Shown here piece by piece: positions 1 through 64,000 of a stretch of 64,000 nucleotides of DNA. Source of the stretch: Oscillospiraceae bacterium (GTDB lineage Bacteria; Bacillota; Clostridia; Oscillospirales; Acutalibacteraceae); NCBI GenBank assembly GCA_902788995.1, contig CADAMO010000001.1:8746-72745 (forward strand), written 5' to 3'. The position numbers and the translations under genes are program-made. Under the pieces are notes generated by a model, which searched no databases, was not told the origin of the DNA, and worked only from the letters and a program-made list of their open reading frames with translations. Numbering within the stretch: the first letter of the stretch is position 1; the number at the start of each line of letters is the position of its first letter.

Positions 1-1
1 A

Positions 2-718
2 TTTGCCGAGATTTATGATAAAAAAGAGGGGCGGGGAAAACTGGGCTACGCCGTCTTTGACGGAAAACGGTTTTCTTCGTGGAAAATCATTATCAGCGAG
101 CCGTATCATCTTTCCTATCCGAATATCTTTCGCTGGCGGGATCAGATTTATCTTGTCCCGGAATCCAATGAGAGCCATACGCTCTATGCGTACAAAGCGG
201 TTTCTTTCCCTGATAACTGGGTCAAGTGCGATCCGATCCTGACTGAACGTCGGCTGGTCGATACCACTTTTTTGGATTATGACGGCCGGCATCTGATGTT
301 TACCTATGATATCGGTGAGGCGGACCGCAAAAAGCTGTTTCTCTATTCCGTCAATGAACAGGGGAAAGCGGAGCCCTTTGTTGCAGATTATCTCTCAGAT
401 GATGACGCCATAGCCAGACCCGGAGGCAATCTCTTTTTTTATCAGGGCGACGTGATCCGGGTTTCTCAGGATTGTACGGGCGACTATGGCGTGGCGGTGG
501 TCTTCAGTAAGATAATTGATTGTACAACGGAGCATTACGCGGAAGAGAAGGTGTTACGCCTTTCTCCTGCGGATATCTCCGTCAATAAACGTTTTATTAC
601 AGGCCTTCATACCTATAACGCCAACGAGACGATGGAAGTGATCGATCTGCACGTGGCGGACTTTGATCCGATGACGCAGGTCAGACGGATTTTGGAAAAG
701 ACAGGATTTCGGAAATGA
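2..718 (+). CDS. Polysaccharide-locus protein, glucosamine inositolphosphorylceramide transferase-like / beta-propeller family; 5' end cut by window edge
   Basis: Frame 2 is open from nt 2 (FAEIYDKKEGRGKLGYAVFDG..HLSYPNIFRWRDQIYLVPES..) and runs without a stop into listed ORF 272..718. Its stop overlaps the next start (ATGA at 715-718). The family call rests on motif memory only. Confidence 0.55.
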   Translation, partial: FAEIYDKKEGRGKLGYAVFDGKRFSSWKIIISEPYHLSYPNIFRWRDQIYLVPESNESHTLYAYKAVSFPDNWVKCDPILTERRLVDTTFLDYDGRHLMFTYDIGEADRKKLFLYSVNEQGKAEPFVADYLSDDDAIARPGGNLFFYQGDVIRVSQDCTGDYGVAVVFSKIIDCTTEHYAEEKVLRLSPADISVNKRFITGLHTYNANETMEVIDLHVADFDPMTQVRRILEKTGFRK

Positions 719-1704
719 GTGAACCGCTGATCAGCATTGTGATTCCCTGCTATAATATCGAATCATATATTGCCAGAACGCTTGACAGCGTTTTTGGGCA
801 AACCTATCCGAATCTCGAAGTGATTGCGGTTGACGATGGCTCAAAGGATGGTACCGGTGCCGTATTGGACCGATATTCCGAAAGGGAACCTCGTCTTCAC
901 GTGCTTCATCAGAATAACCAAGGCGTTTCTTATGCTCGGCTGAACGGTGTTTCTGCGTCATCTGGCGACTATATCGGGTTCGTAGACGGGGATGATCTGA
1001 TTGATCCGGATATGTATGAACGGTTATATCAAAATGCCGTCCACTATAAGGCCGATATTTCCCACTGCGGTTATCGGATGGTGTTCCCGGACAGAACGGA
1101 TTACTATTACAACACCGGGGAGACCGTTCTTCAGAACAGAAAGCGGGGCATTTCGGATTTGCTGGAAGGGACCAACGTCGAGCCAGGTCTGTGGAATAAA
1201 CTGTTTCGCCGCGAGTTGTTTGTGAAACTCCTGCAAGGGGAAACCGTCATGGACATGACGATGCGGGAAAATGAAGACCTGTTGATGAATTATTGCCTGT
1301 TTTCCGAGTCCGCGCAGTCTGTGTATGAGGATTTTTGCCCGTATCAATATCTGATCCGGAACAGTTCCAGTTCTCAGGGCGGCTTGAAACCGCATATTCT
1401 GACAGACCCTGTTCATATCGGGGAACTGTTGCTTGAAGAAACGAAACAGGATCCCGATTGGTATCGGCTTGCCGCACGTTACTATGTGACAAAACTGATC
1501 AAAGCAGCCACTGTCCGTCAAGGATTTTCTTCCGATAAAATGTCGGAGATCCGCGAAGCGGCTCATAAAAAACTGACCGCCTTTTTACCGGAATATCTTT
1601 CTCTTCCCGGGGAAAACGCCAAAAGAAAACTGATGGCAGCTTGGGCTGCGTATGCGCCTCGCCTGTATGGTCTGGTTCATCAAATATATTCTCACAGGAA
1701 CTGA
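715..1704 (+). CDS. Family 2 glycosyltransferase
   Basis: N-terminal ISIVIPCYN..AVDDGSKDGT..GFVDGDD motifs typical of GT2 (GT-A fold). Translationally coupled to its neighbours. Confidence 0.9.
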   Translation: MSEPLISIVIPCYNIESYIARTLDSVFGQTYPNLEVIAVDDGSKDGTGAVLDRYSEREPRLHVLHQNNQGVSYARLNGVSASSGDYIGFVDGDDLIDPDMYERLYQNAVHYKADISHCGYRMVFPDRTDYYYNTGETVLQNRKRGISDLLEGTNVEPGLWNKLFRRELFVKLLQGETVMDMTMRENEDLLMNYCLFSESAQSVYEDFCPYQYLIRNSSSSQGGLKPHILTDPVHIGELLLEETKQDPDWYRLAARYYVTKLIKAATVRQGFSSDKMSEIREAAHKKLTAFLPEYLSLPGENAKRKLMAAWAAYAPRLYGLVHQIYSHRN

Positions 1705-1706
1705 AA

Positions 1707-3167
1707 ATGCTGTTTAATTCATTAAGCTTTCTGATCTTCTTCCCGGTGGTGACAATTGTATATTTTCTGTTGCCGCAGAAGGTCAGATGGGCGTTCCTGC
1801 TGGCAGCCAGCTATTTCTTTTACATGTGCTGGAACGCCTCGTATGCGTTATTGCTGCTGGCTTCTACAGTTATCACCTACGCGGCCGCGCTGCTGATCGA
1901 CCGCAGCGAAAAGCCCTCTGCCAAAAAAGCGTTTCTGGCAGTCAGCCTGATTGTCAACCTCGGGATCCTCTTTACTTTCAAATATTTTGAGTTCTTCACC
2001 TCCGGTCTTTACGCCGCGCTGGATTGGCTGAAAATCGCCTACACGCCGGTCAATTATTCGTTGCTGCTGCCGGTGGGCATTTCTTTCTACACGTTCCAGG
2101 CGCTGGGGTACGCGGTGGACGTCTATCGCGGCGACGTGGCTGTGCAGAAGCACTTCGGGAAATACGCCCTGTTTGTCGCATTCTTTCCGCAGCTGGTGGC
2201 CGGCCCCATCGAGCGCAGCCGGAATCTGCTGTCCCAATTTGATGAAGAGCACCGGTTTGATTATGAAAACGCTGTCACCGGTCTTCGTCTGATGTTGTGG
2301 GGATTTTACAAGAAGATCGTGGTGGCCGATACCGTCTGCGTGGCGGTCAATACGGTCTACAACAACCTTCACGCCTTTGACGGCTTTGCGATCTGCATCG
2401 CCACGTTCTTATTCTCCATCCAGATCTTCTGTGATTTCTCCGGTTACAGCGATATTGCCCGGGGCTGCGCGAGGATCATGGGCTTCCGGCTGATGCGCAA
2501 TTTCGATCACCCCTATTTCTCCCACTCCATTCAGGAGTTTTGGCGCAAGTGGCATATCTCCCTGTCCACCTGGTTCCGGGATTATATCTACATCCCGCTG
2601 GGCGGTAATCGCAAAGGAAAGGCGCGTCAGTTGCTCAATCTGATGATCACCTTTCTTGTCTCCGGATTATGGCACGGGGCGGATATCACCTTCGTCATCT
2701 GGGGCGGTCTGCACGGATTGTATCAGATCGTCGGCAAGCTGACCAAGCCCGTCCGGGACCGTTTGCTGCCAAAGCGGGAAGGAAGCCTGTTCCATCGTCT
2801 GCACGGCTTGTGGCAAATGCTCTTTACCTTTGCGCTTGTCTGGTTTGCGTGGATCTTCTTCCGCGCCAACAGTGTGCAGGACGCCCTCTATGCGGTGACG
2901 CATCTGTTTGACTGGCAGCAGATCACCGCCTCCTATCTGTTTACCGACCTGAAAATGGTGTTCGGCACCCGGGCGGAGTTTTACCGCCTGCTGGCGACAT
3001 TGCCGCTGTTTCTGCTCGTCTCTTTGGTTGACAGATACCGCTCTCTCAGCCGGATCGTCTCGAAGCAGAAGCCCGTTCTGCGTCTGGTGTTTTATGTCGT
3101 TGTCGTTGTCTATATTCTTTTGTTTGCCCGCGCGGAGCTGCAGGATTTTATCTATTTTCAGTTCTGA
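1707..3167 (+). CDS. MBOAT family O-acyltransferase (AlgI/DltB-like)
   Basis: ATG at 1707 lies 2 nt after the upstream stop. Polytopic protein with the MBOAT signature FWRKWHISLSTWFRDYIYIPLGGN. The listed ORF start at 1641 overlaps the upstream gene and is unlikely. Confidence 0.9.
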   Translation: MLFNSLSFLIFFPVVTIVYFLLPQKVRWAFLLAASYFFYMCWNASYALLLLASTVITYAAALLIDRSEKPSAKKAFLAVSLIVNLGILFTFKYFEFFTSGLYAALDWLKIAYTPVNYSLLLPVGISFYTFQALGYAVDVYRGDVAVQKHFGKYALFVAFFPQLVAGPIERSRNLLSQFDEEHRFDYENAVTGLRLMLWGFYKKIVVADTVCVAVNTVYNNLHAFDGFAICIATFLFSIQIFCDFSGYSDIARGCARIMGFRLMRNFDHPYFSHSIQEFWRKWHISLSTWFRDYIYIPLGGNRKGKARQLLNLMITFLVSGLWHGADITFVIWGGLHGLYQIVGKLTKPVRDRLLPKREGSLFHRLHGLWQMLFTFALVWFAWIFFRANSVQDALYAVTHLFDWQQITASYLFTDLKMVFGTRAEFYRLLATLPLFLLVSLVDRYRSLSRIVSKQKPVLRLVFYVVVVVYILLFARAELQDFIYFQF

Positions 3168-3218
3168 TCCGCGGGTGAAAGTCCGAGCGTTATGTTCATG
3201 AAAGGAGGTCTGCCGTTC

Positions 3219-4301
3219 ATGGCGAAAAATAAGTTGCTGACGTTTATCGGAAAGCTGTCTGCCGTTGTTCTTTCGGCGGGCCTGCTGATCGGTGTGCTCA
3301 ACCGGTTTTACGTCAACGGATATTATTACAGGGACGTATACAGTGAGATCGATAAGATGTACGATGTCCCCTATGGCATTCAGATGGTCAACCTCGGCAC
3401 CAGCCACGGCCTTGCCTCATTTCAATATCCGGAGGACGGCGTGACGCGGTATAATCTGGCGCTGTCCGGTGAGGATATCTACCACGATTTTGCAACGCTC
3501 AAACAGTTTGCCGATCATCTGGCGCCGGGATGCATCGTCGCGCTTCCCACGTCTTACTTTTCATTCTGTATGTCCACGGAGGAACCGTCGCAAAAGCGTT
3601 ACTACGCCTATCTGGACCGGGAGTACCTCAGAGGTTTCAGCTATGAGACGCTGATCAACGCGAAATATCTGCCGGTCCTGCGCAGCGGGGAATTCATCAT
3701 CAAGGACCTGATCAAGGATCAGGAGCTGGACGTCGGCGCAGCCATGATGGACGAGGACATGGAAGCGCCGGAATCGGACGTTGAGGCGCTGTCTTCTGAT
3801 GCTTTCGCTGAGTCGGCGGTCCCTGTCGATTCGTCCGATACTGCGGCGCTGAACGATCTTGCGCAGGATTATGCGCTGACGGATCAGGAAAAGCTGGAGA
3901 AAAACGCAGAACTGGTCTCCCACGCCGCCGGACGGGTGGAAAGCTGGCGCTCCGGCTATATGACGGCGGGACGGCGGTATATTGCGGAAAACACACGGAT
4001 CCTGACCGAAATGGTTCAATTCTGTTATGAGAACGGTTTCCGGCCGCTGCTGGTCACTACGCCGATTTACAAGGCGCTGAATGACAATTTCAGTGAGGAA
4101 GAGCTGCGCGTCTGTTATTTCGACCCGATGCGTGAAGTGGCGCAGAAAACCGGCGTCCCTTATCTGGATCTTTCCCATGACGCGGTTTTGTCCGCCACGC
4201 CGGATTACTACGGTAACAGCGACCACATGAACCGCTACGGCGCGGCGGCGTTCTATGAAGTATATACTGCCTATCTGAAAACGATCGGTTATCTGAATTG
4301 A
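3219..4301 (+). CDS. Membrane-anchored DltD/AlgJ-like (SGNH-like) acyltransferase partner of the MBOAT
   Basis: GGAGG at 3204-3208 lies 10 nt before ATG 3219. N-terminal TM anchor, NLGTSHG and C-terminal NSDHMN motifs, and position directly after an MBOAT gene. Family assignment is inferred, not searched. Confidence 0.55.
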   Translation: MAKNKLLTFIGKLSAVVLSAGLLIGVLNRFYVNGYYYRDVYSEIDKMYDVPYGIQMVNLGTSHGLASFQYPEDGVTRYNLALSGEDIYHDFATLKQFADHLAPGCIVALPTSYFSFCMSTEEPSQKRYYAYLDREYLRGFSYETLINAKYLPVLRSGEFIIKDLIKDQELDVGAAMMDEDMEAPESDVEALSSDAFAESAVPVDSSDTAALNDLAQDYALTDQEKLEKNAELVSHAAGRVESWRSGYMTAGRRYIAENTRILTEMVQFCYENGFRPLLVTTPIYKALNDNFSEEELRVCYFDPMREVAQKTGVPYLDLSHDAVLSATPDYYGNSDHMNRYGAAAFYEVYTAYLKTIGYLN

Positions 4302-4310
4302 GGTGACGAT

Positions 4311-5285
4311 ATGGCGTTGATTTCCGTCATCATTCCCGTTTATAATACGAAGCCCTACCTGAACGCCTGTCTGGAATCCGTCGTCGGGCAGACTTACCGC
4401 GATCTGGAAATCATTCTGGTGGACGACGGCTCCACCGACGGCAGCGGGGAACTCTGCGACGAATGGGGACAAAAAGATTCAATAATCAAAGTGGTCCACA
4501 AAAAAAACGGTGGCCTTTCTTCCGCGCGTAACGCTGGAATGGCAATTGCGAAAGGGGATTACTTTGGTTTCGTTGACAGCGACGACGTCATCAGCCCCAA
4601 AATGTTTGAGGTCCTTTTACATATGGCGGTTGAGACCGGTGCCGATATTGCTCAATGTGGCTACGTCTGTTTTTCTTCTTATTCAGCACATATTTTTAAC
4701 TGCAATAACACCGATCCCGCCATCCGCTATTATGATGCACATGACGCAGTCCGATCACTTTTTATTGACGAAGACGTCAACGTCATCTGCTGCAATAAGC
4801 TTGTGAAGCGTTCTGTCGCAAAAAAGATCCCGTTTGAGGAAGGACGTATCAATGAGGACGTGCTTTGGACCTTCCGCGCTGTTTCAAAATCCGCAAAAAC
4901 AGTGGTCACGCAGGAGCCTCTTTACGGCTATTTTCAGCGGGAAGGCAGCATCATGAACAGCCGCTATACCGCCAAGCGGTTTGACGGCATTTATGCGCTG
5001 GAACAGCGTGCAAAAGAAGTGAAAGCGGTTTTTCCCGATCTGTTCCCGATGGCGGAAAGACAGTATGTCGGTGGCTGCATGTATCATTATCAGTGGCTGT
5101 GTCGCCTGCCCGCCTGTGATGAGTACAAGATCTACCGAAAACAACTCCATCAAAAGTTTTTGGGGGCCGATCTGAAGGCTGTCTACTCGGTCTCCGGACC
5201 GAAATATAAGATCTGGTATACGATGTTTCGGAAACTGCCGGCTTTGACCTGTTGGGTCCGGAATCAATTGAAGATAGGATTATGA
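4311..5285 (+). CDS. Family 2 glycosyltransferase
   Basis: ISVIIPVYN..LVDDGSTDGS..GFVDSDD motifs. Confidence 0.9.
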   Translation: MALISVIIPVYNTKPYLNACLESVVGQTYRDLEIILVDDGSTDGSGELCDEWGQKDSIIKVVHKKNGGLSSARNAGMAIAKGDYFGFVDSDDVISPKMFEVLLHMAVETGADIAQCGYVCFSSYSAHIFNCNNTDPAIRYYDAHDAVRSLFIDEDVNVICCNKLVKRSVAKKIPFEEGRINEDVLWTFRAVSKSAKTVVTQEPLYGYFQREGSIMNSRYTAKRFDGIYALEQRAKEVKAVFPDLFPMAERQYVGGCMYHYQWLCRLPACDEYKIYRKQLHQKFLGADLKAVYSVSGPKYKIWYTMFRKLPALTCWVRNQLKIGL

Positions 5286-6253
5286 ATGATATACCGCTGA
5301 TCAGTGTGATCGTTCCCGTATATAAAGTGGAAGAATACCTTCCGCGCTGCGTCGACAGTATTCTCTGTCAGACGCTGGCGGATTTTGAGCTGTGGCTGGT
5401 GGACGACGGTTCTCCTGACAACTGTCCCGCCATGTGCGACAGCTATGCGGAAAAGGACGCCCGCGTGCGGGTGATCCACCAGAAAAACGGCGGGCTGTCC
5501 GCTGCCCGCAACGCCGCGCTGGAACAGTTTGAAGGGGTGTACGTCTGTTTTGTTGACAGCGACGACTATATCGCTCCGGACGCGCTGGAAACCCTTTATA
5601 ACGCGCTGTCGGAAACAGACGCCGATGTGGCGGTGGGCAATATGCAGTCCTTTGATGAAAGCGGTAAACTGAAAGACTTTTATGCTCCCGTAAGGGAACG
5701 CACGGTTCTGGAGGGGGAGGATATTCTTTCTACGCTGAACCAACCCTGTGCCCCGAACCGTCTGTATCGGGCCGGCATCTATCGAAATCTGCGTTTTCCC
5801 GTCGGGCGGCTGTATGAAGACGTCTTTATTTACCATAAGGTGCTGGAACAGTGTCGCCGGATGGTGCTGACGGGTAAAACAGCCTATTATTATTTTCTCC
5901 GCTCCGGCAGTATCATGCGGTCTGCCTATGATATCCGGTTTGCGGATATTGTGTTTGCGATCAAAGAGCGTTACGAATGGTTGGAAACCATAGGGCAGCA
6001 TCGGCTTGCCAATGAAGCGCGGCTTTTCATCTACTCCCGGGTGGCGGTTGCATACGCTCACCTTGACAGAAACGATTCCGCCCATCGCGCAAAGCTTCAG
6101 GAAATTACCGATATCTACCGGGATTGTTATCATGTCCTGATGAAAGACGGCTCGATTTCTGTCAAGCAAAAAATGAGGTTATGGCTGCTGTATCGGCTGC
6201 CCGCTGTGCATACACAGTTGTTCGGCAAAAAAATGCCGCTGGCCCTCGGCTGA
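5282..6253 (+). CDS. Family 2 glycosyltransferase
   Basis: ATG 5282 overlaps the upstream stop (ATGA). ISVIVPVYK..LVDDGSPD..FVDSDD motifs. Confidence 0.9.
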   Translation: MNDIPLISVIVPVYKVEEYLPRCVDSILCQTLADFELWLVDDGSPDNCPAMCDSYAEKDARVRVIHQKNGGLSAARNAALEQFEGVYVCFVDSDDYIAPDALETLYNALSETDADVAVGNMQSFDESGKLKDFYAPVRERTVLEGEDILSTLNQPCAPNRLYRAGIYRNLRFPVGRLYEDVFIYHKVLEQCRRMVLTGKTAYYYFLRSGSIMRSAYDIRFADIVFAIKERYEWLETIGQHRLANEARLFIYSRVAVAYAHLDRNDSAHRAKLQEITDIYRDCYHVLMKDGSISVKQKMRLWLLYRLPAVHTQLFGKKMPLALG

Positions 6254-6264
6254 AAGGTGTAACT

Positions 6265-7266
6265 ATGTCAATCAAAATCAGTGTGATCGTTCCCGTCTAT
6301 AACATGGAGCCATATCTCCGGGAGTGCCTTGACAGTATTCTCCGCCAATCATTAACCGAGATTGAAATTATCGCCATCAACGACGGATCTTCCGACGGAT
6401 CCTTGGCAATCCTGCGGGAGTATGAGCAAAGAGACGACCGTGTCAGGATTATCAATAAGCCTAACGAAGGCGTCGGAAAAGCCCGCAATGATGGGATCAT
6501 GGCGGCAACGGGGGAATTCGTCGCATTTATGGACAGCGACGACTATTATCCGAACGAAAACGTCTTGAATACCCTATATATGGCAGCCAAGGGAACCGAT
6601 GTGCAGATTGCCGGCGGGAGAAGAAACCGATTGGCGTGGAACGGTGAATTGGTACATGATCCGTTTGCGGCAGACGAATTCGATCTTCGGTTTGACGCGG
6701 CCGGACTTGTCGATTATACTGATTATCAGTATGATTACGGGTATACGCAGTTTATCTTCAGCAGAACGCTTTTGACGGATCATCAGATTTTTTTTCCGGC
6801 TTACAAACGCTTTCAGGATCCGCCCTTTTTTGTGCGGGCTATGATCGCCGCAGGCCGGTTCTATGTTGCCGACTGTGAAAGCTACTGCTATCGGATGGTG
6901 CCGAATGAGGGGAAGTATTCCGTCAAAAGCACGGTGGATTTCCTCTGTGGGTTGATTGACAACCTGACAATCTCCCGGCAGAACGGGCTTGCAAAGCTCC
7001 ATTACCTATCCGCCATGCGGCTGGACCGGGAGGGGTCGTTTATGGCCATACGGAACCTGTATGATCCGGAACACAAACAGATTTTTGCGCAATTGATTCA
7101 CGCGACTGCGCTGGTGGATGCCGACTGGCTGAAGGAGGAAGGCTATCCGCTGCCGGAGCCCTTTGTGCCGGAGGTGTTTGAATACACCGTCAATACGGCG
7201 GAAAAATATGAAAAAATCAGACAGAACAAGGCGGTCAGAGCCGCGAAAAAAATCCTGGGAAAATAA
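6265..7266 (+). CDS. Family 2 glycosyltransferase
   Basis: ATG 6265 (MSIKISVIVPVYN..INDGSSDGS..FMDSDD). The listed longer ORF start at 6124 overlaps the previous gene. Confidence 0.88.
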   Translation: MSIKISVIVPVYNMEPYLRECLDSILRQSLTEIEIIAINDGSSDGSLAILREYEQRDDRVRIINKPNEGVGKARNDGIMAATGEFVAFMDSDDYYPNENVLNTLYMAAKGTDVQIAGGRRNRLAWNGELVHDPFAADEFDLRFDAAGLVDYTDYQYDYGYTQFIFSRTLLTDHQIFFPAYKRFQDPPFFVRAMIAAGRFYVADCESYCYRMVPNEGKYSVKSTVDFLCGLIDNLTISRQNGLAKLHYLSAMRLDREGSFMAIRNLYDPEHKQIFAQLIHATALVDADWLKEEGYPLPEPFVPEVFEYTVNTAEKYEKIRQNKAVRAAKKILGK

Positions 7267-7281
7267 ATCCGGAGGTTTATC

Positions 7282-7911
7282 ATGGGAAACAGCATTCTCG
7301 CCCGTGCGGAGCACAAATGGTATTTGCTCCGTAAGCGGAAAAAGCTGAAAAACAAGCAGCCGACGGTACTGTCGTCCAATTGTAACGGGGCGTTTATTCT
7401 CCATGATCTGGATTGCCGTTTCAATTCTCCCACCGTTAATCTGTATATTCAGACTGCTGATTTTCTGAAATTTCTGGCAGCGCCGGCGCAGTATCTTGGC
7501 AAAGCGCCGGAAGAAGTTGTCTCCAATGCGCCGTTTCCTGTCGGAAGGATCGACGATATTACCATCTATTTTATGCATTATAAAAGCTTTTCAGAGGCGA
7601 GGGAAAAATGGGTGGAACGTTCTGCCCGTGTGGATTACGATAATCTGTTCATTATTATGTCGGACCGGAACGGCTGTACGCGGGAGCACATTGCCGCGTT
7701 TGACGCTCTTCCGTATCCGCACCGGGTGATTTTTACCCATCAGCCCTATCCCGAATTCAAAAGCGCCTTTTATATCAAAGGGTTTGAGGATCAAGAGGAA
7801 GTCGGCGTCCTGTCCGACTGGAAACCGGGCTTCTGGAAACGTCGTTGGTTGGATGCGTTTGACTCCGTTGCGTTTCTGAACGGAGATATCTATCATTTTT
7901 CAGGGGAGTGA
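7282..7911 (+). CDS. DUF1919-like exopolysaccharide biosynthesis protein
   Basis: About 209 aa with the N-terminal KNKQPTVLSSNCNGAFILHDL segment characteristic of DUF1919 proteins of capsule loci (recalled, not searched). Confidence 0.6.
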   Translation: MGNSILARAEHKWYLLRKRKKLKNKQPTVLSSNCNGAFILHDLDCRFNSPTVNLYIQTADFLKFLAAPAQYLGKAPEEVVSNAPFPVGRIDDITIYFMHYKSFSEAREKWVERSARVDYDNLFIIMSDRNGCTREHIAAFDALPYPHRVIFTHQPYPEFKSAFYIKGFEDQEEVGVLSDWKPGFWKRRWLDAFDSVAFLNGDIYHFSGE

Positions 7912-7917
7912 GAAAAA

Positions 7918-9495
7918 ATGAGGCAGCTTTGCGGCCGCTATCAAATCGACAAGAAGGAATACCGGGATGATTCGTCAGGCGTTTACTGCTTTTCCGACGA
8001 CGCCTGCGAGCTGTGGGTGTTCGGCCGCTGTTTTACCGGTGAGGACGCCAACGACGGAGCGGCGCTTGCCGCGTTGTTCGCCCAGTACGGCGACCGGATG
8101 ACGGAGCATCTGAACGGCGCCTATCTGACCGTCTTTTTCCGTAAAGAAGACAAGTCTTTGCACGTGTTTCATGACCGGGCCACTTCGCCCGTGGCGCTGT
8201 ATTATACGGAAACCGACGGCTGTCTGTATCTCAGTACGTCGCTGAAAACGCTGTTGGCGGAATCAAAAATCGAGCGGAAACTGAACGAAGGCGTGATCGA
8301 GGAATTCCTCGTCAACGGATATCTTTACGGCGGCGATACGCTGGTAGATGGCGTTCATAAAATAAAAGCGTACCATTGCCTTGTTGCTGACGGAGACGGC
8401 GTGCGGCAGCTGCCTGTTTCGTACCCCTTTACGGAAATCGGAAAAGGCGAAGCCCTGGAACAGTTCAAGCCCGTTCTTGACCGTTCCATTGAAAGGAATC
8501 TGGAAGGTCTGGAGGACGTGAGCTTCCCGCTGTCCAGCGGCTACGATTCCAACTATATCGCCTACGTGACGACAGCGCTGGCGAAAAAGCCCGCCACAGC
8601 CTTTTCCATCGGCGGGCGGCACGGCAAAAACGAACTTCCCATTGTGGAAAAGAACGTGCCCTATTACAACAACCTGACGCTTCGTTCCGCCCTGACGGAC
8701 GACGATTCTCTCCGTCATTTTCCGGATATCGTCTGGCGTCTGGAGGGCAACGTCTATGAAAGCGGCCTGTTTTTGCAGTATGAGCTGATGAAGCTGGTGA
8801 CGGAAACCGGAAAAAAGAGCCTGATCTGCGGCGAAGTGGCGGATCAGGTGATGAACCTCAACTACCTCCGGGAGGACCGGATTCATCCGGCGCCCGGGAA
8901 AAACGGTCCGCGATACTATGAGTTCAGCGAATATCCCTACATTTTCAGCAGCTATCTGATCCTGAAAAAGAGCGGCATCCTTGCCAATTCCTTTGGGATC
9001 GAAGCGCGTTACCCCTATCTGGACGAGCCCCTGATCTCCGTCTGCGCGGCGCTGAAGGAGATCAGCCGCAAGGACAAGCGGGTCCACGTGGCCAACTGCC
9101 ATGAATGCCTGCCGCCGGAGGTGACCGCCAACATGAGTAAGGTGGGCGGTTCCACGGAGTTCCATTCTTTGTTCAACTCCGAGCAGGAGATCAAGGCGTT
9201 TTTCGCCGCTGTCGAACGGACCGATTTCTTCCAAAAGCATCTGCCTTTGATCAAAAAATATTCTTATGAGGAATCCCAGAAGCAAACGGGCATTACACTG
9301 CTGAAAACGAAGGTGCGCAACGCGGCGTTCACGTTGCTTCACATAAAGCGCGATACTTATTTTAACGAGGAAATGAAGCTGAGGGAGTACCTGTCCGTCG
9401 CCTATCTGATCCTGTTTGAAAAGCTGTTTATCAAAGGGCAGCCGGATTTCTCGGCGCTCTCCTGCGACCTGTCGTTTGCGGACCTGCTCCGCTGA
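7918..9495 (+). CDS. Asparagine synthase-like amidotransferase/ATP pyrophosphatase
   Basis: AsnB-like length and layout, with a PP-loop-like FPLSSGYDSNY motif. The N-terminus is MRQLCGRY, so the Cys is not at position 2. Confidence 0.7.
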   Translation: MRQLCGRYQIDKKEYRDDSSGVYCFSDDACELWVFGRCFTGEDANDGAALAALFAQYGDRMTEHLNGAYLTVFFRKEDKSLHVFHDRATSPVALYYTETDGCLYLSTSLKTLLAESKIERKLNEGVIEEFLVNGYLYGGDTLVDGVHKIKAYHCLVADGDGVRQLPVSYPFTEIGKGEALEQFKPVLDRSIERNLEGLEDVSFPLSSGYDSNYIAYVTTALAKKPATAFSIGGRHGKNELPIVEKNVPYYNNLTLRSALTDDDSLRHFPDIVWRLEGNVYESGLFLQYELMKLVTETGKKSLICGEVADQVMNLNYLREDRIHPAPGKNGPRYYEFSEYPYIFSSYLILKKSGILANSFGIEARYPYLDEPLISVCAALKEISRKDKRVHVANCHECLPPEVTANMSKVGGSTEFHSLFNSEQEIKAFFAAVERTDFFQKHLPLIKKYSYEESQKQTGITLLKTKVRNAAFTLLHIKRDTYFNEEMKLREYLSVAYLILFEKLFIKGQPDFSALSCDLSFADLLR

Positions 9496-9522
9496 GTAAC
9501 ATCACCGATAAAAGAGGAAACT

Positions 9523-10380
9523 ATGGACAATCAGGCATTTGAAACGATCGTCGAGCCAAAAAACAAGGTGTTCGACCTGAATCTGAAGGAACTGTGGAAA
9601 TACAAGGACCTGACGCTGCTGTTTGTAAAGCGGAATTTTATCTCTCAATACAAACAGACGGTACTGGGGCCGGCGTGGGCGGTGATCCAGCCGCTGCTGA
9701 CCACCGTGGTCTTTACGCTGGTATTCGGCAATATCGCCGGGCTGGCGCCGGGCGGCGTCAACAGCTTCGTCTATTATCTGTGCGGCACCATCTTCTGGCA
9801 GTATTTCGCCTCGTGCCTCACCATGGTCAGCCATACCTTCACGGGCAACGCAGGCATCTTCGGCAAGGTCTACTTCCCCCGCATGGTGCTGCCGGTCTCC
9901 ACCGTTATCACCAATCTGATCTCTCTGGTCATACAGTTTTCCTTTTTCCTTGTGGCGTGGGTGATTTTCCTGTTTATCCCCGGTTACGAGATGCAGCCCG
10001 GTTGGGAGATCGTCCTGCTGCCGCTGCTGCTGGCGGAAATGGCGCTGCTGGCGCTGGGCTGCGGGATCATCATTTCCGCTCTGACGACGAAATACCGGGA
10101 TCTTGCCATGCTGGTCTCCTTCGGCGTTCAGCTGTGGATGTACGCCACCCCGGTCGCCTATTCCGCCGCCATGTTCAAGGACGGCCCATGGGATTTCCTC
10201 TACTGGTGCAATCCCATGTGTCCGGTGATCGAAACGATCCGCTATGCGTTCCTCGGCCCCGCCGCCGCCCAGTTCCGCCCCGGCATGTGGGGGATCAGCT
10301 GGATCACCACCTTCGTGATCCTGTTCATCGGCGTCCTGCTGTTCAGCCGGGTGGAAAAGACGTTTATGGATACGGTGTGA
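9523..10380 (+). CDS. ABC-2 type polysaccharide/teichoic acid export permease (Wzm/TagG-like)
   Basis: Six-TM ABC-2 layout. N-terminal LKELWKYKDLTLLFVKRNFISQYKQTVLGPAWAVIQP is typical of TagG/Wzm/KpsM. Confidence 0.88.
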   Translation: MDNQAFETIVEPKNKVFDLNLKELWKYKDLTLLFVKRNFISQYKQTVLGPAWAVIQPLLTTVVFTLVFGNIAGLAPGGVNSFVYYLCGTIFWQYFASCLTMVSHTFTGNAGIFGKVYFPRMVLPVSTVITNLISLVIQFSFFLVAWVIFLFIPGYEMQPGWEIVLLPLLLAEMALLALGCGIIISALTTKYRDLAMLVSFGVQLWMYATPVAYSAAMFKDGPWDFLYWCNPMCPVIETIRYAFLGPAAAQFRPGMWGISWITTFVILFIGVLLFSRVEKTFMDTV

Positions 10381-10392
10381 GGAGAATGTGAA

Positions 10393-10869
10393 ATGATTGA
10401 ATTTGCAAAAAAGTGGATCGCAGTTCACAAAGGGTTTGTCAACTATTTCCTCATCAGCTGTTTTGTGACCGTGCTGGATATTGCCCTGTCCTTTGGCGTG
10501 GAAAAAGGCTTATCGGCGGCTTCTGTCGCTGCCGACAAAGCGGCCTTGATCGGCAACGCGGTGGGCGTGATCACGGGCTTCATCGTGCAGTATTTTCTCT
10601 GCATCAAAAAGGTGTATGCGGGCAGCAGTCTGCGCACCATGGTGATCTTCTTCCTTACGTGGCTGTTGGGGCTTGCTTTGGCGGAGGGGATCATCTACGT
10701 TATTCGCACGCTGGTATTCCACGATGCGGAGGGAATGCTTTATTTCCTGATCGGAAAAGGCTTTTCCATCGTGATCCCGTTCTTCATCACCTATTTCATC
10801 CGTAAAATGTTGATCCCCGCCCGTGAGACGGAAACAAACAAAGCTGAGGAGGCAGAAAGTCATGAATAA
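10393..10869 (+). CDS. GtrA family membrane protein
   Basis: 158 aa, four hydrophobic segments, GtrA-like size and position immediately before a GtrB-like GT2 (8-nt overlap). Confidence 0.75.
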   Translation: MIEFAKKWIAVHKGFVNYFLISCFVTVLDIALSFGVEKGLSAASVAADKAALIGNAVGVITGFIVQYFLCIKKVYAGSSLRTMVIFFLTWLLGLALAEGIIYVIRTLVFHDAEGMLYFLIGKGFSIVIPFFITYFIRKMLIPARETETNKAEEAESHE

Positions 10870-11620
10870 GCTGTATTCTTTTTTACCCTGCTACAATGAG
10901 GAACTGAATATCGGTACGCTGATCGACGAATGGATGGCGCAGAAGGAAGCGCTGGCGGCGGCCGGTTACGACCTGCAGGTGCGCGCCATCGACGATTGCA
11001 GTAAAGACAACACCAGAAAGATCATTGAGGAAAAGGCGGCGCAATATCCCGATAACGTGCAGCTGATCGCCCATGATGTCAACAAGAACCTCTGCGGCGG
11101 CCTCAACACAAGTATTGCATATTTTATGGCGAACGGAACGCCGACGGACCTGATGTCTCTCATGGACGGCGACGACACCCATAACCCGAAATATATCCTT
11201 CCGATGATCGAAAAACTGAAAAACAACGGAAAGGACTGTGTGATTGCGTCGCGGTATTGCAGCGATTCCGGCGTTGTAGGCGTTGCTGCCCACCGGGAAT
11301 TCATGAGCGATATGGCGAAGGTCTATTATTCCATGATGCTCCGTGTTCCGGGGGTCAAGGATTACACCTGCGGCTATCGCGTCTACACGTTCGATTCCGT
11401 TAAACGCCTCGTGGACCGGTTCGGAGCGGATCCCATCAAAGAAAAGAGTTTTGCCTGCATGATGGAATTCCTCTATAAGCTGTACCTGGCCGGCGCCACG
11501 TTTGACGAAGTTGGTTTTGAACTGCGGTATGACAACAAGCAGGGCGAAAGCAAAATGAAGGTGTTCACGACGATGCGCAAGAGCCTGACGACGGCGCTGA
11601 AGCTTCGCCGGATGAAATAA
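10862..11620 (+). CDS. Polyprenyl-phosphate glycosyltransferase (GtrB/CsbB/DPM1-like GT2)
   Basis: ATG 10862. YSFLPCYNEELNI..IDDCSKDNT..MDGDDTH motifs and no TM C-terminus. The listed start at 10823 lies inside the GtrA gene. Confidence 0.85.
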   Translation: MNKLYSFLPCYNEELNIGTLIDEWMAQKEALAAAGYDLQVRAIDDCSKDNTRKIIEEKAAQYPDNVQLIAHDVNKNLCGGLNTSIAYFMANGTPTDLMSLMDGDDTHNPKYILPMIEKLKNNGKDCVIASRYCSDSGVVGVAAHREFMSDMAKVYYSMMLRVPGVKDYTCGYRVYTFDSVKRLVDRFGADPIKEKSFACMMEFLYKLYLAGATFDEVGFELRYDNKQGESKMKVFTTMRKSLTTALKLRRMK

Positions 11621-11694
11621 AAAACGAGTTAGGAGTTCAGGAAGATGACGGTGTAACCGGCTATCTGAAACGGAACAAGGGCAAGACAATCTTT

Positions 11695-13350
11695 GTGGTG
11701 CTGGCGATGGTGCTGGCCTACGGGTTTTACGTGACGTCTTACACGCTGAACGTGGACGACGTATTTACATCTTTCTGGAACGGCGGGCGGCTGATCGCGG
11801 CCGGACGGTTTACCGGTTATCTCATGCAATTGGTGACGGGCTTTATGACTTACAGCCCGTTTTTCACCATGTTCCTTGCGCTATGCGTCTATTTCTTCGC
11901 GGGTCTCGTGACGGCGGTTGTCCTGAATCTGTACGCCGGCAATCAGCTGTCGGATCGGGTGGTATTCGTCTTCTGGATCGTATTCGTCACCTATCCTCTG
12001 ATCAGCGAGCAGATGGTGTATCCCATTATTTTGCTGCTGGCGCTGGGGTACCTGATGACGGCGCTTTCCGTGTGGCTTGTCGACCGCTTTTTTGAAACCA
12101 AGTCGGTTTCGTCCATAATCATTGCGTTGGTTCTCATGGTGCTGTACATTGATTTCTATGAGGCGTTTGCGACGGTTTATCTGACGCTGATGATGGCGAC
12201 GGTTCTGATCCGTTTCTTCTATTCTGCCGATGAAAACGACAGGAAGATCGTAAAGATTTTCTTCCGGATGATCAAGTTGACCGCAGTTCTTGCCGCAGCG
12301 GTTGTGATCCGGTTTGTAATTGCCAAAGCGGTGCTCTATGTTTACTATGGAACGACGCATGCCGGATATGGCGGCAACAGTTCGATCTACTGGGGCGAGA
12401 TCGGCGTCTTTGACTGCGCGATCTGGTTGATCCGTACCGTCTTCCTCCGCTACTGTTGGGCGGCGGTTGATTATCTGCCGATTTTTATCTTCATCGTCTG
12501 TGTTATTGCGGGCGGCATCCTGTCTTTGATACTCACCGTCAGGAAAAAATCCGCGGTTCCCGTGTTGGCGTTTCTCTTCATGCTGGCCGGCGCGCTTTCC
12601 CTGAACGTACTGCTGGGACTTGCGACGAATTATACGATGGCGCAGGCGCTGACCGTGTTTGTTTCGTTTGTTACCATGGCGCTGTACCTTGCCGTGGAAA
12701 AGAAAAAGATCCCGCGGGTCATTCTCAGCATTTGTCTTGTGCTGCTGGTGTTGAATCAGGCAAAGAGCCTCAACGTCTGGTCTGTGACGAATTACGAGCG
12801 GCATGAATATGAGATGTCGGTTGTGGATCAGATCGGGCAGGACCTGACGGCGAACTATGACGTTGAGAATAAGCCTGTGGTCTTTATCGGCTCGGACGAC
12901 GCCCCGCATCTTCCTGCGTCGCTGATTGAGTGTCATGAATCCGGACAGCCGGTGGTGAAGGCGTTGCAGCGGATGTGGATCCGCCTGTCGGACATCCTTT
13001 TGCCTGACCGGTATTTCAGAAGTATCGGCAATTTTTATGGGGAGGATATTCAGAATGCGGAAGGGCTGTTTGAATATGTGAAAACGATCCGCAATCGTAC
13101 GTCAAGCTGCTCCTCCTATCTGTCCTGGGCCGGCGGCGGTGATGAAGACTCCTGGTTTTCTGCTTATGAAGAGGTCGGAATCGCTGAGCAATTGTATGAC
13201 CTTTTTGACGCGAAAGGGTATACGCTTCAGCGGTGTACAGTGGATGAATACCGTTCCGTGAAAGAGAAAGCGGCGGAAATGCCCGTTTATCCGAAAAATG
13301 GCTGTATCGCGGAAATGAACGGCGTGATTGTCGTCAATTTCGGAGACTGA
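11695..13350 (+). CDS. Polytopic membrane protein, probable GT-C type glycosyltransferase (third component of the Gtr-like module)
   Basis: At least 10 hydrophobic segments, an NVDD motif in the first predicted external loop, and a soluble C-terminal domain. It follows the GtrA/GtrB-like genes. The start is uncertain (GTG 11695, GTG 11698 or ATG 11707). Confidence 0.55.
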   Translation: MVLAMVLAYGFYVTSYTLNVDDVFTSFWNGGRLIAAGRFTGYLMQLVTGFMTYSPFFTMFLALCVYFFAGLVTAVVLNLYAGNQLSDRVVFVFWIVFVTYPLISEQMVYPIILLLALGYLMTALSVWLVDRFFETKSVSSIIIALVLMVLYIDFYEAFATVYLTLMMATVLIRFFYSADENDRKIVKIFFRMIKLTAVLAAAVVIRFVIAKAVLYVYYGTTHAGYGGNSSIYWGEIGVFDCAIWLIRTVFLRYCWAAVDYLPIFIFIVCVIAGGILSLILTVRKKSAVPVLAFLFMLAGALSLNVLLGLATNYTMAQALTVFVSFVTMALYLAVEKKKIPRVILSICLVLLVLNQAKSLNVWSVTNYERHEYEMSVVDQIGQDLTANYDVENKPVVFIGSDDAPHLPASLIECHESGQPVVKALQRMWIRLSDILLPDRYFRSIGNFYGEDIQNAEGLFEYVKTIRNRTSSCSSYLSWAGGGDEDSWFSAYEEVGIAEQLYDLFDAKGYTLQRCTVDEYRSVKEKAAEMPVYPKNGCIAEMNGVIVVNFGD

Positions 13351-13363
13351 AAAGGATATTGAG

Positions 13364-14470
13364 ATGAAAAAAGTAATGCTGGTTTTTGGCACCCGGCCGG
13401 AAGCAATCAAAATGTGTCCCTTGGTAAAGGAGCTGCAATCCAGAAAGGCGCTGCAGACGGTGGTCTGCGTGACAGGACAGCACCGTCAGATGCTGGATCA
13501 GGTACTGGAAATATTTGACGTCCATCCGGATTACGATCTCTCTGTGATGCAGGACAAGCAGACTCTGTTTGACATCACGGCGAACATTCTTCTGCGGATC
13601 CGGGAGGTGCTGGAGCAGGAGCGCCCCGACGTCTGTCTGGTACATGGCGATACCAGTACGACCTTTGTGACCGCGCTGGCCTGTTTTTACCTGCAGATCC
13701 CTGTCGGCCATGTGGAAGCGGGCCTTCGCACGTATGATATTTACAGTCCCTATCCGGAGGAATTCAACCGGCAGGCGGTTTCCATTCTGTCCGCCTACAA
13801 TTTTGCTCCGACGGAGCGGTCAAAACAGAACCTTCTCCGGGAGGGTAAAAAACCGGAGACGATCTGGGTGACCGGTAACACCGCCATCGACGCGCTGAAA
13901 ACGACGGTCCGGGAGGATTACACCCATCCGGAGCTGGATTGGGCGAAAGGCAGCCGATTGATCTTTATCACGGCGCACCGGAGGGAAAACCTTGGCGAGC
14001 CGATGCACCAGATGTTCCGCGCGATCCGGCGGGTGATGGACGACCATCCCGACGTCAAAGCGCTCTATCCGATCCACATGAATCCGGTGGTCCGGAAAGC
14101 GGCGGAAGAAGAGCTTTCCGGCTGCGACAGGATCCGGATTATTGAACCCGTCAATGTGTTTGACTGTCACAATATGATGGCGCGCAGCTTCCTGATCCTG
14201 ACGGATTCCGGCGGTATCCAGGAGGAGGCCCCGTCCCTTGGTAAGCCTGTGCTGGTCATGCGCGATACAACAGAACGTCCGGAAGGCATCGCTGCCGGTA
14301 CGCTGAAGCTGGTGGGGACGGAAGAAGAGACCATTTATCGGGAATTTACGGCGTTGCTGGACGATCCTCAGCAGTACCGTGCCATGGCGCACGCAGCCAA
14401 TCCCTACGGCGACGGCCATACCTGCGAGCGGATCGCGGATATTCTCGAAAAGGGAAGTACGGAGATCTGA
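13364..14470 (+). CDS. wecB: UDP-N-acetylglucosamine 2-epimerase (non-hydrolysing)
   Basis: MKKVMLVFGTRPEAIKMCPL..VTGQHRQMLDQVL..HVEAGLRT..TDSGGIQEEAPSLGKPVLVMRDTTERPE, full-length WecB/MnaA signature. Confidence 0.93.
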   Translation: MKKVMLVFGTRPEAIKMCPLVKELQSRKALQTVVCVTGQHRQMLDQVLEIFDVHPDYDLSVMQDKQTLFDITANILLRIREVLEQERPDVCLVHGDTSTTFVTALACFYLQIPVGHVEAGLRTYDIYSPYPEEFNRQAVSILSAYNFAPTERSKQNLLREGKKPETIWVTGNTAIDALKTTVREDYTHPELDWAKGSRLIFITAHRRENLGEPMHQMFRAIRRVMDDHPDVKALYPIHMNPVVRKAAEEELSGCDRIRIIEPVNVFDCHNMMARSFLILTDSGGIQEEAPSLGKPVLVMRDTTERPEGIAAGTLKLVGTEEETIYREFTALLDDPQQYRAMAHAANPYGDGHTCERIADILEKGSTEI

Positions 14471-14474
14471 ACGT

Positions 14475-15686
14475 ATGAAACACATTATCATGGTCCTGCA
14501 TACCCTTGCCATCGGCGGGGCGGAACGGCGGTTGTCTGCCGTTGCGAACTATATCGCAGAACAAGGGTATGAAGTCACCGTTCTTTTAATAGATAATCCC
14601 GTTGTCAAATTTCCGGTCGATCCTCGCGTCAAGGTCGTCTGCGTTAACCAATCGCCGGACCTGACGGAATATGATCCGGCAAAATGTGAATTGTTCAAAA
14701 TGGCGAAACAGCCGGCCCCCTCTTTCTTTGAGAACAATCTGCTCCGCATGGAGCGTGCGTTTCATCGTAACAAAGCGAGGGAGACGGAGGCAGAGCTTTA
14801 TCTGAAGACGCATTATGTAGCCCCATTACATGACTATATCCGGCAATATCCCGACGCAATCGTCATCTCTTTTATGACGATTCCGAATATTTCTACGATG
14901 ATGGCGGTGAAGCATTTGCCTAACCGCGCGTTGTTCGGGGATTGCACGGATGCTGCCACTGAGTTTGCCGAAACATCGCCGTATCACGTATTGCGCAGAC
15001 GGTATTACCAAAGAGCCGATGGCGCGATATTGCAGACTGACGGTCAGCTTGGTTATTATTCTTTTTTACCTCACACAAAAAAGCACGTTGTGCCGAATTT
15101 TATCCGCGGCGATGCGCTTCCGGAGCCTTTCATCGGTGTGCGCCGAAAAGAAATTGTCACCTATTGCCGCCTTTCCCCTGTCAAAAATATTCCCTTGCTA
15201 CTGGATGCCTTCGCTCTGCTGCATCAGGATCATCCGGATTACTCACTGTCGATCTACGGTGAAGGAAGCATCCGCGGCAAACTGCTTGAAAAGATCACCA
15301 CGTTGTCCTTGGGCGAGGCTGTCCACTTGCACGACTTTGATCTGAATCTCCATGCAAAAATCCGTGACGCCGCCATGTTTGTCTCTTCCTCCGACCGCGA
15401 GGGCATCTCCAACTCCATGCTGGAGGCCATGGCCATCGGTTTGCCCTGCGTCTGTACCGACTGCGCAGGGGGCGGGGCCCGGATGATGATCGAGGATCAC
15501 GTCAATGGGCTGTTGGTCCCGATGAAGGATGTGAACGCCCTGTATCTGGCCATGAAAGAAGTTATTGAAAATCCGGAACTGGCGGAGACCATGTCCCGGA
15601 ACGCTATCAAAATAAAAGATCGGCTTCGCCCGGAGGTGATCTGTCAGCAGATGCTGGACGCGATCCTCGGCGAAGCGGAAGAATAA
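14475..15686 (+). CDS. GT4 (GT-B fold) glycosyltransferase
   Basis: ATG 14475, 4 nt after the epimerase stop. C-terminal SSSDREGISNSMLEAMAIGLPCVCTD..VNGLLV (EX7E region). Confidence 0.88.
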   Translation: MKHIIMVLHTLAIGGAERRLSAVANYIAEQGYEVTVLLIDNPVVKFPVDPRVKVVCVNQSPDLTEYDPAKCELFKMAKQPAPSFFENNLLRMERAFHRNKARETEAELYLKTHYVAPLHDYIRQYPDAIVISFMTIPNISTMMAVKHLPNRALFGDCTDAATEFAETSPYHVLRRRYYQRADGAILQTDGQLGYYSFLPHTKKHVVPNFIRGDALPEPFIGVRRKEIVTYCRLSPVKNIPLLLDAFALLHQDHPDYSLSIYGEGSIRGKLLEKITTLSLGEAVHLHDFDLNLHAKIRDAAMFVSSSDREGISNSMLEAMAIGLPCVCTDCAGGGARMMIEDHVNGLLVPMKDVNALYLAMKEVIENPELAETMSRNAIKIKDRLRPEVICQQMLDAILGEAEE

Positions 15687-15698
15687 GGAAACAACAAC

Positions 15699-16970
15699 AT
15701 GAACGATTTAGCCATTCGCATTGAACACGTCTCCAAAGAGTACCGTCTGGGCGCCATCGGCGGCGGCACGCTGAAGGGGGATATTCAGTCCTTTATCGCC
15801 CGGAGGAAAGGGAAGGAGGATCCGAACAGTAAAATCGGGTCTGACGCTGCTTATCACAAAAACGAGCGGTTTCTGGCGCTGAACGACGTGACCTTCGACG
15901 TCAAAAAAGGGGAGATCGTCGGCATCATCGGGCACAACGGGGCGGGAAAATCCACGCTCCTGAAATTGCTGTCCCGGGTGACCGCGCCGACGGAAGGAAA
16001 AATCGGCATCAACGGCCGCATCGCCTCCATGCTGGAGGTGGGAACCGGCTTCCACCCGGAGCTGACCGGGCGGGAAAACGTCTATATGAACGGCGCGATC
16101 CTCGGCATGACAAAGGCGGAGATCGACCGCAAGTTTGACGATATCGTGCAGTTTGCCGAGATGGAAAAGTTTATTGATACGCCGGTGAAGCGCTATTCCA
16201 GCGGCATGTATGTGAAGCTTGCCTTTGCGGTGGCCGCGCATCTGGACAGTGAGATCATGGTGATGGACGAAGTGCTGGCGGTAGGCGATATGAAATTCCA
16301 GGATAAGTGCCTCGGCAAGATGAGCGACGTTTCCCATCAGGAAGGCCGCACCGTCTTCTACGTCAGCCACAACATGAGCACTATCAAGCGTCTGTGTCAA
16401 AGGTGCATCGTGCTGGATCATGGGAAGGTGATCTTTGATGGGGATGTGAATGACGCAGTTAATCTCTATTTACAGAATGGAATCATAGAAAAGACTGTTT
16501 TTAAGTCATTTGAGAATGTGAAACATGAGGATTATTACCTTCGACAGGTGAAAATGCTCTCCAATATAATTCTGAATACGGAAAACTGTGTTTTCAGAAT
16601 CGGCGATAAGATCCGATGCAGACTGAAATGTCATGCTGATTATGATATGGAAGACATACGGTTACGGGTGGAAATTGAAAACAAAAGTGAAGCTATCAAT
16701 GGAATTGCTTTTTCTCGGGCATTGCCTGCATTTCAAAAGGATCAGGATGTCAGTTTCGATTTTGAAATTGACACGTCGCAATTGATGAACGGAAACTATC
16801 ATGCGAGGTATGTGTTATACAGAAGCAATGCGCTGGGGATTACGGAGACGATTGATATGATTCATAATGCAATGGCGTTTGATATTCATTCGCCAACAAA
16901 TATTGATAATATCGATTGGTTCCCTTCCTATGGTGGTGTAACGCGTTTTAACGATATTTCTTTGGTTTAA
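15699..16970 (+). CDS. Polysaccharide/teichoic acid export ABC ATPase (Wzt/TagH-like) with extra C-terminal domain
   Basis: Walker A GHNGAGKST, signature YSSGMYVKL, Walker B IMVMDE. About 175 extra C-terminal residues are encoded by AT-rich DNA starting near nt 16440. Confidence 0.9.
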   Translation: MNDLAIRIEHVSKEYRLGAIGGGTLKGDIQSFIARRKGKEDPNSKIGSDAAYHKNERFLALNDVTFDVKKGEIVGIIGHNGAGKSTLLKLLSRVTAPTEGKIGINGRIASMLEVGTGFHPELTGRENVYMNGAILGMTKAEIDRKFDDIVQFAEMEKFIDTPVKRYSSGMYVKLAFAVAAHLDSEIMVMDEVLAVGDMKFQDKCLGKMSDVSHQEGRTVFYVSHNMSTIKRLCQRCIVLDHGKVIFDGDVNDAVNLYLQNGIIEKTVFKSFENVKHEDYYLRQVKMLSNIILNTENCVFRIGDKIRCRLKCHADYDMEDIRLRVEIENKSEAINGIAFSRALPAFQKDQDVSFDFEIDTSQLMNGNYHARYVLYRSNALGITETIDMIHNAMAFDIHSPTNIDNIDWFPSYGGVTRFNDISLV

Positions 16971-17080
16971 GAAGCGGACGAATAAACGCAGGAAATTATA
17001 TAAATGTTTTTTTTGAAGATTAGTTTGAGTTATTATATCATTGATTTAGTGGATAAGAGAAACAATAATTGGTGGTTATT

Positions 17081-18205
17081 ATGTTGAACAGATACATTAA
17101 CAAAATTGCAGATCTAAACAATATTCTTGATTATCACAAGGAATATTTGCATCAGAAGCAAATTATCCGGGATAAGGCAGATGTAATTAAAAATGTGCAA
17201 TGGAGTGATTCACAGCTTAAAGAGTATAATGAGTACTGGTCAAGAAATTATGGATATATTCCTGCTGTGGAACACTGCAAATACTACGAAAGTATAAACG
17301 GCATTTACAACTACAAGTATATCTCACGGGCACTTTATGCCAGAGTTATTGAACCGGAACTGAATCCGGTTTGGTTGTGCAATACTTATTCTGAAAAGTG
17401 TTTACAGGAGCTATTACTTCACGGAATACAAGACGTTCATGTCCCTAAGAGTTATGTTTCTTGTGCTTATCGTTGTTATCGGGTTGATGATAATTATGTT
17501 TCAAGGGAGCAAGCCGGAAAAACAATTGCCAATATAGGTGTTTGTTTAATCAAACCGTCATGGTACACATCAAGCGGAAGAAATGTACGTGTGTTGGATT
17601 TGGTAAACGGAATTGATCAAAAAACCGGTGATTCAGTTGATGAAATTTTATCCTCATACGGTGCGCATTTTATCGTACAAGAGTTGATTACGCCAAGTAA
17701 AGAACTGAAACAGCTTTCTCCTAATTCTGTTAATACTTTTCGTGTTGTAACTTATATGCTTGACGGAACTGTTTATTGTGGTCCTGTCGGTTTTCGGATC
17801 GGCGTGGGGGATAGTATTACGGATAATGAGAGTGCCGGAGGATATGCGGCAGGGGTACGTAATGACGGAACTCTGTACTCAAAAGCCTATAATTATGAGA
17901 GATATGATAATTACAGACAATTTGAAAAGCACCCGGACAGTGGGGTTCTTTTGAACGGTTACTACGTTGGAGACGTAGAAAGGATAAAAGCGATAGCCAA
18001 AAAGGCTCATTCACATTTTCCGGGAATGGGTATTTTGGCATGGGATTTTACAATTGATAATAACGACCAGGTTACGTTTATTGAAGTAAATGAAAGATAT
18101 TGCGGAATTGATTTGAATCAAATAGGAACTGGAGAGTGTTTGTTTGGTGAGCAGACCGAAAAAATATTGAAAAGGTTTTATAAGGTCAAACAAATAAGAT
18201 TGTAA
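17081..18205 (+). CDS. ATP-grasp enzyme (sugar-transfer-associated ATP-grasp type)
   Basis: CLIKPSWYTSSGRNVRVL, FIVQELI, NESAGGYAAGV and WDFTIDNNDQVTFIEVNERY resemble ATP-grasp lid and Mg-site segments. Low-GC gene. ATG 17081 preferred over TTG 17069. Confidence 0.65.
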   Translation: MLNRYINKIADLNNILDYHKEYLHQKQIIRDKADVIKNVQWSDSQLKEYNEYWSRNYGYIPAVEHCKYYESINGIYNYKYISRALYARVIEPELNPVWLCNTYSEKCLQELLLHGIQDVHVPKSYVSCAYRCYRVDDNYVSREQAGKTIANIGVCLIKPSWYTSSGRNVRVLDLVNGIDQKTGDSVDEILSSYGAHFIVQELITPSKELKQLSPNSVNTFRVVTYMLDGTVYCGPVGFRIGVGDSITDNESAGGYAAGVRNDGTLYSKAYNYERYDNYRQFEKHPDSGVLLNGYYVGDVERIKAIAKKAHSHFPGMGILAWDFTIDNNDQVTFIEVNERYCGIDLNQIGTGECLFGEQTEKILKRFYKVKQIRL

Positions 18206-18221
18206 AAAATAGGAGTTGCCG

Positions 18222-19172
18222 ATGAAAATTGGAAAAATTCTTCCTAGACCTGTGAAAAACGTAATTTTGAATGTTGCCCGTTTCCCTGAAAGGACAAAGT
18301 GGCAAATATATCGCGCTGCATCATTGGGAAAAATCCCATTCCCCGATAAAGCGTTTCAGAAATGGGATTATCATGTTCACAGTGGCAGAAAACTGTCATT
18401 TCGCAATCCGCAGACATTTTGTGAAAAGCTCCAATGGTTGAAGTATTATTACCGCAATCAGGAATATACCAGATTGGTTGATAAATATGCTGTTCGCGAA
18501 TATGTGAAAGAAAAAATCGGCGAAGAATATCTGGTTCCGCTCTACGGCGTATATGAAAAGTGGGAAGATATTGATTTTGATCAGCTTCCCGATCGGTTTG
18601 TTTTGAAGTGTACCCACGATTCCGGCAGCGTTGTGATCTGTAAAGATAAAACGACATTTGATTATAAGGCGGCAAAAGAAAAAATTCAGTTCTGTATGTC
18701 TCGGAATCAGTTTTATCTCAGCCGTGAATGGCCTTATAAAAATGTGAAGCCGAGAATTATCTGTGAAAAGTATTTGGATGGAGATCCGGAATTAGGACTT
18801 ATAGATTACAAATGCTATCTTTTTGATGGCAACTTTAAGTTCTTGGCGACTTGCTCAAATCGTTTTAGTGGAACCGGGTTGCATGTTACTTACTTTGATT
18901 ATAACTGGAACCGGGTCGCTGTGCATATGATCGGAGAGATAGAAGAACCTGCTGATTTAAGTAAACCGATACAATTGGAACAAATGATTGTTTTAGCTGA
19001 AAAGCTATCTTTTTCAATTCCCTTTGTTCGAGTGGATTTTGTGATCAGTAATAACGACCTGTTTTTTTCTGAATTAACCTTTTTTGATTCCGGAGGTAGA
19101 AAGCCTTTTATTCCAGATAGTTTTGAAAGAAAAATCGGCGAATGGATCAAACTTCCTCCCAAAATGAGATAA
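18222..19172 (+). CDS. ATP-grasp fold amidoligase (TupA-like)
   Basis: AGGAG at 18211-18215 lies 6 nt before ATG 18222. FVLKCTHDSGSVVICKDK, KPRIICEKYL, DYKCYLFDGNFKFL and VRVDFVISNNDLFFSELTF match my recollection of TupA-like ATP-grasp proteins. Confidence 0.7.
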   Translation: MKIGKILPRPVKNVILNVARFPERTKWQIYRAASLGKIPFPDKAFQKWDYHVHSGRKLSFRNPQTFCEKLQWLKYYYRNQEYTRLVDKYAVREYVKEKIGEEYLVPLYGVYEKWEDIDFDQLPDRFVLKCTHDSGSVVICKDKTTFDYKAAKEKIQFCMSRNQFYLSREWPYKNVKPRIICEKYLDGDPELGLIDYKCYLFDGNFKFLATCSNRFSGTGLHVTYFDYNWNRVAVHMIGEIEEPADLSKPIQLEQMIVLAEKLSFSIPFVRVDFVISNNDLFFSELTFFDSGGRKPFIPDSFERKIGEWIKLPPKMR

Positions 19173-19173
19173 T

Positions 19174-19722
19174 ATGCTCAACACGTTTTTCTGGTACGTC
19201 TACCGGCTGCCATTGTCTGTCGTATGGTGTCTGATCGCCTTTGCCGTCATTGTCTGGGCGCTGTTGATGCGGTGGCTTTCGGGGCGGCATCCCCGCGTGG
19301 CAAAATACGGCAACCTGGCGTTGGTTGTCGTGGCGCTGGGGGGAATCCTGTATATCACCGTCCTGCGAAACAACCCCGGCAAACAGGGGTTGATCCTGCA
19401 GCCGTTTCAATCGTTCATTGAGGCAAAACAGCAGAAGGAAATGTACCGTGAGATGCTGATGAACGTGCTGCTGTTCGTCCCCTTCGGGCTCACGGTCCCC
19501 TTTGCGCTGACGCCGGTGAAGGATGCCGTTTTTCAACGGAACACTCGCTATGCCGTGATCGTTCTGCTGATCACCATTGCGCTTTCCGTCAGTATCGAAG
19601 CGGTTCAGTACCATTATGCCCTCGGCCGATGCGAGACGGACGACGTGCTGTGTAATACGCTGGGCGCGCTGTTCGGCGTGTGCGCCTATCTGTTGCAATT
19701 CCCGAAAAGACAAAAACCATAA
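19174..19722 (+). CDS. VanZ family membrane protein
   Basis: LLFVPFGL..SIEAVQYHYALGRCETDDVLCNTLGALFG, VanZ-like motif and size. Confidence 0.8.
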   Translation: MLNTFFWYVYRLPLSVVWCLIAFAVIVWALLMRWLSGRHPRVAKYGNLALVVVALGGILYITVLRNNPGKQGLILQPFQSFIEAKQQKEMYREMLMNVLLFVPFGLTVPFALTPVKDAVFQRNTRYAVIVLLITIALSVSIEAVQYHYALGRCETDDVLCNTLGALFGVCAYLLQFPKRQKP

Positions 19723-19763
19723 CGCAGAAACCGGATACTCTCCGGTTTCGTTTGATCTGACCG

Positions 19764-21434
19764 ATGAACAACGACGCTTCCAAAAAGAGAATTCTCCGGA
19801 TCGTTTCGGGTTGTGCCGCCCTTCTTTTGATGGGCGTCATCTTCTTTTTCTCTGCCCAGCCCGGCGAGGACTCGGATGAAGTGAGCACCGGCCTGCTGTC
19901 GCTCCTCTTCGGGCAGGGGCTGGATTTCGCGTTGCTGTGGAACGCCCTGGCCCGCAAGGTGGCGCACGTGCTGGAGTTCGGCGCGCTGGCGGCGCCCGTC
20001 GCGATCTTTTTCGGCACGTTCCGGCTGCGTCGCGTGGAGGCGTTTTGTTGGCCGGTTGCGTTCTGTGTGCTGTATGCGATCAGCGACGAGCTGCACCAGC
20101 TCTTCGTGGAGGGCCGCTCCTGCGAGGCGGCGGACGTGCTGGTGGACTCCTTCGGCGTGCTGCTGTCTGTCGCTGTGGTGCGGTTATTGGCGCGTCTTTA
20201 TGAACGCAGAAAAAAAACGAAACCGATAGAGCGAACCGACTTTGCGCTGGATGATGCTTCAGAGCTGGTACTGGACGCCTTTTCGGCGTTCGTCTGCGGG
20301 AAACCGGCTGCCCATGCGCCGACGGAGGCTCAGGCGGAGGCGTTTGTGGCGGTCTCCTTTGCTCAAAAAATCCTGCCGATGACGGCAGAGGCGGTGCTTT
20401 CCTCCGGAGAGACGATGGCCCCGGCCTTGCGATCTCGGCTGAAGCTGGAGGCGGCCGCTCAGGCGGCGGGGCAGATCCGCCGGACGGAGCCGTTCCTTCG
20501 TGCCTATCGCGCCATGACGCAGGCGGGGGCGCAGCCGCTCTGCGTGAAGGGGGCTGCGTGCCGCGCCCTCTATCCGAAGCCGGAGCTGCGGATCTCGGCC
20601 GATGAGGACCTGCTGGTCCGGGAGGAAGACTTTGACTGCTGCGCCGGTGCGCTGCGTGATCTGGGGTTCGTCTCCATGGGGGCAGGGGAGGACTATGAGG
20701 TGACCTTCCGCCACCGGGAAAGCGGCGCCGTGATTGAATTGCACCGTTCACTGTTCCCGGAGGACGGCGGCGTTTACAGCCGCTTCAATACGCTGCTGGG
20801 CGATCTGTTCGACGGAACGGAAACCGTAGCGGTGGAGGGTGTTCCGGTGTTGTGCCCCGCAGCGGAAAAACACGTGCTCTATCTGATCCTTCACACCTTC
20901 AAGCACTTTCTGGTGGCAGGCGTGGGCGTGCGGCAGCTGGCGGATATCGCCCTGTTCGCACAGGCCCATCCGGTCGACTGGCAGACGGTCTTTGATAAAT
21001 GCGCGTCGGTGCGGCTGGAGGGCTTCCTCAGCGCCGTGCTCTGCGTCGGAATCGAGCGGTTCGGTCTTGACGCTGCGCGGATTAACGCCCCGCGGTTTGA
21101 TGCGCATGCGGATACGGAACCCCTGCTGCGGGATGTGATGAGCGGCGGCATTTACGGCGAACGGAACGAGGATCACCGCCGGGCTGGCCATCTGACCTTC
21201 CGCCGGTACAGCGACGCGCTTTCCGGGAAACGAACCGGGTTCCGAAGGGCGCTGTTCCCTCCCAAAGAGTCGATCCGGCGGAAATATCCTTTCGCCGCCA
21301 AACACGGGTTCCTTCTGCCCGCCGCCTATCTGGCGCGGTTGTGCCGGTATATCTTCACCCGCCATGACGCGGATAAAACCTTGTCAGATGCCCGTCAGCG
21401 CAGCGACCTCATGCGCCGGTACGGGATTTTTTGA
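19764..21434 (+). CDS. VanZ-like domain fused to an uncharacterised nucleotidyltransferase (NTP_transf_5-like) domain
   Basis: N-terminus has KVAHVLEFGAL..ISDELHQLFVEGRSCEAADVLVDSFG (VanZ). C-terminus has CVKGAACRALYPKPELRISADEDLLV..IELHRSLFP, typical of the uncharacterised nucleotidyltransferase family. Confidence 0.7.
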   Translation: MNNDASKKRILRIVSGCAALLLMGVIFFFSAQPGEDSDEVSTGLLSLLFGQGLDFALLWNALARKVAHVLEFGALAAPVAIFFGTFRLRRVEAFCWPVAFCVLYAISDELHQLFVEGRSCEAADVLVDSFGVLLSVAVVRLLARLYERRKKTKPIERTDFALDDASELVLDAFSAFVCGKPAAHAPTEAQAEAFVAVSFAQKILPMTAEAVLSSGETMAPALRSRLKLEAAAQAAGQIRRTEPFLRAYRAMTQAGAQPLCVKGAACRALYPKPELRISADEDLLVREEDFDCCAGALRDLGFVSMGAGEDYEVTFRHRESGAVIELHRSLFPEDGGVYSRFNTLLGDLFDGTETVAVEGVPVLCPAAEKHVLYLILHTFKHFLVAGVGVRQLADIALFAQAHPVDWQTVFDKCASVRLEGFLSAVLCVGIERFGLDAARINAPRFDAHADTEPLLRDVMSGGIYGERNEDHRRAGHLTFRRYSDALSGKRTGFRRALFPPKESIRRKYPFAAKHGFLLPAAYLARLCRYIFTRHDADKTLSDARQRSDLMRRYGIF

Positions 21435-21457
21435 AACGAATCCAATTTGTTGTTCAA

Positions 21458-21492
21458 CGCCGGGGACGGCCTCCGTCCGCCGGTGTTTTTGT
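21458..21492 (+). terminator. Intrinsic terminator ending the glycopolymer locus
   Basis: CGCCGGGGACGG/CCGTCC(G)CCGGTG stem (about 12 bp with one bulge) followed by TTTTTGTT, 24 nt after the stop at 21434. Confidence 0.7.
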
Positions 21493-21573
21493 TGATAGAG
21501 GAGAATGAAAATCTATTTTCATGAAAAATATCCGCCGCATGAATTGTGTTATGGGTGAAGGGAGGTCGAAGAG

Positions 21574-22044
21574 ATGTACGATTCCGGTACCGATGAATAT
21601 ATCAGCAACCTCGTGCGAAAATACTCTCCCGCGCTGCTGCGGGCGGCGTTCTCCGTCCTGCGGAACACCGCCGACGCGCAGGATGCGGCGCAGGAAGCCT
21701 TTTTGCGGCTGTTGCAGAAGCGGCCTGCCTTCAACGACGCGGAGCACGAAAAGGCGTGGCTGATCCGGGTGACGGTGAACGTGGCGAAAAACATGCTGAA
21801 AGCCGCCTCCCATACGGAGCCCCTCGAGGAAAACACGGCTTTCGTGTATGAGGAATACTCCGAGACCCTCAACGCCGTTCTGTCGCTTCCGCTGAAATAC
21901 CGTACGGTTCTTCATCTGTATTATTACGAGGGATACTCCATCAAAGAGATCGCCGCGATTCTGGAGATCCCAAGCGCCACGGTGGGCACGATTCTGGCCC
22001 GCGGGCGCGAAAAGCTCAGAGCGACGCTGCAAGACCAATTCTGA
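21574..22044 (+). CDS. ECF-type RNA polymerase sigma-70 family factor
   Basis: Region 2 (DAQDAAQEAFLRL..EKAWLIRVTVNVAKN) and region 4 (YYEGYSIKEIAAILEIPSATVGTILARGREKL). GGGAGG lies 8 nt upstream of the ATG. Confidence 0.88.
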   Translation: MYDSGTDEYISNLVRKYSPALLRAAFSVLRNTADAQDAAQEAFLRLLQKRPAFNDAEHEKAWLIRVTVNVAKNMLKAASHTEPLEENTAFVYEEYSETLNAVLSLPLKYRTVLHLYYYEGYSIKEIAAILEIPSATVGTILARGREKLRATLQDQF

Positions 22045-22099
22045 AAGGCGGCCCTTCCTTCGATTTCAGGGCGGGCCGCGTGAAAGGAGAGAATGAAAG

Positions 22100-23050
22100 T
22101 TGAGTTTACAGAGACAGTACAAGATCGAAATGGATCACGTTTCATTCGACGCAGATTTTGACAGAAAGACGATCGGGCTTTTACAAGAGGCGGCGAAGAA
22201 AAAGGAGCGTGTCAACATGAAACAACACAGACTGATCAAAATACTCGCTGCGGCCGCGGCGCTGGTCGTCTTTGCCGCGTCGGCCTTTGCGCTGGCAAAA
22301 CTTGTGATCCCGCAGGAGCTGTTCCGCGGGATGGAAGTGGAGCTGGAATCGCTGCAGGCGGTGGTGGACGTGGAAAACGCCGACGCGGATTCCGTCAGGA
22401 CCATGCACAAGACCTTTTCCAACGACGATTTCAGCATGACCTTTGAGGCCATCGCCAAGGGCAAAGCGCTGCGTTCCGTGTGGCATTTTGAACGCGGCAA
22501 TTCAGAGCAGACGGCGCATTCCGTCGACGACATCCTGAACAGCGCTCTCAATCAAGAGCCGGAGCAAAAGGCGGTTGATTCTCTCTACGCTATTTTCACC
22601 GTTCGCCGCAACGACGGGGGCGTGGTGCTGTACGCTGAGGACGGCAAGGGCCTGACCGGGGCCGACCTGGGCTACTGCCTGCTGATCAAGGGCTACTATC
22701 CCAACCCCAACATGCTGTTCGACGAGACCCATCGGGATATCGGCACCTATGAGGAGGGCGACGTGCTGTACGTGGCCTGCGACATCACCAACGCCGCCGC
22801 CTTTGCGGATCAGGAGCTGTCCATCGCGTTTACCAACACCATGGTTCCCAGCATCGACATTCTGGCCATGACGCCGGACGGCGAATTCTATTACAAGGAC
22901 GGCTACGATGGCGTGCCCGGCCTCTATGACTTCGATCTGGACGATTCGCTGGCCGACCCGGTCAGGGCGGCGGAGCTGAAATCCCACGGCACCTTCCACA
23001 CCTATGAGGAATTCCAGTCGCTGATGGCGGAGGAAGACGCCGCGCCGTAA
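22100..23050 (+). CDS. Putative anti-sigma factor / single-pass membrane protein
   Basis: Follows the ECF sigma gene. Short cytoplasmic N-terminus, one TM (LIKILAAAAALVVFAASAFALAKLV), and an extracytoplasmic domain. TTG start is uncertain (ATG at 22130 also possible). Confidence 0.5.
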   Translation: MSLQRQYKIEMDHVSFDADFDRKTIGLLQEAAKKKERVNMKQHRLIKILAAAAALVVFAASAFALAKLVIPQELFRGMEVELESLQAVVDVENADADSVRTMHKTFSNDDFSMTFEAIAKGKALRSVWHFERGNSEQTAHSVDDILNSALNQEPEQKAVDSLYAIFTVRRNDGGVVLYAEDGKGLTGADLGYCLLIKGYYPNPNMLFDETHRDIGTYEEGDVLYVACDITNAAAFADQELSIAFTNTMVPSIDILAMTPDGEFYYKDGYDGVPGLYDFDLDDSLADPVRAAELKSHGTFHTYEEFQSLMAEEDAAP

Positions 23051-23316
23051 GCGTTGGTTTTTCTGAAAAAACGTTCCCCGGGGCGGATCGAACGATCCGT
23101 TCCGGGGAAATCCGTCCCGACAGGTCCTGTCAGCGGCGTTTGTGTTATTTGCTGAAAGGGGAGTCGTGTGAAAACCGCTCCCTCTGTCATGATCTGTTCG
23201 TTGGTTCCGTACAATCGGCGTTCGGTGTTGTCTTTTGCGATGAGCACGCCGCAGACGGCCGCCGCCGCGCAGATGATCGCCGCCGCCACGATGATAAACC
23301 GTTTGTATAGCTCCAT
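23002..23316 (-). CDS. Hypothetical small membrane-anchored protein (doubtful 3' extent)
   Basis: Good SD (AAGGAGG 7 nt before the ATG) and an N-terminal TM (FIIVAAAIICAAAAVCGVLIA). The reading frame runs through the terminator hairpin at 23074-23109 and overlaps the convergent gene by 49 nt. Confidence 0.35.
   Translation of the reverse strand: MELYKRFIIVAAAIICAAAAVCGVLIAKDNTERRLYGTNEQIMTEGAVFTRLPFQQITQTPLTGPVGTDFPGTDRSIRPGERFFRKTNAYGAASSSAISDWNSS
23066..23109 (-). terminator. Minus-strand intrinsic terminator
   Basis: 17-bp stem TTCCCCGGGGCGGATCG/CGATCCGTTCCGGGGAA (two G-U pairs). On the minus strand it is followed by CGUUUUUU (plus-strand A-run 23066-23071). Confidence 0.6.
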
Positions 23317-23501
23317 TGCCGGTCCTCCTTTCGGATCTCCATGAAAAATGGCGGGCTGCCGCTATTTGGATTTGCCGGGGGCGTTTGGCAGCACGGCGCA
23401 TTGCGCCGTCTGGTGTGTGCCTTTCGATCTTGCGCCAATTATTTGTCGAAAACCGGGTTGTTCTCATTACCGGAATGTTGCATTATTGCCTGGCCGCCTG
23501 A

Positions 23502-23568
23502 CGGTGCGGGTCTCCAGTGGAGACCTCTGCCGAAGGCAGAAGCACCGACCGAGCCGGCAGGCGAGACC
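23502..23568 (+). repeat. Conserved structured element R1, copy A
   Basis: 63-nt core (23506-23568) is 59/63 identical to 28138-28200. It contains hairpins GGTCTC-CAGTG-GAGACC, TCTGCC-GAA-GGCAGA and GCC-GGCA-GGC, plus an enclosing helix CGGTGC (23502-07) / GCACCG (23542-47). Confidence 0.7.
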
Positions 23569-23690
23569 GTAATGCGCCGTTCTATGAAAAGCAACATTTG
23601 CGCCATAAACGCAGCAGAGGCTGCGTGCTACGGCATCTCACCCCAATTTGCCCATTTGATCCCCTCATCCTCCGTCATCAACCGCCATTG

Positions 23691-24767
23691 TTATTGTTTC
23701 TCCGCTGCCTTCACGCAGTCCGCCAGCACGTCGCCCATCAGGCGGGCGGAATAGATCGCCTCTTCCAGCGTGTTCACCTCGGTGCCGATCTCCAGCAGAA
23801 CCGAATTTTCCGTCAGGTCCATGTTGTACCGTCGGGGACAGAAGAAGACCGGCTTCATCAGTCCCGTGTATTTCTCCTGCGCCGTCTGCTGCAAATGCAG
23901 CGCAAAGCGCAGGTTTTCTTCCCAATGGGGAAATTCGATCCCGTCTTCCTCCGCTCCGGTGATGATCATGATCTGCGCGGCCTTTTTGCCGCCGATCAGG
24001 GCGGTGGGCTTCACGTGACGCCCCTTTTCCTTGAAGGCGTCCCGGTGCACGTCGACGGTGATCTGCAGGGTGGGGTTTTCCTTCAGGTACCGCTGCGCCG
24101 CCGCGCGGGAGCGGGCGTAGGCCCCCTCGTATTCGTCGTCGTAGACGGTACGGTCGTGGATCACCCCCACGCCCCGCTGTTCCAGCACCGCGCAGAGCTC
24201 GTCGCCGATCCGCAGCACGTTCCGGTCCTCTTCCCCCGTATGGGTCGGCTGCTCCGGGTAATAGCGTCCGTCGCCGTTGAGGGCGTAGCTTTCGGAGGTG
24301 TGGGTATGATAGATCAGCACCGTCGGGGCGGCGGCGTTCTCCACCGTCAGCGTCGGGCCCGCCTTCAGCAGTGCGTCAAAGTCCGGCGACAGGCTCTCCG
24401 TCGCGTTGCGGATCGCCACGTTTCCGGTCACGTCGGTGGCGTCGTCGGTGACGAAAAACGTCTCCAGAAGGGCGTCCTCTCCCTGCTCCGGCGAAAAGCG
24501 CTCCGCAAATTGCGCCCGCAGGGCCGCCACGTCCGCCGGCGTGCGGGCCAGCTGAGCCAATTCAACAGAGTCGCCGCTCTTTTCCTGAGCAGCATCCTCC
24601 GGCGTGGCTTCCGGTCCCTGTCCGTCCTGCTCCGCCTGCCGCGCCGCGTCGGCCGCCCCCCGCGTTTTCGCGCTGCCGCCGGCGCGGATCATGATCGTCA
24701 GCGTCAGCAGCAGGCACAAAGCCGCCGCCAGCAGCCGCCGCAGGTCCCCCGCATCGTGATATCGCAT
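23691..24767 (-). CDS. spoIIP: Stage II sporulation protein P
   Basis: N-terminal anchor, VLIYHTHTSESY motif, and the conserved position downstream of gpr. Confidence 0.85.
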   Translation of the reverse strand: MRYHDAGDLRRLLAAALCLLLTLTIMIRAGGSAKTRGAADAARQAEQDGQGPEATPEDAAQEKSGDSVELAQLARTPADVAALRAQFAERFSPEQGEDALLETFFVTDDATDVTGNVAIRNATESLSPDFDALLKAGPTLTVENAAAPTVLIYHTHTSESYALNGDGRYYPEQPTHTGEEDRNVLRIGDELCAVLEQRGVGVIHDRTVYDDEYEGAYARSRAAAQRYLKENPTLQITVDVHRDAFKEKGRHVKPTALIGGKKAAQIMIITGAEEDGIEFPHWEENLRFALHLQQTAQEKYTGLMKPVFFCPRRYNMDLTENSVLLEIGTEVNTLEEAIYSARLMGDVLADCVKAAEKQ

Positions 24768-24820
24768 TCTGCCGCCACCTCCGGAACAGTATATGCCCGT
24801 CCGGCGGGATTCATGCGCCG

Positions 24821-25696
24821 CTACATCAGCGAGACGATCTCTTCCCGCGTCAGCGCCTTTTGCAGCACGCAGTTGAGGGAGAGGGCGATGAATCTGGCGG
24901 CGGAATCGGTGATCATGTCCGTGTCCCGGGGCGTCACCATCATCCCGGCGTATTCCGCCGGCGGGTCGGCGCAGTCCTCATAGGCCCCCAGCACGTCGTG
25001 GGCAAGGCTCACCGCGTCCACCACCGTCGGCACCCCCACGGCGATCACCGGCACCCCCAGCGTCTCCTTCGTCAGCGCTCTGCGGCTGTTGCCCACGCCG
25101 GAACCGGGCTGTATGCCCGTGTCGCAGAGCTGCACGGTTTTCGCCAGCCGCGTCACGCTGCCGGCGGCCAGCGCGTCCACGGCGATCACCGCCGCGGGAC
25201 GGACCTGCCGGACGATCCCGGCGATCATCTCCGAGGTCTCGATCCCCGTTCGGCCCGCCACCCCCGGCGTCAGCACGCTGACGGACCGCAGCTTCTGCAG
25301 GCCCAGCTCCGCCTTCGTCTCCTCCGGCAGGTGGCGCGTTGCGATCACCATCCCCGCGCAGGCGGGGCCGAGGGCGTCTGGGGTGATGGCGGTGTTGCCC
25401 AGACCCGCCACCAGAATGTCTCCCTCCGGCGGCACCAGTTGTTCCAGCGCGCCGCACAGGGCCTCTATCCGGCCGTCCGACAGGGCTGCGGCGTCGGGGA
25501 ATCCCTTCGTCTCCAGCGTGATATACCGCCCCACCGGCTTGCCGATGGTCTCGGCCCCCTCCTGATCGAGCACGTCGATCACCGTTGTCACGCAGCCGTC
25601 GGTCTCGCTGCGGTTCATGGCAACGCCGGGGATCTCGCCCTCCCGGCACATCTCTCGCCGTTCCAGCGCCAGATCGGTTCGTATCATCATTTTCAC
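24821..25696 (-). CDS. gpr: Germination protease (GPR endopeptidase)
   Basis: IRTDLALERREM N-terminus, GLGN..TPDALGP motif, and the rpsT-divergent gpr-spoIIP synteny known from Bacillus and Clostridium. Confidence 0.9.
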   Translation of the reverse strand: MKMMIRTDLALERREMCREGEIPGVAMNRSETDGCVTTVIDVLDQEGAETIGKPVGRYITLETKGFPDAAALSDGRIEALCGALEQLVPPEGDILVAGLGNTAITPDALGPACAGMVIATRHLPEETKAELGLQKLRSVSVLTPGVAGRTGIETSEMIAGIVRQVRPAAVIAVDALAAGSVTRLAKTVQLCDTGIQPGSGVGNSRRALTKETLGVPVIAVGVPTVVDAVSLAHDVLGAYEDCADPPAEYAGMMVTPRDTDMITDSAARFIALSLNCVLQKALTREEIVSLM

Positions 25697-25837
25697 CCGC
25701 TTTGCTTTGTTTCGGCACTCCGCGCGCCCCTATCGGCGCGGTCATGCTTTAACGGCAGTATTGACGCTTTTGCGGCGGGCAAAACAGAAAAACGGCGCGG
25801 CGGGACGGAAAAACAAATCAATTTTTCAAAAAAAGTG

Positions 25838-25866
25838 TTGCAATTGCGCGGGCTTTATGCTATGAT
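25838..25866 (+). promoter_or_regulatory. Sigma-A type promoter of rpsT
   Basis: TTGCAA (25838-43), 17-nt spacer, TATGAT (25861-66). Confidence 0.6.
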
Positions 25867-25896
25867 TGATTCCTAAAGAAGGAGGTGTCAGGAACT

Positions 25897-26160
25897 ATGC
25901 CCAATATTAAGTCCGCAAAAAAACGCGTACTTGTCAACAAGACGAAGGCCGCCCGCAATAAGTCGGCGAACTCCGCTCTGAAGACCGCGATCAAGAAGGC
26001 CAACGTCGCCATCGAGACCAACGCCGCCGATAAAGAGGCTGTTGTGAAGGCTGCTTGCAAAAAGATCGACCAGGCTGCCGCCAAGGGTCTGATCCACAAG
26101 AACAACGCGGCCCGCAAAAAGTCTGCCCTTGCCGTCAGACTTAACAAGACCAACGCATAA
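25897..26160 (+). CDS. rpsT: 30S ribosomal protein S20
   Basis: MPNIKSAKKRVLVNKTKAARNKS.. GGAGG at 25881-85. The listed GTG start at 25885 is less likely. Confidence 0.93.
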   Translation: MPNIKSAKKRVLVNKTKAARNKSANSALKTAIKKANVAIETNAADKEAVVKAACKKIDQAAAKGLIHKNNAARKKSALAVRLNKTNA

Positions 26161-26215
26161 TCAACCGGCGCAAACGCAGACGTGCCCCTGACCCCGGCAT
26201 CGTTCCGCAGCCATT

Positions 26216-26254
26216 CGGTAAACGGACCGTGTTCAACCGTTTACCGGTACTTTT
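26216..26254 (+). terminator. rpsT intrinsic terminator
   Basis: 10-bp stem CGGTAAACGG/CCGTTTACCG with an 11-nt loop, followed by GTACTTTT. Confidence 0.6.
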
Positions 26255-26274
26255 GAAAGGACGGTATATTATCA

Positions 26275-26445
26275 ATGAAAAAGATCTGTAAAATAGTTGC
26301 TATCATTATTGCGATTGCCGCTGCGATCGCCGGTATTTATGTGGTTGTGACGAAGTTCATCAACAAGAAGCAGAGCGCTTCCGATGAGGAGAATTACGTT
26401 TCCTGCTCCTGTGAGGAGGACTTTACTTCCGAAAAAATAGGCTGA
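26275..26445 (+). CDS. Small membrane protein (56 aa), absent from the ORF track
   Basis: My translation: MKKICKIVAIIIAIAAAIAGIYVVVTKFINKKQSASDEENYVSCSCEEDFTSEKIG. One TM plus an acidic Cys-containing tail. Followed by a strong terminator. Confidence 0.5.
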   Translation: MKKICKIVAIIIAIAAAIAGIYVVVTKFINKKQSASDEENYVSCSCEEDFTSEKIG

Positions 26446-26519
26446 GCGGCGGTGTTTCCGCGCAAAGCCCTATATGCCTGTGAACGGCTCGCCGAGGCGG
26501 GCTTGGTCGAGGCATAAAG

Positions 26520-26550
26520 AAAAGACGGGTCCGCCGTCTTTTTTTGTTTT
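26520..26550 (+). terminator. Intrinsic terminator
   Basis: AAGACGG/CCGTCTT stem followed by TTTTTGTTTT. Confidence 0.75.
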
Positions 26551-26568
26551 CTGAATAGGAACAGAGGA

Positions 26569-28089
26569 ATGATGATAATGCGATATATGAAAAAACTGAC
26601 GGCGCTGCTGCTGTGCGCCGCGCTGCTGTTTGCCTGCTGTGTGCCGGCCTTCGCAGCGGATGCGCTGCCCGAGAGCGAGCACGACTATGCGAACAATCTG
26701 GAACAGCGTTGGGAGTACACCTATCCCGGCGAAGTCAAGGGCCTGTTCGTCACCTTTTCAGCGGATACGTGGGTGGAGGAGTACAGCGGATGGATCCGGA
26801 TCGACGACATCGTGGAGAACGGTGCGGTCACCGTCGGCGGCATGGAAAAGAACATCATTTTCCCCACGCTGAAAACCGGCGACGTGATCGTGATCTACGG
26901 TGAGAACGAACAGTACGTGGGCAGCTACCGGGGCGGCTCGCTGGCCGGCAAGACGGTTTTTGTGCCCGGCAGGTCTTTCTCCGTGGTGCTGATCACCGAC
27001 GGCTCGGTCACCGGCTACGGCTTCCGGGTGACGGCGGTGGAGCCCTGTCCGGACGACTACGTCCGGGAGATCACCTTCTGCCCCGGCGAAGGGCTCGAGC
27101 CGGTCACCGAAATCTTCACGGCGGATCAGACCGTGTATTTTGACGACCGGTATTATCAGCGCGACGGCCTTGCCTTCGTCGGCTGGTCCGCTGCTGAAAA
27201 CGGTCCTGTCGCCTTTGACGCCGACGGGGAAACCGTCGCCGCCGAGGTGCCCGCCACGCTTTACGGCGTGTGGGTCCCGCTGGCGCTGGGACGGGAGGAG
27301 GTCTTCTCCTTCTATAATTCAAGCTGGTATTTTGACGTGGACGATCAGGACCACTACTATATGACCGCGGAGGATTACCGCGCCATGCAGGAAAACCTGT
27401 TCAAAAACTTCGGCGTCGGACCCTATCCCACCCCCGTGGTCTCCATCGTGCTGGCAACCTACCGGGACTGGGATTTCGCCGGGTCCTGCTACGGCATGTC
27501 GGTGGTGACGGCGCTGCAGCACTACGGGCTGATCGATATCCTGCCCATGCAGAACGCCGCCTGCATGAACGACATGCAGCCGGACGAGGCGCTGATCAGC
27601 CTCATCAACTATTACCAGACCCAGACGGCCACCAGCTTTCCGGCGGAAAACAAGGCGCTGGTCAAGGGTTCGCCCAACATGCGCCAGCAGTTCCGCGACC
27701 TGTACCGCACCGTATCCGGGGGAAACATCGTGATCCTGACCTACTTCCGCGAGGGCATGAAGGAGATCACCGAGGCGCACGTGATCCTGCTGACGGGCTG
27801 CTACACCACGGCGGAGGGCGATCTGGCGTTTATCGTTTACGACTGCAACTCCGGCGACTATGAATCCGGCTGGTATGACGAGGTGTTCCGCGTGCCGGCG
27901 GGCGGCGACGCGGCGGTCTACGACGGCGACGTCATTGACGCGTTTTTCTGGACCGACGATTTCAGCCGCTTCCAATCCTTTGATATCAATAAAAAAGGCA
28001 CCCCGCTGGCGTGGTACCTTTCCTACTTCCGGCACGTGATCGAGGTGCTGGTCTCGTTTTTCCGGATGCTGAGCAATATCGGGAAATGA
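26569..28089 (+). CDS. Secreted protein with Listeria-Bacteroides-type repeat and a papain-like Cys/His motif
   Basis: Signal peptide ..CCVPAFA/ADA. FVGWSAAENGPVAFDADGETV repeat. FAGSCYGMSVV .. EAHVILLTGCY .. YDCNSGD resembles a Cys-His-Asp/Asn peptidase core. Start could be 26572 or 26578. Confidence 0.6.
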   Translation: MMIMRYMKKLTALLLCAALLFACCVPAFAADALPESEHDYANNLEQRWEYTYPGEVKGLFVTFSADTWVEEYSGWIRIDDIVENGAVTVGGMEKNIIFPTLKTGDVIVIYGENEQYVGSYRGGSLAGKTVFVPGRSFSVVLITDGSVTGYGFRVTAVEPCPDDYVREITFCPGEGLEPVTEIFTADQTVYFDDRYYQRDGLAFVGWSAAENGPVAFDADGETVAAEVPATLYGVWVPLALGREEVFSFYNSSWYFDVDDQDHYYMTAEDYRAMQENLFKNFGVGPYPTPVVSIVLATYRDWDFAGSCYGMSVVTALQHYGLIDILPMQNAACMNDMQPDEALISLINYYQTQTATSFPAENKALVKGSPNMRQQFRDLYRTVSGGNIVILTYFREGMKEITEAHVILLTGCYTTAEGDLAFIVYDCNSGDYESGWYDEVFRVPAGGDAAVYDGDVIDAFFWTDDFSRFQSFDINKKGTPLAWYLSYFRHVIEVLVSFFRMLSNIGK

Positions 28090-28094
28090 GAAAA

Positions 28095-28129
28095 GATGAA
28101 AGATGAAAGATGAGAGATGAGAGATGAGA
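28095..28129. repeat. Heptad array, left arm of cassette I1
   Basis: GATGAAA GATGAAA GATGAGA GATGAGA GATGAGA, five tandem 7-mers starting 6 nt after the stop at 28087-89. Confidence 0.9.
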
Positions 28130-28131
28130 GC

Positions 28132-28217
28132 CGGAGCGCGGGTCTCCAGTGGAGACCTCTGCCGAAGGCAGAAGCGTCGACCGAGGCGGCAGCCGAGACC
28201 CTGCGGCCGGCGTTTTA
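28132..28217 (+). repeat. Conserved structured element R1, copy B (with closing stem)
   Basis: Core 28138-28200 is 59/63 identical to copy A. GCCGG..GCG..GGGTCTC at the 5' end can pair with GAGACCC..GCG..CCGGC at the 3' end. A GNRA hairpin ATGGGC-GAAA-GCCCAT follows at 28226-28241. Confidence 0.7.
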
Positions 28218-28246
28218 TAATGGGTATGGGCGAAAGCCCATCCGTT

Positions 28247-28279
28247 TTTCATCATTCCGCTTTCATCTTTCCTCTTTCG
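28247..28279. repeat. Heptad array, right arm of cassette I1
   Basis: TTTCATC ATTCCGC TTTCATC TTTCCTC TTTCG.., complementary in register to the left arm (12-nt perfect GAAAGATGAAAG match). It ends at the tcdA stop codon. Confidence 0.85.
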
Positions 28280-28987
28280 TTAACGTCCGATCAGGGCGTT
28301 GACCACATACTCCGCGATGCGCAGGCCTGCGGCGGAGGGAATAAAACTGATGCTGGACGGGGGCGTTTTGCCTCCGTCTTCTTTGATATCGTACTGCGGC
28401 GGCGCCGGGGGATCGGGGGAGTAGAGCACCGTGACCTTTTTCAGCCCCGCCTCTTTATATTTCCGGCGCATCACCCGGCACAGGGGGCAGTATTCCGTCT
28501 GGTTGATGTCGGCGATGCGGAAGCCGTCGGACCGCAGCTTCCGGCCCGTGCCCATGGCGGCGATCAGCGGAACGTTCTCCGCCGCGCATTTCACCGCGAT
28601 GGCGGTCTTGGCCCTCGTGTCGTCGATGGCGTCCACACAGAAGTCGTAGGACCCTTCAAAAAAGCCGTCAACGTTTTCCGGCGTCACAAAGGCGGCCGCC
28701 GTGCGCACGGCGCAGTCCGGGGCGATGTCCAGCACCCTGGCGGCGGCCACGTCGGTTTTGTGCTGCCCTACGGTGGAATGCAGCGCGTAGAGCTGCCGGT
28801 TGATGTTGGAGAGGGCCACCGTGTCGCCGTCCACCAGCGTCAGCGCGCCCACGCCCGCCCGGGCCAGCGCCTCCACCACGTAGGAGCCTACGCCCCCCAG
28901 ACCGAAGACGATCACGCGGGCGCGCAGCAGCTTGTTCAGATTGTCCTCGCCCAGCAGGGCGGCGGTGCGGCGGTGTTCCTCTTTCAT
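28280..28987 (-). CDS. tcdA: tRNA threonylcarbamoyladenosine dehydratase (ThiF/E1-like)
   Basis: RVIVFGLGGVGSYVVEALARAGVGALTLVDGDTVALSNINRQ and the TcdA/CsdL-like length. Confidence 0.85.
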   Translation of the reverse strand: MKEEHRRTAALLGEDNLNKLLRARVIVFGLGGVGSYVVEALARAGVGALTLVDGDTVALSNINRQLYALHSTVGQHKTDVAAARVLDIAPDCAVRTAAAFVTPENVDGFFEGSYDFCVDAIDDTRAKTAIAVKCAAENVPLIAAMGTGRKLRSDGFRIADINQTEYCPLCRVMRRKYKEAGLKKVTVLYSPDPPAPPQYDIKEDGGKTPPSSISFIPSAAGLRIAEYVVNALIGR

Positions 28988-30591
28988 TGCGCGGCCTCCT
29001 CCGTCACCCGTTCCCGGAAGGCCAGGAACCGTTCGTTGTCCATGGGGTAACAGGTGAAGCTGATCTCGCCCAGCTCTTCTTCAATGACCTTGAGAACGTG
29101 TTCCCGGGAGGTCTTCGCCTCCAGCGCCTTCAACGCGGCCACGTCCTGAAGGGCGTCGAAGAACACCTTCTGCCGCAGGGAGGGCAGCGGCTCGCCGTCT
29201 TTGCCGGGGTAGACCACGAAGGCGTCCCCCGCCGGGAAGGCCCCTCCCGCGTCCGTCTCTTTGAAGGGATCCACGGGGCGGCGGGAGAGCTGCGTATAAT
29301 AGAAGTTATACCCCCACTGCAAAAAGCCGTCGCAGTCATACCGGTACAGCAGCGTGCCGAGAATGCGGTTGCGGATGGAGGGGAAGGCGATGAAGCGGTT
29401 GGGCAGCTCGTCGTTGTACTGCCCGCAGCAGTAATAGGTCCAGAGCTTGGGCACGTTGCCCGCAAAGGTTGGCGCCGCCTGAAGGCTGGGCACCGGCGTG
29501 CCGATCAGCCCCTCTTTGTAGAAATCATAGTCGGAGATGGCGTCGATGTGCTCGTAGGCGCGAAAGTATTCGTGCAGCGTGGCCGCGGTGCGGCGGTAGC
29601 GGGGCAGGTCCTTCAGCCCCGGCTCATCCGAGCAGTGGACGAGGCAGCGGTCCGTGATCCCTTTTTGGTCGGTATAGTCTTTGAACGCTGCGCCGAACTG
29701 CCGCAGAAAGCTGGTGTACCCCTGTGAAACGGAGTCGTTCTCCCAGCCGAAAATACGGCGGTAGCCTGCGGAGGTCTGCGCCATGATCTTCGGCGCGTGG
29801 CGCGCCCCCCACTGGGTGAAGAAATGGGAGATCTCGAAATACGATATCCCGCAGCGGCGCGCCGTGTCGATCCAGCGGTCCAGCTTGTCAAAGCCGAAGG
29901 TGTAGGTATAGCCCTTTTTGGTTACGTCCACCAGCTGTACGGTGGGGCGCTCGCCCCCTTCCTCCGTATCCAGCGGCGGCGTGAATACGGGCGTCAGCAG
30001 CACGTTGACCCCGTGGGCGGCGGCGTTGCGCATGAAGCTCTCCACGATCCGCCAGTAGTCCTCGCTGAAAACCTCCACGCCGTAATAGGTCGCAAGACAA
30101 TCGGAATGGAACCAGTTGACGTGGCGCAGCGTCTGGGGCGGCAGCGCCGTCGGCGAGACCTTGACGGCCGCCTTTGCGCAGACGGTCTCTGTCCCCTCCG
30201 CCGCCGTCAGCGTCACGGCGTGGTCGCCCGCCTTTTCGCCGGTGAATTCCGCCCACAGCACGGCGGGCACCCCGGCTTTGACCGTCAGCTCCCCCTCAAA
30301 GGGCGTCAGCAGGTCGGGATAGTCGCCGCTTTTTCCTTCGTTCAACAGGGTGCAGTTGCGGGCGTTTTCATAGATCGCCAGCCCCACGGGCACCTCCTGC
30401 ACCGCAAAAAGGCGGCAGGGGAGCGGGCTGTCGGCATTGACCGTCAGACGGACGTCTTCCTCCGAAACGAAGACGAACTGCAGGCTGCCGCGTTCCCCCC
30501 GCAGCAGCGCAAGACGCCCATGGGGAGCCGGCAGCGGCGCGCCGGGAAAAATTTTTTCAAGTGAAGACAGAATTGTTACCCGAACGGACAT
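28984..30591 (-). CDS. DUF4091 domain protein (putative glycoside hydrolase-like)
   Basis: ATG at 30591 preceded by GGGAGGGG. Overlaps tcdA by 4 nt. The family call is from overall sequence recollection. The listed start at 30672 lacks an SD. Confidence 0.6.
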   Translation of the reverse strand: MSVRVTILSSLEKIFPGAPLPAPHGRLALLRGERGSLQFVFVSEEDVRLTVNADSPLPCRLFAVQEVPVGLAIYENARNCTLLNEGKSGDYPDLLTPFEGELTVKAGVPAVLWAEFTGEKAGDHAVTLTAAEGTETVCAKAAVKVSPTALPPQTLRHVNWFHSDCLATYYGVEVFSEDYWRIVESFMRNAAAHGVNVLLTPVFTPPLDTEEGGERPTVQLVDVTKKGYTYTFGFDKLDRWIDTARRCGISYFEISHFFTQWGARHAPKIMAQTSAGYRRIFGWENDSVSQGYTSFLRQFGAAFKDYTDQKGITDRCLVHCSDEPGLKDLPRYRRTAATLHEYFRAYEHIDAISDYDFYKEGLIGTPVPSLQAAPTFAGNVPKLWTYYCCGQYNDELPNRFIAFPSIRNRILGTLLYRYDCDGFLQWGYNFYYTQLSRRPVDPFKETDAGGAFPAGDAFVVYPGKDGEPLPSLRQKVFFDALQDVAALKALEAKTSREHVLKVIEEELGEISFTCYPMDNERFLAFRERVTEEAAQ

Positions 30592-30776
30592 AAAATCCCC
30601 TCCCGTGTCTGATTTTGTCGGAAATATCTCAATTGAAAAGGGTTGTTCATCAATAAAATACAACAAATTCACAGATTATGCAAATAGTTTTTAACTCTTT
30701 TTCAAAAACGGAAAAGTGCACAAAAAAAGCGAAAAAAAATCTATGTTCCGCCCGCTTTGCCACGGGGGCAAAGCTG

Positions 30777-30805
30777 TTGACATTGCGCCGGAAATCATTT
30801 ATAAT
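30777..30805 (+). promoter_or_regulatory. Consensus sigma-A promoter
   Basis: TTGACA (30777-82), 17-nt spacer, TATAAT (30800-05), 47 nt upstream of ATG 30853. Confidence 0.75.
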
Positions 30806-30852
30806 AACCATGAATAAGAATACTGTTTTTTATAAAACAGGAGGTGCATGGA

Positions 30853-32232
30853 ATGAAAAAAATCCTATCCCTGCTGCTGGCTGCCGTCATGATGTTCGGC
30901 GTTCTGCCGGTGGCAGTGCTGGCGGCGGACGCCGCGCCGGTGGAAATCAACGCCGAAACGTATGCGGACAGCGCTTCCGTTACGCTGGGCGGCGGTAAAA
31001 ACTATAAGCTGCTCGCGGGCGAGCGGGCCGTGATCGAGGCCGGCCAGACCTGGACGGTCAGCGCCGGTTCCACGCTTTACGTGTACGGTTATCTCGACGT
31101 CAAGGGCACGCTGACCGTCAACGGTTACGTGACCGCCATCGACAGCGGCGAGGTGACCGCGAAATGCTGGTCCGACGACAACGGCGTCACCTATCAGTAC
31201 GGCAAGATCGTCAATTCCGCCAACGTCTGCGGCAACGAGACGGAGACGGCCAAGCGTTATTTTGCGGAGGTCTATATCCCCGCCGTAACGAAATATGCGG
31301 GCTTCAGCGACGCGTCCCATAAGCTGCGGGTCAGATACCTCACGTCCAGAACGGGCAGCGAGTTCGACTACCTCCTTTCCGATCTGTATTATGAGCGCCT
31401 GCAGAGCATGCCCGGCGACAACGATCCCCGTGAGCCCAAGTGGTATTTCGCCGACGTCTATTCCTCGGGAGATTACAATGCGTCGACCGGTATGCTGCGG
31501 GTCCCGCTGAACCAGTATCTGTATCTGACGTTTGATTTCCTGGCGGGCGGCGTCCCCACGAAAAAATACGACGGCGACAGAATGGCGATCCTCTTCAACC
31601 GCGCCGCCATCACGTCTGAACAGGGCGTCTGCACCCGTCTGATCGATTCTGCCGGCGCAGTCGATTTTCTGCCCAAGGCGCTTCTCGGGGTCTCAGGCGC
31701 TTCTTATGAAACGTGGAAGGATAGTTATTTTCTGCGTCAGGAGCGGATCTATATCCCCACCGGCGAGGGTTATTCCGCTTTCGGCGTCAACGGCGAGATC
31801 AGCGCGGACGATCAGACGGTGCGTCTCAACTACGGCGACGAGTTCCTGTTCCGGGTGACGATCGACGACAAGTATTCCGATTCGGCCTATTCCGTCTATC
31901 TGGTGCAGAGCTACCGCTGGAATGAGCGCAACCATGAGGATACGCTGGAAGCGCTGGCGGATGAGATCTATATTGACGACGCCGGCAATCCCCAGCATTT
32001 CGTCTGGAAGTTTGAGGAATATAAGGACGGCGCGCAGCAGAAGGCATATGTTGATCCCTACGGCGTTTACCACATTGCCGAGGTGGACGACGAATACACC
32101 ATCGTGGTGACGGGCGTGGCCAGCAACGACGCCATTTCCCTTTCCGCCAATATCATGGATACTATCCGCAACATTCTCAACGCCATCAAACAGTTCTTTG
32201 AGCGCGTCCGTCAGATGCTCGGCCTTGCCTGA
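30853..32232 (+). CDS. Secreted protein of unknown function (paralog 1) with C-terminal amphipathic helix
   Basis: AGGAGG lies 8 nt before ATG 30853. Signal peptide ..LPVAVLA/ADA. Shares IYIPTGEGY.., ..YGDEFLFRVTIDD.. and the C-terminal IMDTIRNILNAIKQFFERVRQML segment with the next gene. Confidence 0.85.
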   Translation: MKKILSLLLAAVMMFGVLPVAVLAADAAPVEINAETYADSASVTLGGGKNYKLLAGERAVIEAGQTWTVSAGSTLYVYGYLDVKGTLTVNGYVTAIDSGEVTAKCWSDDNGVTYQYGKIVNSANVCGNETETAKRYFAEVYIPAVTKYAGFSDASHKLRVRYLTSRTGSEFDYLLSDLYYERLQSMPGDNDPREPKWYFADVYSSGDYNASTGMLRVPLNQYLYLTFDFLAGGVPTKKYDGDRMAILFNRAAITSEQGVCTRLIDSAGAVDFLPKALLGVSGASYETWKDSYFLRQERIYIPTGEGYSAFGVNGEISADDQTVRLNYGDEFLFRVTIDDKYSDSAYSVYLVQSYRWNERNHEDTLEALADEIYIDDAGNPQHFVWKFEEYKDGAQQKAYVDPYGVYHIAEVDDEYTIVVTGVASNDAISLSANIMDTIRNILNAIKQFFERVRQMLGLA

Positions 32233-32279
32233 TCGGGCAGACGGATCATACAATTGATTATATTATGGAGGCTAATAAA

Positions 32280-33443
32280 ATGAAAAAAGTTATATCTGTA
32301 TTTCTGGCGGTTCTGATGATCGCCTGCTGCGTGCCGGTTTCGGTCTTTGCGGCTTCCTCTTCGGAGACCTTTAACGCCAGCGCGAACTTTACCTCTTCCA
32401 ATCAGCTTTTGTCTGACGTGGAATATATTATTCCCAATGGCGTCACCATGACCGTCCCGTCCAATCTGACCCTGTATATCCCTGCGCATGCCCGTCTGAC
32501 GGTCAGCGAGGGCGGCAAACTGAACGTGCTGGGCTCCATCGTGATCATGGATTTCGGCGAGCTGTATGCCGCCGGTATTATTGACCACGGCAGCAATATC
32601 GAGGTGGCCAAAAATGCGGATAACGCGGCGGCGATGGTGCAGATGCGCTATCCCGATCTGAACGACGACGCTGTAAAGCTGGCCGACAAAATCACCGTCA
32701 AGTTCAGCTATGACGGTGCGGAGGAACAGACGGTTCCGGTGGGCGGCGGCTCCTATTATGTCCCGCTGAACAAGGAGATCAAGATCGACGCGCACATTAT
32801 CGAGCCGACGGCGAATCTTCCTGCCAGCCAGCAGCGCGACAAGTTTGACGATTCTCTGCTGAAGATCAAGTTCAATAACGTGGGCCTTTCCTATGTGGCC
32901 GGTGCCAAGGCGGATACCGGCTATTTCACCACGACGGCCACCACCGGCGGCGATATCACCTTTGCCAAGTGGACCAACGATAACGACTTCCTGACCACCA
33001 AGCGCATCGTTCTTCCCTCCGGCGAGGGCTACGAAGTGCTGCCCCGCTTCCCCGATAAGGTGCAGAGAACGGAAGACGGCACCATCGTCGTCAAATACGG
33101 CGAGCCCTTCTCCTTCTACGTGGATCTGGATGAAGCCTATGATATGTCCAACTATGAGGTCTATATCTACAACGGCTACGGCTGGCTGAATCTCGGCGAA
33201 GAGAATCAGGAGACCGGCGATCTCGAAATCGGCAAGCTCCGCGCGGAGCCGGACGCCAACGGCTACTTCAACGTCTCCCAGGTGACGGGCGACCTCACCA
33301 TCTCCGTGCAGGGCGTCATGAAGAACGCCACCATCAACCTGATCGGTAACCTGCTGGAGACCTTCAGAAACATCTTCAATATGCTCAAGGAATTCATCGA
33401 GAGCCTGAAGGATCTGTTCAGCGGTTTTTCCAACAACGGTTAA
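32280..33443 (+). CDS. Secreted protein of unknown function (paralog 2) with C-terminal amphipathic helix
   Basis: GGAGG lies 9 nt before ATG 32280. Signal peptide ..VPVSVFA/ASS. IVLPSGEGY.., ..YGEPFSFYVDLDE.., C-terminal LIGNLLETFRNIFNMLKEFIESLKDLF. Confidence 0.85.
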   Translation: MKKVISVFLAVLMIACCVPVSVFAASSSETFNASANFTSSNQLLSDVEYIIPNGVTMTVPSNLTLYIPAHARLTVSEGGKLNVLGSIVIMDFGELYAAGIIDHGSNIEVAKNADNAAAMVQMRYPDLNDDAVKLADKITVKFSYDGAEEQTVPVGGGSYYVPLNKEIKIDAHIIEPTANLPASQQRDKFDDSLLKIKFNNVGLSYVAGAKADTGYFTTTATTGGDITFAKWTNDNDFLTTKRIVLPSGEGYEVLPRFPDKVQRTEDGTIVVKYGEPFSFYVDLDEAYDMSNYEVYIYNGYGWLNLGEENQETGDLEIGKLRAEPDANGYFNVSQVTGDLTISVQGVMKNATINLIGNLLETFRNIFNMLKEFIESLKDLFSGFSNNG

Positions 33444-33741
33444 GTGAAGAAACAGCTGTGCAATAGGACAGGATGAAGCGCAAGCAAGGCGCGCGGCTGC
33501 ATTCGTGCGGCGATGCCTTCCATCTCATGTCCGTCAGCGCAAGCTGCAATACGCCCTGCCGCCACCCGGCGGCGGGGCGATTTCCGTTTTCAGTCCTCTT
33601 TAAGGTGCTTTTAAGCGCCCTGTGCCATGATGAAACCGCAGCGGACCGGCGACGGTCAGAAAGCCGGTCGGCGAAATCGTTTCGCGCTGCGCGGCGCGCA
33701 TCCGGCTGATCCGGCGCCGCCAATAAAATAGAAAAAACAGC

Positions 33742-33770
33742 TTGATTTTACAGTAATAATAATATATAAT
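33742..33770 (+). promoter_or_regulatory. Sigma-A promoter
   Basis: TTGATT (33742-47), 17-nt spacer, TATAAT (33765-70) in an AT-rich island, 96 nt upstream of ATG 33867. Confidence 0.7.
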
Positions 33771-33866
33771 AATTATTACGCTGTAACGATCTATTTCACA
33801 GAAAGGATTGCGGGGCGCAGCCCGACATTTCAACGAGGGTGGGCGGAGCGCCGCAAGGCAAGAGTA

Positions 33867-34955
33867 ATGAGAAAAATGGTTTTTGCAATCGTTGCAATCG
33901 TGGTGATCGGGCTGCTGGTGTTTGCCGGCTGCGTGAACTTCACCAAGGAGATCGACGTGCCCGGCTCCTCCGACGAGCTGGCGCTGGATGAATATGAAAC
34001 GCTGATTGCATCCGCCATGGACGTTCCCGTGACCAACGCGGCGGGCGAACAGGTGACGAACGAGGCCGGTGAGGTGCTCACCACCAGCGTGCTGGTGGAA
34101 GAGATGAACGTCCCTGTGACCAACGCGGCGGGCGAGGCCGTGACCGACGCCTCCGGCGAGCAGCAGACCACCAAGGTTTACGTGGATAAGGAATCCGGCA
34201 GGGTCGTCACCGGCGAGGTGAAGACCACGCAGGTTTACCGCGACAAGAACACCGGCGAGATCGTTGCCACCACAAAAGCGGCGAATCAGCAAACCCCCGG
34301 CGGTGCGACCACGCCCACGCTGGCGCCCAACGAGCTGAGCACGACGCAGCCCGCGCAGCCCGCCAATACCGACGCCAATGAGTTTGACTTCCTCAGAAGC
34401 GGTAACTTCTATATTCAGGGCACCATGACCGATTCCTCCGGTCAGAGCCTGCCGCTGGAAATGGCCGTGACCGCCAACAGCGTGTATATGCTTTCCAACT
34501 TTGAAGGCGCCGCCATGGGCATGCTGATCAACAACGGCACCACCTATATGATCTATCCGGCCCAGAAGGCCTATCTGGAGCTCAACGCCACCGTGCTGAA
34601 GGCCATGGGCATGAACACCACCGACCTCATCAGCTCCGCGGATCTGGACTATTCCCAGTATGAGCTGGCCAATGCGGATTCCACCACGAAGGAAACCGTC
34701 AACGGCGCCGAGTGCACGGTGTACGTTTACAACAATTCCTCCGGCTCCACCCGGTTCTTCATGAACGGCAACAAGCTGGTTCGCTTTGCCACCTATGACG
34801 CCAACGGCAATCCGGATACGGTCAACGATATCGGCTATATCACCAACCAGGTGCCTGCCGACAAGATCAATCCTCCCGCCGATTATAAGGAGTACAAGGG
34901 CATCACCGGCATGTTCAGCTTCATCAGCCTGTTGGGCGACGTGATCGGCGAATAA
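33867..34955 (+). CDS. Lipoprotein with tandem VPVTNAAGE-type repeats
   Basis: Lipobox LLVFAGC. Repeated DVPVTNAAGEQVTNEAGEVLTT / NVPVTNAAGEAVTDASGEQQTT. C-terminal globular domain. Confidence 0.8.
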   Translation: MRKMVFAIVAIVVIGLLVFAGCVNFTKEIDVPGSSDELALDEYETLIASAMDVPVTNAAGEQVTNEAGEVLTTSVLVEEMNVPVTNAAGEAVTDASGEQQTTKVYVDKESGRVVTGEVKTTQVYRDKNTGEIVATTKAANQQTPGGATTPTLAPNELSTTQPAQPANTDANEFDFLRSGNFYIQGTMTDSSGQSLPLEMAVTANSVYMLSNFEGAAMGMLINNGTTYMIYPAQKAYLELNATVLKAMGMNTTDLISSADLDYSQYELANADSTTKETVNGAECTVYVYNNSSGSTRFFMNGNKLVRFATYDANGNPDTVNDIGYITNQVPADKINPPADYKEYKGITGMFSFISLLGDVIGE

Positions 34956-35683
34956 TGCGGACCGCGATCGTGACGGGCGGCGCAAAAGGCATTGGCGCCG
35001 CCGCCGTCAGACTCCTGTGCGAACAGGGTTTTTGCACAGCGATCAACTATCATACGTCAGAGGAAAAGGCGCTTGCCCTTTCCTCTTTCCTTGTTTCAAA
35101 GGGGTACGACGCCTTCCCCGTCAAGGCGGACGTGACCGATCCCGCGCAGGTGCGGGAAATGGTAGAAACGGTATTATCCCGCAGCAATTCCATCGACGTG
35201 CTCGTCAACAACGCCGGAATTGACCATTGGCAGCTGTTCGATACCGTCACCGACGAACAATGGCGGCGCGTGATCGACGCGGACCTGACCGGCGCGTTCA
35301 ACTGCTGCCGGGAGGTCCTTCCCGTCATGGTGAGGCAAAAATACGGCCGCATCGTCAACGTGGCCTCCGTCTGGGGGCAGGTGGGCGCTTCCTGCGAGGC
35401 GGTCTATTCCGCCGCCAAGGCAGGCGTCATCGGGCTGACCAAGGCGCTGGCCAAAGAGGCGGCCCTCAGCGGCGTCACCGTCAACTGCGTCTCTCCGGGG
35501 GCCATCGCCACGGATATGATGCGCCGGTTCAGCGAAGCGGAGATTTCCGCCTTCTGTGAAGAGGTGCCCATGGGGCGGCTCGGCACGCCGGAGGAAGCGG
35601 CAAGTGCCATCGCGTTTTTTGCCTCCGAAGAGGCGTCCTATATCACCGGTCAGGTGCTGGGCGTCAACGGGGGCATGGTGTAG
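34955..35683 (+). CDS. SDR family oxidoreductase (FabG-like 3-oxoacyl-ACP reductase)
   Basis: TGGAKGIG, NNAG and YSAAK motifs. Its TAG stop (35681-83) lies inside a REP-like unit. Confidence 0.88.
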   Translation: MRTAIVTGGAKGIGAAAVRLLCEQGFCTAINYHTSEEKALALSSFLVSKGYDAFPVKADVTDPAQVREMVETVLSRSNSIDVLVNNAGIDHWQLFDTVTDEQWRRVIDADLTGAFNCCREVLPVMVRQKYGRIVNVASVWGQVGASCEAVYSAAKAGVIGLTKALAKEAALSGVTVNCVSPGAIATDMMRRFSEAEISAFCEEVPMGRLGTPEEAASAIAFFASEEASYITGQVLGVNGGMV

Positions 35684-35702
35684 CGCGGCACTTCAGTGCC
35701 GC
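35680..35702 (+). repeat. Solo REP-like unit
   Basis: GTAGCGCGGCACTTCAGTGCCGC, one mismatch to the left unit of the five doublets. Overlaps the SDR stop codon. Confidence 0.85.
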
Positions 35703-35737
35703 TTCAGTGGGAAGTCGTCAGTCGGAAGTCGGTAGTC
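35703..35737. repeat. Heptad array, left arm of cassette I2
   Basis: TTCAGTG GGAAGTC GTCAGTC GGAAGTC GGTAGTC. Confidence 0.85.
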
Positions 35738-35863
35738 TGCAAACCGATTCCCCGTTCTGATGAATAAGTCCGCTGAACGAAAGAAGTTGAGCATGAGCCA
35801 TTGAAAATCACAGTCGGAAAGATACTATTCCGTTACGGATGAGATACGGAGTTTGCCCATAGG

Positions 35864-35891
35864 GACTTCCGACTTCCGACTGATGACTGAC
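35864..35891. repeat. Heptad array, right arm of cassette I2
   Basis: GACTTCC GACTTCC GACTGAT GACTGAC. Its reverse complement matches the left arm in register (about 23/28). Confidence 0.85.
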
Positions 35892-35914
35892 AACTATACA
35901 AGAGGGGGAGACAA

Positions 35915-36718
35915 ATGACAGAAAACGGCGATTTCAAAACCGGCGGGTTTATGTACGCCGTCGCCATCGGGATCATTCTGGTCGTGGTGGCGGAATCCGT
36001 GTTCTTCATGGTCAAATCGTGGAGGCACGGCAAAAAGCTGGGGATTTCCAAGGAGACGATGAAAAATACCATCTTCTCCAGCGCCCTGTTCAGCGTGGCG
36101 CCGGCCATCTCCATTCTCACGACAGTGATCGTGCTGGCGGGGGCGCTGGGCATCGTGTTGCCGTGGATCCGCCTCAGCGTCATCGGCAATCTTGCTTATG
36201 AGACCACCGCCACGAAGCTGACGCTGGAATCGCTGGATTCCCGCCTGTCGCTTTCCACGGATATCACCGACCCGAAAACCTTCGGCGCGGTGGCGTGGGT
36301 CATGACCATCGGCACCAGCTTCGCGCTGGTCCTGTTGCCGCTGGTGTGCAAGACCATTCAGAAAAAAGTGGGCGGCGCGCTGCAGAAAAACGAAAAGACC
36401 TCCCGGCTGGGGGATATCATTTCCGCCGCCGCGTTTATCGGCATTATCGCGGCCTTCGTGGCCAACGCCATCAACGGCCGTCAGACGAAAGAGGCGCTCA
36501 CCATCGGCGACGCGGGCTTTATGTCCATCTGCACGCTGGTGACGGCCATCGTGCTGAGCACGGTGCTGGAAACGCTCTGTGAAAAGAAAAATCTCAAAAA
36601 GCTGGAGCCCTTCGCCATGCCCATCAGCATGTTCGGCGCCATGGGCGTGGCCGTCGTGCTGAATCTGGTGCTGCCGGAGGCGGTCTCCACGCTGACCTGG
36701 TGGGGGAACGTGGCATGA
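35915..36718 (+). CDS. Polytopic membrane protein (possibly DUF5058 family)
   Basis: Multiple TM segments. The family name is recalled from N-terminal similarity only. Confidence 0.7.
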   Translation: MTENGDFKTGGFMYAVAIGIILVVVAESVFFMVKSWRHGKKLGISKETMKNTIFSSALFSVAPAISILTTVIVLAGALGIVLPWIRLSVIGNLAYETTATKLTLESLDSRLSLSTDITDPKTFGAVAWVMTIGTSFALVLLPLVCKTIQKKVGGALQKNEKTSRLGDIISAAAFIGIIAAFVANAINGRQTKEALTIGDAGFMSICTLVTAIVLSTVLETLCEKKNLKKLEPFAMPISMFGAMGVAVVLNLVLPEAVSTLTWWGNVA

Positions 36719-37386
36719 AAAAGACAAAACGGGAAAAAACCTATTTTGACAGCGTCCATCTCTGGGGCAGGCTTTGGAGCATCGGCGCGCTGATCGCGCT
36801 GCTGATGGTGCCTACCGCCATCTGCGCCCACTTCAACGCCTGGCCGAAGCTAACGGAGATCATGGTTCCCATCGGCAAGGTGATGCTGCTGAACTGGACC
36901 GTCGCCGTGGTGGAGGTTATCGCCTATACGCCCATGCTGGGCGCGGGCGGCACCTACCTGAGCTTTGTGACGGGCAACATCGTCAACCTGAAGCTTCCCT
37001 GCGGCCTCAACGCCATGGCCAAGGCCAACGTGAAGGCCAATACGGAGGAGGGCGAGGTTATTTCCACCCTTGCCATCGGCGCTTCCGCCATCACCACCAC
37101 GCTGGTCATCGCCGCGGGCGTCCTCCTGCTGGGCCCTGCCGTCAGCGTTCTGAAAAACAACCCGGTGGCGGCCCCCGCCTTCGGCTACGTGCTGCCGGCG
37201 CTGTTCGGCGCGCTGGGCGCGGGCTATTTCCGCAAGAATATCGCGGTCTCCCTTGTGACCATCGCGGCGGGCGTCATCACCCTGCTGTTCTCCCCCTCGC
37301 TTGGCGTGGGCACGCTGATTTTCGTCACCATTGTGGTGTCCATCGGCAGCGCGCTGGGCATGTTCAAGCTGGGCTGGATCAAATGA
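36715..37386 (+). CDS. Polytopic membrane protein, coupled to the preceding gene
   Basis: ATG 36715 overlaps the upstream stop (ATGA). Hydrophobic, Gly/Ala-rich helices. Confidence 0.7.
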   Translation: MKKTKREKTYFDSVHLWGRLWSIGALIALLMVPTAICAHFNAWPKLTEIMVPIGKVMLLNWTVAVVEVIAYTPMLGAGGTYLSFVTGNIVNLKLPCGLNAMAKANVKANTEEGEVISTLAIGASAITTTLVIAAGVLLLGPAVSVLKNNPVAAPAFGYVLPALFGALGAGYFRKNIAVSLVTIAAGVITLLFSPSLGVGTLIFVTIVVSIGSALGMFKLGWIK

Positions 37387-37389
37387 CAG

Positions 37390-37424
37390 GCAATAGGCAG
37401 TAGGCAATAGGCAATAGGCAATAG
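37390..37424. repeat. Solo heptad array I3
   Basis: GCAATAG GCAGTAG GCAATAG GCAATAG GCAATAG, starting 4 nt after the stop at 37384-86. No complementary arm seen nearby. Confidence 0.9.
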
Positions 37425-37472
37425 GGATGTGCCGTCTTGCTGTTGCCGGCGTTTCAATAGCTACGCGTTGCG

Positions 37473-37530
37473 GTCGGGGAGAATCCGGAAGCGCCGCCCG
37501 TTTTCGAGTGAGCAAACAACGAGCGTTGCG
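37473..37530. repeat. Repeat R2, copy 1
   Basis: GTCGGGGAGAATCCGGAAGCGCCGCC..GTTTTCGAGTGAGCAAACAACGAGCGTTGCG resembles 57011-57088. Confidence 0.5.
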
Positions 37531-37577
37531 CCATTTACCTGCGGCGCGTGACAGATAATCATTGAGGTGATTCGCAA

Positions 37578-39008
37578 ATGAAAAAAAGAATGACCGTCCG
37601 GCTGTTATGCATGGCGCTTTGCGCCGCGCTGCTGCTGCCCTGCGCCGTGCTCGTTGCCTCCGCGGAGGCGGTCACGGTGGTGGATGCCGATCAGCGGGCG
37701 GAGCTGCTTGACAAATTCAACGCCGCTGCCAACGGTATCAAGACCCAGCGGCCCCGCATGAAAATGGAAAGCCACGTGGCCATGAAGGAGGCCACCAGCG
37801 GCGCCAAGGGCGACGGTGAAAACCTCGACGCCAACGGAAAAAAATATCTGGCCTGGCTGCTGGACGCCTGTTTTGCCTCCGATGCCGGCATTGCGCAGAC
37901 CCTGTTCAACACCATTCAGGACGTGCCGCGTATGCCGAAGAATATCACCTTCGTCTACGGCGAAAAGCGCGACAACCGCGTGCCGAAACTGGGAGAGCGG
38001 TACGTCTCCGCCCTGACCGCGAAGGACGATTTCCTGCTGCGGACGGAAAGCTACGGCGGCACGCTGCTGAATCCGGAAGCGGAAAACACGGTGCTGCAGT
38101 TGGATTTCCCTGCGGTATCGCTGGAAGACGGCCCCGACAGCTCGCTGGCAAAGCTTTTTGACCTGCCTTCCCCGGCCATGAACCCGGTGGTGGTCAGCGG
38201 CGACCCCAACGCGTCGGACGCGGACGGCAAGCTGTCCGAGATCTCGTTTCAGGATTTCACCTATGAAAACGCCTACGCCCAGGCGGTGTTCGACAGCGCC
38301 GGAAATCTGATTTCGCTGACGGAAAGCATTGACTATACGTTTTCGCTCTCGTTTTATGATCTGATCCGCATCGTTTCCGCCTATACGGGCGTCAACTGGA
38401 TGAAGCTTGCCATCACCGGTATTGCCAACCCCATTCTCGGCGGCATGGGCAAGGACCCCATCGCGCAGAAAGAAGCGCTCAACCTGTATACCATCTACGT
38501 GACCTACAACTCCTACGTGACCATGACGGAGCTGAACTGGAACAAACGCTATTTCGGCGACGTCAACAGCGATCAGCAGGTGGATCCCTACGACGCAAGA
38601 GCGATCCTGCGGCACGCGGTGGAGCTGGAGCTGATCACCAATCAGCTGTCGCTGGTGTACGCGGATATGGATTTCGACGGCAGCATCACCCCGGCGGACG
38701 CGCGTCTGGCGCTGCGGACGGCGGTAGGGCTGGAGCCGCTGATGCAGGCCCCGCCGGACGGAAAGCCCATCGGGTATATCATCCCCGATGCCGTCGATGA
38801 GCCGGTGGCCCCCGACGACCCGCTGGAGCCCGTTCAGATCGACGTGCCGGATCCCTCGGAGGAGGAGCAGAAGACGGACGTGGTGTCCGGGCTGGCCGAT
38901 TTCACCAACGGCATCATGGACGTTATCAACGCGCTGAAGGGCAATGAGGAGCTCGATATTGAAGGCCTCCGGGGCCTGATCGACGAGCTGCGCAAGCCCC
39001 GCGGTTAA
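37578..39008 (+). CDS. Secreted dockerin-domain protein of unknown function
   Basis: Signal peptide ..VLVASAEA. Two EF-hand-like dockerin segments, GDVNSDQQVDPYDARAILRHAV and ADMDFDGSITPADARLALRTAV. Pro/Asp-rich linker and a C-terminal helix. Confidence 0.8.
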   Translation: MKKRMTVRLLCMALCAALLLPCAVLVASAEAVTVVDADQRAELLDKFNAAANGIKTQRPRMKMESHVAMKEATSGAKGDGENLDANGKKYLAWLLDACFASDAGIAQTLFNTIQDVPRMPKNITFVYGEKRDNRVPKLGERYVSALTAKDDFLLRTESYGGTLLNPEAENTVLQLDFPAVSLEDGPDSSLAKLFDLPSPAMNPVVVSGDPNASDADGKLSEISFQDFTYENAYAQAVFDSAGNLISLTESIDYTFSLSFYDLIRIVSAYTGVNWMKLAITGIANPILGGMGKDPIAQKEALNLYTIYVTYNSYVTMTELNWNKRYFGDVNSDQQVDPYDARAILRHAVELELITNQLSLVYADMDFDGSITPADARLALRTAVGLEPLMQAPPDGKPIGYIIPDAVDEPVAPDDPLEPVQIDVPDPSEEEQKTDVVSGLADFTNGIMDVINALKGNEELDIEGLRGLIDELRKPRG

Positions 39009-39061
39009 TCAGTCAATTATTTTTTGAAATTATAAATCTATTCAAGAAGGGAAATGTAACC

Positions 39062-39538
39062 ATGGCAGACGAATATGTATTACCTTTAAATGTCATCGAG
39101 CAGCTGAAGGAGGAGCTCCACGAGCTGCGCACCACCGGCAGAAACGATATTGCCGAAAAAATCAAGGAAGCCAAGTCCTTCGGCGACCTGTCCGAGAACA
39201 GCGAATACGACGAGGCGAAGTCCGACCAGGCCAAGCTGGAAGCGCGTATCCTTGAGATTGAATATACGCTGAACCACGCCACCGTGCTGGATGAAAGCGC
39301 CCTTTCCACCGAAAAGGTCTACACCGGCCTTTCCGTGCGCATCTATGACAAGACCTATGATGAAGAGGTTGTCTATCAGCTGGTGGGCGCGCCCCAGGCG
39401 GATCCCATGAACAACAAGGTCTCTGACGAATCCCCCGTGGGCAAAGAGCTGCTGGGCCACAAGGTGGGCGACGTGATCACGGTGGAAACCCCCATGGGCA
39501 ACGACGTGATTGAAATTCTGGAAATTTTCAAGGCGTAA
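39062..39538 (+). CDS. greA: Transcription elongation factor GreA
   Basis: LKEELHELRTTGRNDIAEKIKEAKSFGDLSENSEYDEAKSDQAKLEARI, full-length GreA. Confidence 0.93.
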   Translation: MADEYVLPLNVIEQLKEELHELRTTGRNDIAEKIKEAKSFGDLSENSEYDEAKSDQAKLEARILEIEYTLNHATVLDESALSTEKVYTGLSVRIYDKTYDEEVVYQLVGAPQADPMNNKVSDESPVGKELLGHKVGDVITVETPMGNDVIEILEIFKA

Positions 39539-39555
39539 CTTGCGGGAGGTCGTCT

Positions 39556-41571
39556 ATGCATTGGTCTGAAGAAATCGCTGAGCGGATCATCAAACGGAAT
39601 CCGGATAAGCCGGAATACGTCTGCGCCGCCGGCATCAGCCCCTCCGGCTCCATCCACATCGGCAACTTCCGCGATATCGCCACCAGCTATTTCGTGGTGA
39701 AGGCCCTCCGCAAAAAGGGCAAAAAGGCGCGGCTGCTGTTCAGCTGGGATGAGTTCGACCGGGTGAGAAAGATCCCCGTCAACGTGGCCAAGGCGGACGG
39801 GGACATGGAGCAGTTCATCGGCTATCCTTACGTTGACGTGAAGAATCCCTTCGGCACGGAGGAAGCCACCTACGCCGCCTATTTTGAGAACGAGTTTATG
39901 CGCTCCATCAAAAAGTTCGGCATCGACATGGATTACCGCTATCAGGCGCAGATGTACCGCAGCGGCAAATATACCGACTATATTCTGGAGGCCCTGCAAA
40001 AGCGCGGCGAGATCTTCGATATCCTCGATTCACACCGCACGCAGGACGCCAAGGAGGGCGAGCGGGAGGCCTATTATCCCGTTTCCATCTATTGCCCCGA
40101 ATGCCACAAGGATACCACGAAGATCCTGTCCCTGTCGGACGATTGCCACGTGGCGGAATATGAGTGCGCCTGCGGCCATCACGGGACGTTTGATTTTACG
40201 AAGGACTTCAACTGCAAGCTGGCCTGGAAGATCGACTGGCCCATGCGCTGGAAGTTCGAAGGCGTGGATTTTGAGCCCGGCGGCAAGGATCACGCCAGCC
40301 CCCACGGCAGCTATGATACCAGTAAAGATATCTCCCGCAGGATCTTCGGGTTTGAGCCGCCCATCTTCCAGGGCTATGAATTCATCGGCATCAAGGGCAC
40401 CACGGGCAAAATGTCCGGCTCCTCCGGATTGAACCTGACCCCCGAAACGCTGCTGAAGATCTACGAGCCGGAGGTCATCCTGTGGCTCTATTCCAAGACG
40501 GAGCCCCTGAAGGCCTTTGATTTCTGCTTTGATGACGGCATCCTGCGCCAGTATTTCGAGTTCGACAAGATGTACGACGCGGTGAAGTCCGGCACGGCCA
40601 GCGAGGCCCATCAGGCCATCATGTATAACACCACGGTGGAGGGCCACGAGGTCTGCACCGTGCCCATGAGCCTGATCGTGCAGCTGGGCTCCATCGTCAA
40701 CTTCAACGTGCCCATGCTGGAGACCGTCTTCTCCAAGATCGGCACGCCCTATACCTACGACCAGTTCGCCGGTCGTCTGGAACGCGCCAAGTTCTGGCTG
40801 GAGACCTGCTCTCCCGAGAGCGTCAACAAGCTGCGTCCCTTCCGTAACTGGGACGTTTATGAGGCGCTGGACGAGGAGACGAAAAAGGAAGTGGCCCTGC
40901 TGCACGCCTATATCGTCAAAGGCGGCTACACGCTGGATGAGCTGAACACCCAGCTCTACGATATCCCCAAGCAGGTGTTCGGGTACGATCTGGAAGAAAA
41001 GGCGCTGAAGGCCCGTCAGAGCGCGTTCTTCAAGGCGGTCTATCAGCTGCTGATCGACCGGGAGAAGGGCCCCCGCCTCTACCTGTTCCTCTACGCCATC
41101 GAGCCGGAGAAGTACGCCTTCCTGCTGGATTTCTCCACCCCGAAGACGGAAGCAGAGGCCTTCGTGCCGGAAGAGACCCCGGCGGAGCCGGAGAAGCCGC
41201 AGAAGGTCTACGGCGATCCCGATCCGGTGCAGCCCGTGCTGGAACAGCGCATTTCCATCGACGACTTCAAGAAGACCGACCTGCGCGTTTGCAAGATCGT
41301 CAAGGCCCAGGAGATCCGCAAGTCCGCCAACTGCCTGAAGCTGACCCTCAGCGACGGTATCGGCGAGCGCGTCATCGTCTCCAGCATCAAGCACGACTAT
41401 GAGTGCGAAGAGTTGGTGGGCAAAAAGATCATCGTGGTCGCCAATCTGGAGCCCGCCCGCATCACCGGCGTGGAGAGCAACGGCATGCTGCTGGCCGCTA
41501 CCAACAACGCCTGCGGCTGTCAGGTGATCTTCGTGGACGATATCGTGCCCGAGGGTACCAGAATCATGTAA
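39556..41571 (+). CDS. lysS: Class I lysine--tRNA ligase with C-terminal tRNA-binding (EMAP/Trbp111-like) domain
   Basis: Class I HIGN motif (SPSGSIHIGNFRD), KMSGS motif (GKMSGSSG), zinc-type CPECH..CACGHH insertion. C-terminal ..VCKIVKAQEIRKSANCLKLTLSDG..IVVANLEPARITGVESNGMLLAA OB-fold. Confidence 0.85.
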   Translation: MHWSEEIAERIIKRNPDKPEYVCAAGISPSGSIHIGNFRDIATSYFVVKALRKKGKKARLLFSWDEFDRVRKIPVNVAKADGDMEQFIGYPYVDVKNPFGTEEATYAAYFENEFMRSIKKFGIDMDYRYQAQMYRSGKYTDYILEALQKRGEIFDILDSHRTQDAKEGEREAYYPVSIYCPECHKDTTKILSLSDDCHVAEYECACGHHGTFDFTKDFNCKLAWKIDWPMRWKFEGVDFEPGGKDHASPHGSYDTSKDISRRIFGFEPPIFQGYEFIGIKGTTGKMSGSSGLNLTPETLLKIYEPEVILWLYSKTEPLKAFDFCFDDGILRQYFEFDKMYDAVKSGTASEAHQAIMYNTTVEGHEVCTVPMSLIVQLGSIVNFNVPMLETVFSKIGTPYTYDQFAGRLERAKFWLETCSPESVNKLRPFRNWDVYEALDEETKKEVALLHAYIVKGGYTLDELNTQLYDIPKQVFGYDLEEKALKARQSAFFKAVYQLLIDREKGPRLYLFLYAIEPEKYAFLLDFSTPKTEAEAFVPEETPAEPEKPQKVYGDPDPVQPVLEQRISIDDFKKTDLRVCKIVKAQEIRKSANCLKLTLSDGIGERVIVSSIKHDYECEELVGKKIIVVANLEPARITGVESNGMLLAATNNACGCQVIFVDDIVPEGTRIM

Positions 41572-41579
41572 TAAAAAAC

Positions 41580-41615
41580 GCGGTTCGTCTGTGGGCGGAC
41601 CGCATTTTACTTTAT
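41580..41615 (+). terminator. Intrinsic terminator after the LysRS gene
   Basis: GCGGTTCG/CGGACCGC stem (one G-U pair) then ATTTTACTTTATT. Confidence 0.55.
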
Positions 41616-41628
41616 TATTCAGAAAGGA

Positions 41629-42054
41629 ATGAATGTTATGCAGGCAATCTGGGCAAAAATCATGTCGATCATTATGGCGATCCTGGCGTTTTTCGGGCTG
41701 GTGAAGCCCGCGCCGGAGGCGACGCCCGGCAACGGCTGCAAGGCGGAGGGGAGCGTCGTTTCCGTCTGGCTGGACGCCAACCCCACCACCGGTTACGGCT
41801 GGACCGCATCGGTCGCGGGCGACTGCGTCACCCTGACCCGGGACGAATACGTGGCCATGCAGACGGAACCGAACGTGGCCGGCGCAGGCGGCACGCAATA
41901 TTATGATTTTACCGCCGTCAAGCCCGGTACGGCGACCGTCACCTTCACCTACGCCCGTCCGTGGGAAGCCACCGACGCGGACCGAGTGTTTGTGGCGGAG
42001 ATCACCGTGGCGGAGGACCTGACCGTCATTGTGACGTCCTTCGGGGAGCGGTAA
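41629..42054 (+). CDS. Chagasin-family (I42) cysteine peptidase inhibitor, membrane-anchored
   Basis: N-terminal TM/signal anchor and the NPTTGYGW motif typical of chagasin/ICP. Start may be ATG 41638. Confidence 0.75.
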   Translation: MNVMQAIWAKIMSIIMAILAFFGLVKPAPEATPGNGCKAEGSVVSVWLDANPTTGYGWTASVAGDCVTLTRDEYVAMQTEPNVAGAGGTQYYDFTAVKPGTATVTFTYARPWEATDADRVFVAEITVAEDLTVIVTSFGER

Positions 42055-42106
42055 GCTACCGGTTTTATTGCACAAACCAGACGGCTGAATTGATAGAAAA
42101 GAACAA

Positions 42107-42148
42107 GGATCCCTGAACCGTTTCGTTCAGGGATCCCGTTTCGTTTTT
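42107..42148 (+). terminator. Intrinsic terminator
   Basis: 12-bp stem GGATCCCTGAAC/GTTCAGGGATCC with a 6-nt loop, followed by CGTTTCGTTTTT. Confidence 0.75.
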
Positions 42149-42172
42149 AGCGGAACCTGTTTGGTATTGGCC

Positions 42173-42323
42173 GGTAGCGCGGCACCTCAGTGCCGCTGTT
42201 TACTGAAGTATCATTCAGGAAACCGGAAGAATGAGGAAAAAACCGTATTTTCCGGGAGGCGTATATTGTTCAGGAGATAAAACAGTTGTTGACGTCAAGC
42301 GCGGCACTGAGGCGCCGCGATAC
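42173..42323 (+). repeat. REPIN-like doublet M1
   Basis: Left unit GGTAGCGCGGCACCTCAGTGCCGC. Right unit GCGGCACTGAGGCGCCGCGATAC (2 mismatches). AAACAGTTGTT lies 10 nt before the right unit. Confidence 0.85.
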
Positions 42324-42357
42324 GGAAAATCAACCGAAAAATCCTTCTGCCCCGCTG

Positions 42358-44142
42358 TCAACCGTTCCCGCCGTAGACCCAGTTGAGCCTTCCGTAGGGG
42401 GCGCTGTCGCCGCGGGTGTAGAAGGACAGAAGATTGCCGTCCTCATAGTTGTCCGCCCACTTGAAGGTGAAGGCGGCTTTTTTGTTGCCCGCCAAGCCCA
42501 GCGTGGCTTTCGGCACCCGCAGCATCAGCTTGTTGTCTTCAAATCGGATCTCCGCGCTGCCGACGGTTTCATAACCCGCGTCCGTGACGGCCTCCACGGC
42601 GGTTTTGCCGCCCATGGGGGCGGTGCGGTTGACGCAGAAGTCGTAGCCCGCCTTTTCGCCCTTCACGTTGAGAAACAGCGTCATCCACGCCTCGTCCGTG
42701 GCCGGTGAAAGGGGAGAAGCGGTCTCCACGTAGTAATACAGATACCGGCTGTCCTCCGCCACCTTGGCCCTGACGATGTCGTTCCGGCCGGTGTCGTCGG
42801 CGTAGTACAGGTCGCCGTAGCCGCGGCTGGCCCGGTCAAAGGTGTCGTTCCGGTAATCCCGGTAAACGGCCCTGACGGAGGGGTTCTCCCACTGGGCAAA
42901 GCTGCCGTTGACGTCGATGCTGACAAGGGGGCTCTCGGGCAGCACGGCGGCGCTGCGCTTAAATTTGGCGATGTACTGCACCATCTGCATATAGTAGTTG
43001 TCGCCGAGGACCCCGGCGGCGGGTTCCACGTCGCGGGAGTATTCGTCGGTGCAGTTGTCGCAGAAGCCCACCGGCTCGCTGTCCACGAACTGATAACGCT
43101 GGGCGATCCACTCGTTGAAGCCGGTGACGAAGATGATATCCGGGGCCAGCTTCAGGGCGTATTCCCATTGCTCCGCGAAGTTATAGCCGTACTTCAGTGC
43201 GTCGGGGGCGGTATCCTTGGCCCCGTTGTGCCAGCTTCTGCCGTGGTCTTCGCCGCCGTACCAGGCGGAGGAGCTGAACCGGATGGTCGCGCAGTGCTGG
43301 GCCACGGAGACGTTCATGATGCTCTTGTCCGCGGGGGAGTTCTTGTAATAGGCGTCGAAAGTGCCCAGCCGGCCGAACTCCATCCAGGGGAAGCCGTCGG
43401 TTTCCTTGTCGCTGTTGGGCCATTGGGTGGTCTTGATGCGGAAAAAGCGGCGCGCGTCTTCCCGCAGCTCCGGGTCGTCCTGCCAGCCGATGATCATGGG
43501 CTTGCCGTTCATCCGGTACCACAGCTCGTCCAGCCGGGGATATGTCGCCTTCAGCTCCGCGTTGTTGTACAGCCCGTCGTAGATGGCGTTGATCGTTTTC
43601 CCGGAGGCGGAGTTGGTGTAAAAGGCCAGCTGCGGCACCTTCCAGCCGTCCTCCAGATAGCCGTACCACACGTCGATCAGGTCTTTTGCCCGGTCGAGAT
43701 AGGAAAAACCGTTGGTGGCGTCGAAGACGATGAAATCCACACCGGCGTCCGTCAGCATCTGACAGTGACGAGAAATGACCCATCTGTCGCTCTGCAGATA
43801 ATACCCGAACAGCGGCTCGCCCCAGTGGTGGAACGCGCCGTATCCGCCGCCTCCGGCCGCCTCCCAGCGCTCGGCGGAGAGGTAGGCCTGCGGGTCCTTT
43901 TTCGTGATCTCCGTGATATCATAAGGGCCGTCGGTTCCGTGCTCGCCCGCCCAAAGGAAATAAAAGACGCCCACCTGTTTTTCGCTTTTTCCGGCGGTGA
44001 TCACCTTTCTTCCCAGTTCATCCACGGCGGCCAGCGAGCCGTTTTCTTTGACTTCCTGTTGACGGATGGGGGCGTTGGCCCCGAAGCAGATGTTCCAGAT
44101 CATAGTGAGAATCAGTCCTATCTTGACAATCAGTTGATACAT
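42358..44142 (-). CDS. Secreted protein, putative glycoside hydrolase-like (family not assigned)
   Basis: N-terminal signal/anchor, FYFLWAGEHG..HHWGEPLFGYY..DFIVFDATNG TIM-barrel-like motifs, and a C-terminal beta-sandwich-like region. The call is tentative. Confidence 0.6.
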   Translation of the reverse strand: MYQLIVKIGLILTMIWNICFGANAPIRQQEVKENGSLAAVDELGRKVITAGKSEKQVGVFYFLWAGEHGTDGPYDITEITKKDPQAYLSAERWEAAGGGGYGAFHHWGEPLFGYYLQSDRWVISRHCQMLTDAGVDFIVFDATNGFSYLDRAKDLIDVWYGYLEDGWKVPQLAFYTNSASGKTINAIYDGLYNNAELKATYPRLDELWYRMNGKPMIIGWQDDPELREDARRFFRIKTTQWPNSDKETDGFPWMEFGRLGTFDAYYKNSPADKSIMNVSVAQHCATIRFSSSAWYGGEDHGRSWHNGAKDTAPDALKYGYNFAEQWEYALKLAPDIIFVTGFNEWIAQRYQFVDSEPVGFCDNCTDEYSRDVEPAAGVLGDNYYMQMVQYIAKFKRSAAVLPESPLVSIDVNGSFAQWENPSVRAVYRDYRNDTFDRASRGYGDLYYADDTGRNDIVRAKVAEDSRYLYYYVETASPLSPATDEAWMTLFLNVKGEKAGYDFCVNRTAPMGGKTAVEAVTDAGYETVGSAEIRFEDNKLMLRVPKATLGLAGNKKAAFTFKWADNYEDGNLLSFYTRGDSAPYGRLNWVYGGNG

Positions 44143-44270
44143 AACGTCGCCTCCGTTATTTTGATAAAAAAACAGGCGCGAGGCCGGAGATGTGGCGTGC
44201 GAGAACCGATCCGTAAAAACACGGGATATCGTTTCTCACCCCTCAGCTCTCAAACCTCACGCCTGGCGCG

Positions 44271-45173
44271 TTACTGCTGAATGCCGCCGCCGGGCTGTCC
44301 ACCGCCCATGAGCGTCTGCAGCAGACCGGGGCGCTTCTGCTTTTTCGGCTTGTACTTCGGCGGATGCTCCAGACGGAGCTGGCTGGATTTGCTCTTGGCC
44401 AGCCGCTCGTTGGCCGCCAGCACCGGCTCCAGCATGGTATCCGTCAGATAGGGCATGATCTGCTGAATGATGTGGGGATCGTTTTTGATCTCGCCGAGAA
44501 TCGTCACGGCGATCAGGCTCTGCACCTCGTTGGTGCCGTCTTCATAGACCTCGCCCAGAATGTTGAAGACCTTCTTCATCTGCTGGGGATTGTTGCTGCG
44601 GATCACGTCCATGATATACCGGTTGGCGTGGTTCACGAAGAAATCCTCGCACAGAAACTCGCCGTAGGTGTTGATGTTTTCCTTGATATCGTCTTTCAGC
44701 GCGGGGAACATGCCGGCGAATTTGGTGGCCAGCGTAATGGGGTCATAGGCCATCGCGCCGCTTCTCGCCGCCGCCTTTGAGACGGTGGAGGGGGCCTTCA
44801 TCTTCGTGTTTACCTTTTTCTTGACGAGGTAGGTATCCGTCATGTATTCGGAGATCTCATTGACAAGGCTCTTCAGATCCTTCTCGCCGTATTCCTCCAG
44901 CACGAAGAGGTAGGTGGAATCAAGATTGAAGGCGGAATCGTCCGTCAGGTCAATGTCGTTGGCGCCGAAAAGCAGGTGGATCCTGTCCTTGTTGAACACG
45001 AAACGGGCTCTGCCCTTGTCGCTTTTGAAGTCGATCACGGACTGGCTTTCCCGCTCGTATACCGGGCTGCTTCCCTTGGGGGCGTCCGCTTTGCGTTCGG
45101 CGATAAAGCCGCAGCTCGTCATGGCGGGCTCGATCCCCGCGTAGAGCATCTCCATCATCTGTTGCTGTGTCAT
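44271..45173 (-). CDS. Hypothetical cytoplasmic protein
   Basis: 300-aa ORF with coherent composition and a basic Gly/Pro-rich tail. No family recognised. Confidence 0.65.
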   Translation of the reverse strand: MTQQQMMEMLYAGIEPAMTSCGFIAERKADAPKGSSPVYERESQSVIDFKSDKGRARFVFNKDRIHLLFGANDIDLTDDSAFNLDSTYLFVLEEYGEKDLKSLVNEISEYMTDTYLVKKKVNTKMKAPSTVSKAAARSGAMAYDPITLATKFAGMFPALKDDIKENINTYGEFLCEDFFVNHANRYIMDVIRSNNPQQMKKVFNILGEVYEDGTNEVQSLIAVTILGEIKNDPHIIQQIMPYLTDTMLEPVLAANERLAKSKSSQLRLEHPPKYKPKKQKRPGLLQTLMGGGQPGGGIQQ

Positions 45174-45219
45174 TTTTTGTCTCCTTTTTTTGAAGGGCGC
45201 GATCGGATTTCGCTGACCC

Positions 45220-45364
45220 GGTAGCGCGGCACCTCAGTGCCGCTATTTGCCAATGAAATATTGTTGAATTAGAAAATCAGAGGAAGCATCGTTTTACAGG
45301 ATGCTGTTTTTTTTGATCTGAAACAGTTGTTGTTGCATGAGCGGCACTGAGGTGCCGCGCTACC
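45220..45364 (+). repeat. REPIN-like doublet M2
   Basis: Perfect 24-nt inverted units at both ends. Interior holds a plus-strand terminator-like hairpin AGCATC/GATGCT plus T8 (45285-45314). AAACAGTTGTT lies 9 nt before the right unit. Ends 4 nt from the kinase stop. Confidence 0.9.
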
Positions 45365-45368
45365 GGAA

Positions 45369-46955
45369 TCAACCGTTCAGCGCCGCGAAGTTCTTTTTAT
45401 TGACCTTATACAGCTCCTTGAACACGGCGTACTGCCTGTCATAGACGGCCTTGTTGGCGGCGTTGGGGGTGTAGGTCTTCACCACGGGGATCAGCTTCTT
45501 GGCGTCCTTGAAGCCGTCGATCAGGCCCAGGCCTACTGCGATGGTGACGGCCGCGCCCACCGCGCCCACGTTCTGGGGTTTGTCAACGGTCTCCACCTTC
45601 TTGCCCAGCACGTCGCTGAGGATCTGGCAGGTGGCGTAAGAGAGCGCGCCGCCGCCCACAAAGCGGATCGTCTCGGAGGACTTGACCTTCTTGTCCTCCG
45701 CCTCCATGAACCAGCGCAGGTGATAGCACACGCCCTCGATGACGGCGCGGATCATGTCGCTCTTGCCCGTCTCCAGCGACAGGTTGAAGAAAATGCCTCT
45801 GGCGTTGGGGTCCTCAAAGGGACAGCGGTTGCCGTGGAGCCACGGGGTGAAGATCACGCCGTTGGAACCGGCGGGCACCTTGTCGATGATCTCCGTCATA
45901 TAGTCGTAAAGGCTGGTGTATTCGGTCTCAAAGCTGGCGGCCACGTCCTCTTTCTTGAGGTAGATGTTGATTTCGTCCAGCGCCAGGTGGTCCTTGACCC
46001 ACTCCAGGCACTTGCCGGCGGTTTCCAGCTCGCCGAAGTAGTTGAATTTGCCCTGATCCGCGCCGACTACCGCGGCGATCATGGCGGAAGCGTCCACGAT
46101 GCTCTTTTCCACCACCGTGGAGACCCAGCCGGAGGTGCCGCAGTAGATGTGGGTGTCGCCGGGCGCTACCGCGCCGGCGCCCACGCCGATCAGCGAAGCG
46201 TCGCCGCCGCCGCCGAATACGGCGGTGCCGACCTTCAGGCCCAACTCCTTTGCCTGGGCTTCCCGCAGGCCGCCCACCACGTCGGTGGATCTCACCAGCT
46301 CCGGCATGTGGGCCGGGTTCACGCCCAGCGTTTTGCACAGGCTTTCGGACCAGCAGTCGTGCTTCAGGTCGTACAGCAGCGCGCCGAAGGCGGAATCCCG
46401 CGTCATCACGCAGCGGCCGGTCATGCGGGCGATCAGGTATTCCTTCACGTCCAGCCATTTATAGATCTTTTTGTAGTTTTCGGGTTCGTGGTTTTTGACC
46501 CAGTTGTATTTCCAGACCGGGTCCTTGACGGAGGCCGCCACCGCGCCGGTGATGGCCAGTGATTTCAGCAGGATCGGAACGCTGGCGCCCGCCACCTGAA
46601 TGCCGTGGGCGATGCCCTTTTTCAGCTCCTCCCGGGCCCGCTGATCCATATAGCTGAAGGCGCGGCGGATGGCGTTGCCCTCCTTGTCCACCAGCACAAG
46701 GCCCTGCATCTGCGAGCAGAAGGAGATGCCCTCGATCCGGTCGGGGGAGACGCCCGCGTCGGCGACGGCCTTCTTTGACGTGTCGCAGACGGCTTCCCAC
46801 CATTCGTCGGGGTCCTGCTCCGCGCCGCCGTCCGGGAAGACGTAGAGCGGATAGCCCTCGGAGGCGCTGCCCAGCAGCTTGATGGTATCCGAAATCTCAA
46901 ACACACAGGTCTTGACGCCCGTGGTGCCGATATCAAATGTGATGGCGTACTTCAT
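45369..46955 (-). CDS. FGGY family carbohydrate kinase (xylulokinase-like)
   Basis: YAITFDIGTTGVKT N-terminus and C-terminal FVGGGA.. motif. FGGY length. Confidence 0.88.
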   Translation of the reverse strand: MKYAITFDIGTTGVKTCVFEISDTIKLLGSASEGYPLYVFPDGGAEQDPDEWWEAVCDTSKKAVADAGVSPDRIEGISFCSQMQGLVLVDKEGNAIRRAFSYMDQRAREELKKGIAHGIQVAGASVPILLKSLAITGAVAASVKDPVWKYNWVKNHEPENYKKIYKWLDVKEYLIARMTGRCVMTRDSAFGALLYDLKHDCWSESLCKTLGVNPAHMPELVRSTDVVGGLREAQAKELGLKVGTAVFGGGGDASLIGVGAGAVAPGDTHIYCGTSGWVSTVVEKSIVDASAMIAAVVGADQGKFNYFGELETAGKCLEWVKDHLALDEINIYLKKEDVAASFETEYTSLYDYMTEIIDKVPAGSNGVIFTPWLHGNRCPFEDPNARGIFFNLSLETGKSDMIRAVIEGVCYHLRWFMEAEDKKVKSSETIRFVGGGALSYATCQILSDVLGKKVETVDKPQNVGAVGAAVTIAVGLGLIDGFKDAKKLIPVVKTYTPNAANKAVYDRQYAVFKELYKVNKKNFAALNG

Positions 46956-46976
46956 TTTCTTCTCCTTTTTTATGAT

Positions 46977-47131
46977 GGTAGCGCGGCACCTCAGTGCCGC
47001 TGACGATAGATGTAACTGCTATACAGGTTATCGTTTGGAACCGGCAGCTTTAAACTCACGGTCTGCCAGAGGGGGACAATGCGTAAAACAGATTGTTATT
47101 GCCAGAAGCGGCACTGAGGTGCCCCGCTACC
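46977..47131 (+). repeat. REPIN-like doublet M3
   Basis: Left unit perfect. Right unit GCGGCACTGAGGTGCCCCGCTACC (1 mismatch). AAACAGATTGTT lies 10 nt before the right unit. Ends 5 nt from the recR stop. Confidence 0.9.
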
Positions 47132-47136
47132 GGGGA

Positions 47137-47733
47137 TCAAAGCGCTTGCCGTCCCTGAATCGCCCGTGACAGCGTGACGGAATCCGCATATTGCAGATCG
47201 CTGCCCACCGGCAGCCCGTAGGCCAGCCTTGTCACCTTCACACCCAGGGGCTTTAACATCTTGGAGATATACATGGCGGTCAGTTCGCCCTCAACGTTGC
47301 TGCCCGTGGCCATGATGACCTCTTCCACGCCCCCTTCGTTGACGCGGGCCAGCAGCTCTTTCAGGGTGATATCCTCGGGGCCTACCTCGTCCAAGGGCGA
47401 AATCACCCCGTGCAGCACGTGGTAGACGCCGCCGTACTCCTTGGTGTTCTCAATGGCCATCAGGGATTCCACGTTTTCCACCACGCAGATCAGGCCGTGC
47501 TTGCGATTGACGTTTTTGCAGACGGGGCACAGCTCTTCGTCTGTCAGGTTGCAGCAGACGGGGCAGCGGTGGATCTTTTCCCCCGCCTCGCGGATGGTCT
47601 CCGCCAGCTCCTCCACCTCGTTCTTGGGCAGTTCCAGCACGTAGAAGGCGAGCCGCATGGCGGTCTTCGCCCCGATGCCGGGCATGCGGCGGAACTGCTC
47701 CGTCAGCTTTTCAAATGAAACGGCGCTGTCCAT
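47137..47733 (-). CDS. recR: Recombination protein RecR
   Basis: LPGIGxKTA-type helix-hairpin-helix (MPGIGAKTAMRLAF), C4 zinc finger CPVCCNLTDEELCPVCKN, Toprim region. Confidence 0.93.
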   Translation of the reverse strand: MDSAVSFEKLTEQFRRMPGIGAKTAMRLAFYVLELPKNEVEELAETIREAGEKIHRCPVCCNLTDEELCPVCKNVNRKHGLICVVENVESLMAIENTKEYGGVYHVLHGVISPLDEVGPEDITLKELLARVNEGGVEEVIMATGSNVEGELTAMYISKMLKPLGVKVTRLAYGLPVGSDLQYADSVTLSRAIQGRQAL

Positions 47734-47736
47734 AAA

Positions 47737-48081
47737 TCAAAGGCCCAGCCCGCCGAGCCCGGGGATATTGAGACCGCCCGTCAGGCCGTTCATTCTGGTC
47801 TCCATGGTGTCGTTGGCCTTGCGGATGGCTTCGTTGAGGGAGGCGATCAGCAGGTCTTCCAGCATCTCCACGTCCTCGGGGTCCACCACTTCGGGCTGGA
47901 TTTTGATCGCTTTCACCTCGTGCTTGCCGGTGACGGTCACTTCCACCGCGCCGCCGCCGGAGCTGGCGGAAAACTCGGTGTTTTCCACTTCCTCCTGCAC
48001 GTTGCTCATCTCTTCCTGCATCTTCTGGATCTTCTGCATCATGTCGTTGCGGGAGGGCTGGTTGGGGATTCTTGCTTTCAT
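47737..48081 (-). CDS. ybaB: Nucleoid-associated protein YbaB/EbfC
   Basis: MQKIQKMQEEM..GGGAVEVTVTGKHEV..I.PEVVDPEDVEMLEDL, in dnaX-ybaB-recR synteny. Confidence 0.92.
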   Translation of the reverse strand: MKARIPNQPSRNDMMQKIQKMQEEMSNVQEEVENTEFSASSGGGAVEVTVTGKHEVKAIKIQPEVVDPEDVEMLEDLLIASLNEAIRKANDTMETRMNGLTGGLNIPGLGGLGL

Positions 48082-48096
48082 ATCGGTTACTTCCTT

Positions 48097-50109
48097 TTAC
48101 TCTACTTTGATATTGTATTTCCTGCCGAGCGTTTCCAGCGCGGCTTCACTGACGTATTTGGAGAGATAGGCGGGGTTGATAAAGGTCTTGATCTTGTTTT
48201 CCCCCAGCCGGATGAGGATGGTGTTGCCCGCGATGGAGGCGGTGGAATCCGTCAGCTGGCCGATCAGCGGGGCGAACCGCTTTTCCGTGCCGAGGATGAT
48301 CTGCATCCACGTGCGGCCGTCGATGGGCGTCGCCGTGGGCTCATCCGTCAGCACCTGCGTCTGCGGGGCGGCGGAGGGTCCGCCTGCCGCATCGAAGGGG
48401 AGCGGTACCGTGGCGTCCCCGGCCTGCGGGCTTCCGGCGTGTTCCTGCATAAAGGCGTCAAAGTCAAATCCGTCGTCCGGGGGGGGCGGCGGGTTGCTGC
48501 CGGCGGAGGACCCGCTTCCGGCGTGTTCGCTCATGAACGCGTCAAAATCAAAGGGCTCGTCGTCCGTCTCTTCCGTTCCGGCGGCGGCGAATCTGTCCGC
48601 AAAGCTGCCGGAGGAGGGGCGGTCAGCGGCGAAACCGGAGAAGGAGGGTCGCTGTTCACGGCTGTCGCGTTTTGGCGTCGGAACGGTCGCTTCCCCGAAA
48701 GGCTCGTCCGGCGGCGGCGCGTCGTCAAAGGGCGGTGCGTCGTCAAAGGGGGGCGCCTCGTCGAAGGGCGGTATATCGTCAAAGGGGGGCGCGTCGTCGG
48801 AAAAAAGCGGAATCGTCGCGTCGTTTTCGGAGAGTTCCGCCGGTGCGGCGACGGGGGCGGGGGCCGGCTTTGGCGGGGCGGCCTGCTGCCGCGGCGAGGG
48901 CGTTTCAACGGGCGTTTGAGCAACGGGCGTTTCGGCGGGGGAGAAGGCGACCGCGCCGCTTTTCAGCCGGGCGATCTCTTTTTCCAGCGCGGCCACCCTT
49001 GCGGTCAGCGCGGTGACGGAAACGTCGGTCTCCGGGCGGCACAGGCGGATCAGCGCCATTTCCGCCTCAATGCGGCGGTTCTGGGTGCGGCGGATGGCCT
49101 CCGACGCGGCGGCCAGCACGCCCAGCGCGTACAGCACGTATTCCTGGGTAAACGCTGCGGCGGAGGTTTTGATCCGCTCCAGCTCTTCGGCGGTGCAGAC
49201 GATCAGGTTCTCCGGGTGGGCCACCGTCTTCACGATCAGAAAACTGCGGAACCGGTCGATCAGCTCCACGCAGAGGCGCTCCGTATCGCAGGAGGCCTTG
49301 TGCAGCTCGTCTAAAATGGAAAGGCACCGGGCCGTGTCCTTGGCGGCGACGGCGTCCATCAGGTCGTAAATATATTCGCGGTTCATCAGACCCGCGGAGG
49401 AGGAGACCACGTCCACGGTCACGTCGTTTGCCACGGAAAGGCAGCGGTCCAGCAGCGAGAGCGCGTCCCGCATACCGCCGTCCGCAATGCGGGCGATCAG
49501 CACCGCCGCGTCGTAATCCAGCGACGCGTTTTCCGCCTTGGCGATCTCCACCAGCCGGTCCGCGATGCAGGCGGGCTCGATCCGGCGGAAGTCAAACCGC
49601 TGGCAGCGGGAGAGGATCGTGGAGGGGAGCTTGTGCACCTCGGTGGTGGCCAGAATGAACTTCACGTGCTCCGGCGGCTCTTCCAGCGTTTTCAGCAGCG
49701 CGTTGAAGGCCGCAATGGAGAGCATGTGGACTTCGTCGATGATATAGACCCGGTAGGTGGCCTGGGAGGGGGTGAAGTTGACCTCGTCCCGCAGCAGGCG
49801 GATATCGTCCACACCGTTGTTGCTGGCGGCGTCGATCTCCACGATATCCAGCACGGAGCCGTTGTCGATGCCGCGGCAGATCTCGCACTCGTTGCAGGGG
49901 TCGCCGTTCACCGGGTGCAGGCAGTTGACCGCCTTGGCGAATATTTTCGCGCAGGTGGTTTTGCCCGTCCCCCGCGAACCCGTGAACAGGTAGGCGTGGG
50001 CCAGGCGGTTTTCCCGGATCTGATAGGAGAGTGTCTTGGTGACCTGGGGCTGGCCGATCACGTCGGCAAACACCTGCGGCCGCCATTTACGGTAGAGGAC
50101 GCGGTACAA
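48097..50109 (-). CDS. dnaX: DNA polymerase III subunit gamma/tau
   Basis: TTG start. LYRKWRPQVF, GSRGTGKTT (Walker A), zinc module CLHPVNGDPCNECEICRGI. Long low-complexity linker with internal repeats. Confidence 0.93.
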   Translation of the reverse strand: MYRVLYRKWRPQVFADVIGQPQVTKTLSYQIRENRLAHAYLFTGSRGTGKTTCAKIFAKAVNCLHPVNGDPCNECEICRGIDNGSVLDIVEIDAASNNGVDDIRLLRDEVNFTPSQATYRVYIIDEVHMLSIAAFNALLKTLEEPPEHVKFILATTEVHKLPSTILSRCQRFDFRRIEPACIADRLVEIAKAENASLDYDAAVLIARIADGGMRDALSLLDRCLSVANDVTVDVVSSSAGLMNREYIYDLMDAVAAKDTARCLSILDELHKASCDTERLCVELIDRFRSFLIVKTVAHPENLIVCTAEELERIKTSAAAFTQEYVLYALGVLAAASEAIRRTQNRRIEAEMALIRLCRPETDVSVTALTARVAALEKEIARLKSGAVAFSPAETPVAQTPVETPSPRQQAAPPKPAPAPVAAPAELSENDATIPLFSDDAPPFDDIPPFDEAPPFDDAPPFDDAPPPDEPFGEATVPTPKRDSREQRPSFSGFAADRPSSGSFADRFAAAGTEETDDEPFDFDAFMSEHAGSGSSAGSNPPPPPDDGFDFDAFMQEHAGSPQAGDATVPLPFDAAGGPSAAPQTQVLTDEPTATPIDGRTWMQIILGTEKRFAPLIGQLTDSTASIAGNTILIRLGENKIKTFINPAYLSKYVSEAALETLGRKYNIKVE

Positions 50110-50148
50110 GGCGGGACAGTCCTTTCTGTGGGGAGGAAGTTTTTTCCT

Positions 50149-50183
50149 GAAAGTTGAAAGTTGAAAGATAAAAGTTGAAAGTC
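50149..50183. repeat. Solo heptad array I4
   Basis: GAAAGTT GAAAGTT GAAAGAT AAAAGTT GAAAGTC, 40 nt upstream of the dnaX start. No convincing complementary arm. Confidence 0.9.
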
Positions 50184-50247
50184 GGAAAAACGCTGCGCGT
50201 TTTTGATTTTATAAAGTGATGTGTTTCACTTTTATAAATAAAATTTT

Positions 50248-50374
50248 GCCTCTGTCACACGGCGTGCAGGCGGACTGTGTCGCACGGGCTGACCGCTTAA
50301 TGCTGCTCGGTTCCCCGCCTGACATGGTTCGCGGCGCTCCGTCGCACAGGACCAACACGCCGCATGACAGAAGC
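50248..50374 (-). ncRNA. ffs: Signal recognition particle RNA (core helix 5/8)
   Basis: The minus strand reads ..GUCAGGCGGGGAACCGAGCAGC.., matching the conserved domain IV GUCAGG..GGAA..AGCAGC. It is closed by a 19-bp helix GCUUCUGUCAUGCGGCGUG / CACGCCGUGUGACAGAGGC (with G-U pairs). It sits in the canonical position upstream of dnaX. Confidence 0.8.
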
Positions 50375-50403
50375 AAAATTCAAGTCTTTTTCACTTGGTA
50401 ATC

Positions 50404-50432
50404 ATTATACTACTTTTCCTGTGGTTTGGCAA
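50404..50432 (-). promoter_or_regulatory. Sigma-A promoter of the SRP RNA gene
   Basis: Minus strand TTGCCA (50432-27), 17-nt spacer, TATAAT (50409-04). Confidence 0.65.
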
Positions 50433-50592
50433 GTATTTTTTTAACCTTTATTTTATTTATTTTATTTTATTTTATCCCGGAGGATTGCGCGATTTGAATC
50501 AATACGTTGAAAAATGTCGAGACCCCGCAGCACGCAGCCTCAGCTGCGTTTTCAACGCAAGTGTTTCTTCGCGTATCACGCGCCTTGCGTCG

Positions 50593-50756
50593 TTACTGCT
50601 CCACCAATTAATACTTGAAGATTTCTGCTTGTCTAAACGCCGCAATACGGCGTCAGAAATCCTCGACAGGGGACAGCCTGTCTTGCGGTTTCTTCCTTGT
50701 CTTGCGACGTTTATCCGGCGCATAAATGATTCACGATTAAATTGGTGGAGCAGTAA
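50593..50756. repeat. 17-bp perfect inverted repeat enclosing about 130 nt of hairpin-rich sequence
   Basis: TTACTGCTCCACCAATT (50593-50609) / AATTGGTGGAGCAGTAA (50740-50756), extendable to 20 bp with one bulge. Confidence 0.8.
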
Positions 50757-50780
50757 ATCGGAACTGCGCTGTAACACTAT

Positions 50781-50817
50781 GAAAAAAGAAAAAAGCCGAA
50801 AGGCGAACCCTCGGCTT
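50781..50817 (-). terminator. rpmB intrinsic terminator
   Basis: Minus strand AAGCCGA-GGGUUCGCCUU-UCGGCUU followed by UUUUCUUUUUUC. Confidence 0.8.
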
Positions 50818-50841
50818 ATATTCTTCGTTCTGTTGATCGGA

Positions 50842-51030
50842 TCAGACCGCTCTGGTGACCTTACCGGAACGCAGGCAGCGTGTGCAGGCATAAACTCTGC
50901 AGGGGGAGCCGTTGACGATCGCCTTGACTCTCTTCACGTTGGGCTTCCAGGTTCTGTTGGATCTTCTGTGGGAATGGGAAACCTTGATACCGAACTTCAC
51001 GTCTTTTCCGCAAAAATCGCATTTTGCCAT
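50842..51030 (-). CDS. rpmB: 50S ribosomal protein L28
   Basis: MAKCDFCGKDVKFGIKVSHSHRRSNRTWKPNVKRV.. Confidence 0.93.
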   Translation of the reverse strand: MAKCDFCGKDVKFGIKVSHSHRRSNRTWKPNVKRVKAIVNGSPCRVYACTRCLRSGKVTRAV

Positions 51031-51078
51031 TTGGAGCGCACCTCCTTTGATTACTGGACTAATAAATCAGCAGAAAAC

Positions 51079-51107
51079 ATAATAACAGATTCCCGCCGTA
51101 ATTGCAA
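51079..51107 (-). promoter_or_regulatory. Sigma-A promoter of rpmB with A-rich UP-like tract
   Basis: Minus strand TTGCAA (51107-02), 17-nt spacer, TATTAT (51084-79). Preceded by an A-rich run (plus-strand T-runs 51111-51146). Confidence 0.65.
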
Positions 51108-51157
51108 GCTTTTTTTTGATTTTTTTGGTTTTTTTTCGTTTTTTCTGCGTTGCGCCC

Positions 51158-52396
51158 TCATGAAAGCCGGTGGATGAACAATCCGCTGAGCAGCTTCGGC
51201 TCAAACCACGTGGATTTCGGGGGCATGATCTCGCCCGCGTCCGCAATGGCCATCAGCTCGTCGAGGGAGGTGGGGTACATGGAAAAGGCGAGAACCATAT
51301 CCTCCCGGCAGCGCTTTTCCAGCTCTGAAAGGCCACGGATGCCGCCCACGAAGTCGATGCGCTTGTCCGTTCTCGGGTCACCGATGCCGAAGATCGGCTC
51401 GTTGACCAGCTTTTGCAGCAGGGAAACGTCAAGGCTGCCCACCGCGTCGGATTCGTCGGCAAGGCCCTCTTTGAGCGTCAGGGCGTACCACTGCTCTTTG
51501 TAGAACATACCGAAGGTGTGGCGGGCGGCGGGCTTCACCGGCTTATCGCTCTTTTCCATGGCGAACACTTCGCCCAGCCTGCCGAACAGCGCTTCGTCGG
51601 AAAGGCCGTTCGTGTCCTTCAGCAGGCGGTTGTAGTCGAGGATCTTCAGCTCGTCCGCGCGGAAGTACACCGCCAGAAAGAAGTTGAACTCCTCTTCCCC
51701 CGTATAGCCGGGGTTGGCCGCGCGGCGTTTCAGCGCCACCTTGACGGCGGAGGCCGCCCGGTGGTGGCCGTCGGCGATATAGAGGGATTCCACCGCCCGG
51801 AAACCGTCTGTCACGGCGGCGATGTCGGCCGCGTCGTCGATAACCCATACGGTGTTTTGCACGTTTCCTTCGCTGACGAAGTCGTACTCCGGCGCAAGGG
51901 CGGTCACTTTGTCGATCACCGCGTCAATGACGCCGCTGCGGCGATAGGCCAGAAAGATGGGGCCGGTGTTGGCGTCGCAGGTATCCACGTGGCGGATCCG
52001 GTCCTCCTCCTTGTCGGCACGGGTCAGCTCGTGGCGCTTGATAACGCCGTTCAGGTAGTCGTCCACGGAGGCGCAGCCCACGATGCCCGTCTGGCACACG
52101 CCGTTCCACTGCTGGCGGTAGATATACAGCTTCGGCACGTCCTCTGTTAAGCAGACGCCCTCGTCGGAGAGCTTTTGCAGGTTTTCCGCCGCCTTGGCGT
52201 AGACCGCGTCGGAGTAAAGATCGACGCCCTCCGGCAGATCGACCTCGGCCTTATCCACGTGGATGAAGGACAGGGGATTGCCTTGCACCTTGACCCGCGC
52301 CTCGGCGGAATTCATGACGTCGTAGGGCAGCGCCGCCACCTGCGCGGCGTATTCTTTTTTCGGGCGCACGGCCCGAAAAGCGCGAATGATAGACAT
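51158..52396 (-). CDS. DUF1015 domain protein
   Basis: MSIIRAFRAVRPKKEYAAQVAALPYDVM.. N-terminus and about 410 aa length typical of DUF1015. Confidence 0.8.
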   Translation of the reverse strand: MSIIRAFRAVRPKKEYAAQVAALPYDVMNSAEARVKVQGNPLSFIHVDKAEVDLPEGVDLYSDAVYAKAAENLQKLSDEGVCLTEDVPKLYIYRQQWNGVCQTGIVGCASVDDYLNGVIKRHELTRADKEEDRIRHVDTCDANTGPIFLAYRRSGVIDAVIDKVTALAPEYDFVSEGNVQNTVWVIDDAADIAAVTDGFRAVESLYIADGHHRAASAVKVALKRRAANPGYTGEEEFNFFLAVYFRADELKILDYNRLLKDTNGLSDEALFGRLGEVFAMEKSDKPVKPAARHTFGMFYKEQWYALTLKEGLADESDAVGSLDVSLLQKLVNEPIFGIGDPRTDKRIDFVGGIRGLSELEKRCREDMVLAFSMYPTSLDELMAIADAGEIMPPKSTWFEPKLLSGLFIHRLS

Positions 52397-52426
52397 GGGG
52401 TAAGTCTCCTTTTCGGTAAATGTTAA

Positions 52427-52460
52427 AATGCGGAATTCGGAATGAGGAATTCGGAATTAT
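52427..52460. repeat. Heptad array, left arm of cassette I5
   Basis: AATGCGG AATTCGG AATGAGG AATTCGG AATTAT. Contains the stop codon (52457-59) of the enclosed gene. Confidence 0.92.
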
Positions 52461-52804
52461 TTAGGTTGCGTTTTTGTGATAGAAGTCAATAATTTGATAA
52501 GCTCTTCGCAATTATAATACAGTGGTTCAAACGTTGATTTGTCAATGAAATCGCTTTCATACAGGAGTTCAAGCCAATAGGCAGTTTCATCTGCTTCTTT
52601 TAGTGCAATATTCATTTTTGAATAAAAGTCAGGTTTGCTTTGCCCTCTTTGCGCTTCACGGATATTTGCGCCGATGCTTGTGCCGCTTCGCAAAATCTGC
52701 TTTGATAATACGAATTCGTGTTCAACGCATAAATATCGGTATAAACGGATAATCTGAAGGGCAAACGCTTTGCTTTTATCTCTGACTGCATTATTGTAGA
52801 TCAT
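52457..52804 (-). CDS. Four-helix-bundle protein (23S rRNA intervening-sequence protein / Avd family)
   Basis: KSKAFALQIIRLYRYL..LSKQILRSGTSIGANIREAQRGQSKPDFYSKMNIALKEADETAYWLELL, the hallmark of this family. 21 G+C in the 60-nt line at 52501. Confidence 0.88.
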   Translation of the reverse strand: MIYNNAVRDKSKAFALQIIRLYRYLCVEHEFVLSKQILRSGTSIGANIREAQRGQSKPDFYSKMNIALKEADETAYWLELLYESDFIDKSTFEPLYYNCEELIKLLTSITKTQPK

Positions 52805-52823
52805 TTCAGACCCTTCCCTCTCA

Positions 52824-52857
52824 ATAATTCCGCATTCCGCATTCCGAATTCCGCATT
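52824..52857. repeat. Heptad array, right arm of cassette I5
   Basis: Reverse complement reads AATGCGG AATTCGG AATGCGG AATGCGG AATTAT, 32/34 identical to the left arm. Confidence 0.92.
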
Positions 52858-52865
52858 AAAAAGGC

Positions 52866-54464
52866 TTACGATTTTGTCGCTTCCCCGAAATACAGCTGAT
52901 CCCCTCCACGGTAATCGACGCCTGAAACGCCCTTGGTGCAGACGAAATAGGTGCTTTCATTCCACACCGGCAGCATGAACACGTCGGAGGCCAGCAGGTT
53001 TTCCAGCGAGCGGTAGCAGGCCGCGAATTTCACGTTGTCGCCGGAATACAGGGTGTTGACCAGCAGGTTGGCGGTGGCGGAGGCGTAATGGGCGAAGTTG
53101 TCGCCGGAATAGGAGGTGAACGCGCCGAAATAATCGTAGGTGCTGAAGGTTTCCGCCTTGACCGGGTAGAAGGCGATCTGATAGCTGCCGGAGGCGACGG
53201 CATCCCGCAGCTCCTGAGCGGTGACGGCGCTGATGTTGACCGAAACCGTCACGCCCAACAGCTTCTGCCACTCCTGCAGCAGCTTGCGCATCGCGTCCGC
53301 GTGCTGCTCCTCGCACAGCAGCGTCAGCTCCACGGAGGTTTTGTCCAGCGCTTCCAGCGCCTTTTGCAGGTAGTCGTAGACTTTTTCCTCATTGTAAAGA
53401 TTCGGATGGGACCCCACCAGCCCGCTGGCGGCGCTTTCCGGGGCGTAACCGGCGTTCAAGGTCTTTCCCGCGTTGGCGGCAATGGCGGCGGTATCCGTGG
53501 CGCTGGCCAGCGCCTTGCGCAGGTCCGCGTTGGAAAGGGCCGGGTCGTCAAGGTTGAACACCAGACTGCGCAGCAGGTTGCGGTTCTCTTTCACCGTAAA
53601 GCCCTTCCTGACGCGCAGCCTGCCGTATTCCTCCGCGGTCAGCGCCGCGCAGGAGTATTCGCTGTCCGCCAGATCCTTGAGCAGGTTGTTCCGGTCGGCC
53701 ACGTAATAATACCACAGATAGTCCGCGTTGCCCGGGTGTTCCCCGTGATAGTCGGGGTTCCGGTTCAACCGGTAGGAGTTCTCGTCGAAGCGGGAGAGAT
53801 AATAGGGCCCGTTGGACAGGATAAACTTGATATAGGTGCCGTACCGGCCGATGCAGGCGTTGAAGAAGACCTCGCTGCAGGGCATGGCGGCAGGTTCCGC
53901 CAGCACGGTCAGAAAGTTGCTCTGCCGCCGCGTCAGGTTGATCTGCAGGGTGTGGGCGTCAATGGCGTAAACGCCCAGGGTCTCCGGCGCGGCTTTGCTC
54001 TGGTGAATGGCTTCGGCGTTGACGACGTTCATGAACCGGAAGGCGTCGGGGGAGCCCATGGCGGGGTCCACCGCCCGGCGCAGGGCAAACTCAAAATCAT
54101 AGGCCGTGACGGTCAGCGGAAAATTGTCCGGCAGGCGGCTTTCCAACTGTTCCTGCGCGTTGCTGGTCAGGTGCCACGCCGCGTCGGGGCGCAGCGTGAA
54201 AAAGTAGGTGAGCCCGTCGGGGCTGACCGTCCAGGAGGAGGCCACGCCCGGGGCGACGCTGCCGTCGGCTGCCACGGTGACAAGGCCCTCATAGCAGCCG
54301 CGGACGATCATCCTTCCCGTCTCGTCTGAGACGATCTGGGGATCGAAGCCCTTGGCCGGGGCGTCCACCGCGGCGTAAAAGATCAGATCGCCCTTGCCGG
54401 AGCAGGCCGTCAGCCCCGTCAGCAGCAGGGCGGCGATCAGCAATATGGAAATGCGTTGTTTCAT
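52866..54464 (-). CDS. Family 5 solute-binding lipoprotein (peptide/oligosaccharide type)
   Basis: ATG 54464 (MKQRISILLIAALLLTGLTACSG lipobox). SBP_bac_5-like length. The listed start at 54566 overlaps the upstream gene. Confidence 0.8.
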   Translation of the reverse strand: MKQRISILLIAALLLTGLTACSGKGDLIFYAAVDAPAKGFDPQIVSDETGRMIVRGCYEGLVTVAADGSVAPGVASSWTVSPDGLTYFFTLRPDAAWHLTSNAQEQLESRLPDNFPLTVTAYDFEFALRRAVDPAMGSPDAFRFMNVVNAEAIHQSKAAPETLGVYAIDAHTLQINLTRRQSNFLTVLAEPAAMPCSEVFFNACIGRYGTYIKFILSNGPYYLSRFDENSYRLNRNPDYHGEHPGNADYLWYYYVADRNNLLKDLADSEYSCAALTAEEYGRLRVRKGFTVKENRNLLRSLVFNLDDPALSNADLRKALASATDTAAIAANAGKTLNAGYAPESAASGLVGSHPNLYNEEKVYDYLQKALEALDKTSVELTLLCEEQHADAMRKLLQEWQKLLGVTVSVNISAVTAQELRDAVASGSYQIAFYPVKAETFSTYDYFGAFTSYSGDNFAHYASATANLLVNTLYSGDNVKFAACYRSLENLLASDVFMLPVWNESTYFVCTKGVSGVDYRGGDQLYFGEATKS

Positions 54465-54471
54465 GATAGTG

Positions 54472-56001
54472 TTACGGTTCCTGCGCCTTGGCGCTTTCCT
54501 CGCCCCCGGTAGCCCTGGCCGCCTGCGCGGCGCGGGTGCGTTCCAGGTCGAGATACATTTTTTCACGCATGGGTTTGTCGATGTTGTAGAAGATCATGGG
54601 GATCAGCCCCAGCAGGTCGAAGATCAGGTGCGGGCCGTGGGCCAGCAGGAAGATGCGCCATTTGGTCTCCGTTGTCTGAATGGCGTCCTCGCCGATCTGA
54701 TACCCCGCCCAGGATTGCAGCAGGCGGGAGTTGATGAGCTGCAGCAGCATGTCCTTGATCTTGTTGAAATAGCCCTTCATCATGCCGATGGTGGCCTCCA
54801 CACGGAAGCCGTTCTTCCACTCGCAGTAGTCCAGCACCTCGTAGTTGATCTCATCCTTGATGATGCCCTTGGTGGCGTAGAAGACCATCTCCAGCATGTT
54901 GCCCGCGCCGAAGGCGATGGTCATGGGGAGCTTTTTCAGGTACCATCCGTTCTCCTTGCCGCCGATCATCCCCACGAAGAAGAACAGCGCTTCGGAAACG
55001 ACGATGGAGCCGCTCTGGAAGAACCAGAGGGTCTTGGTGGAGAACCGCGCCCGGAACTTCGGCACGAAAGCGTAGCTGGCGTAGGAGAGAGGCATGCCTG
55101 GGATGCCCGCCACCATGCCGATGGTGTTGAATTTCAGCACGTCGTTGCGGTACAGGGCCTCGTCCGCCCCCACGTCGATGCCGCCCACCAGGTCGCAGAG
55201 GGTGGAGACCAGCAGGGGCCGGTTGCGGAAGACGGAGAGCACGCCCTTCACCGGGTGGGGCGGCTTTTCCGACTGGGGCACCCGCTCGCGGCTGTTGATG
55301 TACCAGAAAATGGTGGGCACGATGGCGACCACCCATACGACGGTCTTGGTGGTGACGAACACGTTGGTCATGGAGCCCTTCATCACGCCGTTGTTGATAA
55401 GGTCGTAGAGGAAGGACAGGATCTGCCCCGGGAATTTGGCGATCAGGTCCCCCACGAACTTGGCGCTGACCAGCAGCGAGGTGCGCTCGTTGGGGTTGGG
55501 CGTGAAAACGTTGTCGATATAGCCGCCCCCGCCGAAAAACGCGCCGATGGTCTCGTTGGCGTAGTTGAAGATCATCAGCATCAGAAGCCTGCCCGCCGCG
55601 TCCAGCCCCCAGGCGTTGGCAAACAGGGGCATAAAGCAGCTGAACACGCCCATGATGACGCCGGGCAGCAAAGAGAGGTACTGGAAGGGCTTGAATTTGC
55701 CCCACCGGGTGCGCATGTTGTCGATGATGGCGGCGGAGAGCGGGTCGTTGATCATGTCGTAGATCCGCAGTCCCGCCATGGCGTTGGCGTAGCTTTCCGG
55801 CAGCACGCCGAAAATTTTATACAGCCACAGGCTGGAGCCCACGTCGTTGGAACCGAGGGTGATGCCCCCCAGCGCTTTATAGGTCACGTAGGAGATGCGC
55901 TCTTTGGTGGAACAGAACAGGCGGTCCATGTACGCCTGGTTCATCTCCTGCCCCTGTGCTTCGGGGGACTGCGCCGTCACGGCGTTGACGTTGTCATCCA
56001 T
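54472..56001 (-). CDS. Glycoside-pentoside-hexuronide (GPH):cation symporter family transporter
   Basis: MelB/GPH signature INDPLSAAIIDNMRTRWGKFKPF and about 12 TM segments. ATG 56001 overlaps the upstream gene end by 8 nt. Confidence 0.82.
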   Translation of the reverse strand: MDDNVNAVTAQSPEAQGQEMNQAYMDRLFCSTKERISYVTYKALGGITLGSNDVGSSLWLYKIFGVLPESYANAMAGLRIYDMINDPLSAAIIDNMRTRWGKFKPFQYLSLLPGVIMGVFSCFMPLFANAWGLDAAGRLLMLMIFNYANETIGAFFGGGGYIDNVFTPNPNERTSLLVSAKFVGDLIAKFPGQILSFLYDLINNGVMKGSMTNVFVTTKTVVWVVAIVPTIFWYINSRERVPQSEKPPHPVKGVLSVFRNRPLLVSTLCDLVGGIDVGADEALYRNDVLKFNTIGMVAGIPGMPLSYASYAFVPKFRARFSTKTLWFFQSGSIVVSEALFFFVGMIGGKENGWYLKKLPMTIAFGAGNMLEMVFYATKGIIKDEINYEVLDYCEWKNGFRVEATIGMMKGYFNKIKDMLLQLINSRLLQSWAGYQIGEDAIQTTETKWRIFLLAHGPHLIFDLLGLIPMIFYNIDKPMREKMYLDLERTRAAQAARATGGEESAKAQEP

Positions 56002-56824
56002 TCGCGTGCGCCTCCTTTTCCCGTTCGGCGGCCTCAAAGGCGGCCTGCTTTTCGTTGTACCGTTCCTGCAGGCGGCGGTACTGCTCGGCGCGGATGGCCT
56101 CCCGCGTCATGGTCTTTTCCATCTCAAAGTACTCTTCTATCGGTATGCCGCCCACGTAGCACTGCTTGTGGACGATCTCCACCGGGTGCCACAGCACCCA
56201 GAGGTCCACCGCCGCGTTGACGATCATCAGGCCGAGGTAGAGATACGCGCCGATCCCCGCTGTGCCGGTGAAGGCGCCGCCTTTAGGCAGCAAAAAGGGC
56301 GCGGCGGCGGGCAGAAGAGACGTCAGCAGCAACAGGACGTTCAGCGCCACCCCGCGGGGCTTCGCCTTGGGGGAGCAGGCCAGCGTCAGCAGAATGAAAT
56401 GCAGCAGCACCAGCACCACGGAAAGGGCCAGCGAGAAGACGCCCGCCGTGAGCTGTGGCGAGAGCTTCATCAGCGCCCCCAGGTCGCACTCCCGCAGGGC
56501 GTTATAGACGTTGATGACCGTCACGTTCCCGGATAACTGCGCAAAGCCCTCCGGCGCCGTCAGCTTCCAGACGGGCAGGAACAGGGCCCCGACGGGTAAA
56601 AGGGAGGTGAAGATCCGCGCAATGGCGGGTTTTGAACCGATAAAGGCGGTTTTCAGCCGGTCGATTTTTTTCTGAAAATGATAGTGCTGCACCTCCGCGA
56701 CGTCCGCTTCCTGCATCAGCCGTTCCTGCCGGTCGTAGAGGATCAGGTTGACGCCGCAGTGGGGGCATTTCTGCTTCCAGTCGATCAGCCGCAGATGCTC
56801 GCCGCATTTGGGACAGTTTGCCAT
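55994..56824 (-). CDS. Zinc-ribbon membrane protein
   Basis: ATG 56824. CPKCG..CPHCG ribbon, then 4-5 TM segments and a charged coiled C-terminus. Confidence 0.7.
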   Translation of the reverse strand: MANCPKCGEHLRLIDWKQKCPHCGVNLILYDRQERLMQEADVAEVQHYHFQKKIDRLKTAFIGSKPAIARIFTSLLPVGALFLPVWKLTAPEGFAQLSGNVTVINVYNALRECDLGALMKLSPQLTAGVFSLALSVVLVLLHFILLTLACSPKAKPRGVALNVLLLLTSLLPAAAPFLLPKGGAFTGTAGIGAYLYLGLMIVNAAVDLWVLWHPVEIVHKQCYVGGIPIEEYFEMEKTMTREAIRAEQYRRLQERYNEKQAAFEAAEREKEAHANG

Positions 56825-57010
56825 GGCCGCGCTCACTCCTTTTTTCGTTTTTGCCTCTTTTACTGTATAAAGGAAAAGTGAAAAACAGGTGACGTCCCGG
56901 CGCGGGCATGATCGCCGTCCGCCGCCGGGGGAAAACAAGAATATATCTGTTTTTATTTTCCCACATTCCCCCGGGCTTTGTCAATACCCTTTGCCGGGAA
57001 AATGGGATTT

Positions 57011-57122
57011 GTCGGGGCAAAACCGCCGAAGCGCCGCCAGTGGCGGATGAAGCGAGGCGGTTTTGGTGAGCAAACACAGAGCGATGCGAGTGCTCCAAGC
57101 GAAGCTGCGCGACAATGTTTGC
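57011..57122. repeat. Repeat R2, copy 2
   Basis: GTCGGGGCAAAACCGCCGAAGCGCCGCC..GGTTTTGGTGAGCAAACACAGAGCGATGCG. Contains the 9-bp stem AAAACCGCC/GGCGGTTTT and the 7-bp stem GCAAACA/TGTTTGC. Confidence 0.5.
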
Positions 57123-57138
57123 GAGGGGCAATATCATC

Positions 57139-57289
57139 GTAGCGCGGCACCTCAGTGCCGCTCTTGACAAATGTAGCTTTTGAAACGGATTTTGGAATTA
57201 TCTGCCGTTTTCTCTTACATAATGAGCGTTAAGGCAACTATTTATAATAGTTGTTTGTGCTTATAGCGGCACTGAGGTGCCGCGCTACC
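57139..57289 (+). repeat. REPIN-like doublet M4
   Basis: GTAGCGCGGCACCTCAGTGCCGC .. AATAGTTGTT-N10-GCGGCACTGAGGTGCCGCGCTACC. Confidence 0.9.
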
Positions 57290-57434
57290 GCATGGGGCAA
57301 CATCTCGACAACCCTCAATTTGCCTCCTTCTGTCGTTCAATCAACTTTCTTTAAATAATATTCATACTTCTTTCATAAACCGTTCGTTTTTTCGATGCAA
57401 AATAGAATCAATATTCAAAAAGGGGAAAGAAACA

Positions 57435-58031
57435 ATGGACGTATTACCGAGAGATGAGGCCGTCGCGCTTCTGAAAACCTATAACAAGGACCTGTTCCAT
57501 CTGCGCCACGCCTACACGGTGGAGGGCGTCATGCGCTGGTACGCCAATGAACTGGGCTACGGCGCTGACGCCGATTTCTGGGCGCAGGCGGGGCTGCTGC
57601 ACGATATCGACTTTGAATTATACCCGGAGCAGCACTGCATCAAAGCGCCGGAGCTGCTCAAAGAGGGCGGGGCTTCCGACGAGCTGATCCACGCGGTCTG
57701 CTCCCACGGTTACGGCATCACCGTGGACGTCGTGCCGGAGCACGAGATGGAAAAGGTGCTTTTCGCCGCGGATGAGCTCACCGGGCTGATCGGCGCGGCG
57801 GCGCTGATGCGGCCCTCCAAAAGCACCAAGGATATGGAGGTTTCCAGCCTGAAAAAGAAATTCAAGGATAAAAAGTTCGCGGCGGGCTGCTCCCGGGATG
57901 TCATCACCCGGGGCGCGGAGCTGCTGGGCTGGGAGCTGCCGGAGCTGATGGAAAAGACCATCCTCGCCATGCGCGATTGCGAGGACGCGGTGAACGAGGC
58001 CATGCAGCGGGAGGAAAAGGCCGATGTATGA
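57435..58031 (+). CDS. HD domain phosphohydrolase
   Basis: LRHAYTVEGV..GLLHDIDFE..AVCSHGYG motifs of small HD/HDIG proteins. Confidence 0.8.
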   Translation: MDVLPRDEAVALLKTYNKDLFHLRHAYTVEGVMRWYANELGYGADADFWAQAGLLHDIDFELYPEQHCIKAPELLKEGGASDELIHAVCSHGYGITVDVVPEHEMEKVLFAADELTGLIGAAALMRPSKSTKDMEVSSLKKKFKDKKFAAGCSRDVITRGAELLGWELPELMEKTILAMRDCEDAVNEAMQREEKADV

Positions 58032-59418
58032 GGGATATGAGCGCGACAAACGGCTGGTGGCCTGTGTGCCGTCGGAGCGCCAGCTGCGCCTGCAGCAGAT
58101 GGAGTTCTACGCTTTCGCCCACATCACGGTGAACACCTTTACCGATCAGGAATGGGGCGACGGCACAGAGGCGGAAGCCGTCTTCAACCCGAAAAAACTG
58201 GACGCGGATCAGTGGGTCGCGGCGATCAAATCCGCCGGCATGACCGGGCTGATCGTCACCGCCAAGCACCACGACGGCTTTTGCCTGTGGCCATCCGCCT
58301 ATACGGAGCACAGCGTCAAGAATTCCCCCTTCCGGGGCGGAAAAGGCGACGTGGTGAAGGAGGCGGCGGAGGCCTGCAGGCGGGGCGGTATCAGATTCGG
58401 CGTGTACCTCTCCCCCTGGGACCGCAACTGCCCCCTTTACGGGCAGGGCAAGCCCTATGACGATTATTTCTGCGCCCAGATGACGGAGCTGCTGACGAAC
58501 TACGGCGATCTGTTCTGCGTGTGGTTCGACGGTGCCTGCGGAGAGGGGCCCAACGGCAAAAAGCAGGTCTACGACTGGCAGCGTTATTACGCGGTTGTGC
58601 GGCAGTACCAGCCGGAGGCCTGCATCTCCATCTGCGGGCCGGACGTGCGCTGGTGCGGAAACGAGGCCGGCGTCACCCGCCAGAGCGAGTGGAGCGTGGT
58701 GCCGGAGGGGCTGCGGCTGGCGGCGGACGGAGACGATCCCGCAACGGTGCTGTCCGAGACGGACCCGGAGCTGGGCAGCCGCGAGCTGCTGGAACGGGCC
58801 CCCGCTTTGATGTGGAAACCGGCGGAGACCGACGTTTCCATCCGGCCCGGTTGGTTCTGGCACAAAAAGGAGAACCGGCAGGTGAAGACGGTGAAGGAGC
58901 TGACCGACCTGTACCTGCGGACCGTGGGCGGCAACAGCACGCTGCTGCTGAATATCCCGCCGGACGCGGACGGCCTGTTTTCGCCGACGGACGTGCAGCG
59001 GCTGGCGCTGCTGGGCGATACGATCCGCGCCGTCTTTGCCGAAAATCTGGCGAAGGACGCGGTCTTTACCGCCTCCGCCGACGACGGCGTCCACACGGCG
59101 GAAAACCTGCGGGAGGATTCCTGCGATTCGTACTTCAAAACGAATGACGGCGACAATACCGTCACCGTCAGCGTGAAAATGCCGGAGATGCGCAAGCTGC
59201 ACATCCTGACGCTGAAGGAGGACCTCCGTTTCAGCCAGCGCATCGAGCGCTTCGCGGTGGAATACCGCTGCGGCAAGGGCTGGAAACGCATCTATGAGGG
59301 CACCACGGTGGGCTACAAAAAATACTGCCGCTTCCGTCCCGTCACCACCGACGAGATCCGCATTCTCATCTTGGATTCCCGCGTCTGCCCCGTGCTCTCC
59401 CACGCGGCGGTGTATTGA
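58024..59418 (+). CDS. GH29 alpha-L-fucosidase with C-terminal F5/8 type C-like domain
   Basis: ..ITVNTFTDQEWGDG..AGMTGLIVTAKHHDGFCLWPS..GVYLSPWDRN..WFDGA.. 8-nt overlap with the HD gene. Confidence 0.85.
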   Translation: MYEGYERDKRLVACVPSERQLRLQQMEFYAFAHITVNTFTDQEWGDGTEAEAVFNPKKLDADQWVAAIKSAGMTGLIVTAKHHDGFCLWPSAYTEHSVKNSPFRGGKGDVVKEAAEACRRGGIRFGVYLSPWDRNCPLYGQGKPYDDYFCAQMTELLTNYGDLFCVWFDGACGEGPNGKKQVYDWQRYYAVVRQYQPEACISICGPDVRWCGNEAGVTRQSEWSVVPEGLRLAADGDDPATVLSETDPELGSRELLERAPALMWKPAETDVSIRPGWFWHKKENRQVKTVKELTDLYLRTVGGNSTLLLNIPPDADGLFSPTDVQRLALLGDTIRAVFAENLAKDAVFTASADDGVHTAENLREDSCDSYFKTNDGDNTVTVSVKMPEMRKLHILTLKEDLRFSQRIERFAVEYRCGKGWKRIYEGTTVGYKKYCRFRPVTTDEIRILILDSRVCPVLSHAAVY

Positions 59419-59439
59419 TAGATCAAATGACGGCAACGT

Positions 59440-59474
59440 AAAAAGATCCCGGATTCACCCTCCGGGATCTTTTT
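59440..59474. terminator. Bidirectional intrinsic terminator
   Basis: AAAAAGATCCCGGA-TTCACCC-TCCGGGATCTTTTT between convergent genes. Confidence 0.8.
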
Positions 59475-59509
59475 GGATAAACGGATAGATGCAGCGGCCG
59501 GCGACTTTC

Positions 59510-60652
59510 TCACAGCGCCGTCGCTTTGCTGATGAAATAGCCCGGCAGCGCCACAAAGGCGAAAAAGGCGAGGCTGACGAGGGTGAACACCTTGATGAAT
59601 TTCATCCCGTTTTTCGGGTACTCCCGCACGTAGATGCGGTAGTTGATGACCGAGGCCAGCGAGCCGATCAGCGTACACAGGCCCGCCGAATCCAGCCCGT
59701 AGAGCAGCGCGCCGGTGTTCTGCGAGAAGGGGTACAGCACGATGGCGGCCGGCACGTTGGAGATCACCTGGCTGATCAGGATGCTGACGAGGTATTCCCT
59801 GCCCGCCACCGCCTTCCGCAAAAAGGCGGCGGTGTGTTCGTTGGCCGCCACGGAGGAGGAGAACACGAAAAAGCACAAAAAGGTCAGCAGCAGCACGTAG
59901 TCCGTTTTCAGCAGCAGCCGTCTGTCGGCGATCAGCACCGCCAGCAGCACGATCCCCACCGCAACGTACCACCAGGGCGTGCGGCTGACGATGGTGGCGA
60001 TCACCAGCGCGAACAGGCACAGCAGCACGGCCTTTTTGCCTTTGCCGCCCTCGCTCCCCTCCGTGAAGGTCTTTGGCGCAAGGGCCGTTTTCTCCCGCAG
60101 GTTCCGGCGGAACAGGAACAGCACGAAGGCCGCCAGCAGCGCGCCGGATAGGATCCAGAGGGGGAACATATAGGCCATGAAGCGCCAGGGGGAAACCCCG
60201 CTGCGCCCGAAGATGAACAGGTTCTGCGGGCTGCCGAAGGGGGTGAGCAGGGAACCCCGCACCGCCGCGATGTTTTCCATGGCCAGCAGCGGCAGAATGA
60301 ACGATTCCCGCCCCGCCGCGCGGAACAGCAGGATCGTCAGCGGCACGAAGATGATGAGCGACACGTCGTTGGTGACGAACATGGAGCTGAAAAAGACGGC
60401 GAACACCAAAAACAGCCCCAGCCCCGTCAGCGTGCCGATCTTACCCGCCAGCCGCAGCACCGGCGCGAAGACGTTCTCCTGCTTGAAGCCCTCCAGCACC
60501 GTCAGCATCATGAACAGCGTGCCCAGCGTCCGCCAGTCGATCTCCCTGAGCAGCGCCGCCGAAGGGGGCGTGAGGAACAGCGACAGCAGCGCCGCCGCCA
60601 CGGAGACGGTGAGCATGGGTTCTTTTTTCAGCCATTGTCCGATTCGTTTCAT
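59510..60652 (-). CDS. ArsB/NhaD-superfamily anion permease (citrate transporter-like)
   Basis: ATG 60652 with GGAGAA upstream. About 10 TM segments. The family call is tentative. Confidence 0.7.
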   Translation of the reverse strand: MKRIGQWLKKEPMLTVSVAAALLSLFLTPPSAALLREIDWRTLGTLFMMLTVLEGFKQENVFAPVLRLAGKIGTLTGLGLFLVFAVFFSSMFVTNDVSLIIFVPLTILLFRAAGRESFILPLLAMENIAAVRGSLLTPFGSPQNLFIFGRSGVSPWRFMAYMFPLWILSGALLAAFVLFLFRRNLREKTALAPKTFTEGSEGGKGKKAVLLCLFALVIATIVSRTPWWYVAVGIVLLAVLIADRRLLLKTDYVLLLTFLCFFVFSSSVAANEHTAAFLRKAVAGREYLVSILISQVISNVPAAIVLYPFSQNTGALLYGLDSAGLCTLIGSLASVINYRIYVREYPKNGMKFIKVFTLVSLAFFAFVALPGYFISKATAL

Positions 60653-60742
60653 ATCGTTCTCCAAGTCATACGCCGCAAGGCGTCGGTCTGACACGATTCT
60701 ACCACACCCGCTCACAAAAATCCACAAAAAAATCGTCACGAC

Positions 60743-60772
60743 TGGACAAAAACCGCCCGCCCGTGATATAAT
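60743..60772 (+). promoter_or_regulatory. Extended -10 promoter of the two-component operon
   Basis: TGGACA (60743-48), 18-nt spacer ending in TGA, TATAAT (60767-72). Confidence 0.55.
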
Positions 60773-60867
60773 AGAAAGAAATCAACGGGCATCGTTGGGG
60801 GCTCCGCCCTCCGCCGCACGGCGGAAGCGGTTTTCCCGGCGGCAATTTCCCGCAACGGAGGCAAAGC

Positions 60868-61551
60868 ATGGCAGAGACCGTATTGATCGTGGACGACGAA
60901 AAAGAGATCGCGGAGCTGGTGGAGCTGTACCTGAAAAACGAGGGGTTCCGCGTGTGCAAGGCGTACAGCGCGGCGCAGGCGATGGAGATCGTCGCCGGAG
61001 AGGACGTGTCGCTGGCCCTGCTGGACGTGATGCTGCCCGATACGGACGGTTTTACTCTCTGCCGCAAGCTGCGGGAGACCCATCTGTTCCCCATCATCAT
61101 GCTGACCGCCCGCACTGCCGACCTGGACAAGATCAACGGGCTGGCGCTGGGGGCGGACGACTATATCACCAAGCCCTTCAATCCGTTGGAGGTGGTCGCC
61201 CGGGTCAAGACCCAGCTGCGGCGCTACACCCAGTACAACACGGCGGAACCGTCGGTCTACGACAAGGACGGGTTATATGTCTGCGGGCAGACCCACGTGT
61301 GCGAGCTGTACGGCCAAAGTGTGCCGCTGACGCCCATCGAGTTCGGCATCCTGTGGTATCTGTGTGAACGCCGTGGCCAGGTGGTGCCCTCGGAGGAACT
61401 GTTTGAGGCGGTGTGGGGCGAGAAATACCTGGATAACAACAACACGGTCATGGCGCACATCGCCCGTTTGCGGGAAAAGCTGAACGAGCCGCCCCGCAGG
61501 CCGAAATTCATCAAAACCGTGTGGGGAGTGGGGTACAAGATCGATGCGTAA
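60868..61551 (+). CDS. OmpR-family response regulator (VanR-like)
   Basis: Receiver domain (VLIVDDE..LLDVMLPDTDG..TA) and winged-helix C-terminus (..FIKTVWGVGYKI). Confidence 0.9.
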   Translation: MAETVLIVDDEKEIAELVELYLKNEGFRVCKAYSAAQAMEIVAGEDVSLALLDVMLPDTDGFTLCRKLRETHLFPIIMLTARTADLDKINGLALGADDYITKPFNPLEVVARVKTQLRRYTQYNTAEPSVYDKDGLYVCGQTHVCELYGQSVPLTPIEFGILWYLCERRGQVVPSEELFEAVWGEKYLDNNNTVMAHIARLREKLNEPPRRPKFIKTVWGVGYKIDA

Positions 61552-62680
61552 GCACTGGAAATATCTGCGGTTCCTCGTGATTCCCGCGGCGATCCTGCTG
61601 GCGGGCGGCGTCATTTATTTTATCACCGACACAGTTTCCGACGGAGTGTTGGCGGACTGGCTTTCCCGGCGGTTCGCCTATGAAACGACGGAGCAGGACG
61701 GCGACGTGGTGCGCATCGTCCAGTGGATCAGCTGGGACGCCGTGAAAGCCTATATCACCAACGCGCTTGTTGTGCTGGCGCTGCTCGGCTCGTGGATCGG
61801 CATCGTTGTGCACGACGTGGTCCGGCAGCGCACCCGCCGCAAACACGCCCGGGAGCTGGCGGCCCATTTGCAGCGCTATCTTTTAGAAGAAGATCCGCTG
61901 CCCGCGGAGCTGCCGCCGGACGACGCGGAGGTTTTCTCCAAAATTGCCGACGCACGGCTGAAAATGGACCGGGAAAAGGCGCTGCTGCGGGAGGAATCCC
62001 AGAAGAAAAACGATCTGGTCACCTACCTGGCCCACGACCTGAAAACGCCCCTTACCAGTGTGATCGGCTACCTGACCCTGCTGCGGGACGCGCCGGATAT
62101 GCCCGCCGCCCAGCGGGCGAAATACACCGGCGTGGCGCTGAAAAAAGCCCAGCGGCTGGAGGAGCTGGCGGCGGAGATGTTCGAGATCACCCGCTTCAAC
62201 CTCTCTTCCGTCGAGCTGTCGCCGGAGGACGTGAACCTCTCCCGGATGCTGGAACAGCTTGCCTCTGAATTCCTGCCGCTGCTGGCGGAAAAGAACCTGC
62301 GGATCGAGACGGACATCGCCCCGGAGGTCCGCTGCTTCTGCGACGTGGAAAAGACCGAGCGCATCATTGACAACCTGCTGCGCAACGCGGTCAATTACAG
62401 CTATCCGGATTCCGCCATCACCCTGACCCTGACGCGGGAAGGGGAAACCGTGAAGATCGTGACGGAAAACCGCTGCCGGACCATCCCGCCGGAAAAGCTG
62501 AAACGGATCTTCGAGCGGTTCTACCGGCTGGACGCAGCCCGGGGGAGCGAAACCGGCGGCAGCGGCCTTGGCCTTGCCATCGCCCGGCAGTTGACGGAAG
62601 CCCAGGGCGGCACGATCGCCGCCGAGAGCGAAAACGGGACCGTCCGCTTCACCGTCACCCTGCCCGTCAGAAAATCGTAA
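61544..62680 (+). CDS. Sensor histidine kinase (VanS-like)
   Basis: Two N-terminal TM segments, H-box LVTYLAHDLKTPLTS, N/G boxes (..NLLRNAVNYS.., GGSGLGLAIAR). 8-nt overlap with the regulator gene. Confidence 0.9.
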   Translation: MRKHWKYLRFLVIPAAILLAGGVIYFITDTVSDGVLADWLSRRFAYETTEQDGDVVRIVQWISWDAVKAYITNALVVLALLGSWIGIVVHDVVRQRTRRKHARELAAHLQRYLLEEDPLPAELPPDDAEVFSKIADARLKMDREKALLREESQKKNDLVTYLAHDLKTPLTSVIGYLTLLRDAPDMPAAQRAKYTGVALKKAQRLEELAAEMFEITRFNLSSVELSPEDVNLSRMLEQLASEFLPLLAEKNLRIETDIAPEVRCFCDVEKTERIIDNLLRNAVNYSYPDSAITLTLTREGETVKIVTENRCRTIPPEKLKRIFERFYRLDAARGSETGGSGLGLAIARQLTEAQGGTIAAESENGTVRFTVTLPVRKS

Positions 62681-62777
62681 GAATTTCGTCAGAAAAACGT
62701 CAGTTCCCCTTGATAAAAACCGAAAACAAACCTTCCCCCGTTGTGCTACCATATAGGCATAGCGGGGGACGCTTTTT

Positions 62778-62928
62778 GTAGCGCGGCACCTCAGTGCCGC
62801 TATTCGCCGGAGTTGCATTTCGGTAATCTGAAAGATAGGGATCATCGTTGTATTATCAGCGAAACCCTTGTTTTCAGTTCACAAAACAGTTGTTTGCGTT
62901 CCGAGCGGCACTGAGGTGCCGCGCTACC
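62778..62928 (+). repeat. REPIN-like doublet M5
   Basis: GTAGCGCGGCACCTCAGTGCCGC .. AAACAGTTGTT-N10-GCGGCACTGAGGTGCCGCGCTACC. Confidence 0.9.
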
Positions 62929-62940
62929 GCTTCCCGTACT

Positions 62941-63113
62941 TATTACTTCGGCAATTAAATAATTTGAAGAATGAACAACGGCTTTCTTATTGCCGAAGTA
63001 ATATTTCGCCATGTTTTTTGCCGTAAAACGGCAAAAAACGGCGTTATGATCGTATTATTAATGCGGCAAGACAACATCCTTTATTTCCAATTGTTTAATT
63101 GCCGCATTAATAA
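62941..63113 (+). promoter_or_regulatory. Three hairpins in the leader of the VanY-like gene
   Basis: TATTACTTCGGCAAT (62941-55) / ATTGCCGAAGTAATA (62989-63003). TTTTTTGCCG-TAAAA-CGGCAAAAAA (63014-38). TTATTAATGCGGCAA (63055-69) / TTGCCGCATTAATAA (63099-113). Confidence 0.6.
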
Positions 63114-63125
63114 GAAAGGTGTTTT

Positions 63126-63812
63126 ATGATGAACAAAAAACGCAATCTGACAAAGTATCTGCTGTGCGGCGCGGTGGTTCTGCTGATCCTCGCGTCCGCC
63201 GCCTTCTGCGGAATGGCGCGGGTCGGCGGCGGATCATCCGTGTTTTCTTTTCTCCGTTCGCCCCGGTATCAGGACGACTGGCGGCTGGTGCTGGTGAACG
63301 GGGACTGCGCCCTGCCAAAGGGCTTCGCGCCCCCACTGCTGACCCTTTCCAACGGGGAACGGGTGGACGAGCGTATCTATCCCGATCTGCAGCGGATGTT
63401 CGACGACGCCCGGGCGGCGGGCCTGTCGCCCTTCGTCCGGGCGGGGTACCGCACCGGGGCGGAACAGGAGCAGATCATGGAAAGCAAGGTGGACGAGCTG
63501 CTCCGGCAGGGCTGGCCGGAAAAGGCGGCGCGGAAGGAAGCCCGCCGCACGGTGGCACGGCCCGGTTACAGCGAGCATGAGCTGGGACTGGCGGTGGATA
63601 TCAACTCCCACACCTCGGACGAATGGCAATTGTACGAGTGGCTGGCGGAGAACGCCTGGCAATACGGCTTCATCCTGCGCTATCCGCAGGGGGCGGAGGA
63701 GATCACCGGCATCGATTATGAGCCGTGGCACTACCGTTACGTGGGCGCCGACGCCGCCCGGGCGATCCGGGAAACGGAATGCACGCTGGAAGAATACCTA
63801 GGCGCCGCCTGA
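63126..63812 (+). CDS. VanY-family D-alanyl-D-alanine carboxypeptidase (M15B)
   Basis: N-terminal anchor, SEHELGLAVDI and EPWHYRYVG motifs. Confidence 0.9.
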   Translation: MMNKKRNLTKYLLCGAVVLLILASAAFCGMARVGGGSSVFSFLRSPRYQDDWRLVLVNGDCALPKGFAPPLLTLSNGERVDERIYPDLQRMFDDARAAGLSPFVRAGYRTGAEQEQIMESKVDELLRQGWPEKAARKEARRTVARPGYSEHELGLAVDINSHTSDEWQLYEWLAENAWQYGFILRYPQGAEEITGIDYEPWHYRYVGADAARAIRETECTLEEYLGAA

Positions 63813-63869
63813 TTTAATTCTTTTTAAGGTTAAAACAACATAATAATCATATTATTCTTTGGAGGCCTT

Positions 63870-64000
63870 ATGATGAAAAGGATTACCGCGATATTGCTTA
63901 CGTTGTTTTGTGTGTATTGTCTGACCGGCTGCGGAAGCCGTTCCTTTTCCGAAGTGAAGATCGATTACGGCAAATCAGCGATTTATACCAAAGAGGAGAT
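63870..64000 (+). CDS. Lipoprotein, 3' end beyond window
   Basis: GGAGG at 63861-65. MMKRITAILLTLFCVYCLTGCGS lipobox. Open to the window end. Confidence 0.7.
   Translation, partial: MMKRITAILLTLFCVYCLTGCGSRSFSEVKIDYGKSAIYTKEE

What the first reader, a model, noticed from the sequence alone, without database searches (positions are those of the whole stretch)
23502..23568. 63-nt structured element present twice (also at 28132-28217) with compensatory substitutions
**Sequence comparison**
- Cores 23506-23568 and 28138-28200 differ at only 4 of 63 positions.
- Two of the four differences flip the middle pair of a small hairpin: GCC-GGCA-GGC in copy A against GGC-GGCA-GCC in copy B.
- The other two (AC against GT) lie in a strand that pairs with the 5' flank.
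- In copy A, CGGTGC (23502-07) pairs with GCACCG (23542-47). In copy B, the flank has changed so that T-A becomes C-G and G-C becomes G-T.

**Structure**
- This helix encloses two perfect hairpins, GGTCTC-CAGTG-GAGACC and TCTGCC-GAA-GGCAGA.
- A second GAGACC at the 3' end could alternatively pair with the single GGTCTC, giving a switch-like arrangement.
- The G-T pair is tolerated only if the plus strand is the RNA.

I cannot match it to any RNA family I know.
Basis: seen in the sequence. Interest (0 to 1): 0.62.

Follow-up and report, generated by a model that had tools for sequence, protein, structure and literature searches.

The report
Tiny structured mobile element, 62 bases
The two copies belong to a large family of 62-base folded DNA elements in gut and rumen Clostridia and their phages. 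They are present or absent at exact positions (after GGG, before C) with no duplicated target bases, so they are small mobile elements rather than regulatory RNAs. What moves them is unknown.

Summary
Two copies (23506-23568 and 28138-28200, + strand) are 59/63 identical and share a fold. I found the same element in more than 120 loci of Clostridia genomes and 66 viral contigs.

Across 112 distinct copies the four helices are 97.6% paired, and 15 of 21 pairs show compensatory changes. The argument that the plus strand must be RNA fails. No Rfam family matches.

The context points to a mobile element:
- Neighbouring genes are not consistent, and orientation relative to them is random.
- Many contigs end inside the element.
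- Copies sit in frame inside relaxase, methyltransferase and phage genes, inside TnpV (breaking its frame), and in a tRNA-Trp fragment.
- Filled and empty alleles exist. One locus shows an exact 62-nt skip (TGCG...AAGA) with no shared letters at the joint, and both forms occur in one sample.

The target is RGGG^C, often in a hairpin loop. The target's GG completes helix P1 with an internal GCRCC.

Best reading: a non-autonomous, structure-dependent mobile element with no target duplication, moved by an unidentified factor acting in trans. It fails the tests for classical MITEs, IS200/IS605 derivatives, group II introns and riboswitches. The closest analogues are REP/PATE and Rickettsia palindromic elements.

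The parts
23505..23566 (+). Copy A of the 62-nt element (TGCG...GCGAGA). The flanks are ...GACGG^ and ^CCGTAATG.
   Evidence: Covariance-model hit 23503-23566 at 97 bits, which is the target GG plus 62 nt. The boundaries are set by analogy with the exact 62-nt skip at L011 and with the family alignment.
23503..23507 (+). P1 5' strand, GGTGC. The first two G come from the flank (the target) and TGC from the element. It pairs with 23542-23546.
   Evidence: P1 is 97.2% paired across 112 copies. Its third pair covaries (UA:74, CG:24). Flank positions -1 and -2 are G in 94% and 92% of 102 sites.
23542..23546 (+). P1 3' strand, GCACC. This internal strand pairs with the element's own 5' end and with the target's GG.
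23509..23525 (+). P2 hairpin, GGTCTCC-AGT-GGAGACC.
   Evidence: 7 pairs, 5 of them with compensatory changes (for example CG:51, GC:46, UA:5), 97.6% paired.
23526..23540 (+). P3 hairpin, TCTGCC-GAA-GGCAGA. Its length varies within the family.
   Evidence: All 6 modelled pairs show compensatory changes. Stem and loop length vary, giving total element lengths of 58-78 nt.
23553..23562 (+). P4 hairpin, GCC-GGCA-GGC. It is flanked by the near-invariant GACCGA (invariant in the seed alignment, followed by a usually-G position) and the near-invariant GAGA.
   Evidence: The middle pair is CG:71, GC:31, UA:3, AU:1. Invariant columns are listed.
28137..28198 (+). Copy B of the element (CGCG...CCGAGA). 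The flanks are ...GCCGGAG^ and ^CCCTGCGGCCGGC.
   Evidence: Covariance-model hit 28135-28198 at 85 bits. A contig in run X1 replaces 28128-28233 with 40 nt that resemble the flanks without the element.
23374..23575 (+). A 202-nt segment that includes copy A. It is absent from a closely related strain and has a 4-nt GCCG on both sides. Its ends resemble inverted repeats: GGCAGCACGGCGCATTGCG and CGTAATGCGCCGT.
   Evidence: A 7.8-kb contig in run X6 skips 23374-23575. Similar composite units occur in L008, L099 and L017.
28090..28130 (+). Upstream arm of 7-nt runs (GATGAAA/GATGAGA). It is complementary to 28250-28280, and the pair brackets copy B.
   Evidence: Seen directly in the sequence. The same arrangement, with GGAATTC-type runs, surrounds a copy in L006.
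28250..28280 (+). Downstream arm (CATCATTCCGCTTTCATCTTTCCTCTTTC), complementary to 28090-28130.

Best explanation
The two sequences are copies of a 62-nt (58-78 nt across the family) non-coding mobile element that cannot move on its own. It is common in gut and rumen Clostridia and in their phages, transposons and plasmid-like elements.

Shown:
- It is inserted, and can be absent, at exact positions between RGGG and C. No target bases are duplicated and no letters are shared at the joint.
- Many sites lie in the loop of a G-run/C-run hairpin, directly after the G-run.
- The element folds, as a single strand, into a three-way junction (P1 enclosing P2 and P3) followed by GACCGAG, a small hairpin P4 and GAGA. 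All four helices are maintained by compensatory changes.
- P1 is built from the last two G of the target plus the element's first bases (YGC), paired with an internal GCRCC. The left junction therefore lies inside a helix that the element forms with its target.

Inferred:
- A factor acting in trans, not encoded next to the element, recognises this fold in single-stranded nucleic acid. It cuts and joins at the two junctions.
- The most likely candidate is an HUH-type single-strand DNA transposase or relaxase. These need no homology and leave no duplication.
- The internal CC acts as a fixed guide for the GG of the target.

In the window, copy A arrived inside a 202-nt composite repeat. Copy B sits inside a pair of 7-nt-run arms. 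Neither copy shows a gene-specific role.
For:
- High copy number: many contigs of single MAGs end inside the element, and depth over it is 20-40 times that of the flanks in rumen metagenomes.
- Structure: 97.6% of cells paired, 15 of 21 pairs with compensatory changes, 0 of 500 shuffles as good, and all slid controls poor.
- Exact filled and empty alleles:
  - L011 4972-5033 (62 nt) is skipped with no shared letters, and both forms occur in one sample.
  - A phage small ORF is filled in about 25 near-identical contigs (plus the divergent phage L170) and empty in L176, L183 and L202, with 98% identical flanks.
  - In a relaxase gene, 144 nt are replaced by 75 nt. The net 69 nt equals that copy's length.
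  - Methyltransferase homologs occur with and without the insert.
  - A variant without the element exists at the window's copy B site.
- Target logo from 102 non-redundant sites: -4 R, -3 G 82%, -2 G 92%, -1 G 94%, +1 C 87%.
- Insertions occur inside other repeats, inside another copy (L081), head to tail (L055, L094, L113), and at both W-G|Q-R sites of TnpV. L066 is a recombinant between two such copies.
- No protein family is consistently adjacent. Orientation is random relative to genes.
Against: - No transposase, relaxase or reverse transcriptase could be tied to the element.
- The orientation test was a proxy (local gene direction) and shows none of the strand bias typical of IS200/IS605 single-strand transposition: 50.3% of coding bases on the same strand, 34 against 36 loci.
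- The two end hairpins, P2 and P4, are unlike each other. IS608-type ends have similar hairpins.
- The net insertion is 62 nt at L011, but 63 nt in the phage ORF and at one methyltransferase site. The junction rule is therefore not exact to the base everywhere, or selection for reading frame has added a base.
- The runs that show both forms at L011 are labelled FL-cDNA. I judge them to be DNA only from their 68-kb contigs and even depth.
- The element is abundant in rumen metatranscriptomes, so an RNA role is not excluded.
Confidence: 0.62

Rival explanations
1. It is an intron-like RNA element. It is transcribed with its host sequence and removed precisely from the RNA, either by its own catalysis or by a host enzyme that recognises the fold. 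It spreads at the DNA level by reverse splicing and reverse transcription. The helix between the 5' exon's GG and the internal GCRCC would serve as an internal guide sequence.
For: [quoted passage not shown]
- The skip is exact and has no duplication. The runs that show it are labelled FL-cDNA.
- Every insertion in a recognisable gene is in the sense orientation: TnpV (two sites), relaxase, methyltransferase (two sites) and the phage ORF.
- The element is abundant in metatranscriptomes.
- 5'-truncated copies exist.
Against: - Empty alleles exist in plain DNA assemblies of phages, MAGs and metagenomes.
- In intact genes only in-frame lengths are seen (63, 66 and 69 nt). That selection would be unnecessary if the element were spliced out.
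- In true metatranscriptomes, a contig in X51 runs across the left junction into the element, and no joined form appears in X49 or X51.
- Orientation is random relative to genes overall.
- 62 nt is far below any known self-splicing intron.
- The element starts with UGCG or CGCG, not GUGYG. No Rfam ribozyme or intron model matches.
Confidence: 0.12
2. It is a REP-like structural repeat that the host uses, for example as a protein-binding site, an RNA-stabilising or terminating structure, or a recombination site. It spreads passively by template switching or gene conversion between copies, using the GGG and C(C) microhomologies that flank every copy.
For: - The flanks are nearly the same at all sites (RGGG^C), which would provide microhomology for copy-choice.
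- Sites are often hairpins, where replication stalls.
- No mobility gene is nearby, and orientation is random.
- Copies recombine with one another: L066, and chimeric contigs that join copy A to copy B.
Against: - Passive copying does not explain the strict maintenance of four helices or the near-invariant unpaired bases.
- One to four bases of microhomology is very little for repeated exact events.
- The element lands inside essential phage and plasmid genes, where a host function is implausible.
- At one phage site the element is about 97% conserved between phages whose small terminases are 49% identical. That suggests site-specific homing or selection acting on the element itself.
Confidence: 0.12
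3. It is a discrete regulatory RNA, a riboswitch-like or small RNA transcribed from the plus strand, with a switch between two pairings of GGTCTC.
For: - The structure covaries.
- Sequences matching the element are present in RNA libraries.
- One subfamily sits between a CTCCCY and GAGGGR pair that resembles an anti-Shine-Dalgarno and Shine-Dalgarno pair.
Against: - There is no consistent downstream gene and no consistent orientation: +E+ 20, -E- 13, +E- 12, -E+ 9.
- The alternative pairing has no covariation and is broken in 45 of 103 copies.
- There is no strand signal from wobble pairs.
- Copies lie inside ORFs, and exact empty alleles exist.
- The CTCCCY...GAGGGR units also occur without the element.
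Confidence: 0.05

Closest known systems
REP elements with RAYT transposases, and IS200/IS605-derived palindrome-associated elements (PATEs)
   Same: - Very small, multi-copy and non-coding.
- Defined by hairpins rather than terminal inverted repeats.
- Inserted without target duplication next to a fixed short motif.
- The flanking motif is recognised by pairing with an internal guide.
- Excision is seamless.
- Mobility is supplied in trans.
   Different: - No strand bias relative to gene or replication direction.
- The two end hairpins are unlike each other.
- The left junction lies inside a helix of a three-way junction rather than upstream of a hairpin foot.
- No Y1 transposase is linked to it.
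- The target is GGG^C, not a TTAC-like motif.
Rickettsia palindromic elements (RPE)
   Same: - Short, structured repeats found in frame inside protein-coding genes and next to RNA genes.
- Tolerated as extra peptide segments.
- No known transposase.
   Different: - Unrelated lineage and sequence.
- This element is half the size.
- It has a sharply defined target and exact filled and empty alleles in present-day populations.
- It is spread across many genera and phages.
Classical bacterial MITEs (Correia/NEMIS, RUP, Nezha)
   Same: Small, non-autonomous, high-copy and mostly intergenic. They cause breaks in genome assemblies.
   Different: This element has no terminal inverted repeats, no target-site duplication, and no parent insertion sequence with matching ends.
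Group II introns of class C, and IStrons
   Same: - They target hairpins.
- Insertion leaves no duplication.
- The 5' flank pairs with an internal sequence.
- They can sit in genes in the sense orientation.
   Different: - 62 nt against at least 400 nt.
- No domain V or VI and no GUGYG...AY ends.
- No ORF.
- No evidence of splicing, and the insertion length is under selection for reading frame.
Integron attC sites
   Same: A recombination site that is read as a folded single strand. The crossover point lies inside a helix partly made of neighbouring sequence.
   Different: There are no R/L boxes (RYYYAAC/GTTRRRY), no integrase and no cassette array. The element is the whole mobile unit and carries no cargo.

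Membership tests
Classical MITE (derived from a DDE transposon) | Terminal inverted repeats | tested here: not met
   The ends are TGCG/CGCG... and ...GAGA, which are not complementary.
Classical MITE (derived from a DDE transposon) | Target-site duplication | tested here: not met
   The L011 joint 4971->5034 has 0 shared letters. Filled and empty phage alleles show no duplicated bases.
Classical MITE (derived from a DDE transposon) | A parent insertion sequence with the same ends | tested here: inconclusive
   Copies with only a left end or only a right end lie next to housekeeping genes, not transposases. Whole genomes could not be scanned.
IS200/IS605-type element or REP/RAYT | Insertion 3' of a fixed short motif, with no duplication and seamless excision | tested here: met
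   RGGG^C at 102 sites. Exact 62-nt presence/absence.
IS200/IS605-type element or REP/RAYT | Subterminal hairpins at both ends that the same transposase binds | tested here: inconclusive
   P2 starts 4 nt from the left end and P4 ends 4 nt from the right end. Both covary, but they differ in sequence and size.
IS200/IS605-type element or REP/RAYT | Orientation bias with respect to replication (lagging-strand template) | tested here: not met
   Proxy test using local gene direction: 50.3% of coding bases on the same strand, and 34 against 36 strongly polarised loci.
IS200/IS605-type element or REP/RAYT | A Y1 HUH transposase in the same genomes | not testable with these tools
   None is adjacent. 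Genome-wide co-occurrence needs complete genomes.
Group II intron | 5' GUGYG and 3' AY ends, six domains, catalytic domain V | tested here: not met
   The exact joint gives ends UGCG...AAGA. The element is 62 nt long. No intron model hits in Rfam.
Group II intron | Removal from RNA | tested here: inconclusive
   An RNA contig crosses the left junction, and no joined form appears in X49 or X51. The joined form is seen only in runs that are probably DNA.
Riboswitch or cis-regulatory leader | A fixed position and orientation upstream of a coherent set of genes | tested here: not met
Riboswitch or cis-regulatory leader | A conserved structure with covariation | tested here: met
Known self-cleaving ribozymes (hammerhead, twister, pistol, hatchet, HDV-like) | A match to the family's covariance model | tested here: not met
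   No hit at E<=10 in 23380-23700 apart from a chance narK match. Nothing in 18 related loci.
Site-specific recombination module (serine or tyrosine recombinase, or IS110-type) | An identical core of at least 2 bp at both junctions and in the empty site | tested here: not met
   At L011 the left flank ends in GG, the element ends in GA and starts with TG, and the right flank starts with CT.
RPE-like in-frame palindromic element | In-frame insertions tolerated inside ORFs | tested here: met
   Relaxase, 23 codons. Methyltransferase, 21-22 codons at two sites. Phage small ORF, 21 codons.

The most novel reading that the evidence does not exclude
This is a new class of mobile nucleic acid: a roughly 62-nt element whose own fold contains the helix that recognises the target (the target's GG paired with an internal CC). 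It is inserted and excised to the base with no duplication, no terminal repeats and no linked gene. It could be the smallest substrate of a single-strand (HUH-type) enzyme acting on hairpin loops. It could instead be a bacterial mini-intron that is removed from RNA and copied back into DNA.
Probability: 0.2. Interest if true: 0.9.

Novelty: new variant of a known kind. Interest (0 to 1): 0.68.

Why it matters
- **A possibly undescribed repeat family.** If confirmed, this is one of the smallest mobile elements known. It is defined by structure and is abundant across major gut and rumen Clostridia and their phages. I found no description of it in Rfam or in the searchable literature.
- **Practical effects on genome work.** It breaks metagenome assemblies. 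It also inserts extra peptide segments into relaxases, methyltransferases and phage proteins, and it disrupts TnpV.
- **A natural system for study.** Exact filled and empty alleles coexist in a single mouse-gut sample. That offers a way to study DNA or RNA insertion into hairpin loops without target duplication.
- **A possible tool.** A fixed target rule of GGG^C, with a guide helix built into the element, could be of interest as a minimal insertion module.

Tried and rejected
- **Rfam.** The whole window at the gathering threshold, the locus at E<=10 and 18 related loci gave nothing relevant.
- **Hammerhead.** The CTGACGAG in the flanks of one subfamily resembled a hammerhead core. I rejected this because there is no GAAA or stem III arrangement, and the same flanking repeat occurs without the element.
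- **HDV-like fold.** This needs GGTCTC to pair with the 3' GAGAC. I rejected it because that pairing does not covary.
- **TnpB/IscB guide RNA or IS end.** No such genes are nearby, and the right-end-only copies are simply truncated.
- **tRNA intron.** The tRNA-Trp cases are displaced 3' fragments at the ends of integrative elements, not functional tRNAs. ARAGORN finds none there.
- **Programmable guide.** Mutual information between the flanks and the element's variable positions gave only outlier-driven signals.
- **Strand assignment from wobble pairs.** Inconclusive.
- **Literature.** Searches by sequence strings and by keywords found no description.
- **Serine-, tyrosine- or IS110-type crossover.** Rejected because no letters are shared at the joint.

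Full report
**Observation**

The two copies are real. Positions 23506-23568 and 28138-28200 (+ strand) are 59/63 identical. A 36-nt core is exact in both, with none expected by chance. A covariance model built later finds only these two in the 64-kb window, at 97 and 85 bits. Both strands fold better than shuffles, with z from -2.6 to -4.1. Rfam has no match at the gathering threshold, and nothing meaningful at E<=10.

Copy A lies between two minus-strand ORFs: a SpoIIP gene (23691-24767) and an ORF with no Pfam match (22502-23467). Copy B lies between convergent ORFs: 26569-28089 (+) and a ThiF-family gene, 28280-28987 (-).

**A large family**

Exact and degenerate pattern scans of one genome per species found the element widely. 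The first scans gave 8 and then 17 loci. The hosts are Ruminococcus (including cultured R. flavefaciens YL228 and Y1), Acutalibacteraceae, Oscillospiraceae, Lachnospiraceae (Roseburia, Agathobacter) and Eubacterium. Sixty-six IMG/VR viral contigs also carry it.

The consensus is:

RGGG | YGCG | P2 GGTSTCC-RGT-GGASACC | P3 UCUGC(n)-loop-(n)GCAGA | A-GCRCC | GACCGAG | P4 GSC-GRCA-GSC | GAGA | C

**Structure**

I aligned 120 matches (112 distinct) to a model built from 36 canonical copies.
- 97.6% of cells form standard pairs.
- 15 of 21 pairs have changes on both sides (192 cells).
- No shuffle out of 500 reaches these values, and all slid controls collapse to 40-49% paired.
- P3 varies freely in length while staying paired.

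The proposed alternative pairing of the 3' GAGAC with the P2 5' strand has no compensatory change, and its variable pair is broken in 45 of 103 copies. The switch idea is therefore not supported.

Wobble pairs give no strand signal. There are 16 G.T and 17 A.C pairs on the plus strand in P1, P2 and P4. The plus-strand RNA argument is also unsupported.

**Context argues against a gene-linked RNA**

- Clustering all ORFs within 3-4 kb of the element shows no family that accompanies it in genomes. In viral contigs the shared genes simply reflect one phage lineage.
- Orientation relative to neighbouring genes is +E+ 20, -E- 13, +E- 12, -E+ 9.
- 50.3% of nearby coding bases are on the element's strand, and 34 against 36 loci are strongly polarised either way.
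- Many contigs of single MAGs end inside the element, with unique sequence starting just beyond it.
- In four bovine gut metagenomes, the depth over the element is 20-40 times the flank depth.

**It sits inside genes and other repeats**

- **TnpV.** In L087 the element occupies both W-G|Q-R sites, as shown by comparison with an intact TnpV (pSGG1). L001, L044 and L107 carry it at the second site, where it breaks the reading frame. L066 is a recombinant between two such copies.
- **Relaxase.** A relaxase gene carries it as 23 in-frame codons after MWG.
- **Methyltransferase.** A phage methyltransferase-like gene carries one or two in-frame copies. Homologs lack them exactly at N-Q-G| and K-G|P-G.
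- **tRNA-Trp fragment.** A recurring module at the ends of integrative elements has the element in the T-arm of a displaced tRNA-Trp 3' fragment. These are not functional tRNAs.
- **Other arrangements.** Copies are also found nested in another copy's P3 (L081), head to tail (L055, L094, L113), and inside other repeat families that also exist without it.

**Filled and empty alleles**

1. **L011 (Eubacterium plexicaudatum ASF492).** Contigs of mouse-gut runs X50, X52 and X54 skip 4972-5033. This is exactly 62 nt (TGCG...CAAGA), and no letters are shared at the joint.
   - X50 and X54 hold both forms as an assembly bubble: 137-nt and 75-nt contigs, at depths 11.2/8.3 and 4.1/9.7.
   - Isolate runs X63 and X64 hold only the filled form.
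   - These libraries are labelled FL-cDNA. Their 68-kb contigs and even depth indicate DNA, but this remains an inference.
2. **Phage lineage.** About 25 near-identical contigs, plus the divergent phage L170, carry the element in frame in a small ORF after a P27-type small terminase gene. L176, L183 and L202 are empty there (AAAGGA|CAGGC), with about 98% identical flanks.
3. **Relaxase.** Related alleles in four runs replace 144 nt by 75 nt. The net 69 nt equals that copy's length.
4. **The window, copy A.** A contig in X6 skips 23374-23575. This is 202 nt with GCCG on both sides, so copy A arrived as part of a composite repeat.
5. **The window, copy B.** A contig in X1 replaces 28128-28233 with 40 nt that match the flanks without the element.
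6. **Synteny break.** L002 is 95% identical to the window over 23503-26662, and synteny breaks exactly at the element's left edge.

**Target**

The logo comes from 102 non-redundant sites: -4 R (G 65%, A 30%), -3 G 82%, -2 G 92%, -1 G 94%, then the element, then +1 C 87%.

The empty L011 site is the hairpin GAAGGG^CTCA-CCCTTC. Many other sites have the same geometry, with the element in the loop directly after the G-run: L019 is CTCAGGGG^CCGCTG-CCCCTGAG, L006 is ACGGGG^AGAA-CCCCGT, and the tRNA T-arm is another case. The locus-specific outer helix around many copies is therefore simply the stem of the target hairpin.

P1 uses the last two G of the target together with the element's YGC, paired with the internal GCRCC. 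I found no sign of a variable, programmable guide.

**Mechanism**

Shown:
- Insertion and absence are exact, with no duplication, at a fixed short motif.
- The fold is under strong selection.
- No mobility gene is linked.
- Orientation is random.
- Where the host gene is intact, the insertion is in frame (63, 66 or 69 nt). Where it is not in frame, the gene is broken (TnpV).

Excluded by the joint:
- Crossover mechanisms that need an identical core at both junctions: serine recombinases, tyrosine recombinases and IS110-type enzymes.
- Classical DDE transposition with target duplication.

Inferred: a factor acting in trans handles the folded single strand. An HUH-type single-strand DNA enzyme is the best candidate, because these enzymes need no homology, leave no duplication and read hairpins together with a short guide pairing.

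Against membership in IS200/IS605: there is no strand bias (by proxy), and the end hairpins are unlike each other.

An intron-like RNA mechanism remains possible but is disfavoured for three reasons. Empty alleles exist in DNA. Insertion length is under selection for reading frame. A true RNA contig crosses the left junction, and no joined form appears there.

The element is well represented in rumen metatranscriptomes, and head-to-tail junctions are seen there. Tandem DNA copies could explain both.

**Comparison and novelty**

The element works most like REP/PATE-type hairpin elements and resembles Rickettsia palindromic elements in its in-frame insertions. It fails the defining tests for classical MITEs, IS200/IS605 derivatives, group II introns, riboswitches and the known ribozymes (see the membership table). 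Literature searches by sequence and by keywords found no description.

I rate it a new variant of a known kind, namely small non-autonomous structured repeats. There is a real chance that its mobilisation mechanism is new.

Noticed in passing
window 42171-42328, 45218-45366, 46977-47135, 57138-57293, 62777-62932; solo arm 35679-35703: Five copies of a ~155-nt unit bounded by perfect 25-27-nt inverted repeats (CCGGTAGCGCGGCACCTCAGTGCCGCT / AGCGGCACTGAGGTGCCGCGCTACCGG), plus one solo arm. The same arm occurs in another MAG (L017 329-365). It looks like a second, MITE-like repeat family. It has no Rfam match.
   Followed up: partly
window 28090-28130 vs 28250-28280; 52427-52464 vs 52820-52857; 35706-35737 vs 35864-35895; L006 1655-1935: Long inverted repeats built from runs of 7-nt units (GATGAGA, GGAATTC/GGAATGC, GGAAGTC), bracketing 100-350 nt. 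One pair brackets copy B. The GGAATTC type brackets a copy of the element in L006. Their nature is unknown.
   Followed up: partly
window 23578-23639 and 50519-50580 (-): A 62-nt stretch just downstream of copy A is 76% like the sequence just upstream of the SRP RNA gene. The two share the hairpin ACGCAGCnGAGGCTGCGT. This may be another small repeat or a promoter-proximal motif.
   Followed up: no
window 50261-50358 (-): A bacterial small SRP RNA gene (Rfam RF00169, 55.5 bits). It is preceded by an AT-rich region containing AAAATAAAAT runs and a TTGCCA...TATAAT promoter-like site.
   Followed up: no
L135 1800-2150; L022 and L123 downstream of the element; L039 upstream: A further repeat family, CTCCCYY-loop-RGGG ... 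hairpin ... GAGGGRG (it resembles an anti-SD/SD pair). It occurs both with and without the 62-nt element inserted after its RGGG.
   Followed up: partly
L004, L005, L089, L124, L101, L078: A recurring module: a tRNA-Trp (or its 3' part), then a terminator hairpin, then a second tRNA-Trp 3' fragment preceded by the palindrome GGCACGC-GGA-GCGTGTC. It lies at the ends of integrative elements, with tyrosine-recombinase-like ORFs about 1 kb away in L089, L035 and L112. L101 and L078 carry a minimal version of the element that lacks P2 and P3.
   Followed up: partly
window 48704-48793: Four or five tandem 18-nt repeats (TCGTCAAAGGGCGGTGCG-like) inside the long minus-strand ORF 48097-50109.
   Followed up: no
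L003 4773-4860: A relative with the same P1-P2-P3 5' half but a different 3' domain (…AAGCACTCCGCAGAGCGCAAAGTAGAGAGCGGAGG…). This suggests a wider superfamily with alternative 3' modules.
   Followed up: no

Follow-up and report, generated by a model that had tools for sequence, protein, structure and literature searches.

The heptanucleotide arrays of a 64,000-nt stretch of Oscillospiraceae DNA (the window) are probably the terminal arms, or what remains of such arms, of small insertion cassettes. These would belong to a large and very widespread family of the intervening-sequence (IVS) type, a kind of element found interrupting 23S rRNA genes and usually equipped with a four-helix-bundle (4HB) protein gene. 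One complete cassette, I5, carries such a gene. I1 and I2 are ORF-less miniature cassettes, and only a single arm is present at 37388 and at 50148 (Table 1).

Heptad arrays in the window

Period-7 arrays of at least four units are strongly overrepresented in the window, with 6–8 observed (TRF and a separate scan) against 0.05 expected; the separate scan gave 6 against 0.05 from dinucleotide shuffles. In the same scan, periods 4–6 and 8–15 yielded 0–1 arrays each, without enrichment. Related genomes totalling 1.21 Mb contained 32 arrays of period 7 and at most 8 of any other period. The heptad arrays of the original prediction are thus real, and the check for microsatellites of any period that it had called for leaves period 7 alone in excess.

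Its description of their position also held. Every window array is intergenic, and stop codons are often close by: the left arm of I1 starts 4 nt past the stop of a 506-aa plus-strand gene, its partner arm abuts (0 nt) the stop of a ThiF-family gene (28280–28987, minus strand), with the two stop codons convergent around the element, and the 37388 array starts 1 nt past the stop of a 228-aa gene. The three proposed inverted pairs (I1, I2 and I5) do fold into long predicted stems with z-scores of -5.4 to -7.9, the range for all folded elements being -4.3 to -7.9. A lone CGGAATG at 23471, which had been read as a hint of common origin, is at chance level (9 copies in the window against 15.3 expected). 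The ATTCCGC unit common to the right arm of I1 and the I5 arm is one single unit.

Table 1. Heptad arrays and associated features, in window coordinates
Feature	Position	Strand	Description	TRF interval (copies)	Basis
I1 arm	28094–28130		GATGAAA/GATGAGA, 5.3 units	28094–28130 (5.3)	sequence, TRF, fold
Repeat inside I1 cargo	28138–28200		63 nt, 93.7% identical to copy at 23506–23568		blastn, sequence
Apical module inside I1 cargo	28216–28243	-	GGATGGGC-TTTC-GCCCATACCCATTATA
I1 partner arm	28247–28279		TTTCATC-type, 4.6 units, degenerate	28247–28278 (4.6)	sequence, TRF, fold
I2 arm	35703–35737		AGTG GGA AGTC GTC AGTC GGA AGTC GGT AGTC; five cores	35706–35737 (4.6)	sequence, TRF, fold
I2 cargo	35738–35863		126 nt, non-coding		six-frame hmmsearch, blastn
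I2 partner arm	35864–35891		GACTTCC GACTTCC GACTGAT GACTGAC; by eye four units, to 35891	35864–35881 (2.6)	sequence, TRF, fold
Single arm	37388–37425	+	GGCAATA, 5.4 units, five AATA/AGTA cores	37388–37425 (5.4)	sequence, TRF
Single arm	50148–50182	+	AGTTGAA-type, 5.0 units	50148–50182 (5.0)	sequence, TRF
I5 3' arm	52427–52458	-	reverse complement of 5' arm, 2 mismatches	52427–52458 (4.6)	sequence, TRF, fold
I5 cargo gene	52457–52804	-	115-aa 4HB protein, 23S_rRNA_IVP / TIGR02436 family		Pfam, TIGRFAM, PDB matches
I5 5' arm	52826–52857	-	AATGCGG AATTCGG AATGCGG AATGCGG AATT; five ARTK cores, 32 nt	52827–52857 (4.4)	sequence, TRF, fold

A complete cassette and its relatives

I5 is a complete foreign cassette inserted at an operon junction between a solute-binding-protein gene (SBP_bac_5) and a DUF1015 gene. 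Its cargo gene has a GC content of 37%, compared with 62% in the adjoining genes, and the encoded protein matches PF05635 (E 3e-30), TIGR02436 (E 1e-33) and PDB entry 2RLD (E 5e-35). The 5' arm begins 8 nt downstream of the SBP_bac_5 stop, and its tandem heptamers are close to the start of the ORF, as in IVS. The 3' arm overlaps the TAA stop of the cargo gene by 2 nt, an overlap typical of the family, and ends 30 nt upstream of the DUF1015 start codon. Together the arms close a predicted stem of ~36 bp with 2 mismatches (z = -6.4). In related species the same junction is empty and measures 10–60 nt; it was hit in three lineages.

The architecture of such loci was surveyed in 72 unrelated metagenomic 4HB loci having both flanks, using a threshold of at least four units and scanning periods 4–12. 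A period-7 array was present upstream in 51, downstream in 60 and on at least one side in 66 of the 72 loci, and all other periods together gave a single match, of period 5. Upstream and downstream arrays are reverse complements of each other. Complementarity was far higher between the arms of one locus (median score 24) than between arms from different loci (7), and the median stem was 32 bp (62 cassettes). A typical arm has five cores of 4 nt, with 3-nt spacers in the four gaps between them; five was the modal number of cores in both 5' arms (39/62) and 3' arms (35/62). Arm length was 32 nt in the median, with an interquartile range of 31–34 nt (244 arrays), a correction to the 35 nt originally given.

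Period and length are the best conserved properties, as had been supposed, but the units are not unrelated in sequence between loci: they share the heptad consensus A-R-T-K-N-R-N. Moreover, a heptad was shared to within 1 nt by 79% of cassette pairs at 70–80% 4HB identity, against 9% at 50–60%, so that cassettes with more closely related 4HB cargo also have more similar heptads. The canonical element comprises a 32-nt 5' arm with five ARTK cores, a ~115-aa PF05635/TIGR02436 ORF, often beginning right at the 5' arm, and a reverse-complement arm that often overlaps the stop codon.

The same architecture surrounds both 4HB genes of one defence operon. It recurs on plasmids of Nostoc, Planktothrix, Euhalothece, Chlorohelix and Bernardetia and in ~12 of 18 predicted viral (phage) contigs; the bacterial phyla with such heptad-armed 4HB loci include Cyanobacteria, Chloroflexota and Bacteroidota. 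Plasmid matches for the I5-type protein were dominated by Nostoc and other cyanobacteria, and all four cyanobacterial 4HB loci examined (Nostoc punctiforme, Planktothrix, Euhalothece) had heptad arms. A single element family with inverted pairs around a cargo, as first proposed, is borne out, the 4HB gene being among its cargos.

ORF-less hairpins, single arms and other cargos

In I1 and I2 a short non-coding cargo lies between terminal inverted repeats, as in a MITE or REPIN. The PF05635/TIGR02436 protein is encoded neither by these two elements nor by the single arms (six-frame hmmsearch), and the I2 cargo showed no trace of a 4HB gene in six-frame hmmsearch or blastn. The apical module of I1, GGATGGGC-TTTC-GCCCATACCCATTATA, is common to ORF-less heptad hairpins of other species. 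Its stem shows a compensatory change in alignment A4, and its plus strand was flagged as terminator-like; a search of I1 against Rfam at E <= 1 returned nothing meaningful. I2 is placed 19 nt downstream of the stop of a FabG-like gene and 23 nt upstream of the start of a DUF5058 gene.

The 37388 array has no partner arm within 6 kb. On one side of the 50148 array lie the SRP RNA gene and its terminator-like hairpin, on the other dnaX, which the array precedes by 38 nt; the array is missing in the sister species (contig L001). A slippage microsatellite would be expected to vary freely in unit number between strains. The window arrays do not behave in this way: I1, I2 and the 37388 array show no difference among all strain contigs that cover them, nor does the 50148 array among the four that cover it, and the I5 5' arm is the same in strain contigs L081–L090, with one strain variant of 2 units instead of 4.4 as the only one found. 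Variation does appear between lineages, in the empty SBP–DUF1015 junctions of related species and the absence of the 50148 array from the sister species, which indicate that the elements are insertions.

A 4HB gene is not obligatory, since a 1.3-kb DUF3990/DUF3791 cargo was found between arms of the same kind. In an unbiased sample consisting of the window and contigs L001–L080, ~13 ORF-less pairs and ~20 single arms stood against 2 4HB genes. This excess of ORF-less pairs and single arms tells against the cassette-arm reading, as do the DUF3990/DUF3791 cargo, a 4HB gene in L077 that has no heptad arms and a Treponema 4HB locus whose flanking arrays are in direct orientation. An octamer variant of the arrays occurs in L205.

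Known systems and the origin of the arrays

No described class had been thought to share this organization. In its complete form, however, it is the anatomy of the 23S rRNA IVS carrying an S23p/PF05635 ORF. The IVS of Coxiella burnetii contains an S23p ORF and, at its 5' end, 3–4 tandem heptamers (GACAGAT) whose number varies between strains; RNase III cuts its 28-bp terminal stem in vitro, and it is inside this stem that the ends were mapped (PMC4990558). A 23S rRNA IVS with an S23p ORF is also known from Leptospira, as cited in the same article. Like I5, such an IVS is an element of ~430 nt whose terminal inverted repeats form a stem of ~30 bp around a PF05635-family ORF, and GACAGAT rotates to GATGACA, which is identical to the I1 unit GATGAGA at 6 of 7 positions. 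An IVS interrupts helix 25 or 45 of 23S rRNA, whereas the window elements lie between protein-coding genes, I5 at the SBP_bac_5–DUF1015 junction. They differ further in that each of the two arms is a heptad array with the full five cores, and in that the family includes ORF-less forms, single arms and other cargo. In Rfam, SRP RNA alone exceeded the gathering threshold in the window and no rRNA was found. The location of every window element outside rRNA genes speaks against the cassette-arm reading.

STRR heptamers were reportedly described in heterocystous cyanobacteria by Mazel and colleagues in 1990. Together with the TAACTGA repeats of Beggiatoaceae they resemble the window arrays, being short intergenic tandem heptamers of 2–6 units, often directly upstream of start codons (PMC4679880); TAACTGA is of the complement type of the unit AGTTATC and fits the ARTK core. 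Reports on STRR, TAACTGA and long repeats nevertheless concern direct arrays with one dominant heptamer per genome, and make no link to inverted partners or 4HB genes. The class 3 sites of Geobacter metallireducens (consensus MTYCTGA) come in pairs, with one set of five tandem heptanucleotides on each strand and a variable spacing; one such pair lies between proB and proA. Their architecture equals that of I1, I2 and I5 (PMC2700814). Octamer classes exist there too. The class 3 sites were, however, taken to be bound by a global regulator or by IHF/HU, and the text mentions neither 'S23', 'four-helix' nor 'intervening sequence' (PMC2700814).

Correia/nemis elements of Neisseria and REPINs are functional analogues of I1 and I2, as small ORF-less inverted-repeat elements in intergenic and operon positions. 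When transcribed, Correia elements are reportedly cut by RNase III. They and the REPINs differ in having fixed terminal sequences and target duplications, and lack tandem heptads and a 4HB gene. IVS anatomy, the Coxiella heptamers and the Geobacter paired sites are known already, but we found no paper that links heptad arrays in general to 4HB cassettes, and a general rule that such arrays are the arms of these cassettes was not found described.

If the arrays are cassette arms, a host transcript would be made in which the arms pair into a stem of ~32 bp; by analogy with the rRNA IVS of Coxiella, RNase III would cut this stem and remove the insert from the host RNA, and the element could then be tolerated inside rRNA genes and operons. 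The arms would be inherited with their cargo, their units may evolve in concert through slippage and conversion, and a constraint to five ARTK cores might reflect recognition by a conserved factor, possibly a pentameric 4HB protein. Such a combination would keep period and length while the sequence varies.

The conservation of the ARTK core goes beyond what a simple stem requires and counts against this reading. It would fit a rather unlikely alternative in which the arms act on DNA, forming hairpins or cruciforms in single-stranded DNA that are recognized and mobilized by a trans-acting enzyme, as RAYT transposases do with REP/REPIN elements, the RNA stem being incidental. Mismatches between arms are not enriched in G·U in the sense RNA (30 vs 44, p = 0.13); they give no sign of selection at the RNA level, and upkeep of complementarity on DNA is equally possible. 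The variety of cargos, including non-coding modules and the DUF3990/DUF3791 pair, the insertion at one junction in three lineages and the excess of ORF-less over ORF-bearing forms, as for MITEs or REPINs and their autonomous partners, point the same way. On the other hand, no transposase or recombinase was found near any of the ~200 loci, no direct repeats or target-site duplications flanking I1, I2 or I5 are visible by inspection, and the window holds no near-identical multi-copy set. Processing by RNase III of the homologous rRNA IVS stem, moreover, is documented experimentally (PMC4990558).

That the arrays are host-kept cis-regulatory sites, bound by a protein or modulating translation, is improbable. 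Single arms do lie just past stop codons or upstream of start codons, the ARTK core and the fixed number of five suggest a binding factor, the arrays are invariant among strains, and such roles were proposed for the Beggiatoaceae TAACTGA repeats, the Nostoc heptamers and the Geobacter paired sites (PMC4679880; bioRxiv 10.1101/2022.06.06.494920; PMC2700814). Yet orthologous junctions of related species lack the arrays, the adjoining genes are functionally unrelated, the arms are co-inherited with foreign, low-GC cargo, and near 4HB genes pairing around the cargo dominates; some single arms may affect regulation secondarily. Least likely of all is that the arrays are long simple sequence repeats of the usual kind, microsatellites produced by slippage, which might serve as phase-variation switches: heptanucleotides are the most abundant long simple sequence repeats of repeat-rich bacterial genomes, for which slippage was proposed (Mrazek 2007, as cited in PMC4679880), and unit number differs in one I5 5' arm and between strains in the Coxiella IVS (PMC4990558), but the window arrays are intergenic, outside reading frames, and identical in the strain contigs spanning I1, I2 and the two single arms, and across the family lengths vary little, five is the commonest number of cores, arrays are found in inverted pairs and their core sequence is conserved.

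Avd, the accessory protein of diversity-generating retroelements, is a member of the same four-helix-bundle superfamily as the I5 protein. It is reportedly a homopentamer (Alayyoubi and colleagues, 2013). The entry of 2RLD, the closest solved homologue of the I5 protein, contains five identical chains. A difference is that Avd acts together with a reverse transcriptase (RT) and a template repeat; the gene tables of the P0001 and P0106 loci list no RT gene. It is conceivable, though doubtful, that a homopentameric 4HB protein reads the five ARTK cores as an array, each subunit taking one core, while the single-stranded arm encircles the protein ring much as RNA does in TRAP. In that case the cassette would be a self-recognizing selfish element, and the ORF-less hairpins and single arms, among them STRR, TAACTGA and the Geobacter paired sites, its non-autonomous progeny. 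If so, the 4HB protein would bind its own arms and thereby control processing, translation or mobilization, and the excess of heptanucleotide repeats that has long been noted in bacteria would be explained. More generally, heptad arrays as arms of IVS-type cassettes may help to explain that excess.

Heptad arrays in the window and in related species

The original prediction described a family of short tandem heptanucleotide arrays, and the arrays proved to be real. At each of them TRF called a period of 7, with 4.4-5.4 copies, except at 35864-35881, where it gave 2.6 copies and four units could be counted by eye. When the window was scanned for arrays of at least four units with at least 80% self-match, six of period 7 were found against 0.05 expected from dinucleotide shuffles, and periods 4-6 and 8-15 gave none or one array each. 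As had been claimed, all arrays of the window are intergenic and several adjoin stop codons (Table). The host is an uncultured member of the Acutalibacteraceae/Oscillospirales from gut or rumen, and its top related genome encodes a DUF1015 protein of 90% amino-acid identity. In the 1.21 Mb examined around DUF1015 orthologues in 80 related species, period 7 also prevails, with 32 arrays of at least 3.8 copies compared with at most 8 for any other single period. Many of these period-7 arrays form close inverted pairs.

Presence or absence was then checked at the strain level. The paired-arm elements I1 and I2, which lack an ORF, and the 37388 array are fixed, with the same sequence in every spanning contig of the species, and four strain loci have an identical 50148 array. 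Unit number varied only in one arm of the I5 cassette, the 5' arm having two units instead of four in one contig. In Rfam, no family matched the arrays or elements at the gathering or the E-value threshold. The arms do not look like intrinsic terminators, terminator-like hairpins being confined to the small apical hairpin of I1 and the hairpin beside the 50148 array. A lone CGGAATG had been taken as a hint of shared origin, but the copy number of this heptamer lies within chance. The earlier observation of heptad arrays is confirmed and its interpretation is supported in part.

Table. Heptad-armed elements and associated features, by position in the window or in the locus named
Feature	Position	Strand	Remarks
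I5, 5' arm	52826-52857	minus	I5 cores AATG/AATT
I5, 4HB gene	52457-52804	minus	
I5, 3' arm	52427-52458	minus	
I1	28094-28279		GATG cores, five in one arm, four or five degenerate in the other
I1, 63-nt repeat	28138-28200		intergenic copy at 23506-23568
I1, apical module	28216-28243	minus	
I2	35703-35891		AGTC/AGTG cores, five in one arm, four in the other
Single arm (37388 array)	37388-37425		AATA/AGTA cores
Single arm (50148 array)	50148-50182		AGTT cores
Terminator-like hairpin	50186-50204		bidirectional
Extended ffs-dnaX spacer	50186-50260		
18/36-nt tandem repeat	48713-48799		in dnaX
Apical modules, other species	L018 3640-3685; L024 2132-2175, 14090-14132, 16347-16389; L027 4730-4769; L106 1893-1925		
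Non-4HB cassette	L032 3212-4597		
Cassette with other left flank	L086 2845-3380		
Array in called DUF4391 gene	L091 1287-1324		
Contigs ending at these elements	L186, L187, L189, L190; L182-L184		ends of contigs

The I5 cassette and its homologues

The complete cassette of the window, I5, lies between the solute-binding-protein (SBP) and DUF1015 genes. Its cargo, the DNA between the two arrays or arms, encodes a 115-aa protein assigned to Pfam 23S_rRNA_IVP (PF05635, E 3e-30) and NCBIfam TIGR02436, 'four helix bundle protein' (4HB). Read along the minus strand, the SBP stop codon is followed by 8 nt, the 5' arm (AATGCGG AATTCGG AATGCGG AATGCGG AATT), 21 nt with a purine-rich ribosome-binding site and the ORF, from ATG to TAA; the 3' arm begins within the stop codon, and a further 30 nt lead to the start of DUF1015. 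The element as a whole folds with a closing stem of ~36 bp containing two mismatches, and its GC content is 37%, compared with 62% in the adjoining genes. Since most related species have a spacer of only 10-60 nt at the SBP-DUF1015 junction, I5 is an insertion. At the same junction, the sister species (L001) carries an ORF-less hairpin with AAGTCGG arms and a more distant species (L071) a ~130-nt cargo between CCGAATT arms. One strain locus (L086) at first suggested a second site of insertion. Its 4HB cassette is identical, but the left flank differs and consists of a 572-aa gene with an AGTGGTC array at its stop codon. The right flank, however, is the SBP gene in inverted orientation; the locus was probably created either by chimeric assembly across the inverted arms or by an inversion that the arms mediated, and it was left out as evidence of transposition.

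The close homologues of the I5 4HB protein number more than 8000, and its family comprises ~10,900 clusters at 50% identity (E ≤ 1e-3). We sampled 80 metagenomic loci with 52-71% identical homologues (L101-L180), 72 of which included both flanks. A period-7 array of at least four units was present upstream (at most 110 nt from the 4HB gene) in 51 of the 72 loci and downstream in 60; at least one array was found in 66 and both in 45. Among the other periods from 4 to 12, none exceeded the threshold at these loci except in one period-5 case. Upstream and downstream arrays are reverse complements of each other, the median complementarity score being 24 for arms of the same locus and 7 for arms from different loci.

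Arms were likewise present at both 4HB genes of an SNF2-4HB-DUF4391-4HB-methylase operon (one with a GGAATTC heptad, as in I5), at plasmid-borne 4HB loci of Nostoc punctiforme (AAGTCGG, the I2 heptad), Chlorohelix (GATGAAG, the I1 heptad), Planktothrix, Euhalothece and Bernardetia, and at the 4HB gene in about 12 of 18 predicted viral contigs. Departures from this pattern were also seen. The 4HB gene of one related species (L077) lacks heptad arms. On the Treponema saccharophilum plasmid pTS1 (L194) the flanking arrays are direct, not inverted, and consist of 7-12 copies of CTCTCCG units, with a core that does not match ARTK, the core of the other arms. In a viral contig (L205) the arms of the 4HB homologue have a period of 8, not 7 (AATTTGTA), recalling the octanucleotide paired sites of Geobacter metallireducens.

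Several 4HB cassettes separate adjacent genes of restriction or defence operons, namely SNF2 helicase-4HB-DUF4391-4HB-N6_N4 methylase (L091-L100), helicase-4HB-N6 methylase (L196) and DISARM drmD-4HB-PglX (L197). In L091 the adjoining ORF calls extend through the heptad arms, so that the arms are annotated as coding sequence. A TTAGGAG-type array of ~5 units within the called DUF4391 coding region of this locus could be an in-frame arm relic or a mis-called fused ORF.

Grammar and possible role of the arms

Read in the sense of the 4HB gene, the 5' arm consensus has A at position 1 (95%), A or G at position 2 (80% and 18%), T at position 3 (95%), T or G at position 4 (73% and 26%) and A or G at position 6 (62% and 32%), positions 5 and 7 being free. 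The number of in-phase cores (ARTK) per arm shows a sharp peak at five, the value in 39 of 62 5' arms and in 35 of the 62 3' arms, and arm length has a median of 32 nt (interquartile range 31-34, 244 arrays), which is the length of (ARTKNNN)4ARTK. By inspection, the window arrays hold about five cores each. In many cassettes the ATG adjoins the 5' arm and the TAA stop codon overlaps the 3' arm.

The unit sequences had been described as unrelated between loci. This has to be corrected, because heptad sequence follows cargo relatedness (rho = -0.22, p = 3e-21): a heptad is shared within 1 nt by 79% of cassette pairs at 70-80% protein identity, compared with 9% at 50-60%. The arms are thus inherited with their cargo and drift in concert, and the same co-variation rules out their de novo creation from target sequence. 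Among 62 cassettes from the metagenomic loci (57 after removal of duplicates), the commonest arm-to-arm mismatch sets a G of the 5' arm against a T of the complemented 3' arm (48 versus 19 for the reverse). This asymmetry seems to stem from the alternation of T and G at the variable core position.

The window elements share their anatomy with the 23S rRNA intervening sequence (IVS) of Coxiella, which is 428 nt long, contains an S23p (PF05635-type) ORF and carries 3-4 tandem GACAGAT heptamers upstream of it, their number differing between strains (PMC4990558). The same paper cites RNase III excision of the Salmonella and Leptospira IVSs. This likeness makes it most likely that the arms base-pair within the host transcript, where RNase III would cut them, and cutting would let the element occupy operon junctions and rRNA while host function is spared. 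We consider it likely that the arrays are arms and relics of IVS-type cassettes, with firmer ground for this structural assignment than for the RNase III step. In sense RNA, arm-to-arm mismatches show no enrichment of G·U over A·C (30 versus 44), which, if anything, speaks slightly against RNA-level selection. As the mismatches are not biased to G·U, arm complementarity may be maintained at the DNA level.

Both the conservation of the ARTK core and the constancy of the core number at five argue for recognition of the arms by a conserved factor. Avd, a relative of the 4HB protein, is a pentamer. The entry of the closest solved homologue of the I5 protein, 2RLD (E 5e-35), contains five identical chains, and one ARTK core per 4HB subunit would be an attractive possibility.

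Short elements, other cargo and significance

Across 167 inverted pairs, mostly from 4HB-targeted loci, cargo size is bimodal, with one class of 350-450 nt containing the ORF and another of 20-150 nt, to which I1 and I2 belong. I1 and I2 are not recognisable pseudogenes, since a six-frame hmmsearch with the family profile matched the I5 gene alone and revealed no 4HB remnant in either. Short elements of several species have a common apical module next to one arm (GG-W-GGAA-GGGC-tetraloop-GCCC-TT..ACCC.ATT.TAT), and its stem shows a compensatory change (ATGGGC/GCCCAT versus AAGGGC/GCCCTT). Small GC tetraloop hairpins are also present between arm and ORF in full cassettes, which fits an origin of the short forms as internally deleted derivatives. 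On the opposite strand, the module reads like a TATAAT box, then a hairpin and CCTCC. The I1 cargo includes a 63-nt GC-rich repeat with internal hairpins, 93.7% identical to an intergenic copy, and this could represent another small mobile repeat, nested in I1.

A locus of a related species (L032) has canonical arms (GAATGCA, 4.7 copies, and its complement) and an extra ATTTTGC array. Its 1.3-kb cargo encodes DUF3990 (ART-like), a 79-aa protein and DUF3791, and the locus is a toxin-antitoxin-like module built as a heptad-armed cassette. The arms are therefore able to carry other cargo. In the unbiased sample, i.e. the window together with L001-L080, ~13 pairs and ~20 single arms accompany only two 4HB genes. 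The single arm at 50148 is missing from the sister species. The ffs-dnaX spacer is ~80 nt longer in the window than in that species, the extra DNA comprising an AT-rich hairpin, a terminator-like hairpin and the heptad array. The C-terminal half of the dnaX coding region contains a tandem repeat of 18 or 36 nt (4.8 or 2.3 copies).

Bacterial heptamer repeats have been described piecemeal since 1990, as STRR, as TAACTGA repeats and as Geobacter 'global regulator sites', and to our knowledge there is no agreed origin or function for them. By an account summarised in PMC4679880, heptanucleotide tandem repeats are the most abundant longer simple repeats in repeat-rich bacterial genomes, and in Beggiatoaceae, cyanobacteria and Bacteroidetes the same paper describes TAACTGA arrays upstream of start codons. 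Eight opposite-strand pairs of 'five tandem heptanucleotide repeats' in Geobacter metallireducens were interpreted as regulator sites (PMC2700814), and a 2022 preprint still calls the role of heptamer repeats near genes in Nostoc poorly understood (bioRxiv 10.1101/2022.06.06.494920). Already known are rRNA IVSs with S23p ORFs and the heptamers of the Coxiella IVS. The full-text literature searched, a non-exhaustive body, held only partial precedents for heptad arrays as arms of 4HB cassettes in general, and no prior statement of the five-core ARTK grammar or of ORF-less derivatives with a conserved apical module.

The elements also bear on assembly and annotation. In several samples, contigs of the species terminate within these elements, either 29 nt into the 37388 array or in the 63-nt repeat of the I1 cargo, which suggests that heptad elements can break assemblies. 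Gene callers are misled by the arms because ORFs get extended through them, and (ARTKNNN)4ARTK can serve as a precise annotation grammar. The analysis ties heptad repeats to one very large element family (4HB, ~11,000 clusters at 50% identity), and the heptad-repeat question becomes testable. Beyond rRNA, IVS-type elements emerge as general inserts of operon junctions and defence operons, and a testable function is supplied for the huge family of 'hypothetical four helix bundle proteins'.

Follow-up and report, generated by a model that had tools for sequence, protein, structure and literature searches.

The window analysed here is a stretch of 64,000 nucleotides from an Oscillospiraceae bacterium (contig CADAMO010000001.1 of assembly GCA_902788995.1), and we examined a spacer that separates the ends of two convergent genes within it. 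The left gene (26569..28089, + strand) encodes a 506-aa protein that has no Pfam or NCBIfam family and no relatives in the metagenome scan; its relatives were obtained via a protein database and contig look-ups. The right gene (28280..28987, - strand) had been labeled tcdA in a preliminary description of this DNA. It matches Pfam ThiF, but scores 152 bits against the NCBIfam TcdA model, under the cut-off of 304; judged by these matches, ThiF/TcdA-like is the safer name. There is no rRNA in the window. The features of the spacer and its edges are as follows:

28087..28089, + strand: stop codon TGA of the 506-aa ORF, within the first, degenerate heptad
28090..28130, + strand: left arm, purine-rich, with five exact GATGARA units at 28095-28129
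28133..28201, + strand: R1 copy B, a structured repeat of about 68 nt
28222..28250, + strand: GNRA-capped hairpin ATGGGC-GAAA-GCCCAT (stem 28226-28241), then CCGTTTTTCA
28243..28279, + strand: right arm, pyrimidine-rich, degenerate complement of the left arm
28280..28282, - strand: stop codon TAA (TTA on the given strand) of the ThiF/TcdA-like gene

All parts listed in the preliminary description (the stops, the GATGARA arm, R1 copy B, the GNRA hairpin and the complementary pyrimidine arm) are present, and the spacer is indeed filled from edge to edge by a single hairpin-closed cassette; the five GATGARA units were correct, whereas the start of the left arm had been placed one base off. The cassette (28087-28282) consists of two inverted arrays, each of at least three tandem 7-nt units, around a cargo, and is placed at a gene end, so arranged that a heptad stem of about 40 bp surrounds about 110 nt of structured cargo. 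In the left arm, one degenerate unit that holds the stop codon precedes the five GATGARA units (TRF: period 7, 5.3 copies, 96% matches); read inward, this arm has TGA in three of three frames, and read outward, none of the three frames is closed. The right arm is more degenerate (TRF: period 7, 4.6 copies, 72% matches), and its inner unit is also the U-run of the terminator-like hairpin, which pairs with GAGAG via G·U. R1 copy B has a local outer stem of its own, CCGG 28131-34 with CCGG 28207-10.

The predicted folding energy of the 199-nt spacer is -95.8 kcal/mol for the + strand (z -7.8; none of 200 shuffles folded as well) and -90.3 kcal/mol for the - strand (z -8.6). The inverted repeats at the two ends pair into a long stem, with an arm-arm duplex of -53.2 kcal/mol on the + strand, and whichever strand is read, the 5' arm is rich in A and G and the 3' arm in U and C. 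It should be noted that a GC-rich hairpin with a U-run, as in intrinsic terminators, is found on the + strand only, in the internal hairpin 28226-41 followed by CCGTTTTTCA; the long outer hairpin lacks this form. Most likely, the GNRA hairpin and its U-run terminate the transcript of the upstream gene. The G·U pairs in the arms of this cassette number 8 versus 2, an excess that arises because the terminator U-run lies inside the arm; the window and L012 differ by four substitutions, a number too small for a test of compensation. A search of Rfam 15 with the spacer and with R1 gave no match at the gathering threshold, and a permissive Rfam search of the spacer gave chance C/D-box matches only (E >= 0.6).

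Other heptad elements, and a second copy of R1, are found elsewhere in the window:

23502..23568, + strand: R1 copy A, intergenic, with non-heptad inverted arms (gcacggcgcattgcgcc / taatgcgccgt)
35706..35895, + strand: second non-coding heptad-armed cassette, GGAAGTC arms (32 nt, 84% complementary), 126-nt cargo
37388..37425, + strand: unpaired heptad array AGGCAAT x5, immediately 3' of a stop codon
50148..50182, + strand: unpaired heptad array TGAAAGT x5, adjoining the SRP RNA gene
52427..52857, - strand: sister cassette, GGAATKC heptad arms (38 nt, 92% complementary)

The cargo of the sister cassette is a PF05635/TIGR02436 four-helix-bundle gene (52457..52804), the only PF05635 gene in the window, which holds five heptad types. 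The preliminary description had taken the spacer for the non-coding counterpart of this cassette; both do belong to the same architectural class, and arms of the same GAGATGA type as those of the spacer flank a PF05635 gene at metagenome locus L217, where the ORF lies between GAGATGA and TCATCTC arms. The possibility that the cargo in the spacer is a decayed PF05635 gene was rejected, no remnant being detected by blastx (best E about 2.6). The AGGCAAT unit, unpaired in the window, forms a paired mini-cassette in L178 (22-109). The cassette at 35706..35895 adjoins a REP-like hairpin (35679-35703). A separate REP-like GTAG family (GTAGCGCGGCACCTCAGTGCCGC), distinct from the heptad cassette, is also present in the window.

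The spacer had also been described as free of ORFs. Three mechanical ORFs cross it (28117..28302 and 28124..29050 on the + strand, 27986..28255 on the - strand), each of which continues into the antisense of a flanking gene; none of them can be conserved, because the orthologous spacers are absent or entirely different in sequence. In the relatives L017-L021 (75-77% protein identity), the site is empty and the two genes overlap by 8-20 nt, i.e., the empty sites show gene overlap in place of one target copy; midpoint rooting of the protein tree makes L021 the outgroup. Other relatives have other cassettes at this junction, with GGAGAGC arms in L011, L016 and L022 and with GGAATGC and ATTGCTA units in L015; R1 is not found in any of these orthologous-junction cassettes, and the L015 cassette has a hairpin homologous to the GNRA hairpin although its arms differ. 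In the complete cassettes (L011, L016, L022), the two arms are mutually complementary and differ alike in the number of units (L011 versus L016, 3 versus 4). The preliminary description had named ordinary drift without arm covariation as an outcome that would speak against it; the relatives show the contrary, with sites that are empty or carry different heptads, the arms still complementary and the unit number changing on both. Judged from these sequences, the spacer is a lineage-specific insertion.

The filling of one junction at least two times by different sequences in related lineages is, however, also what selection on the site would give. Under this model, a terminator or insulator for transcript ends, bidirectional and host-selected, would have evolved in place: overlapping convergent genes would have gained a hairpin, lengthened by 7-nt slipped-strand expansion and quasi-palindrome template switching, and R1 would have come later. 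Bidirectional intrinsic terminators are likewise hairpins between convergent genes, A-rich on the 5' side and U-rich on the 3' side of both strands, which is comparable to the purine and pyrimidine bias of the arms; the terminator-like hairpin and U-run inside the cassette, and the differing unit number of the close relatives L011 and L016, fit this model as well. Conversely, no terminator-like site for the - strand gene turned up in the consensus scan, and the U-rich tract of the cassette is itself paired, in contrast to the way in which intrinsic terminators work; a heptad stem of this length and a cargo of this size are also unlike such terminators. Furthermore, the arm architecture surrounds PF05635 genes in six phyla and is also found between co-oriented genes (35706-35895 and smpB-ssrA), where bidirectional termination makes no sense, and near-identical arms are found at unrelated loci (the L015 arm and the 52427 arm of the window). 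We consider evolution in place to be unlikely.

R1 copy B is 94% identical to copy A (23506-23568) over 63 nt, and R1 was found in at least 72 copies, from rumen Clostridia and from phages of Ruminococcus. Four helices (in copy B, P1 28136-39/28174-77; P2 28141-47/28151-57; P3 28158-63/28167-72, with a GAA loop; P4 28185-87/28192-94) show covariation, with 98.7% of cells paired and a score of 0.113 versus 0.058 for shuffled data (0 of 500 shuffles as high), and the minimum-free-energy fold of copy A is identical to the covariation-supported model. By this covariation, R1 is a structured element. It is found without heptads in phages, inside a TnpV-like ORF, and beside tRNA fragments; a tRNA/tmRNA scan of the R1 loci found none, the “tRNA” adjoining R1 in L006 and L007 being a 3' fragment only. 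There were no matches to R1 in plasmids or in the literature. The idea that R1 always caps a long hairpin specific to its locus was rejected (clearly complementary flanks in only 11 of 64 copies), and so was a cis-regulatory element of fixed orientation to genes (no bias, with crude ORF calling). Thus, the earlier view of the spacer as one unit could not be maintained: R1 is, from its distribution, a separate, independently dispersed module, and the GNRA hairpin is common to the L015 cassette with other arms.

If the spacer were a small-RNA gene, R1 would be the functional RNA and the heptad arms a processing stalk, similar to rRNA-flanking stems, from which RNase III would release R1. The strong conservation and the covarying helices of R1 are consistent with this explanation, as are its presence in heptad-armed cassettes at three loci that are not orthologous (in the window, L178 and L008) and the bias of its G·U-type pairs toward the given strand (22 versus 11). 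However, heptad arms are lacking from most R1 copies, R1 has no preferred orientation with respect to neighboring genes (by crude ORF calling) and interrupts the TnpV-like ORF, the cassettes at the orthologous junction have no R1, and no promoter-like site was found in the region. This explanation appears very improbable.

Inverted arms are a recurrent feature of PF05635 (S23p, four-helix-bundle) loci. Significant inverted arms were detected at 34 of 79 such loci, in six phyla, and the dominant period was 7 in all 32 arms of at least 18 nt. Within the 200-nt flanks of PF05635 genes, the density of heptad arrays is 42-56 times that of background loci, a background that includes coding DNA; an enrichment of roughly 5-8 fold would be expected compared to intergenic DNA alone. 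In 754 kb of loci that were not selected for PF05635, there are 17 period-7 arrays versus at most 4 for any other period between 4 and 12. On these counts, the arm class is linked to PF05635. Metagenome GATGAGA arrays have a strict inverted partner in only 15 of 121 cases. In 23 of 42 cassettes, the stop of a co-oriented upstream ORF lies inside the left arm or no more than 45 nt from it. Stop triplets in the arms are more frequent inward than outward (312 versus 214; 32 cassettes versus 10), a bias that may follow from the purine-rich composition of the inward strand; the GGAGAGC and GGAATKC units are stop-free. Mismatches between the arms of 43 PF05635 cassettes comprise 33 G·U sense, 48 G·U antisense and 168 non-wobble cases, i.e., no wobble enrichment. 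RNA-level selection on the arms, as it would be seen in G·U enrichment, did not show in these mismatches, and selection on an RNA stem is therefore not established; arm complementarity may be kept at the DNA level.

Such a pattern of mismatches is also consistent with a model in which the arms act as DNA, i.e., as arrays of 7-bp protein sites (possibly for a PF05635 pentamer acting in trans) that mark where a mobile or recombining element ends, similar to the multi-site ends of some transposons. The arms resemble independent mixtures of a few unit variants (GGAATTC, GGAATGC) more than exact copies, there is a loose unit consensus across phyla (RAATKCG, TGARTKA, GAGATGA), and close PF05635 homologues (about 70% identity) are found in different phyla of the same habitats. 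The DGR accessory protein Avd is a relative of PF05635 (PMC10053308). On the other hand, five heptad types stand against only one PF05635 gene in the window, the PF05635 family has no nuclease or recombinase domain, and there is no target-site duplication at the cassette. To our knowledge, no experiment shows DNA binding by S23p proteins. Arms that act as protein-binding DNA are, in our view, quite unlikely.

Among known systems, the S23p-type intervening sequence (IVS) of 23S rRNA (Coxiella burnetii, Leptospira, Xanthomonas, Brucella), regarded as selfish in the literature, is similar to the cassette in its terminal inverted repeats, which form a long stem, and shares the PF05635 ORF as cargo with the sister cassette. 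The Coxiella IVS has an S23p ORF, a 28-bp terminal stem and tandem heptamers GACAGAT at the stem, in 2 or 3 copies by strain (PMC4990558). Unlike these IVS, which sit in helix 25 or 45 of 23S rRNA and encode the PF05635 protein, the cassette lies between protein-coding genes and carries R1 and a terminator-like hairpin, with no ORF and no detectable remnant of one. Excision by RNase III was shown in vitro for the Coxiella IVS (PMC4990558), whereas for the cassette we infer it by analogy only. REP/BIME/REPIN elements are also non-coding, hairpin-forming and extragenic, found just past stop codons and between convergent genes, with presence/absence polymorphism and possible mobilization in trans. 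However, a genome with REP elements has one conserved palindrome, 20-40 nt long and with a 5' GTAG, whereas each heptad cassette has its own tandem 7-nt unit, and the arms of the cassette are heptad-built and unique in the window. MITEs are similarly short and non-coding, with terminal inverted repeats and a gene-carrying counterpart; the cassette differs in having no transposase parent or near-identical copies, and in its internally repetitive arms. Intergenic tandem 7-nt units, many with stops, are known as cyanobacterial STRR and as the TAACTGA repeats found in Beggiatoaceae, cyanobacteria and Bacteroidetes, and offer “no clear clue” to function (bioRxiv 10.1101/309039; PMC4679880). These reports concern direct arrays, often upstream of start codons, whereas the arms of the cassette are inverted; paired inverted arrays around a cargo, or a link to PF05635, are not described in them.

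We tentatively favor, with a probability somewhat short of even, the explanation that the spacer is a lineage-specific, IVS-like selfish cassette of a widespread inverted-heptad class that is tolerated at gene ends. The gene-carrying form of this class holds a PF05635 gene and would be an element of the same kind as the S23p-type IVS, the cargo here being R1 and a hairpin with no gene. The cassette would be located in the transcribed 3' end of a gene, with transcription probably running through the arms; the arms would then fold onto each other and pack the insert as one long hairpin that RNase III could cut, as in rRNA IVS. Owing to the period of 7, units that contain a stop (TGA in GATGAGA) would confront ribosomes from either side with a stop in each of the three frames, and insertion at, or slightly inside, convergent gene ends would therefore truncate the genes cleanly, with no junk fusion. 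The host may tolerate the element or use it as a transcript-end insulator, and the element may be selfish or neutral. Several points stand against this explanation: most + strand transcripts would stop at the internal terminator and not reach the right arm, there is no target-site duplication in the flanks (GGGAAATGA and GTTAACG), the window has neither a transposase nor a second copy of the arms of the cassette, and, with no known mobility mechanism, any such mechanism has to be inferred.

In a wider form, which is possible but which we regard as doubtful, paired inverted heptad arrays would be a cross-phylum family of insertion cassettes and the 23S rRNA IVS a special case that landed in rRNA. 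Decayed or cargo-swapped forms would then make up a share of the unexplained intergenic heptamers, period 7 would be selected for three-frame stops from either side, and, as a second novelty, R1 would be a mobile structured element that nests in such cassettes.

Tandem heptamers are reported to be the most abundant intergenic tandem repeats of prokaryotes (bioRxiv 10.1101/309039), and the origin of rRNA IVS and the role of the S23p protein have been open for decades (PMC4990558). The locus links these two questions and opens both to testing. In six phyla, S23p genes lie within this arm architecture, which exists outside rRNA, can lose the gene, and appears and disappears at one orthologous gene junction. 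Since empty sites and three different fillings exist among the relatives, this junction offers a natural experiment, and a clean one, on RNase III processing, the insulation of transcript ends and the mechanism of insertion. R1 is a candidate new structured RNA or DNA motif, common to rumen Clostridia and their phages.

The spacer between the two convergent genes has the layout claimed for it in the preliminary description, in which an arm, copy B of the 68-nt structured repeat R1, a GNRA hairpin and a complementary arm lie between two stop codons:

26569..28089, + strand: 506-aa ORF, stop TGA at 28087-89
28095-28129: left arm, five exact GATGARA units, preceded by a degenerate stop-containing unit
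28133-28201: R1 copy B, with a local closing stem CCGG/CCGG
28226-41: hairpin ATGGGC-GAAA-GCCCAT, followed by CCGTTTTTCA
28243-28279: right arm, degenerate, pyrimidine
28280-82: stop TTA of the convergent 235-aa gene (Pfam ThiF match)

No Pfam or NCBIfam family was matched by the 506-aa protein. The name tcdA, used earlier for the convergent gene, corresponds to its best NCBIfam match (TcdA), at 152 bits versus a cut-off of 304. Period-7 arrays were called by TRF for both arms, and the spacer folds at -95.8 kcal/mol (z -7.8) on the + strand and at -90.3 kcal/mol (z -8.6) on the - strand, values that no shuffle equals. It had been stated that the spacer contains no ORF; mechanical ORFs do cross it, running into antisense of the flanking genes, but comparison of the junction among relatives indicates that they cannot be conserved.

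For this comparison, relatives of the 506-aa protein were taken from the protein database and their contigs were fetched. The same cassette, differing by 4 substitutions over 199 nt, is found in the two loci at 97% identity (L012, L013). At 78% identity (L011/L022, L016), a different cassette, with another cargo and without R1, occupies the same place; its 3 or 4 GGAGAGC units on the left and GCWCTCC units on the right again span from one stop codon to the other, and the number of units changes in parallel on both arms (3 versus 4 between L011 and L016). In L015 (81%), the arm AATGCGCAATTCGGAATGCGGAATG has almost the same sequence as the left arm of the 52427-52857 cassette of the window, and a hairpin homologous to the GNRA hairpin is followed by ATTGCTA heptads, where the contig ends. 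The spacer is absent from L017-L020 (76-77%) and L021 (75%); there, each gene runs 8 or 20 nt into the other. Neighbour joining of the proteins gives L021 as the midpoint outgroup, with L017/L020 nested in the filled-site clade. Empty and filled alleles have different final few codons in both genes. Most simply, the genes overlapped ancestrally and the junction gained a cassette one or more times. A terminator that evolved in place may be an alternative, and the cassette does contain a terminator-like hairpin; the empty, overlapping junctions and the different cassettes make insertion the well-supported reading. Ordinary drift without arm covariation, against which the preliminary description had set its proposal, is the opposite of what is seen, namely replacement of cassettes and parallel change in unit number. 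It should be noted that the L012 and L013 metagenome contigs end ~200 nt past the gene, just beyond the cassette, and that many R1 copies are also located at contig ends; cassette and R1 repeats appear to break short-read assemblies.

Heptads recur elsewhere in the window:

35706-35895: heptad cassette, GGAAGTC arms, non-coding cargo
37388-37425: unpaired heptad array
50148-50182: unpaired heptad array, TGAAAGT x5, ~80 nt from the 3' end of the SRP RNA gene
50261-50358, - strand: SRP RNA gene (Rfam Bacteria_small_SRP, 55.5 bits)
52427-52857: heptad cassette, GGAATKC arms, 92% complementary

A REP/REPIN-like family is also present (42171-42328, 45218-45368, 46977-47135, 57138-57293, 62777-62932), with inverted 24-26-nt arms, GTAGCGCGGCACCTCAGTGCCGCT and its complement, around ~100 nt, every arm forming its own hairpin; a lone copy (35679-35703) adjoins the 35706 cassette at its left heptad arm. 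An 18-nt tandem repeat (48703-48798, 4.8 copies) lies within apparent coding sequence.

The 115-aa protein of the 52427 cassette matches PF05635, "23S rRNA-intervening sequence protein" (E 3e-30), and TIGR02436, "four helix bundle protein" (E 1e-33); its nearest structure is PDB 2RLD, and PF05635 is related to the DGR accessory protein Avd (PMC10053308). From GTDB species genomes we took 80 loci that encode relatives; these cover Clostridia, Planctomycetota, Chloroflexota, Kiritimatiellia, Bacteroidota and Gracilibacteria. One of them, in the MAG CAMVNL01 (uncultured Clostridia bacterium, SRR8387714_bin.3), encodes a 100% identical protein, and this MAG very likely represents the species from which the window comes. 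Inverted arms scoring well above shuffles were found in 34 of the 79 loci with usable flanks, and weaker heptads in further loci; the strongest internal period was 7 in all 32 arms of at least 18 nt. The 200-nt flanks of these genes hold heptad arrays at 42-56 times the density of the background (586 kb of loci); because that background includes coding DNA, enrichment relative to intergenic DNA is closer to 5-8 fold. Of 42 armed cassettes, 23 have a co-oriented ORF upstream whose stop lies in the left arm or no more than 45 nt from it. The heptad-armed PF05635 cassette lies between smpB and the tmRNA gene in six Oscillospiraceae/Acutalibacteraceae MAGs (L030, L031, L032, L039, L041, L043; tmRNA confirmed by Rfam at 153-185 bits). 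When metagenomes were scanned for three GATGAGA units, at least 120 loci were recovered, including L217, in which a PF05635 ORF lies between GAGATGA and TCATCTC arms; therefore, the focal arm type also exists with a PF05635 gene. The spacer had been described as looking like the non-coding counterpart of the 52427-52857 cassette, and both do belong to the same heptad-armed class.

Thermoguttaceae (Planctomycetota), Leptolinea (Chloroflexota) and Kiritimatiellae MAGs from ruminant guts (among L023-L044) encode PF05635 proteins 64-70% identical to that of the window, a distribution that suggests horizontal spread of the cassette. Arm-less PF05635 genes (L055-L059, L073-L076, L082-L102) are preceded instead by arrays of short GC-hairpins separated by CTTCA(T/C) or GTGAAG motifs, often with orientation flipping midway. 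The longest heptad array seen in Clostridia MAG loci (L178, 5853-6080) is a ~230-nt run of TCGGTTY/TCAGTTT heptads turning into CTGTTCA heptads.

Among intergenic tandem repeats of prokaryotes, heptamers have been reported to be the most abundant, without a known function (bioRxiv 10.1101/309039; PMC4679880). In Coxiella burnetii, helix 45 of 23S rRNA holds an intervening sequence of 428 nt, a selfish element with an S23p ORF. It carries two or three copies, by strain, of the tandem heptamer GACAGAT, and RNase III excises it, making one of its cuts where the first repeat begins (PMC4990558). Our literature search turned up no report that paired heptad arms are general to PF05635 genes, and none of non-coding derivatives.

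The spacer had been regarded as one unit. A hairpin-closed cassette does fill the junction, but R1 is a separate module found in unrelated settings. A degenerate-pattern search gave at least 72 copies (62 unique): Clostridia MAGs from rumen and gut hold several each, and others lie in Ruminococcus phages of Heliusvirales. The consensus is GGGGYGCGGGTCTCC-GGT-GGAGACCTCTGCCGAAGGCAGAAGCRCCGACCGAGSCGRCAGSCGAGA(CC). The top two mutual-information column pairs overall are predicted base pairs, in P1 (U-A 31, C-G 18, U-G 3) and P4 (C-G 41, G-C 10). Under the four-helix model, 98.7% of cells are paired, with both-sided changes at five pairs, and the covariation score is 0.113 versus 0.058 in shuffles (0/500 as high) and 0.04 or less with slid partners; invariance of P2 and P3 is uninformative because the search pattern fixed parts of both. 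In four MAGs (L003 ~4240-4330, - strand; L118; L176; L182), R1 interrupts a TnpV-like ORF, each time at the same codon; in L003 and L118, the two examined closely, the upstream portion continues through R1 to a stop overlapping the downstream ATG (ATGA). In L006 (330-540) and L007, it lies between a tRNA 3' fragment and a 20-nt repeat of it (AAGTCCTTCTGCCCCTGCCA), an arrangement that looks like an attachment-site scar; ARAGORN detected no intact tRNA. R1 also occurs within heptad-armed cassettes built from other units, in L178 and L008. A crude analysis gave no orientation bias relative to neighbouring genes, and R1 had no match in Rfam, plasmids or the literature. R1 behaves like a small mobile structured element; alternatively, the cassette may be an R1 small-RNA gene.

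How the cassette acts and moves is what we infer from these patterns. Toward an RNA-hairpin function we counted the position of cassettes directly downstream of co-oriented genes and the persistence of arm complementarity while arm sequence is replaced; by analogy with Coxiella, the hairpin would be an RNase III substrate. Against such a function, arm mismatches in 43 PF05635 cassettes show no wobble enrichment (33 sense, 48 antisense, 168 other), and the two arms resemble independent mixtures of a few unit variants; thus, complementarity may be generated or kept at the DNA level, and the arms may alternatively be DNA-level arrays of protein-binding sites. The focal cassette has 8 G.U pairs on the + strand versus 2 on the - strand, mostly the terminator U-run pairing with GAGAG, and at this terminator-like site + strand transcripts would end before the right arm is made. 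Stop triplets in arms number 312 inward versus 214 outward (32 cassettes versus 10), and, at a period of 7, 21 nt of stop-bearing units suffice to close all three frames; the focal left arm closes 3/3 inward and 0/3 outward. This bias is consistent with insertion at gene ends or slightly within them, and with the changed C-termini of filled sites; purine-rich inward strands could equally produce it as a by-product, and stops are absent from some units. The cassette might act as an RNase III substrate, an insulator or a frame-independent stop.

It is well supported that the focal cassette is a non-coding member of an intervening-sequence-like, heptad-armed class, with a new structured repeat and a terminator-like hairpin nested within it. 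The heptad-armed cassette is real and of wider significance than a local curiosity.
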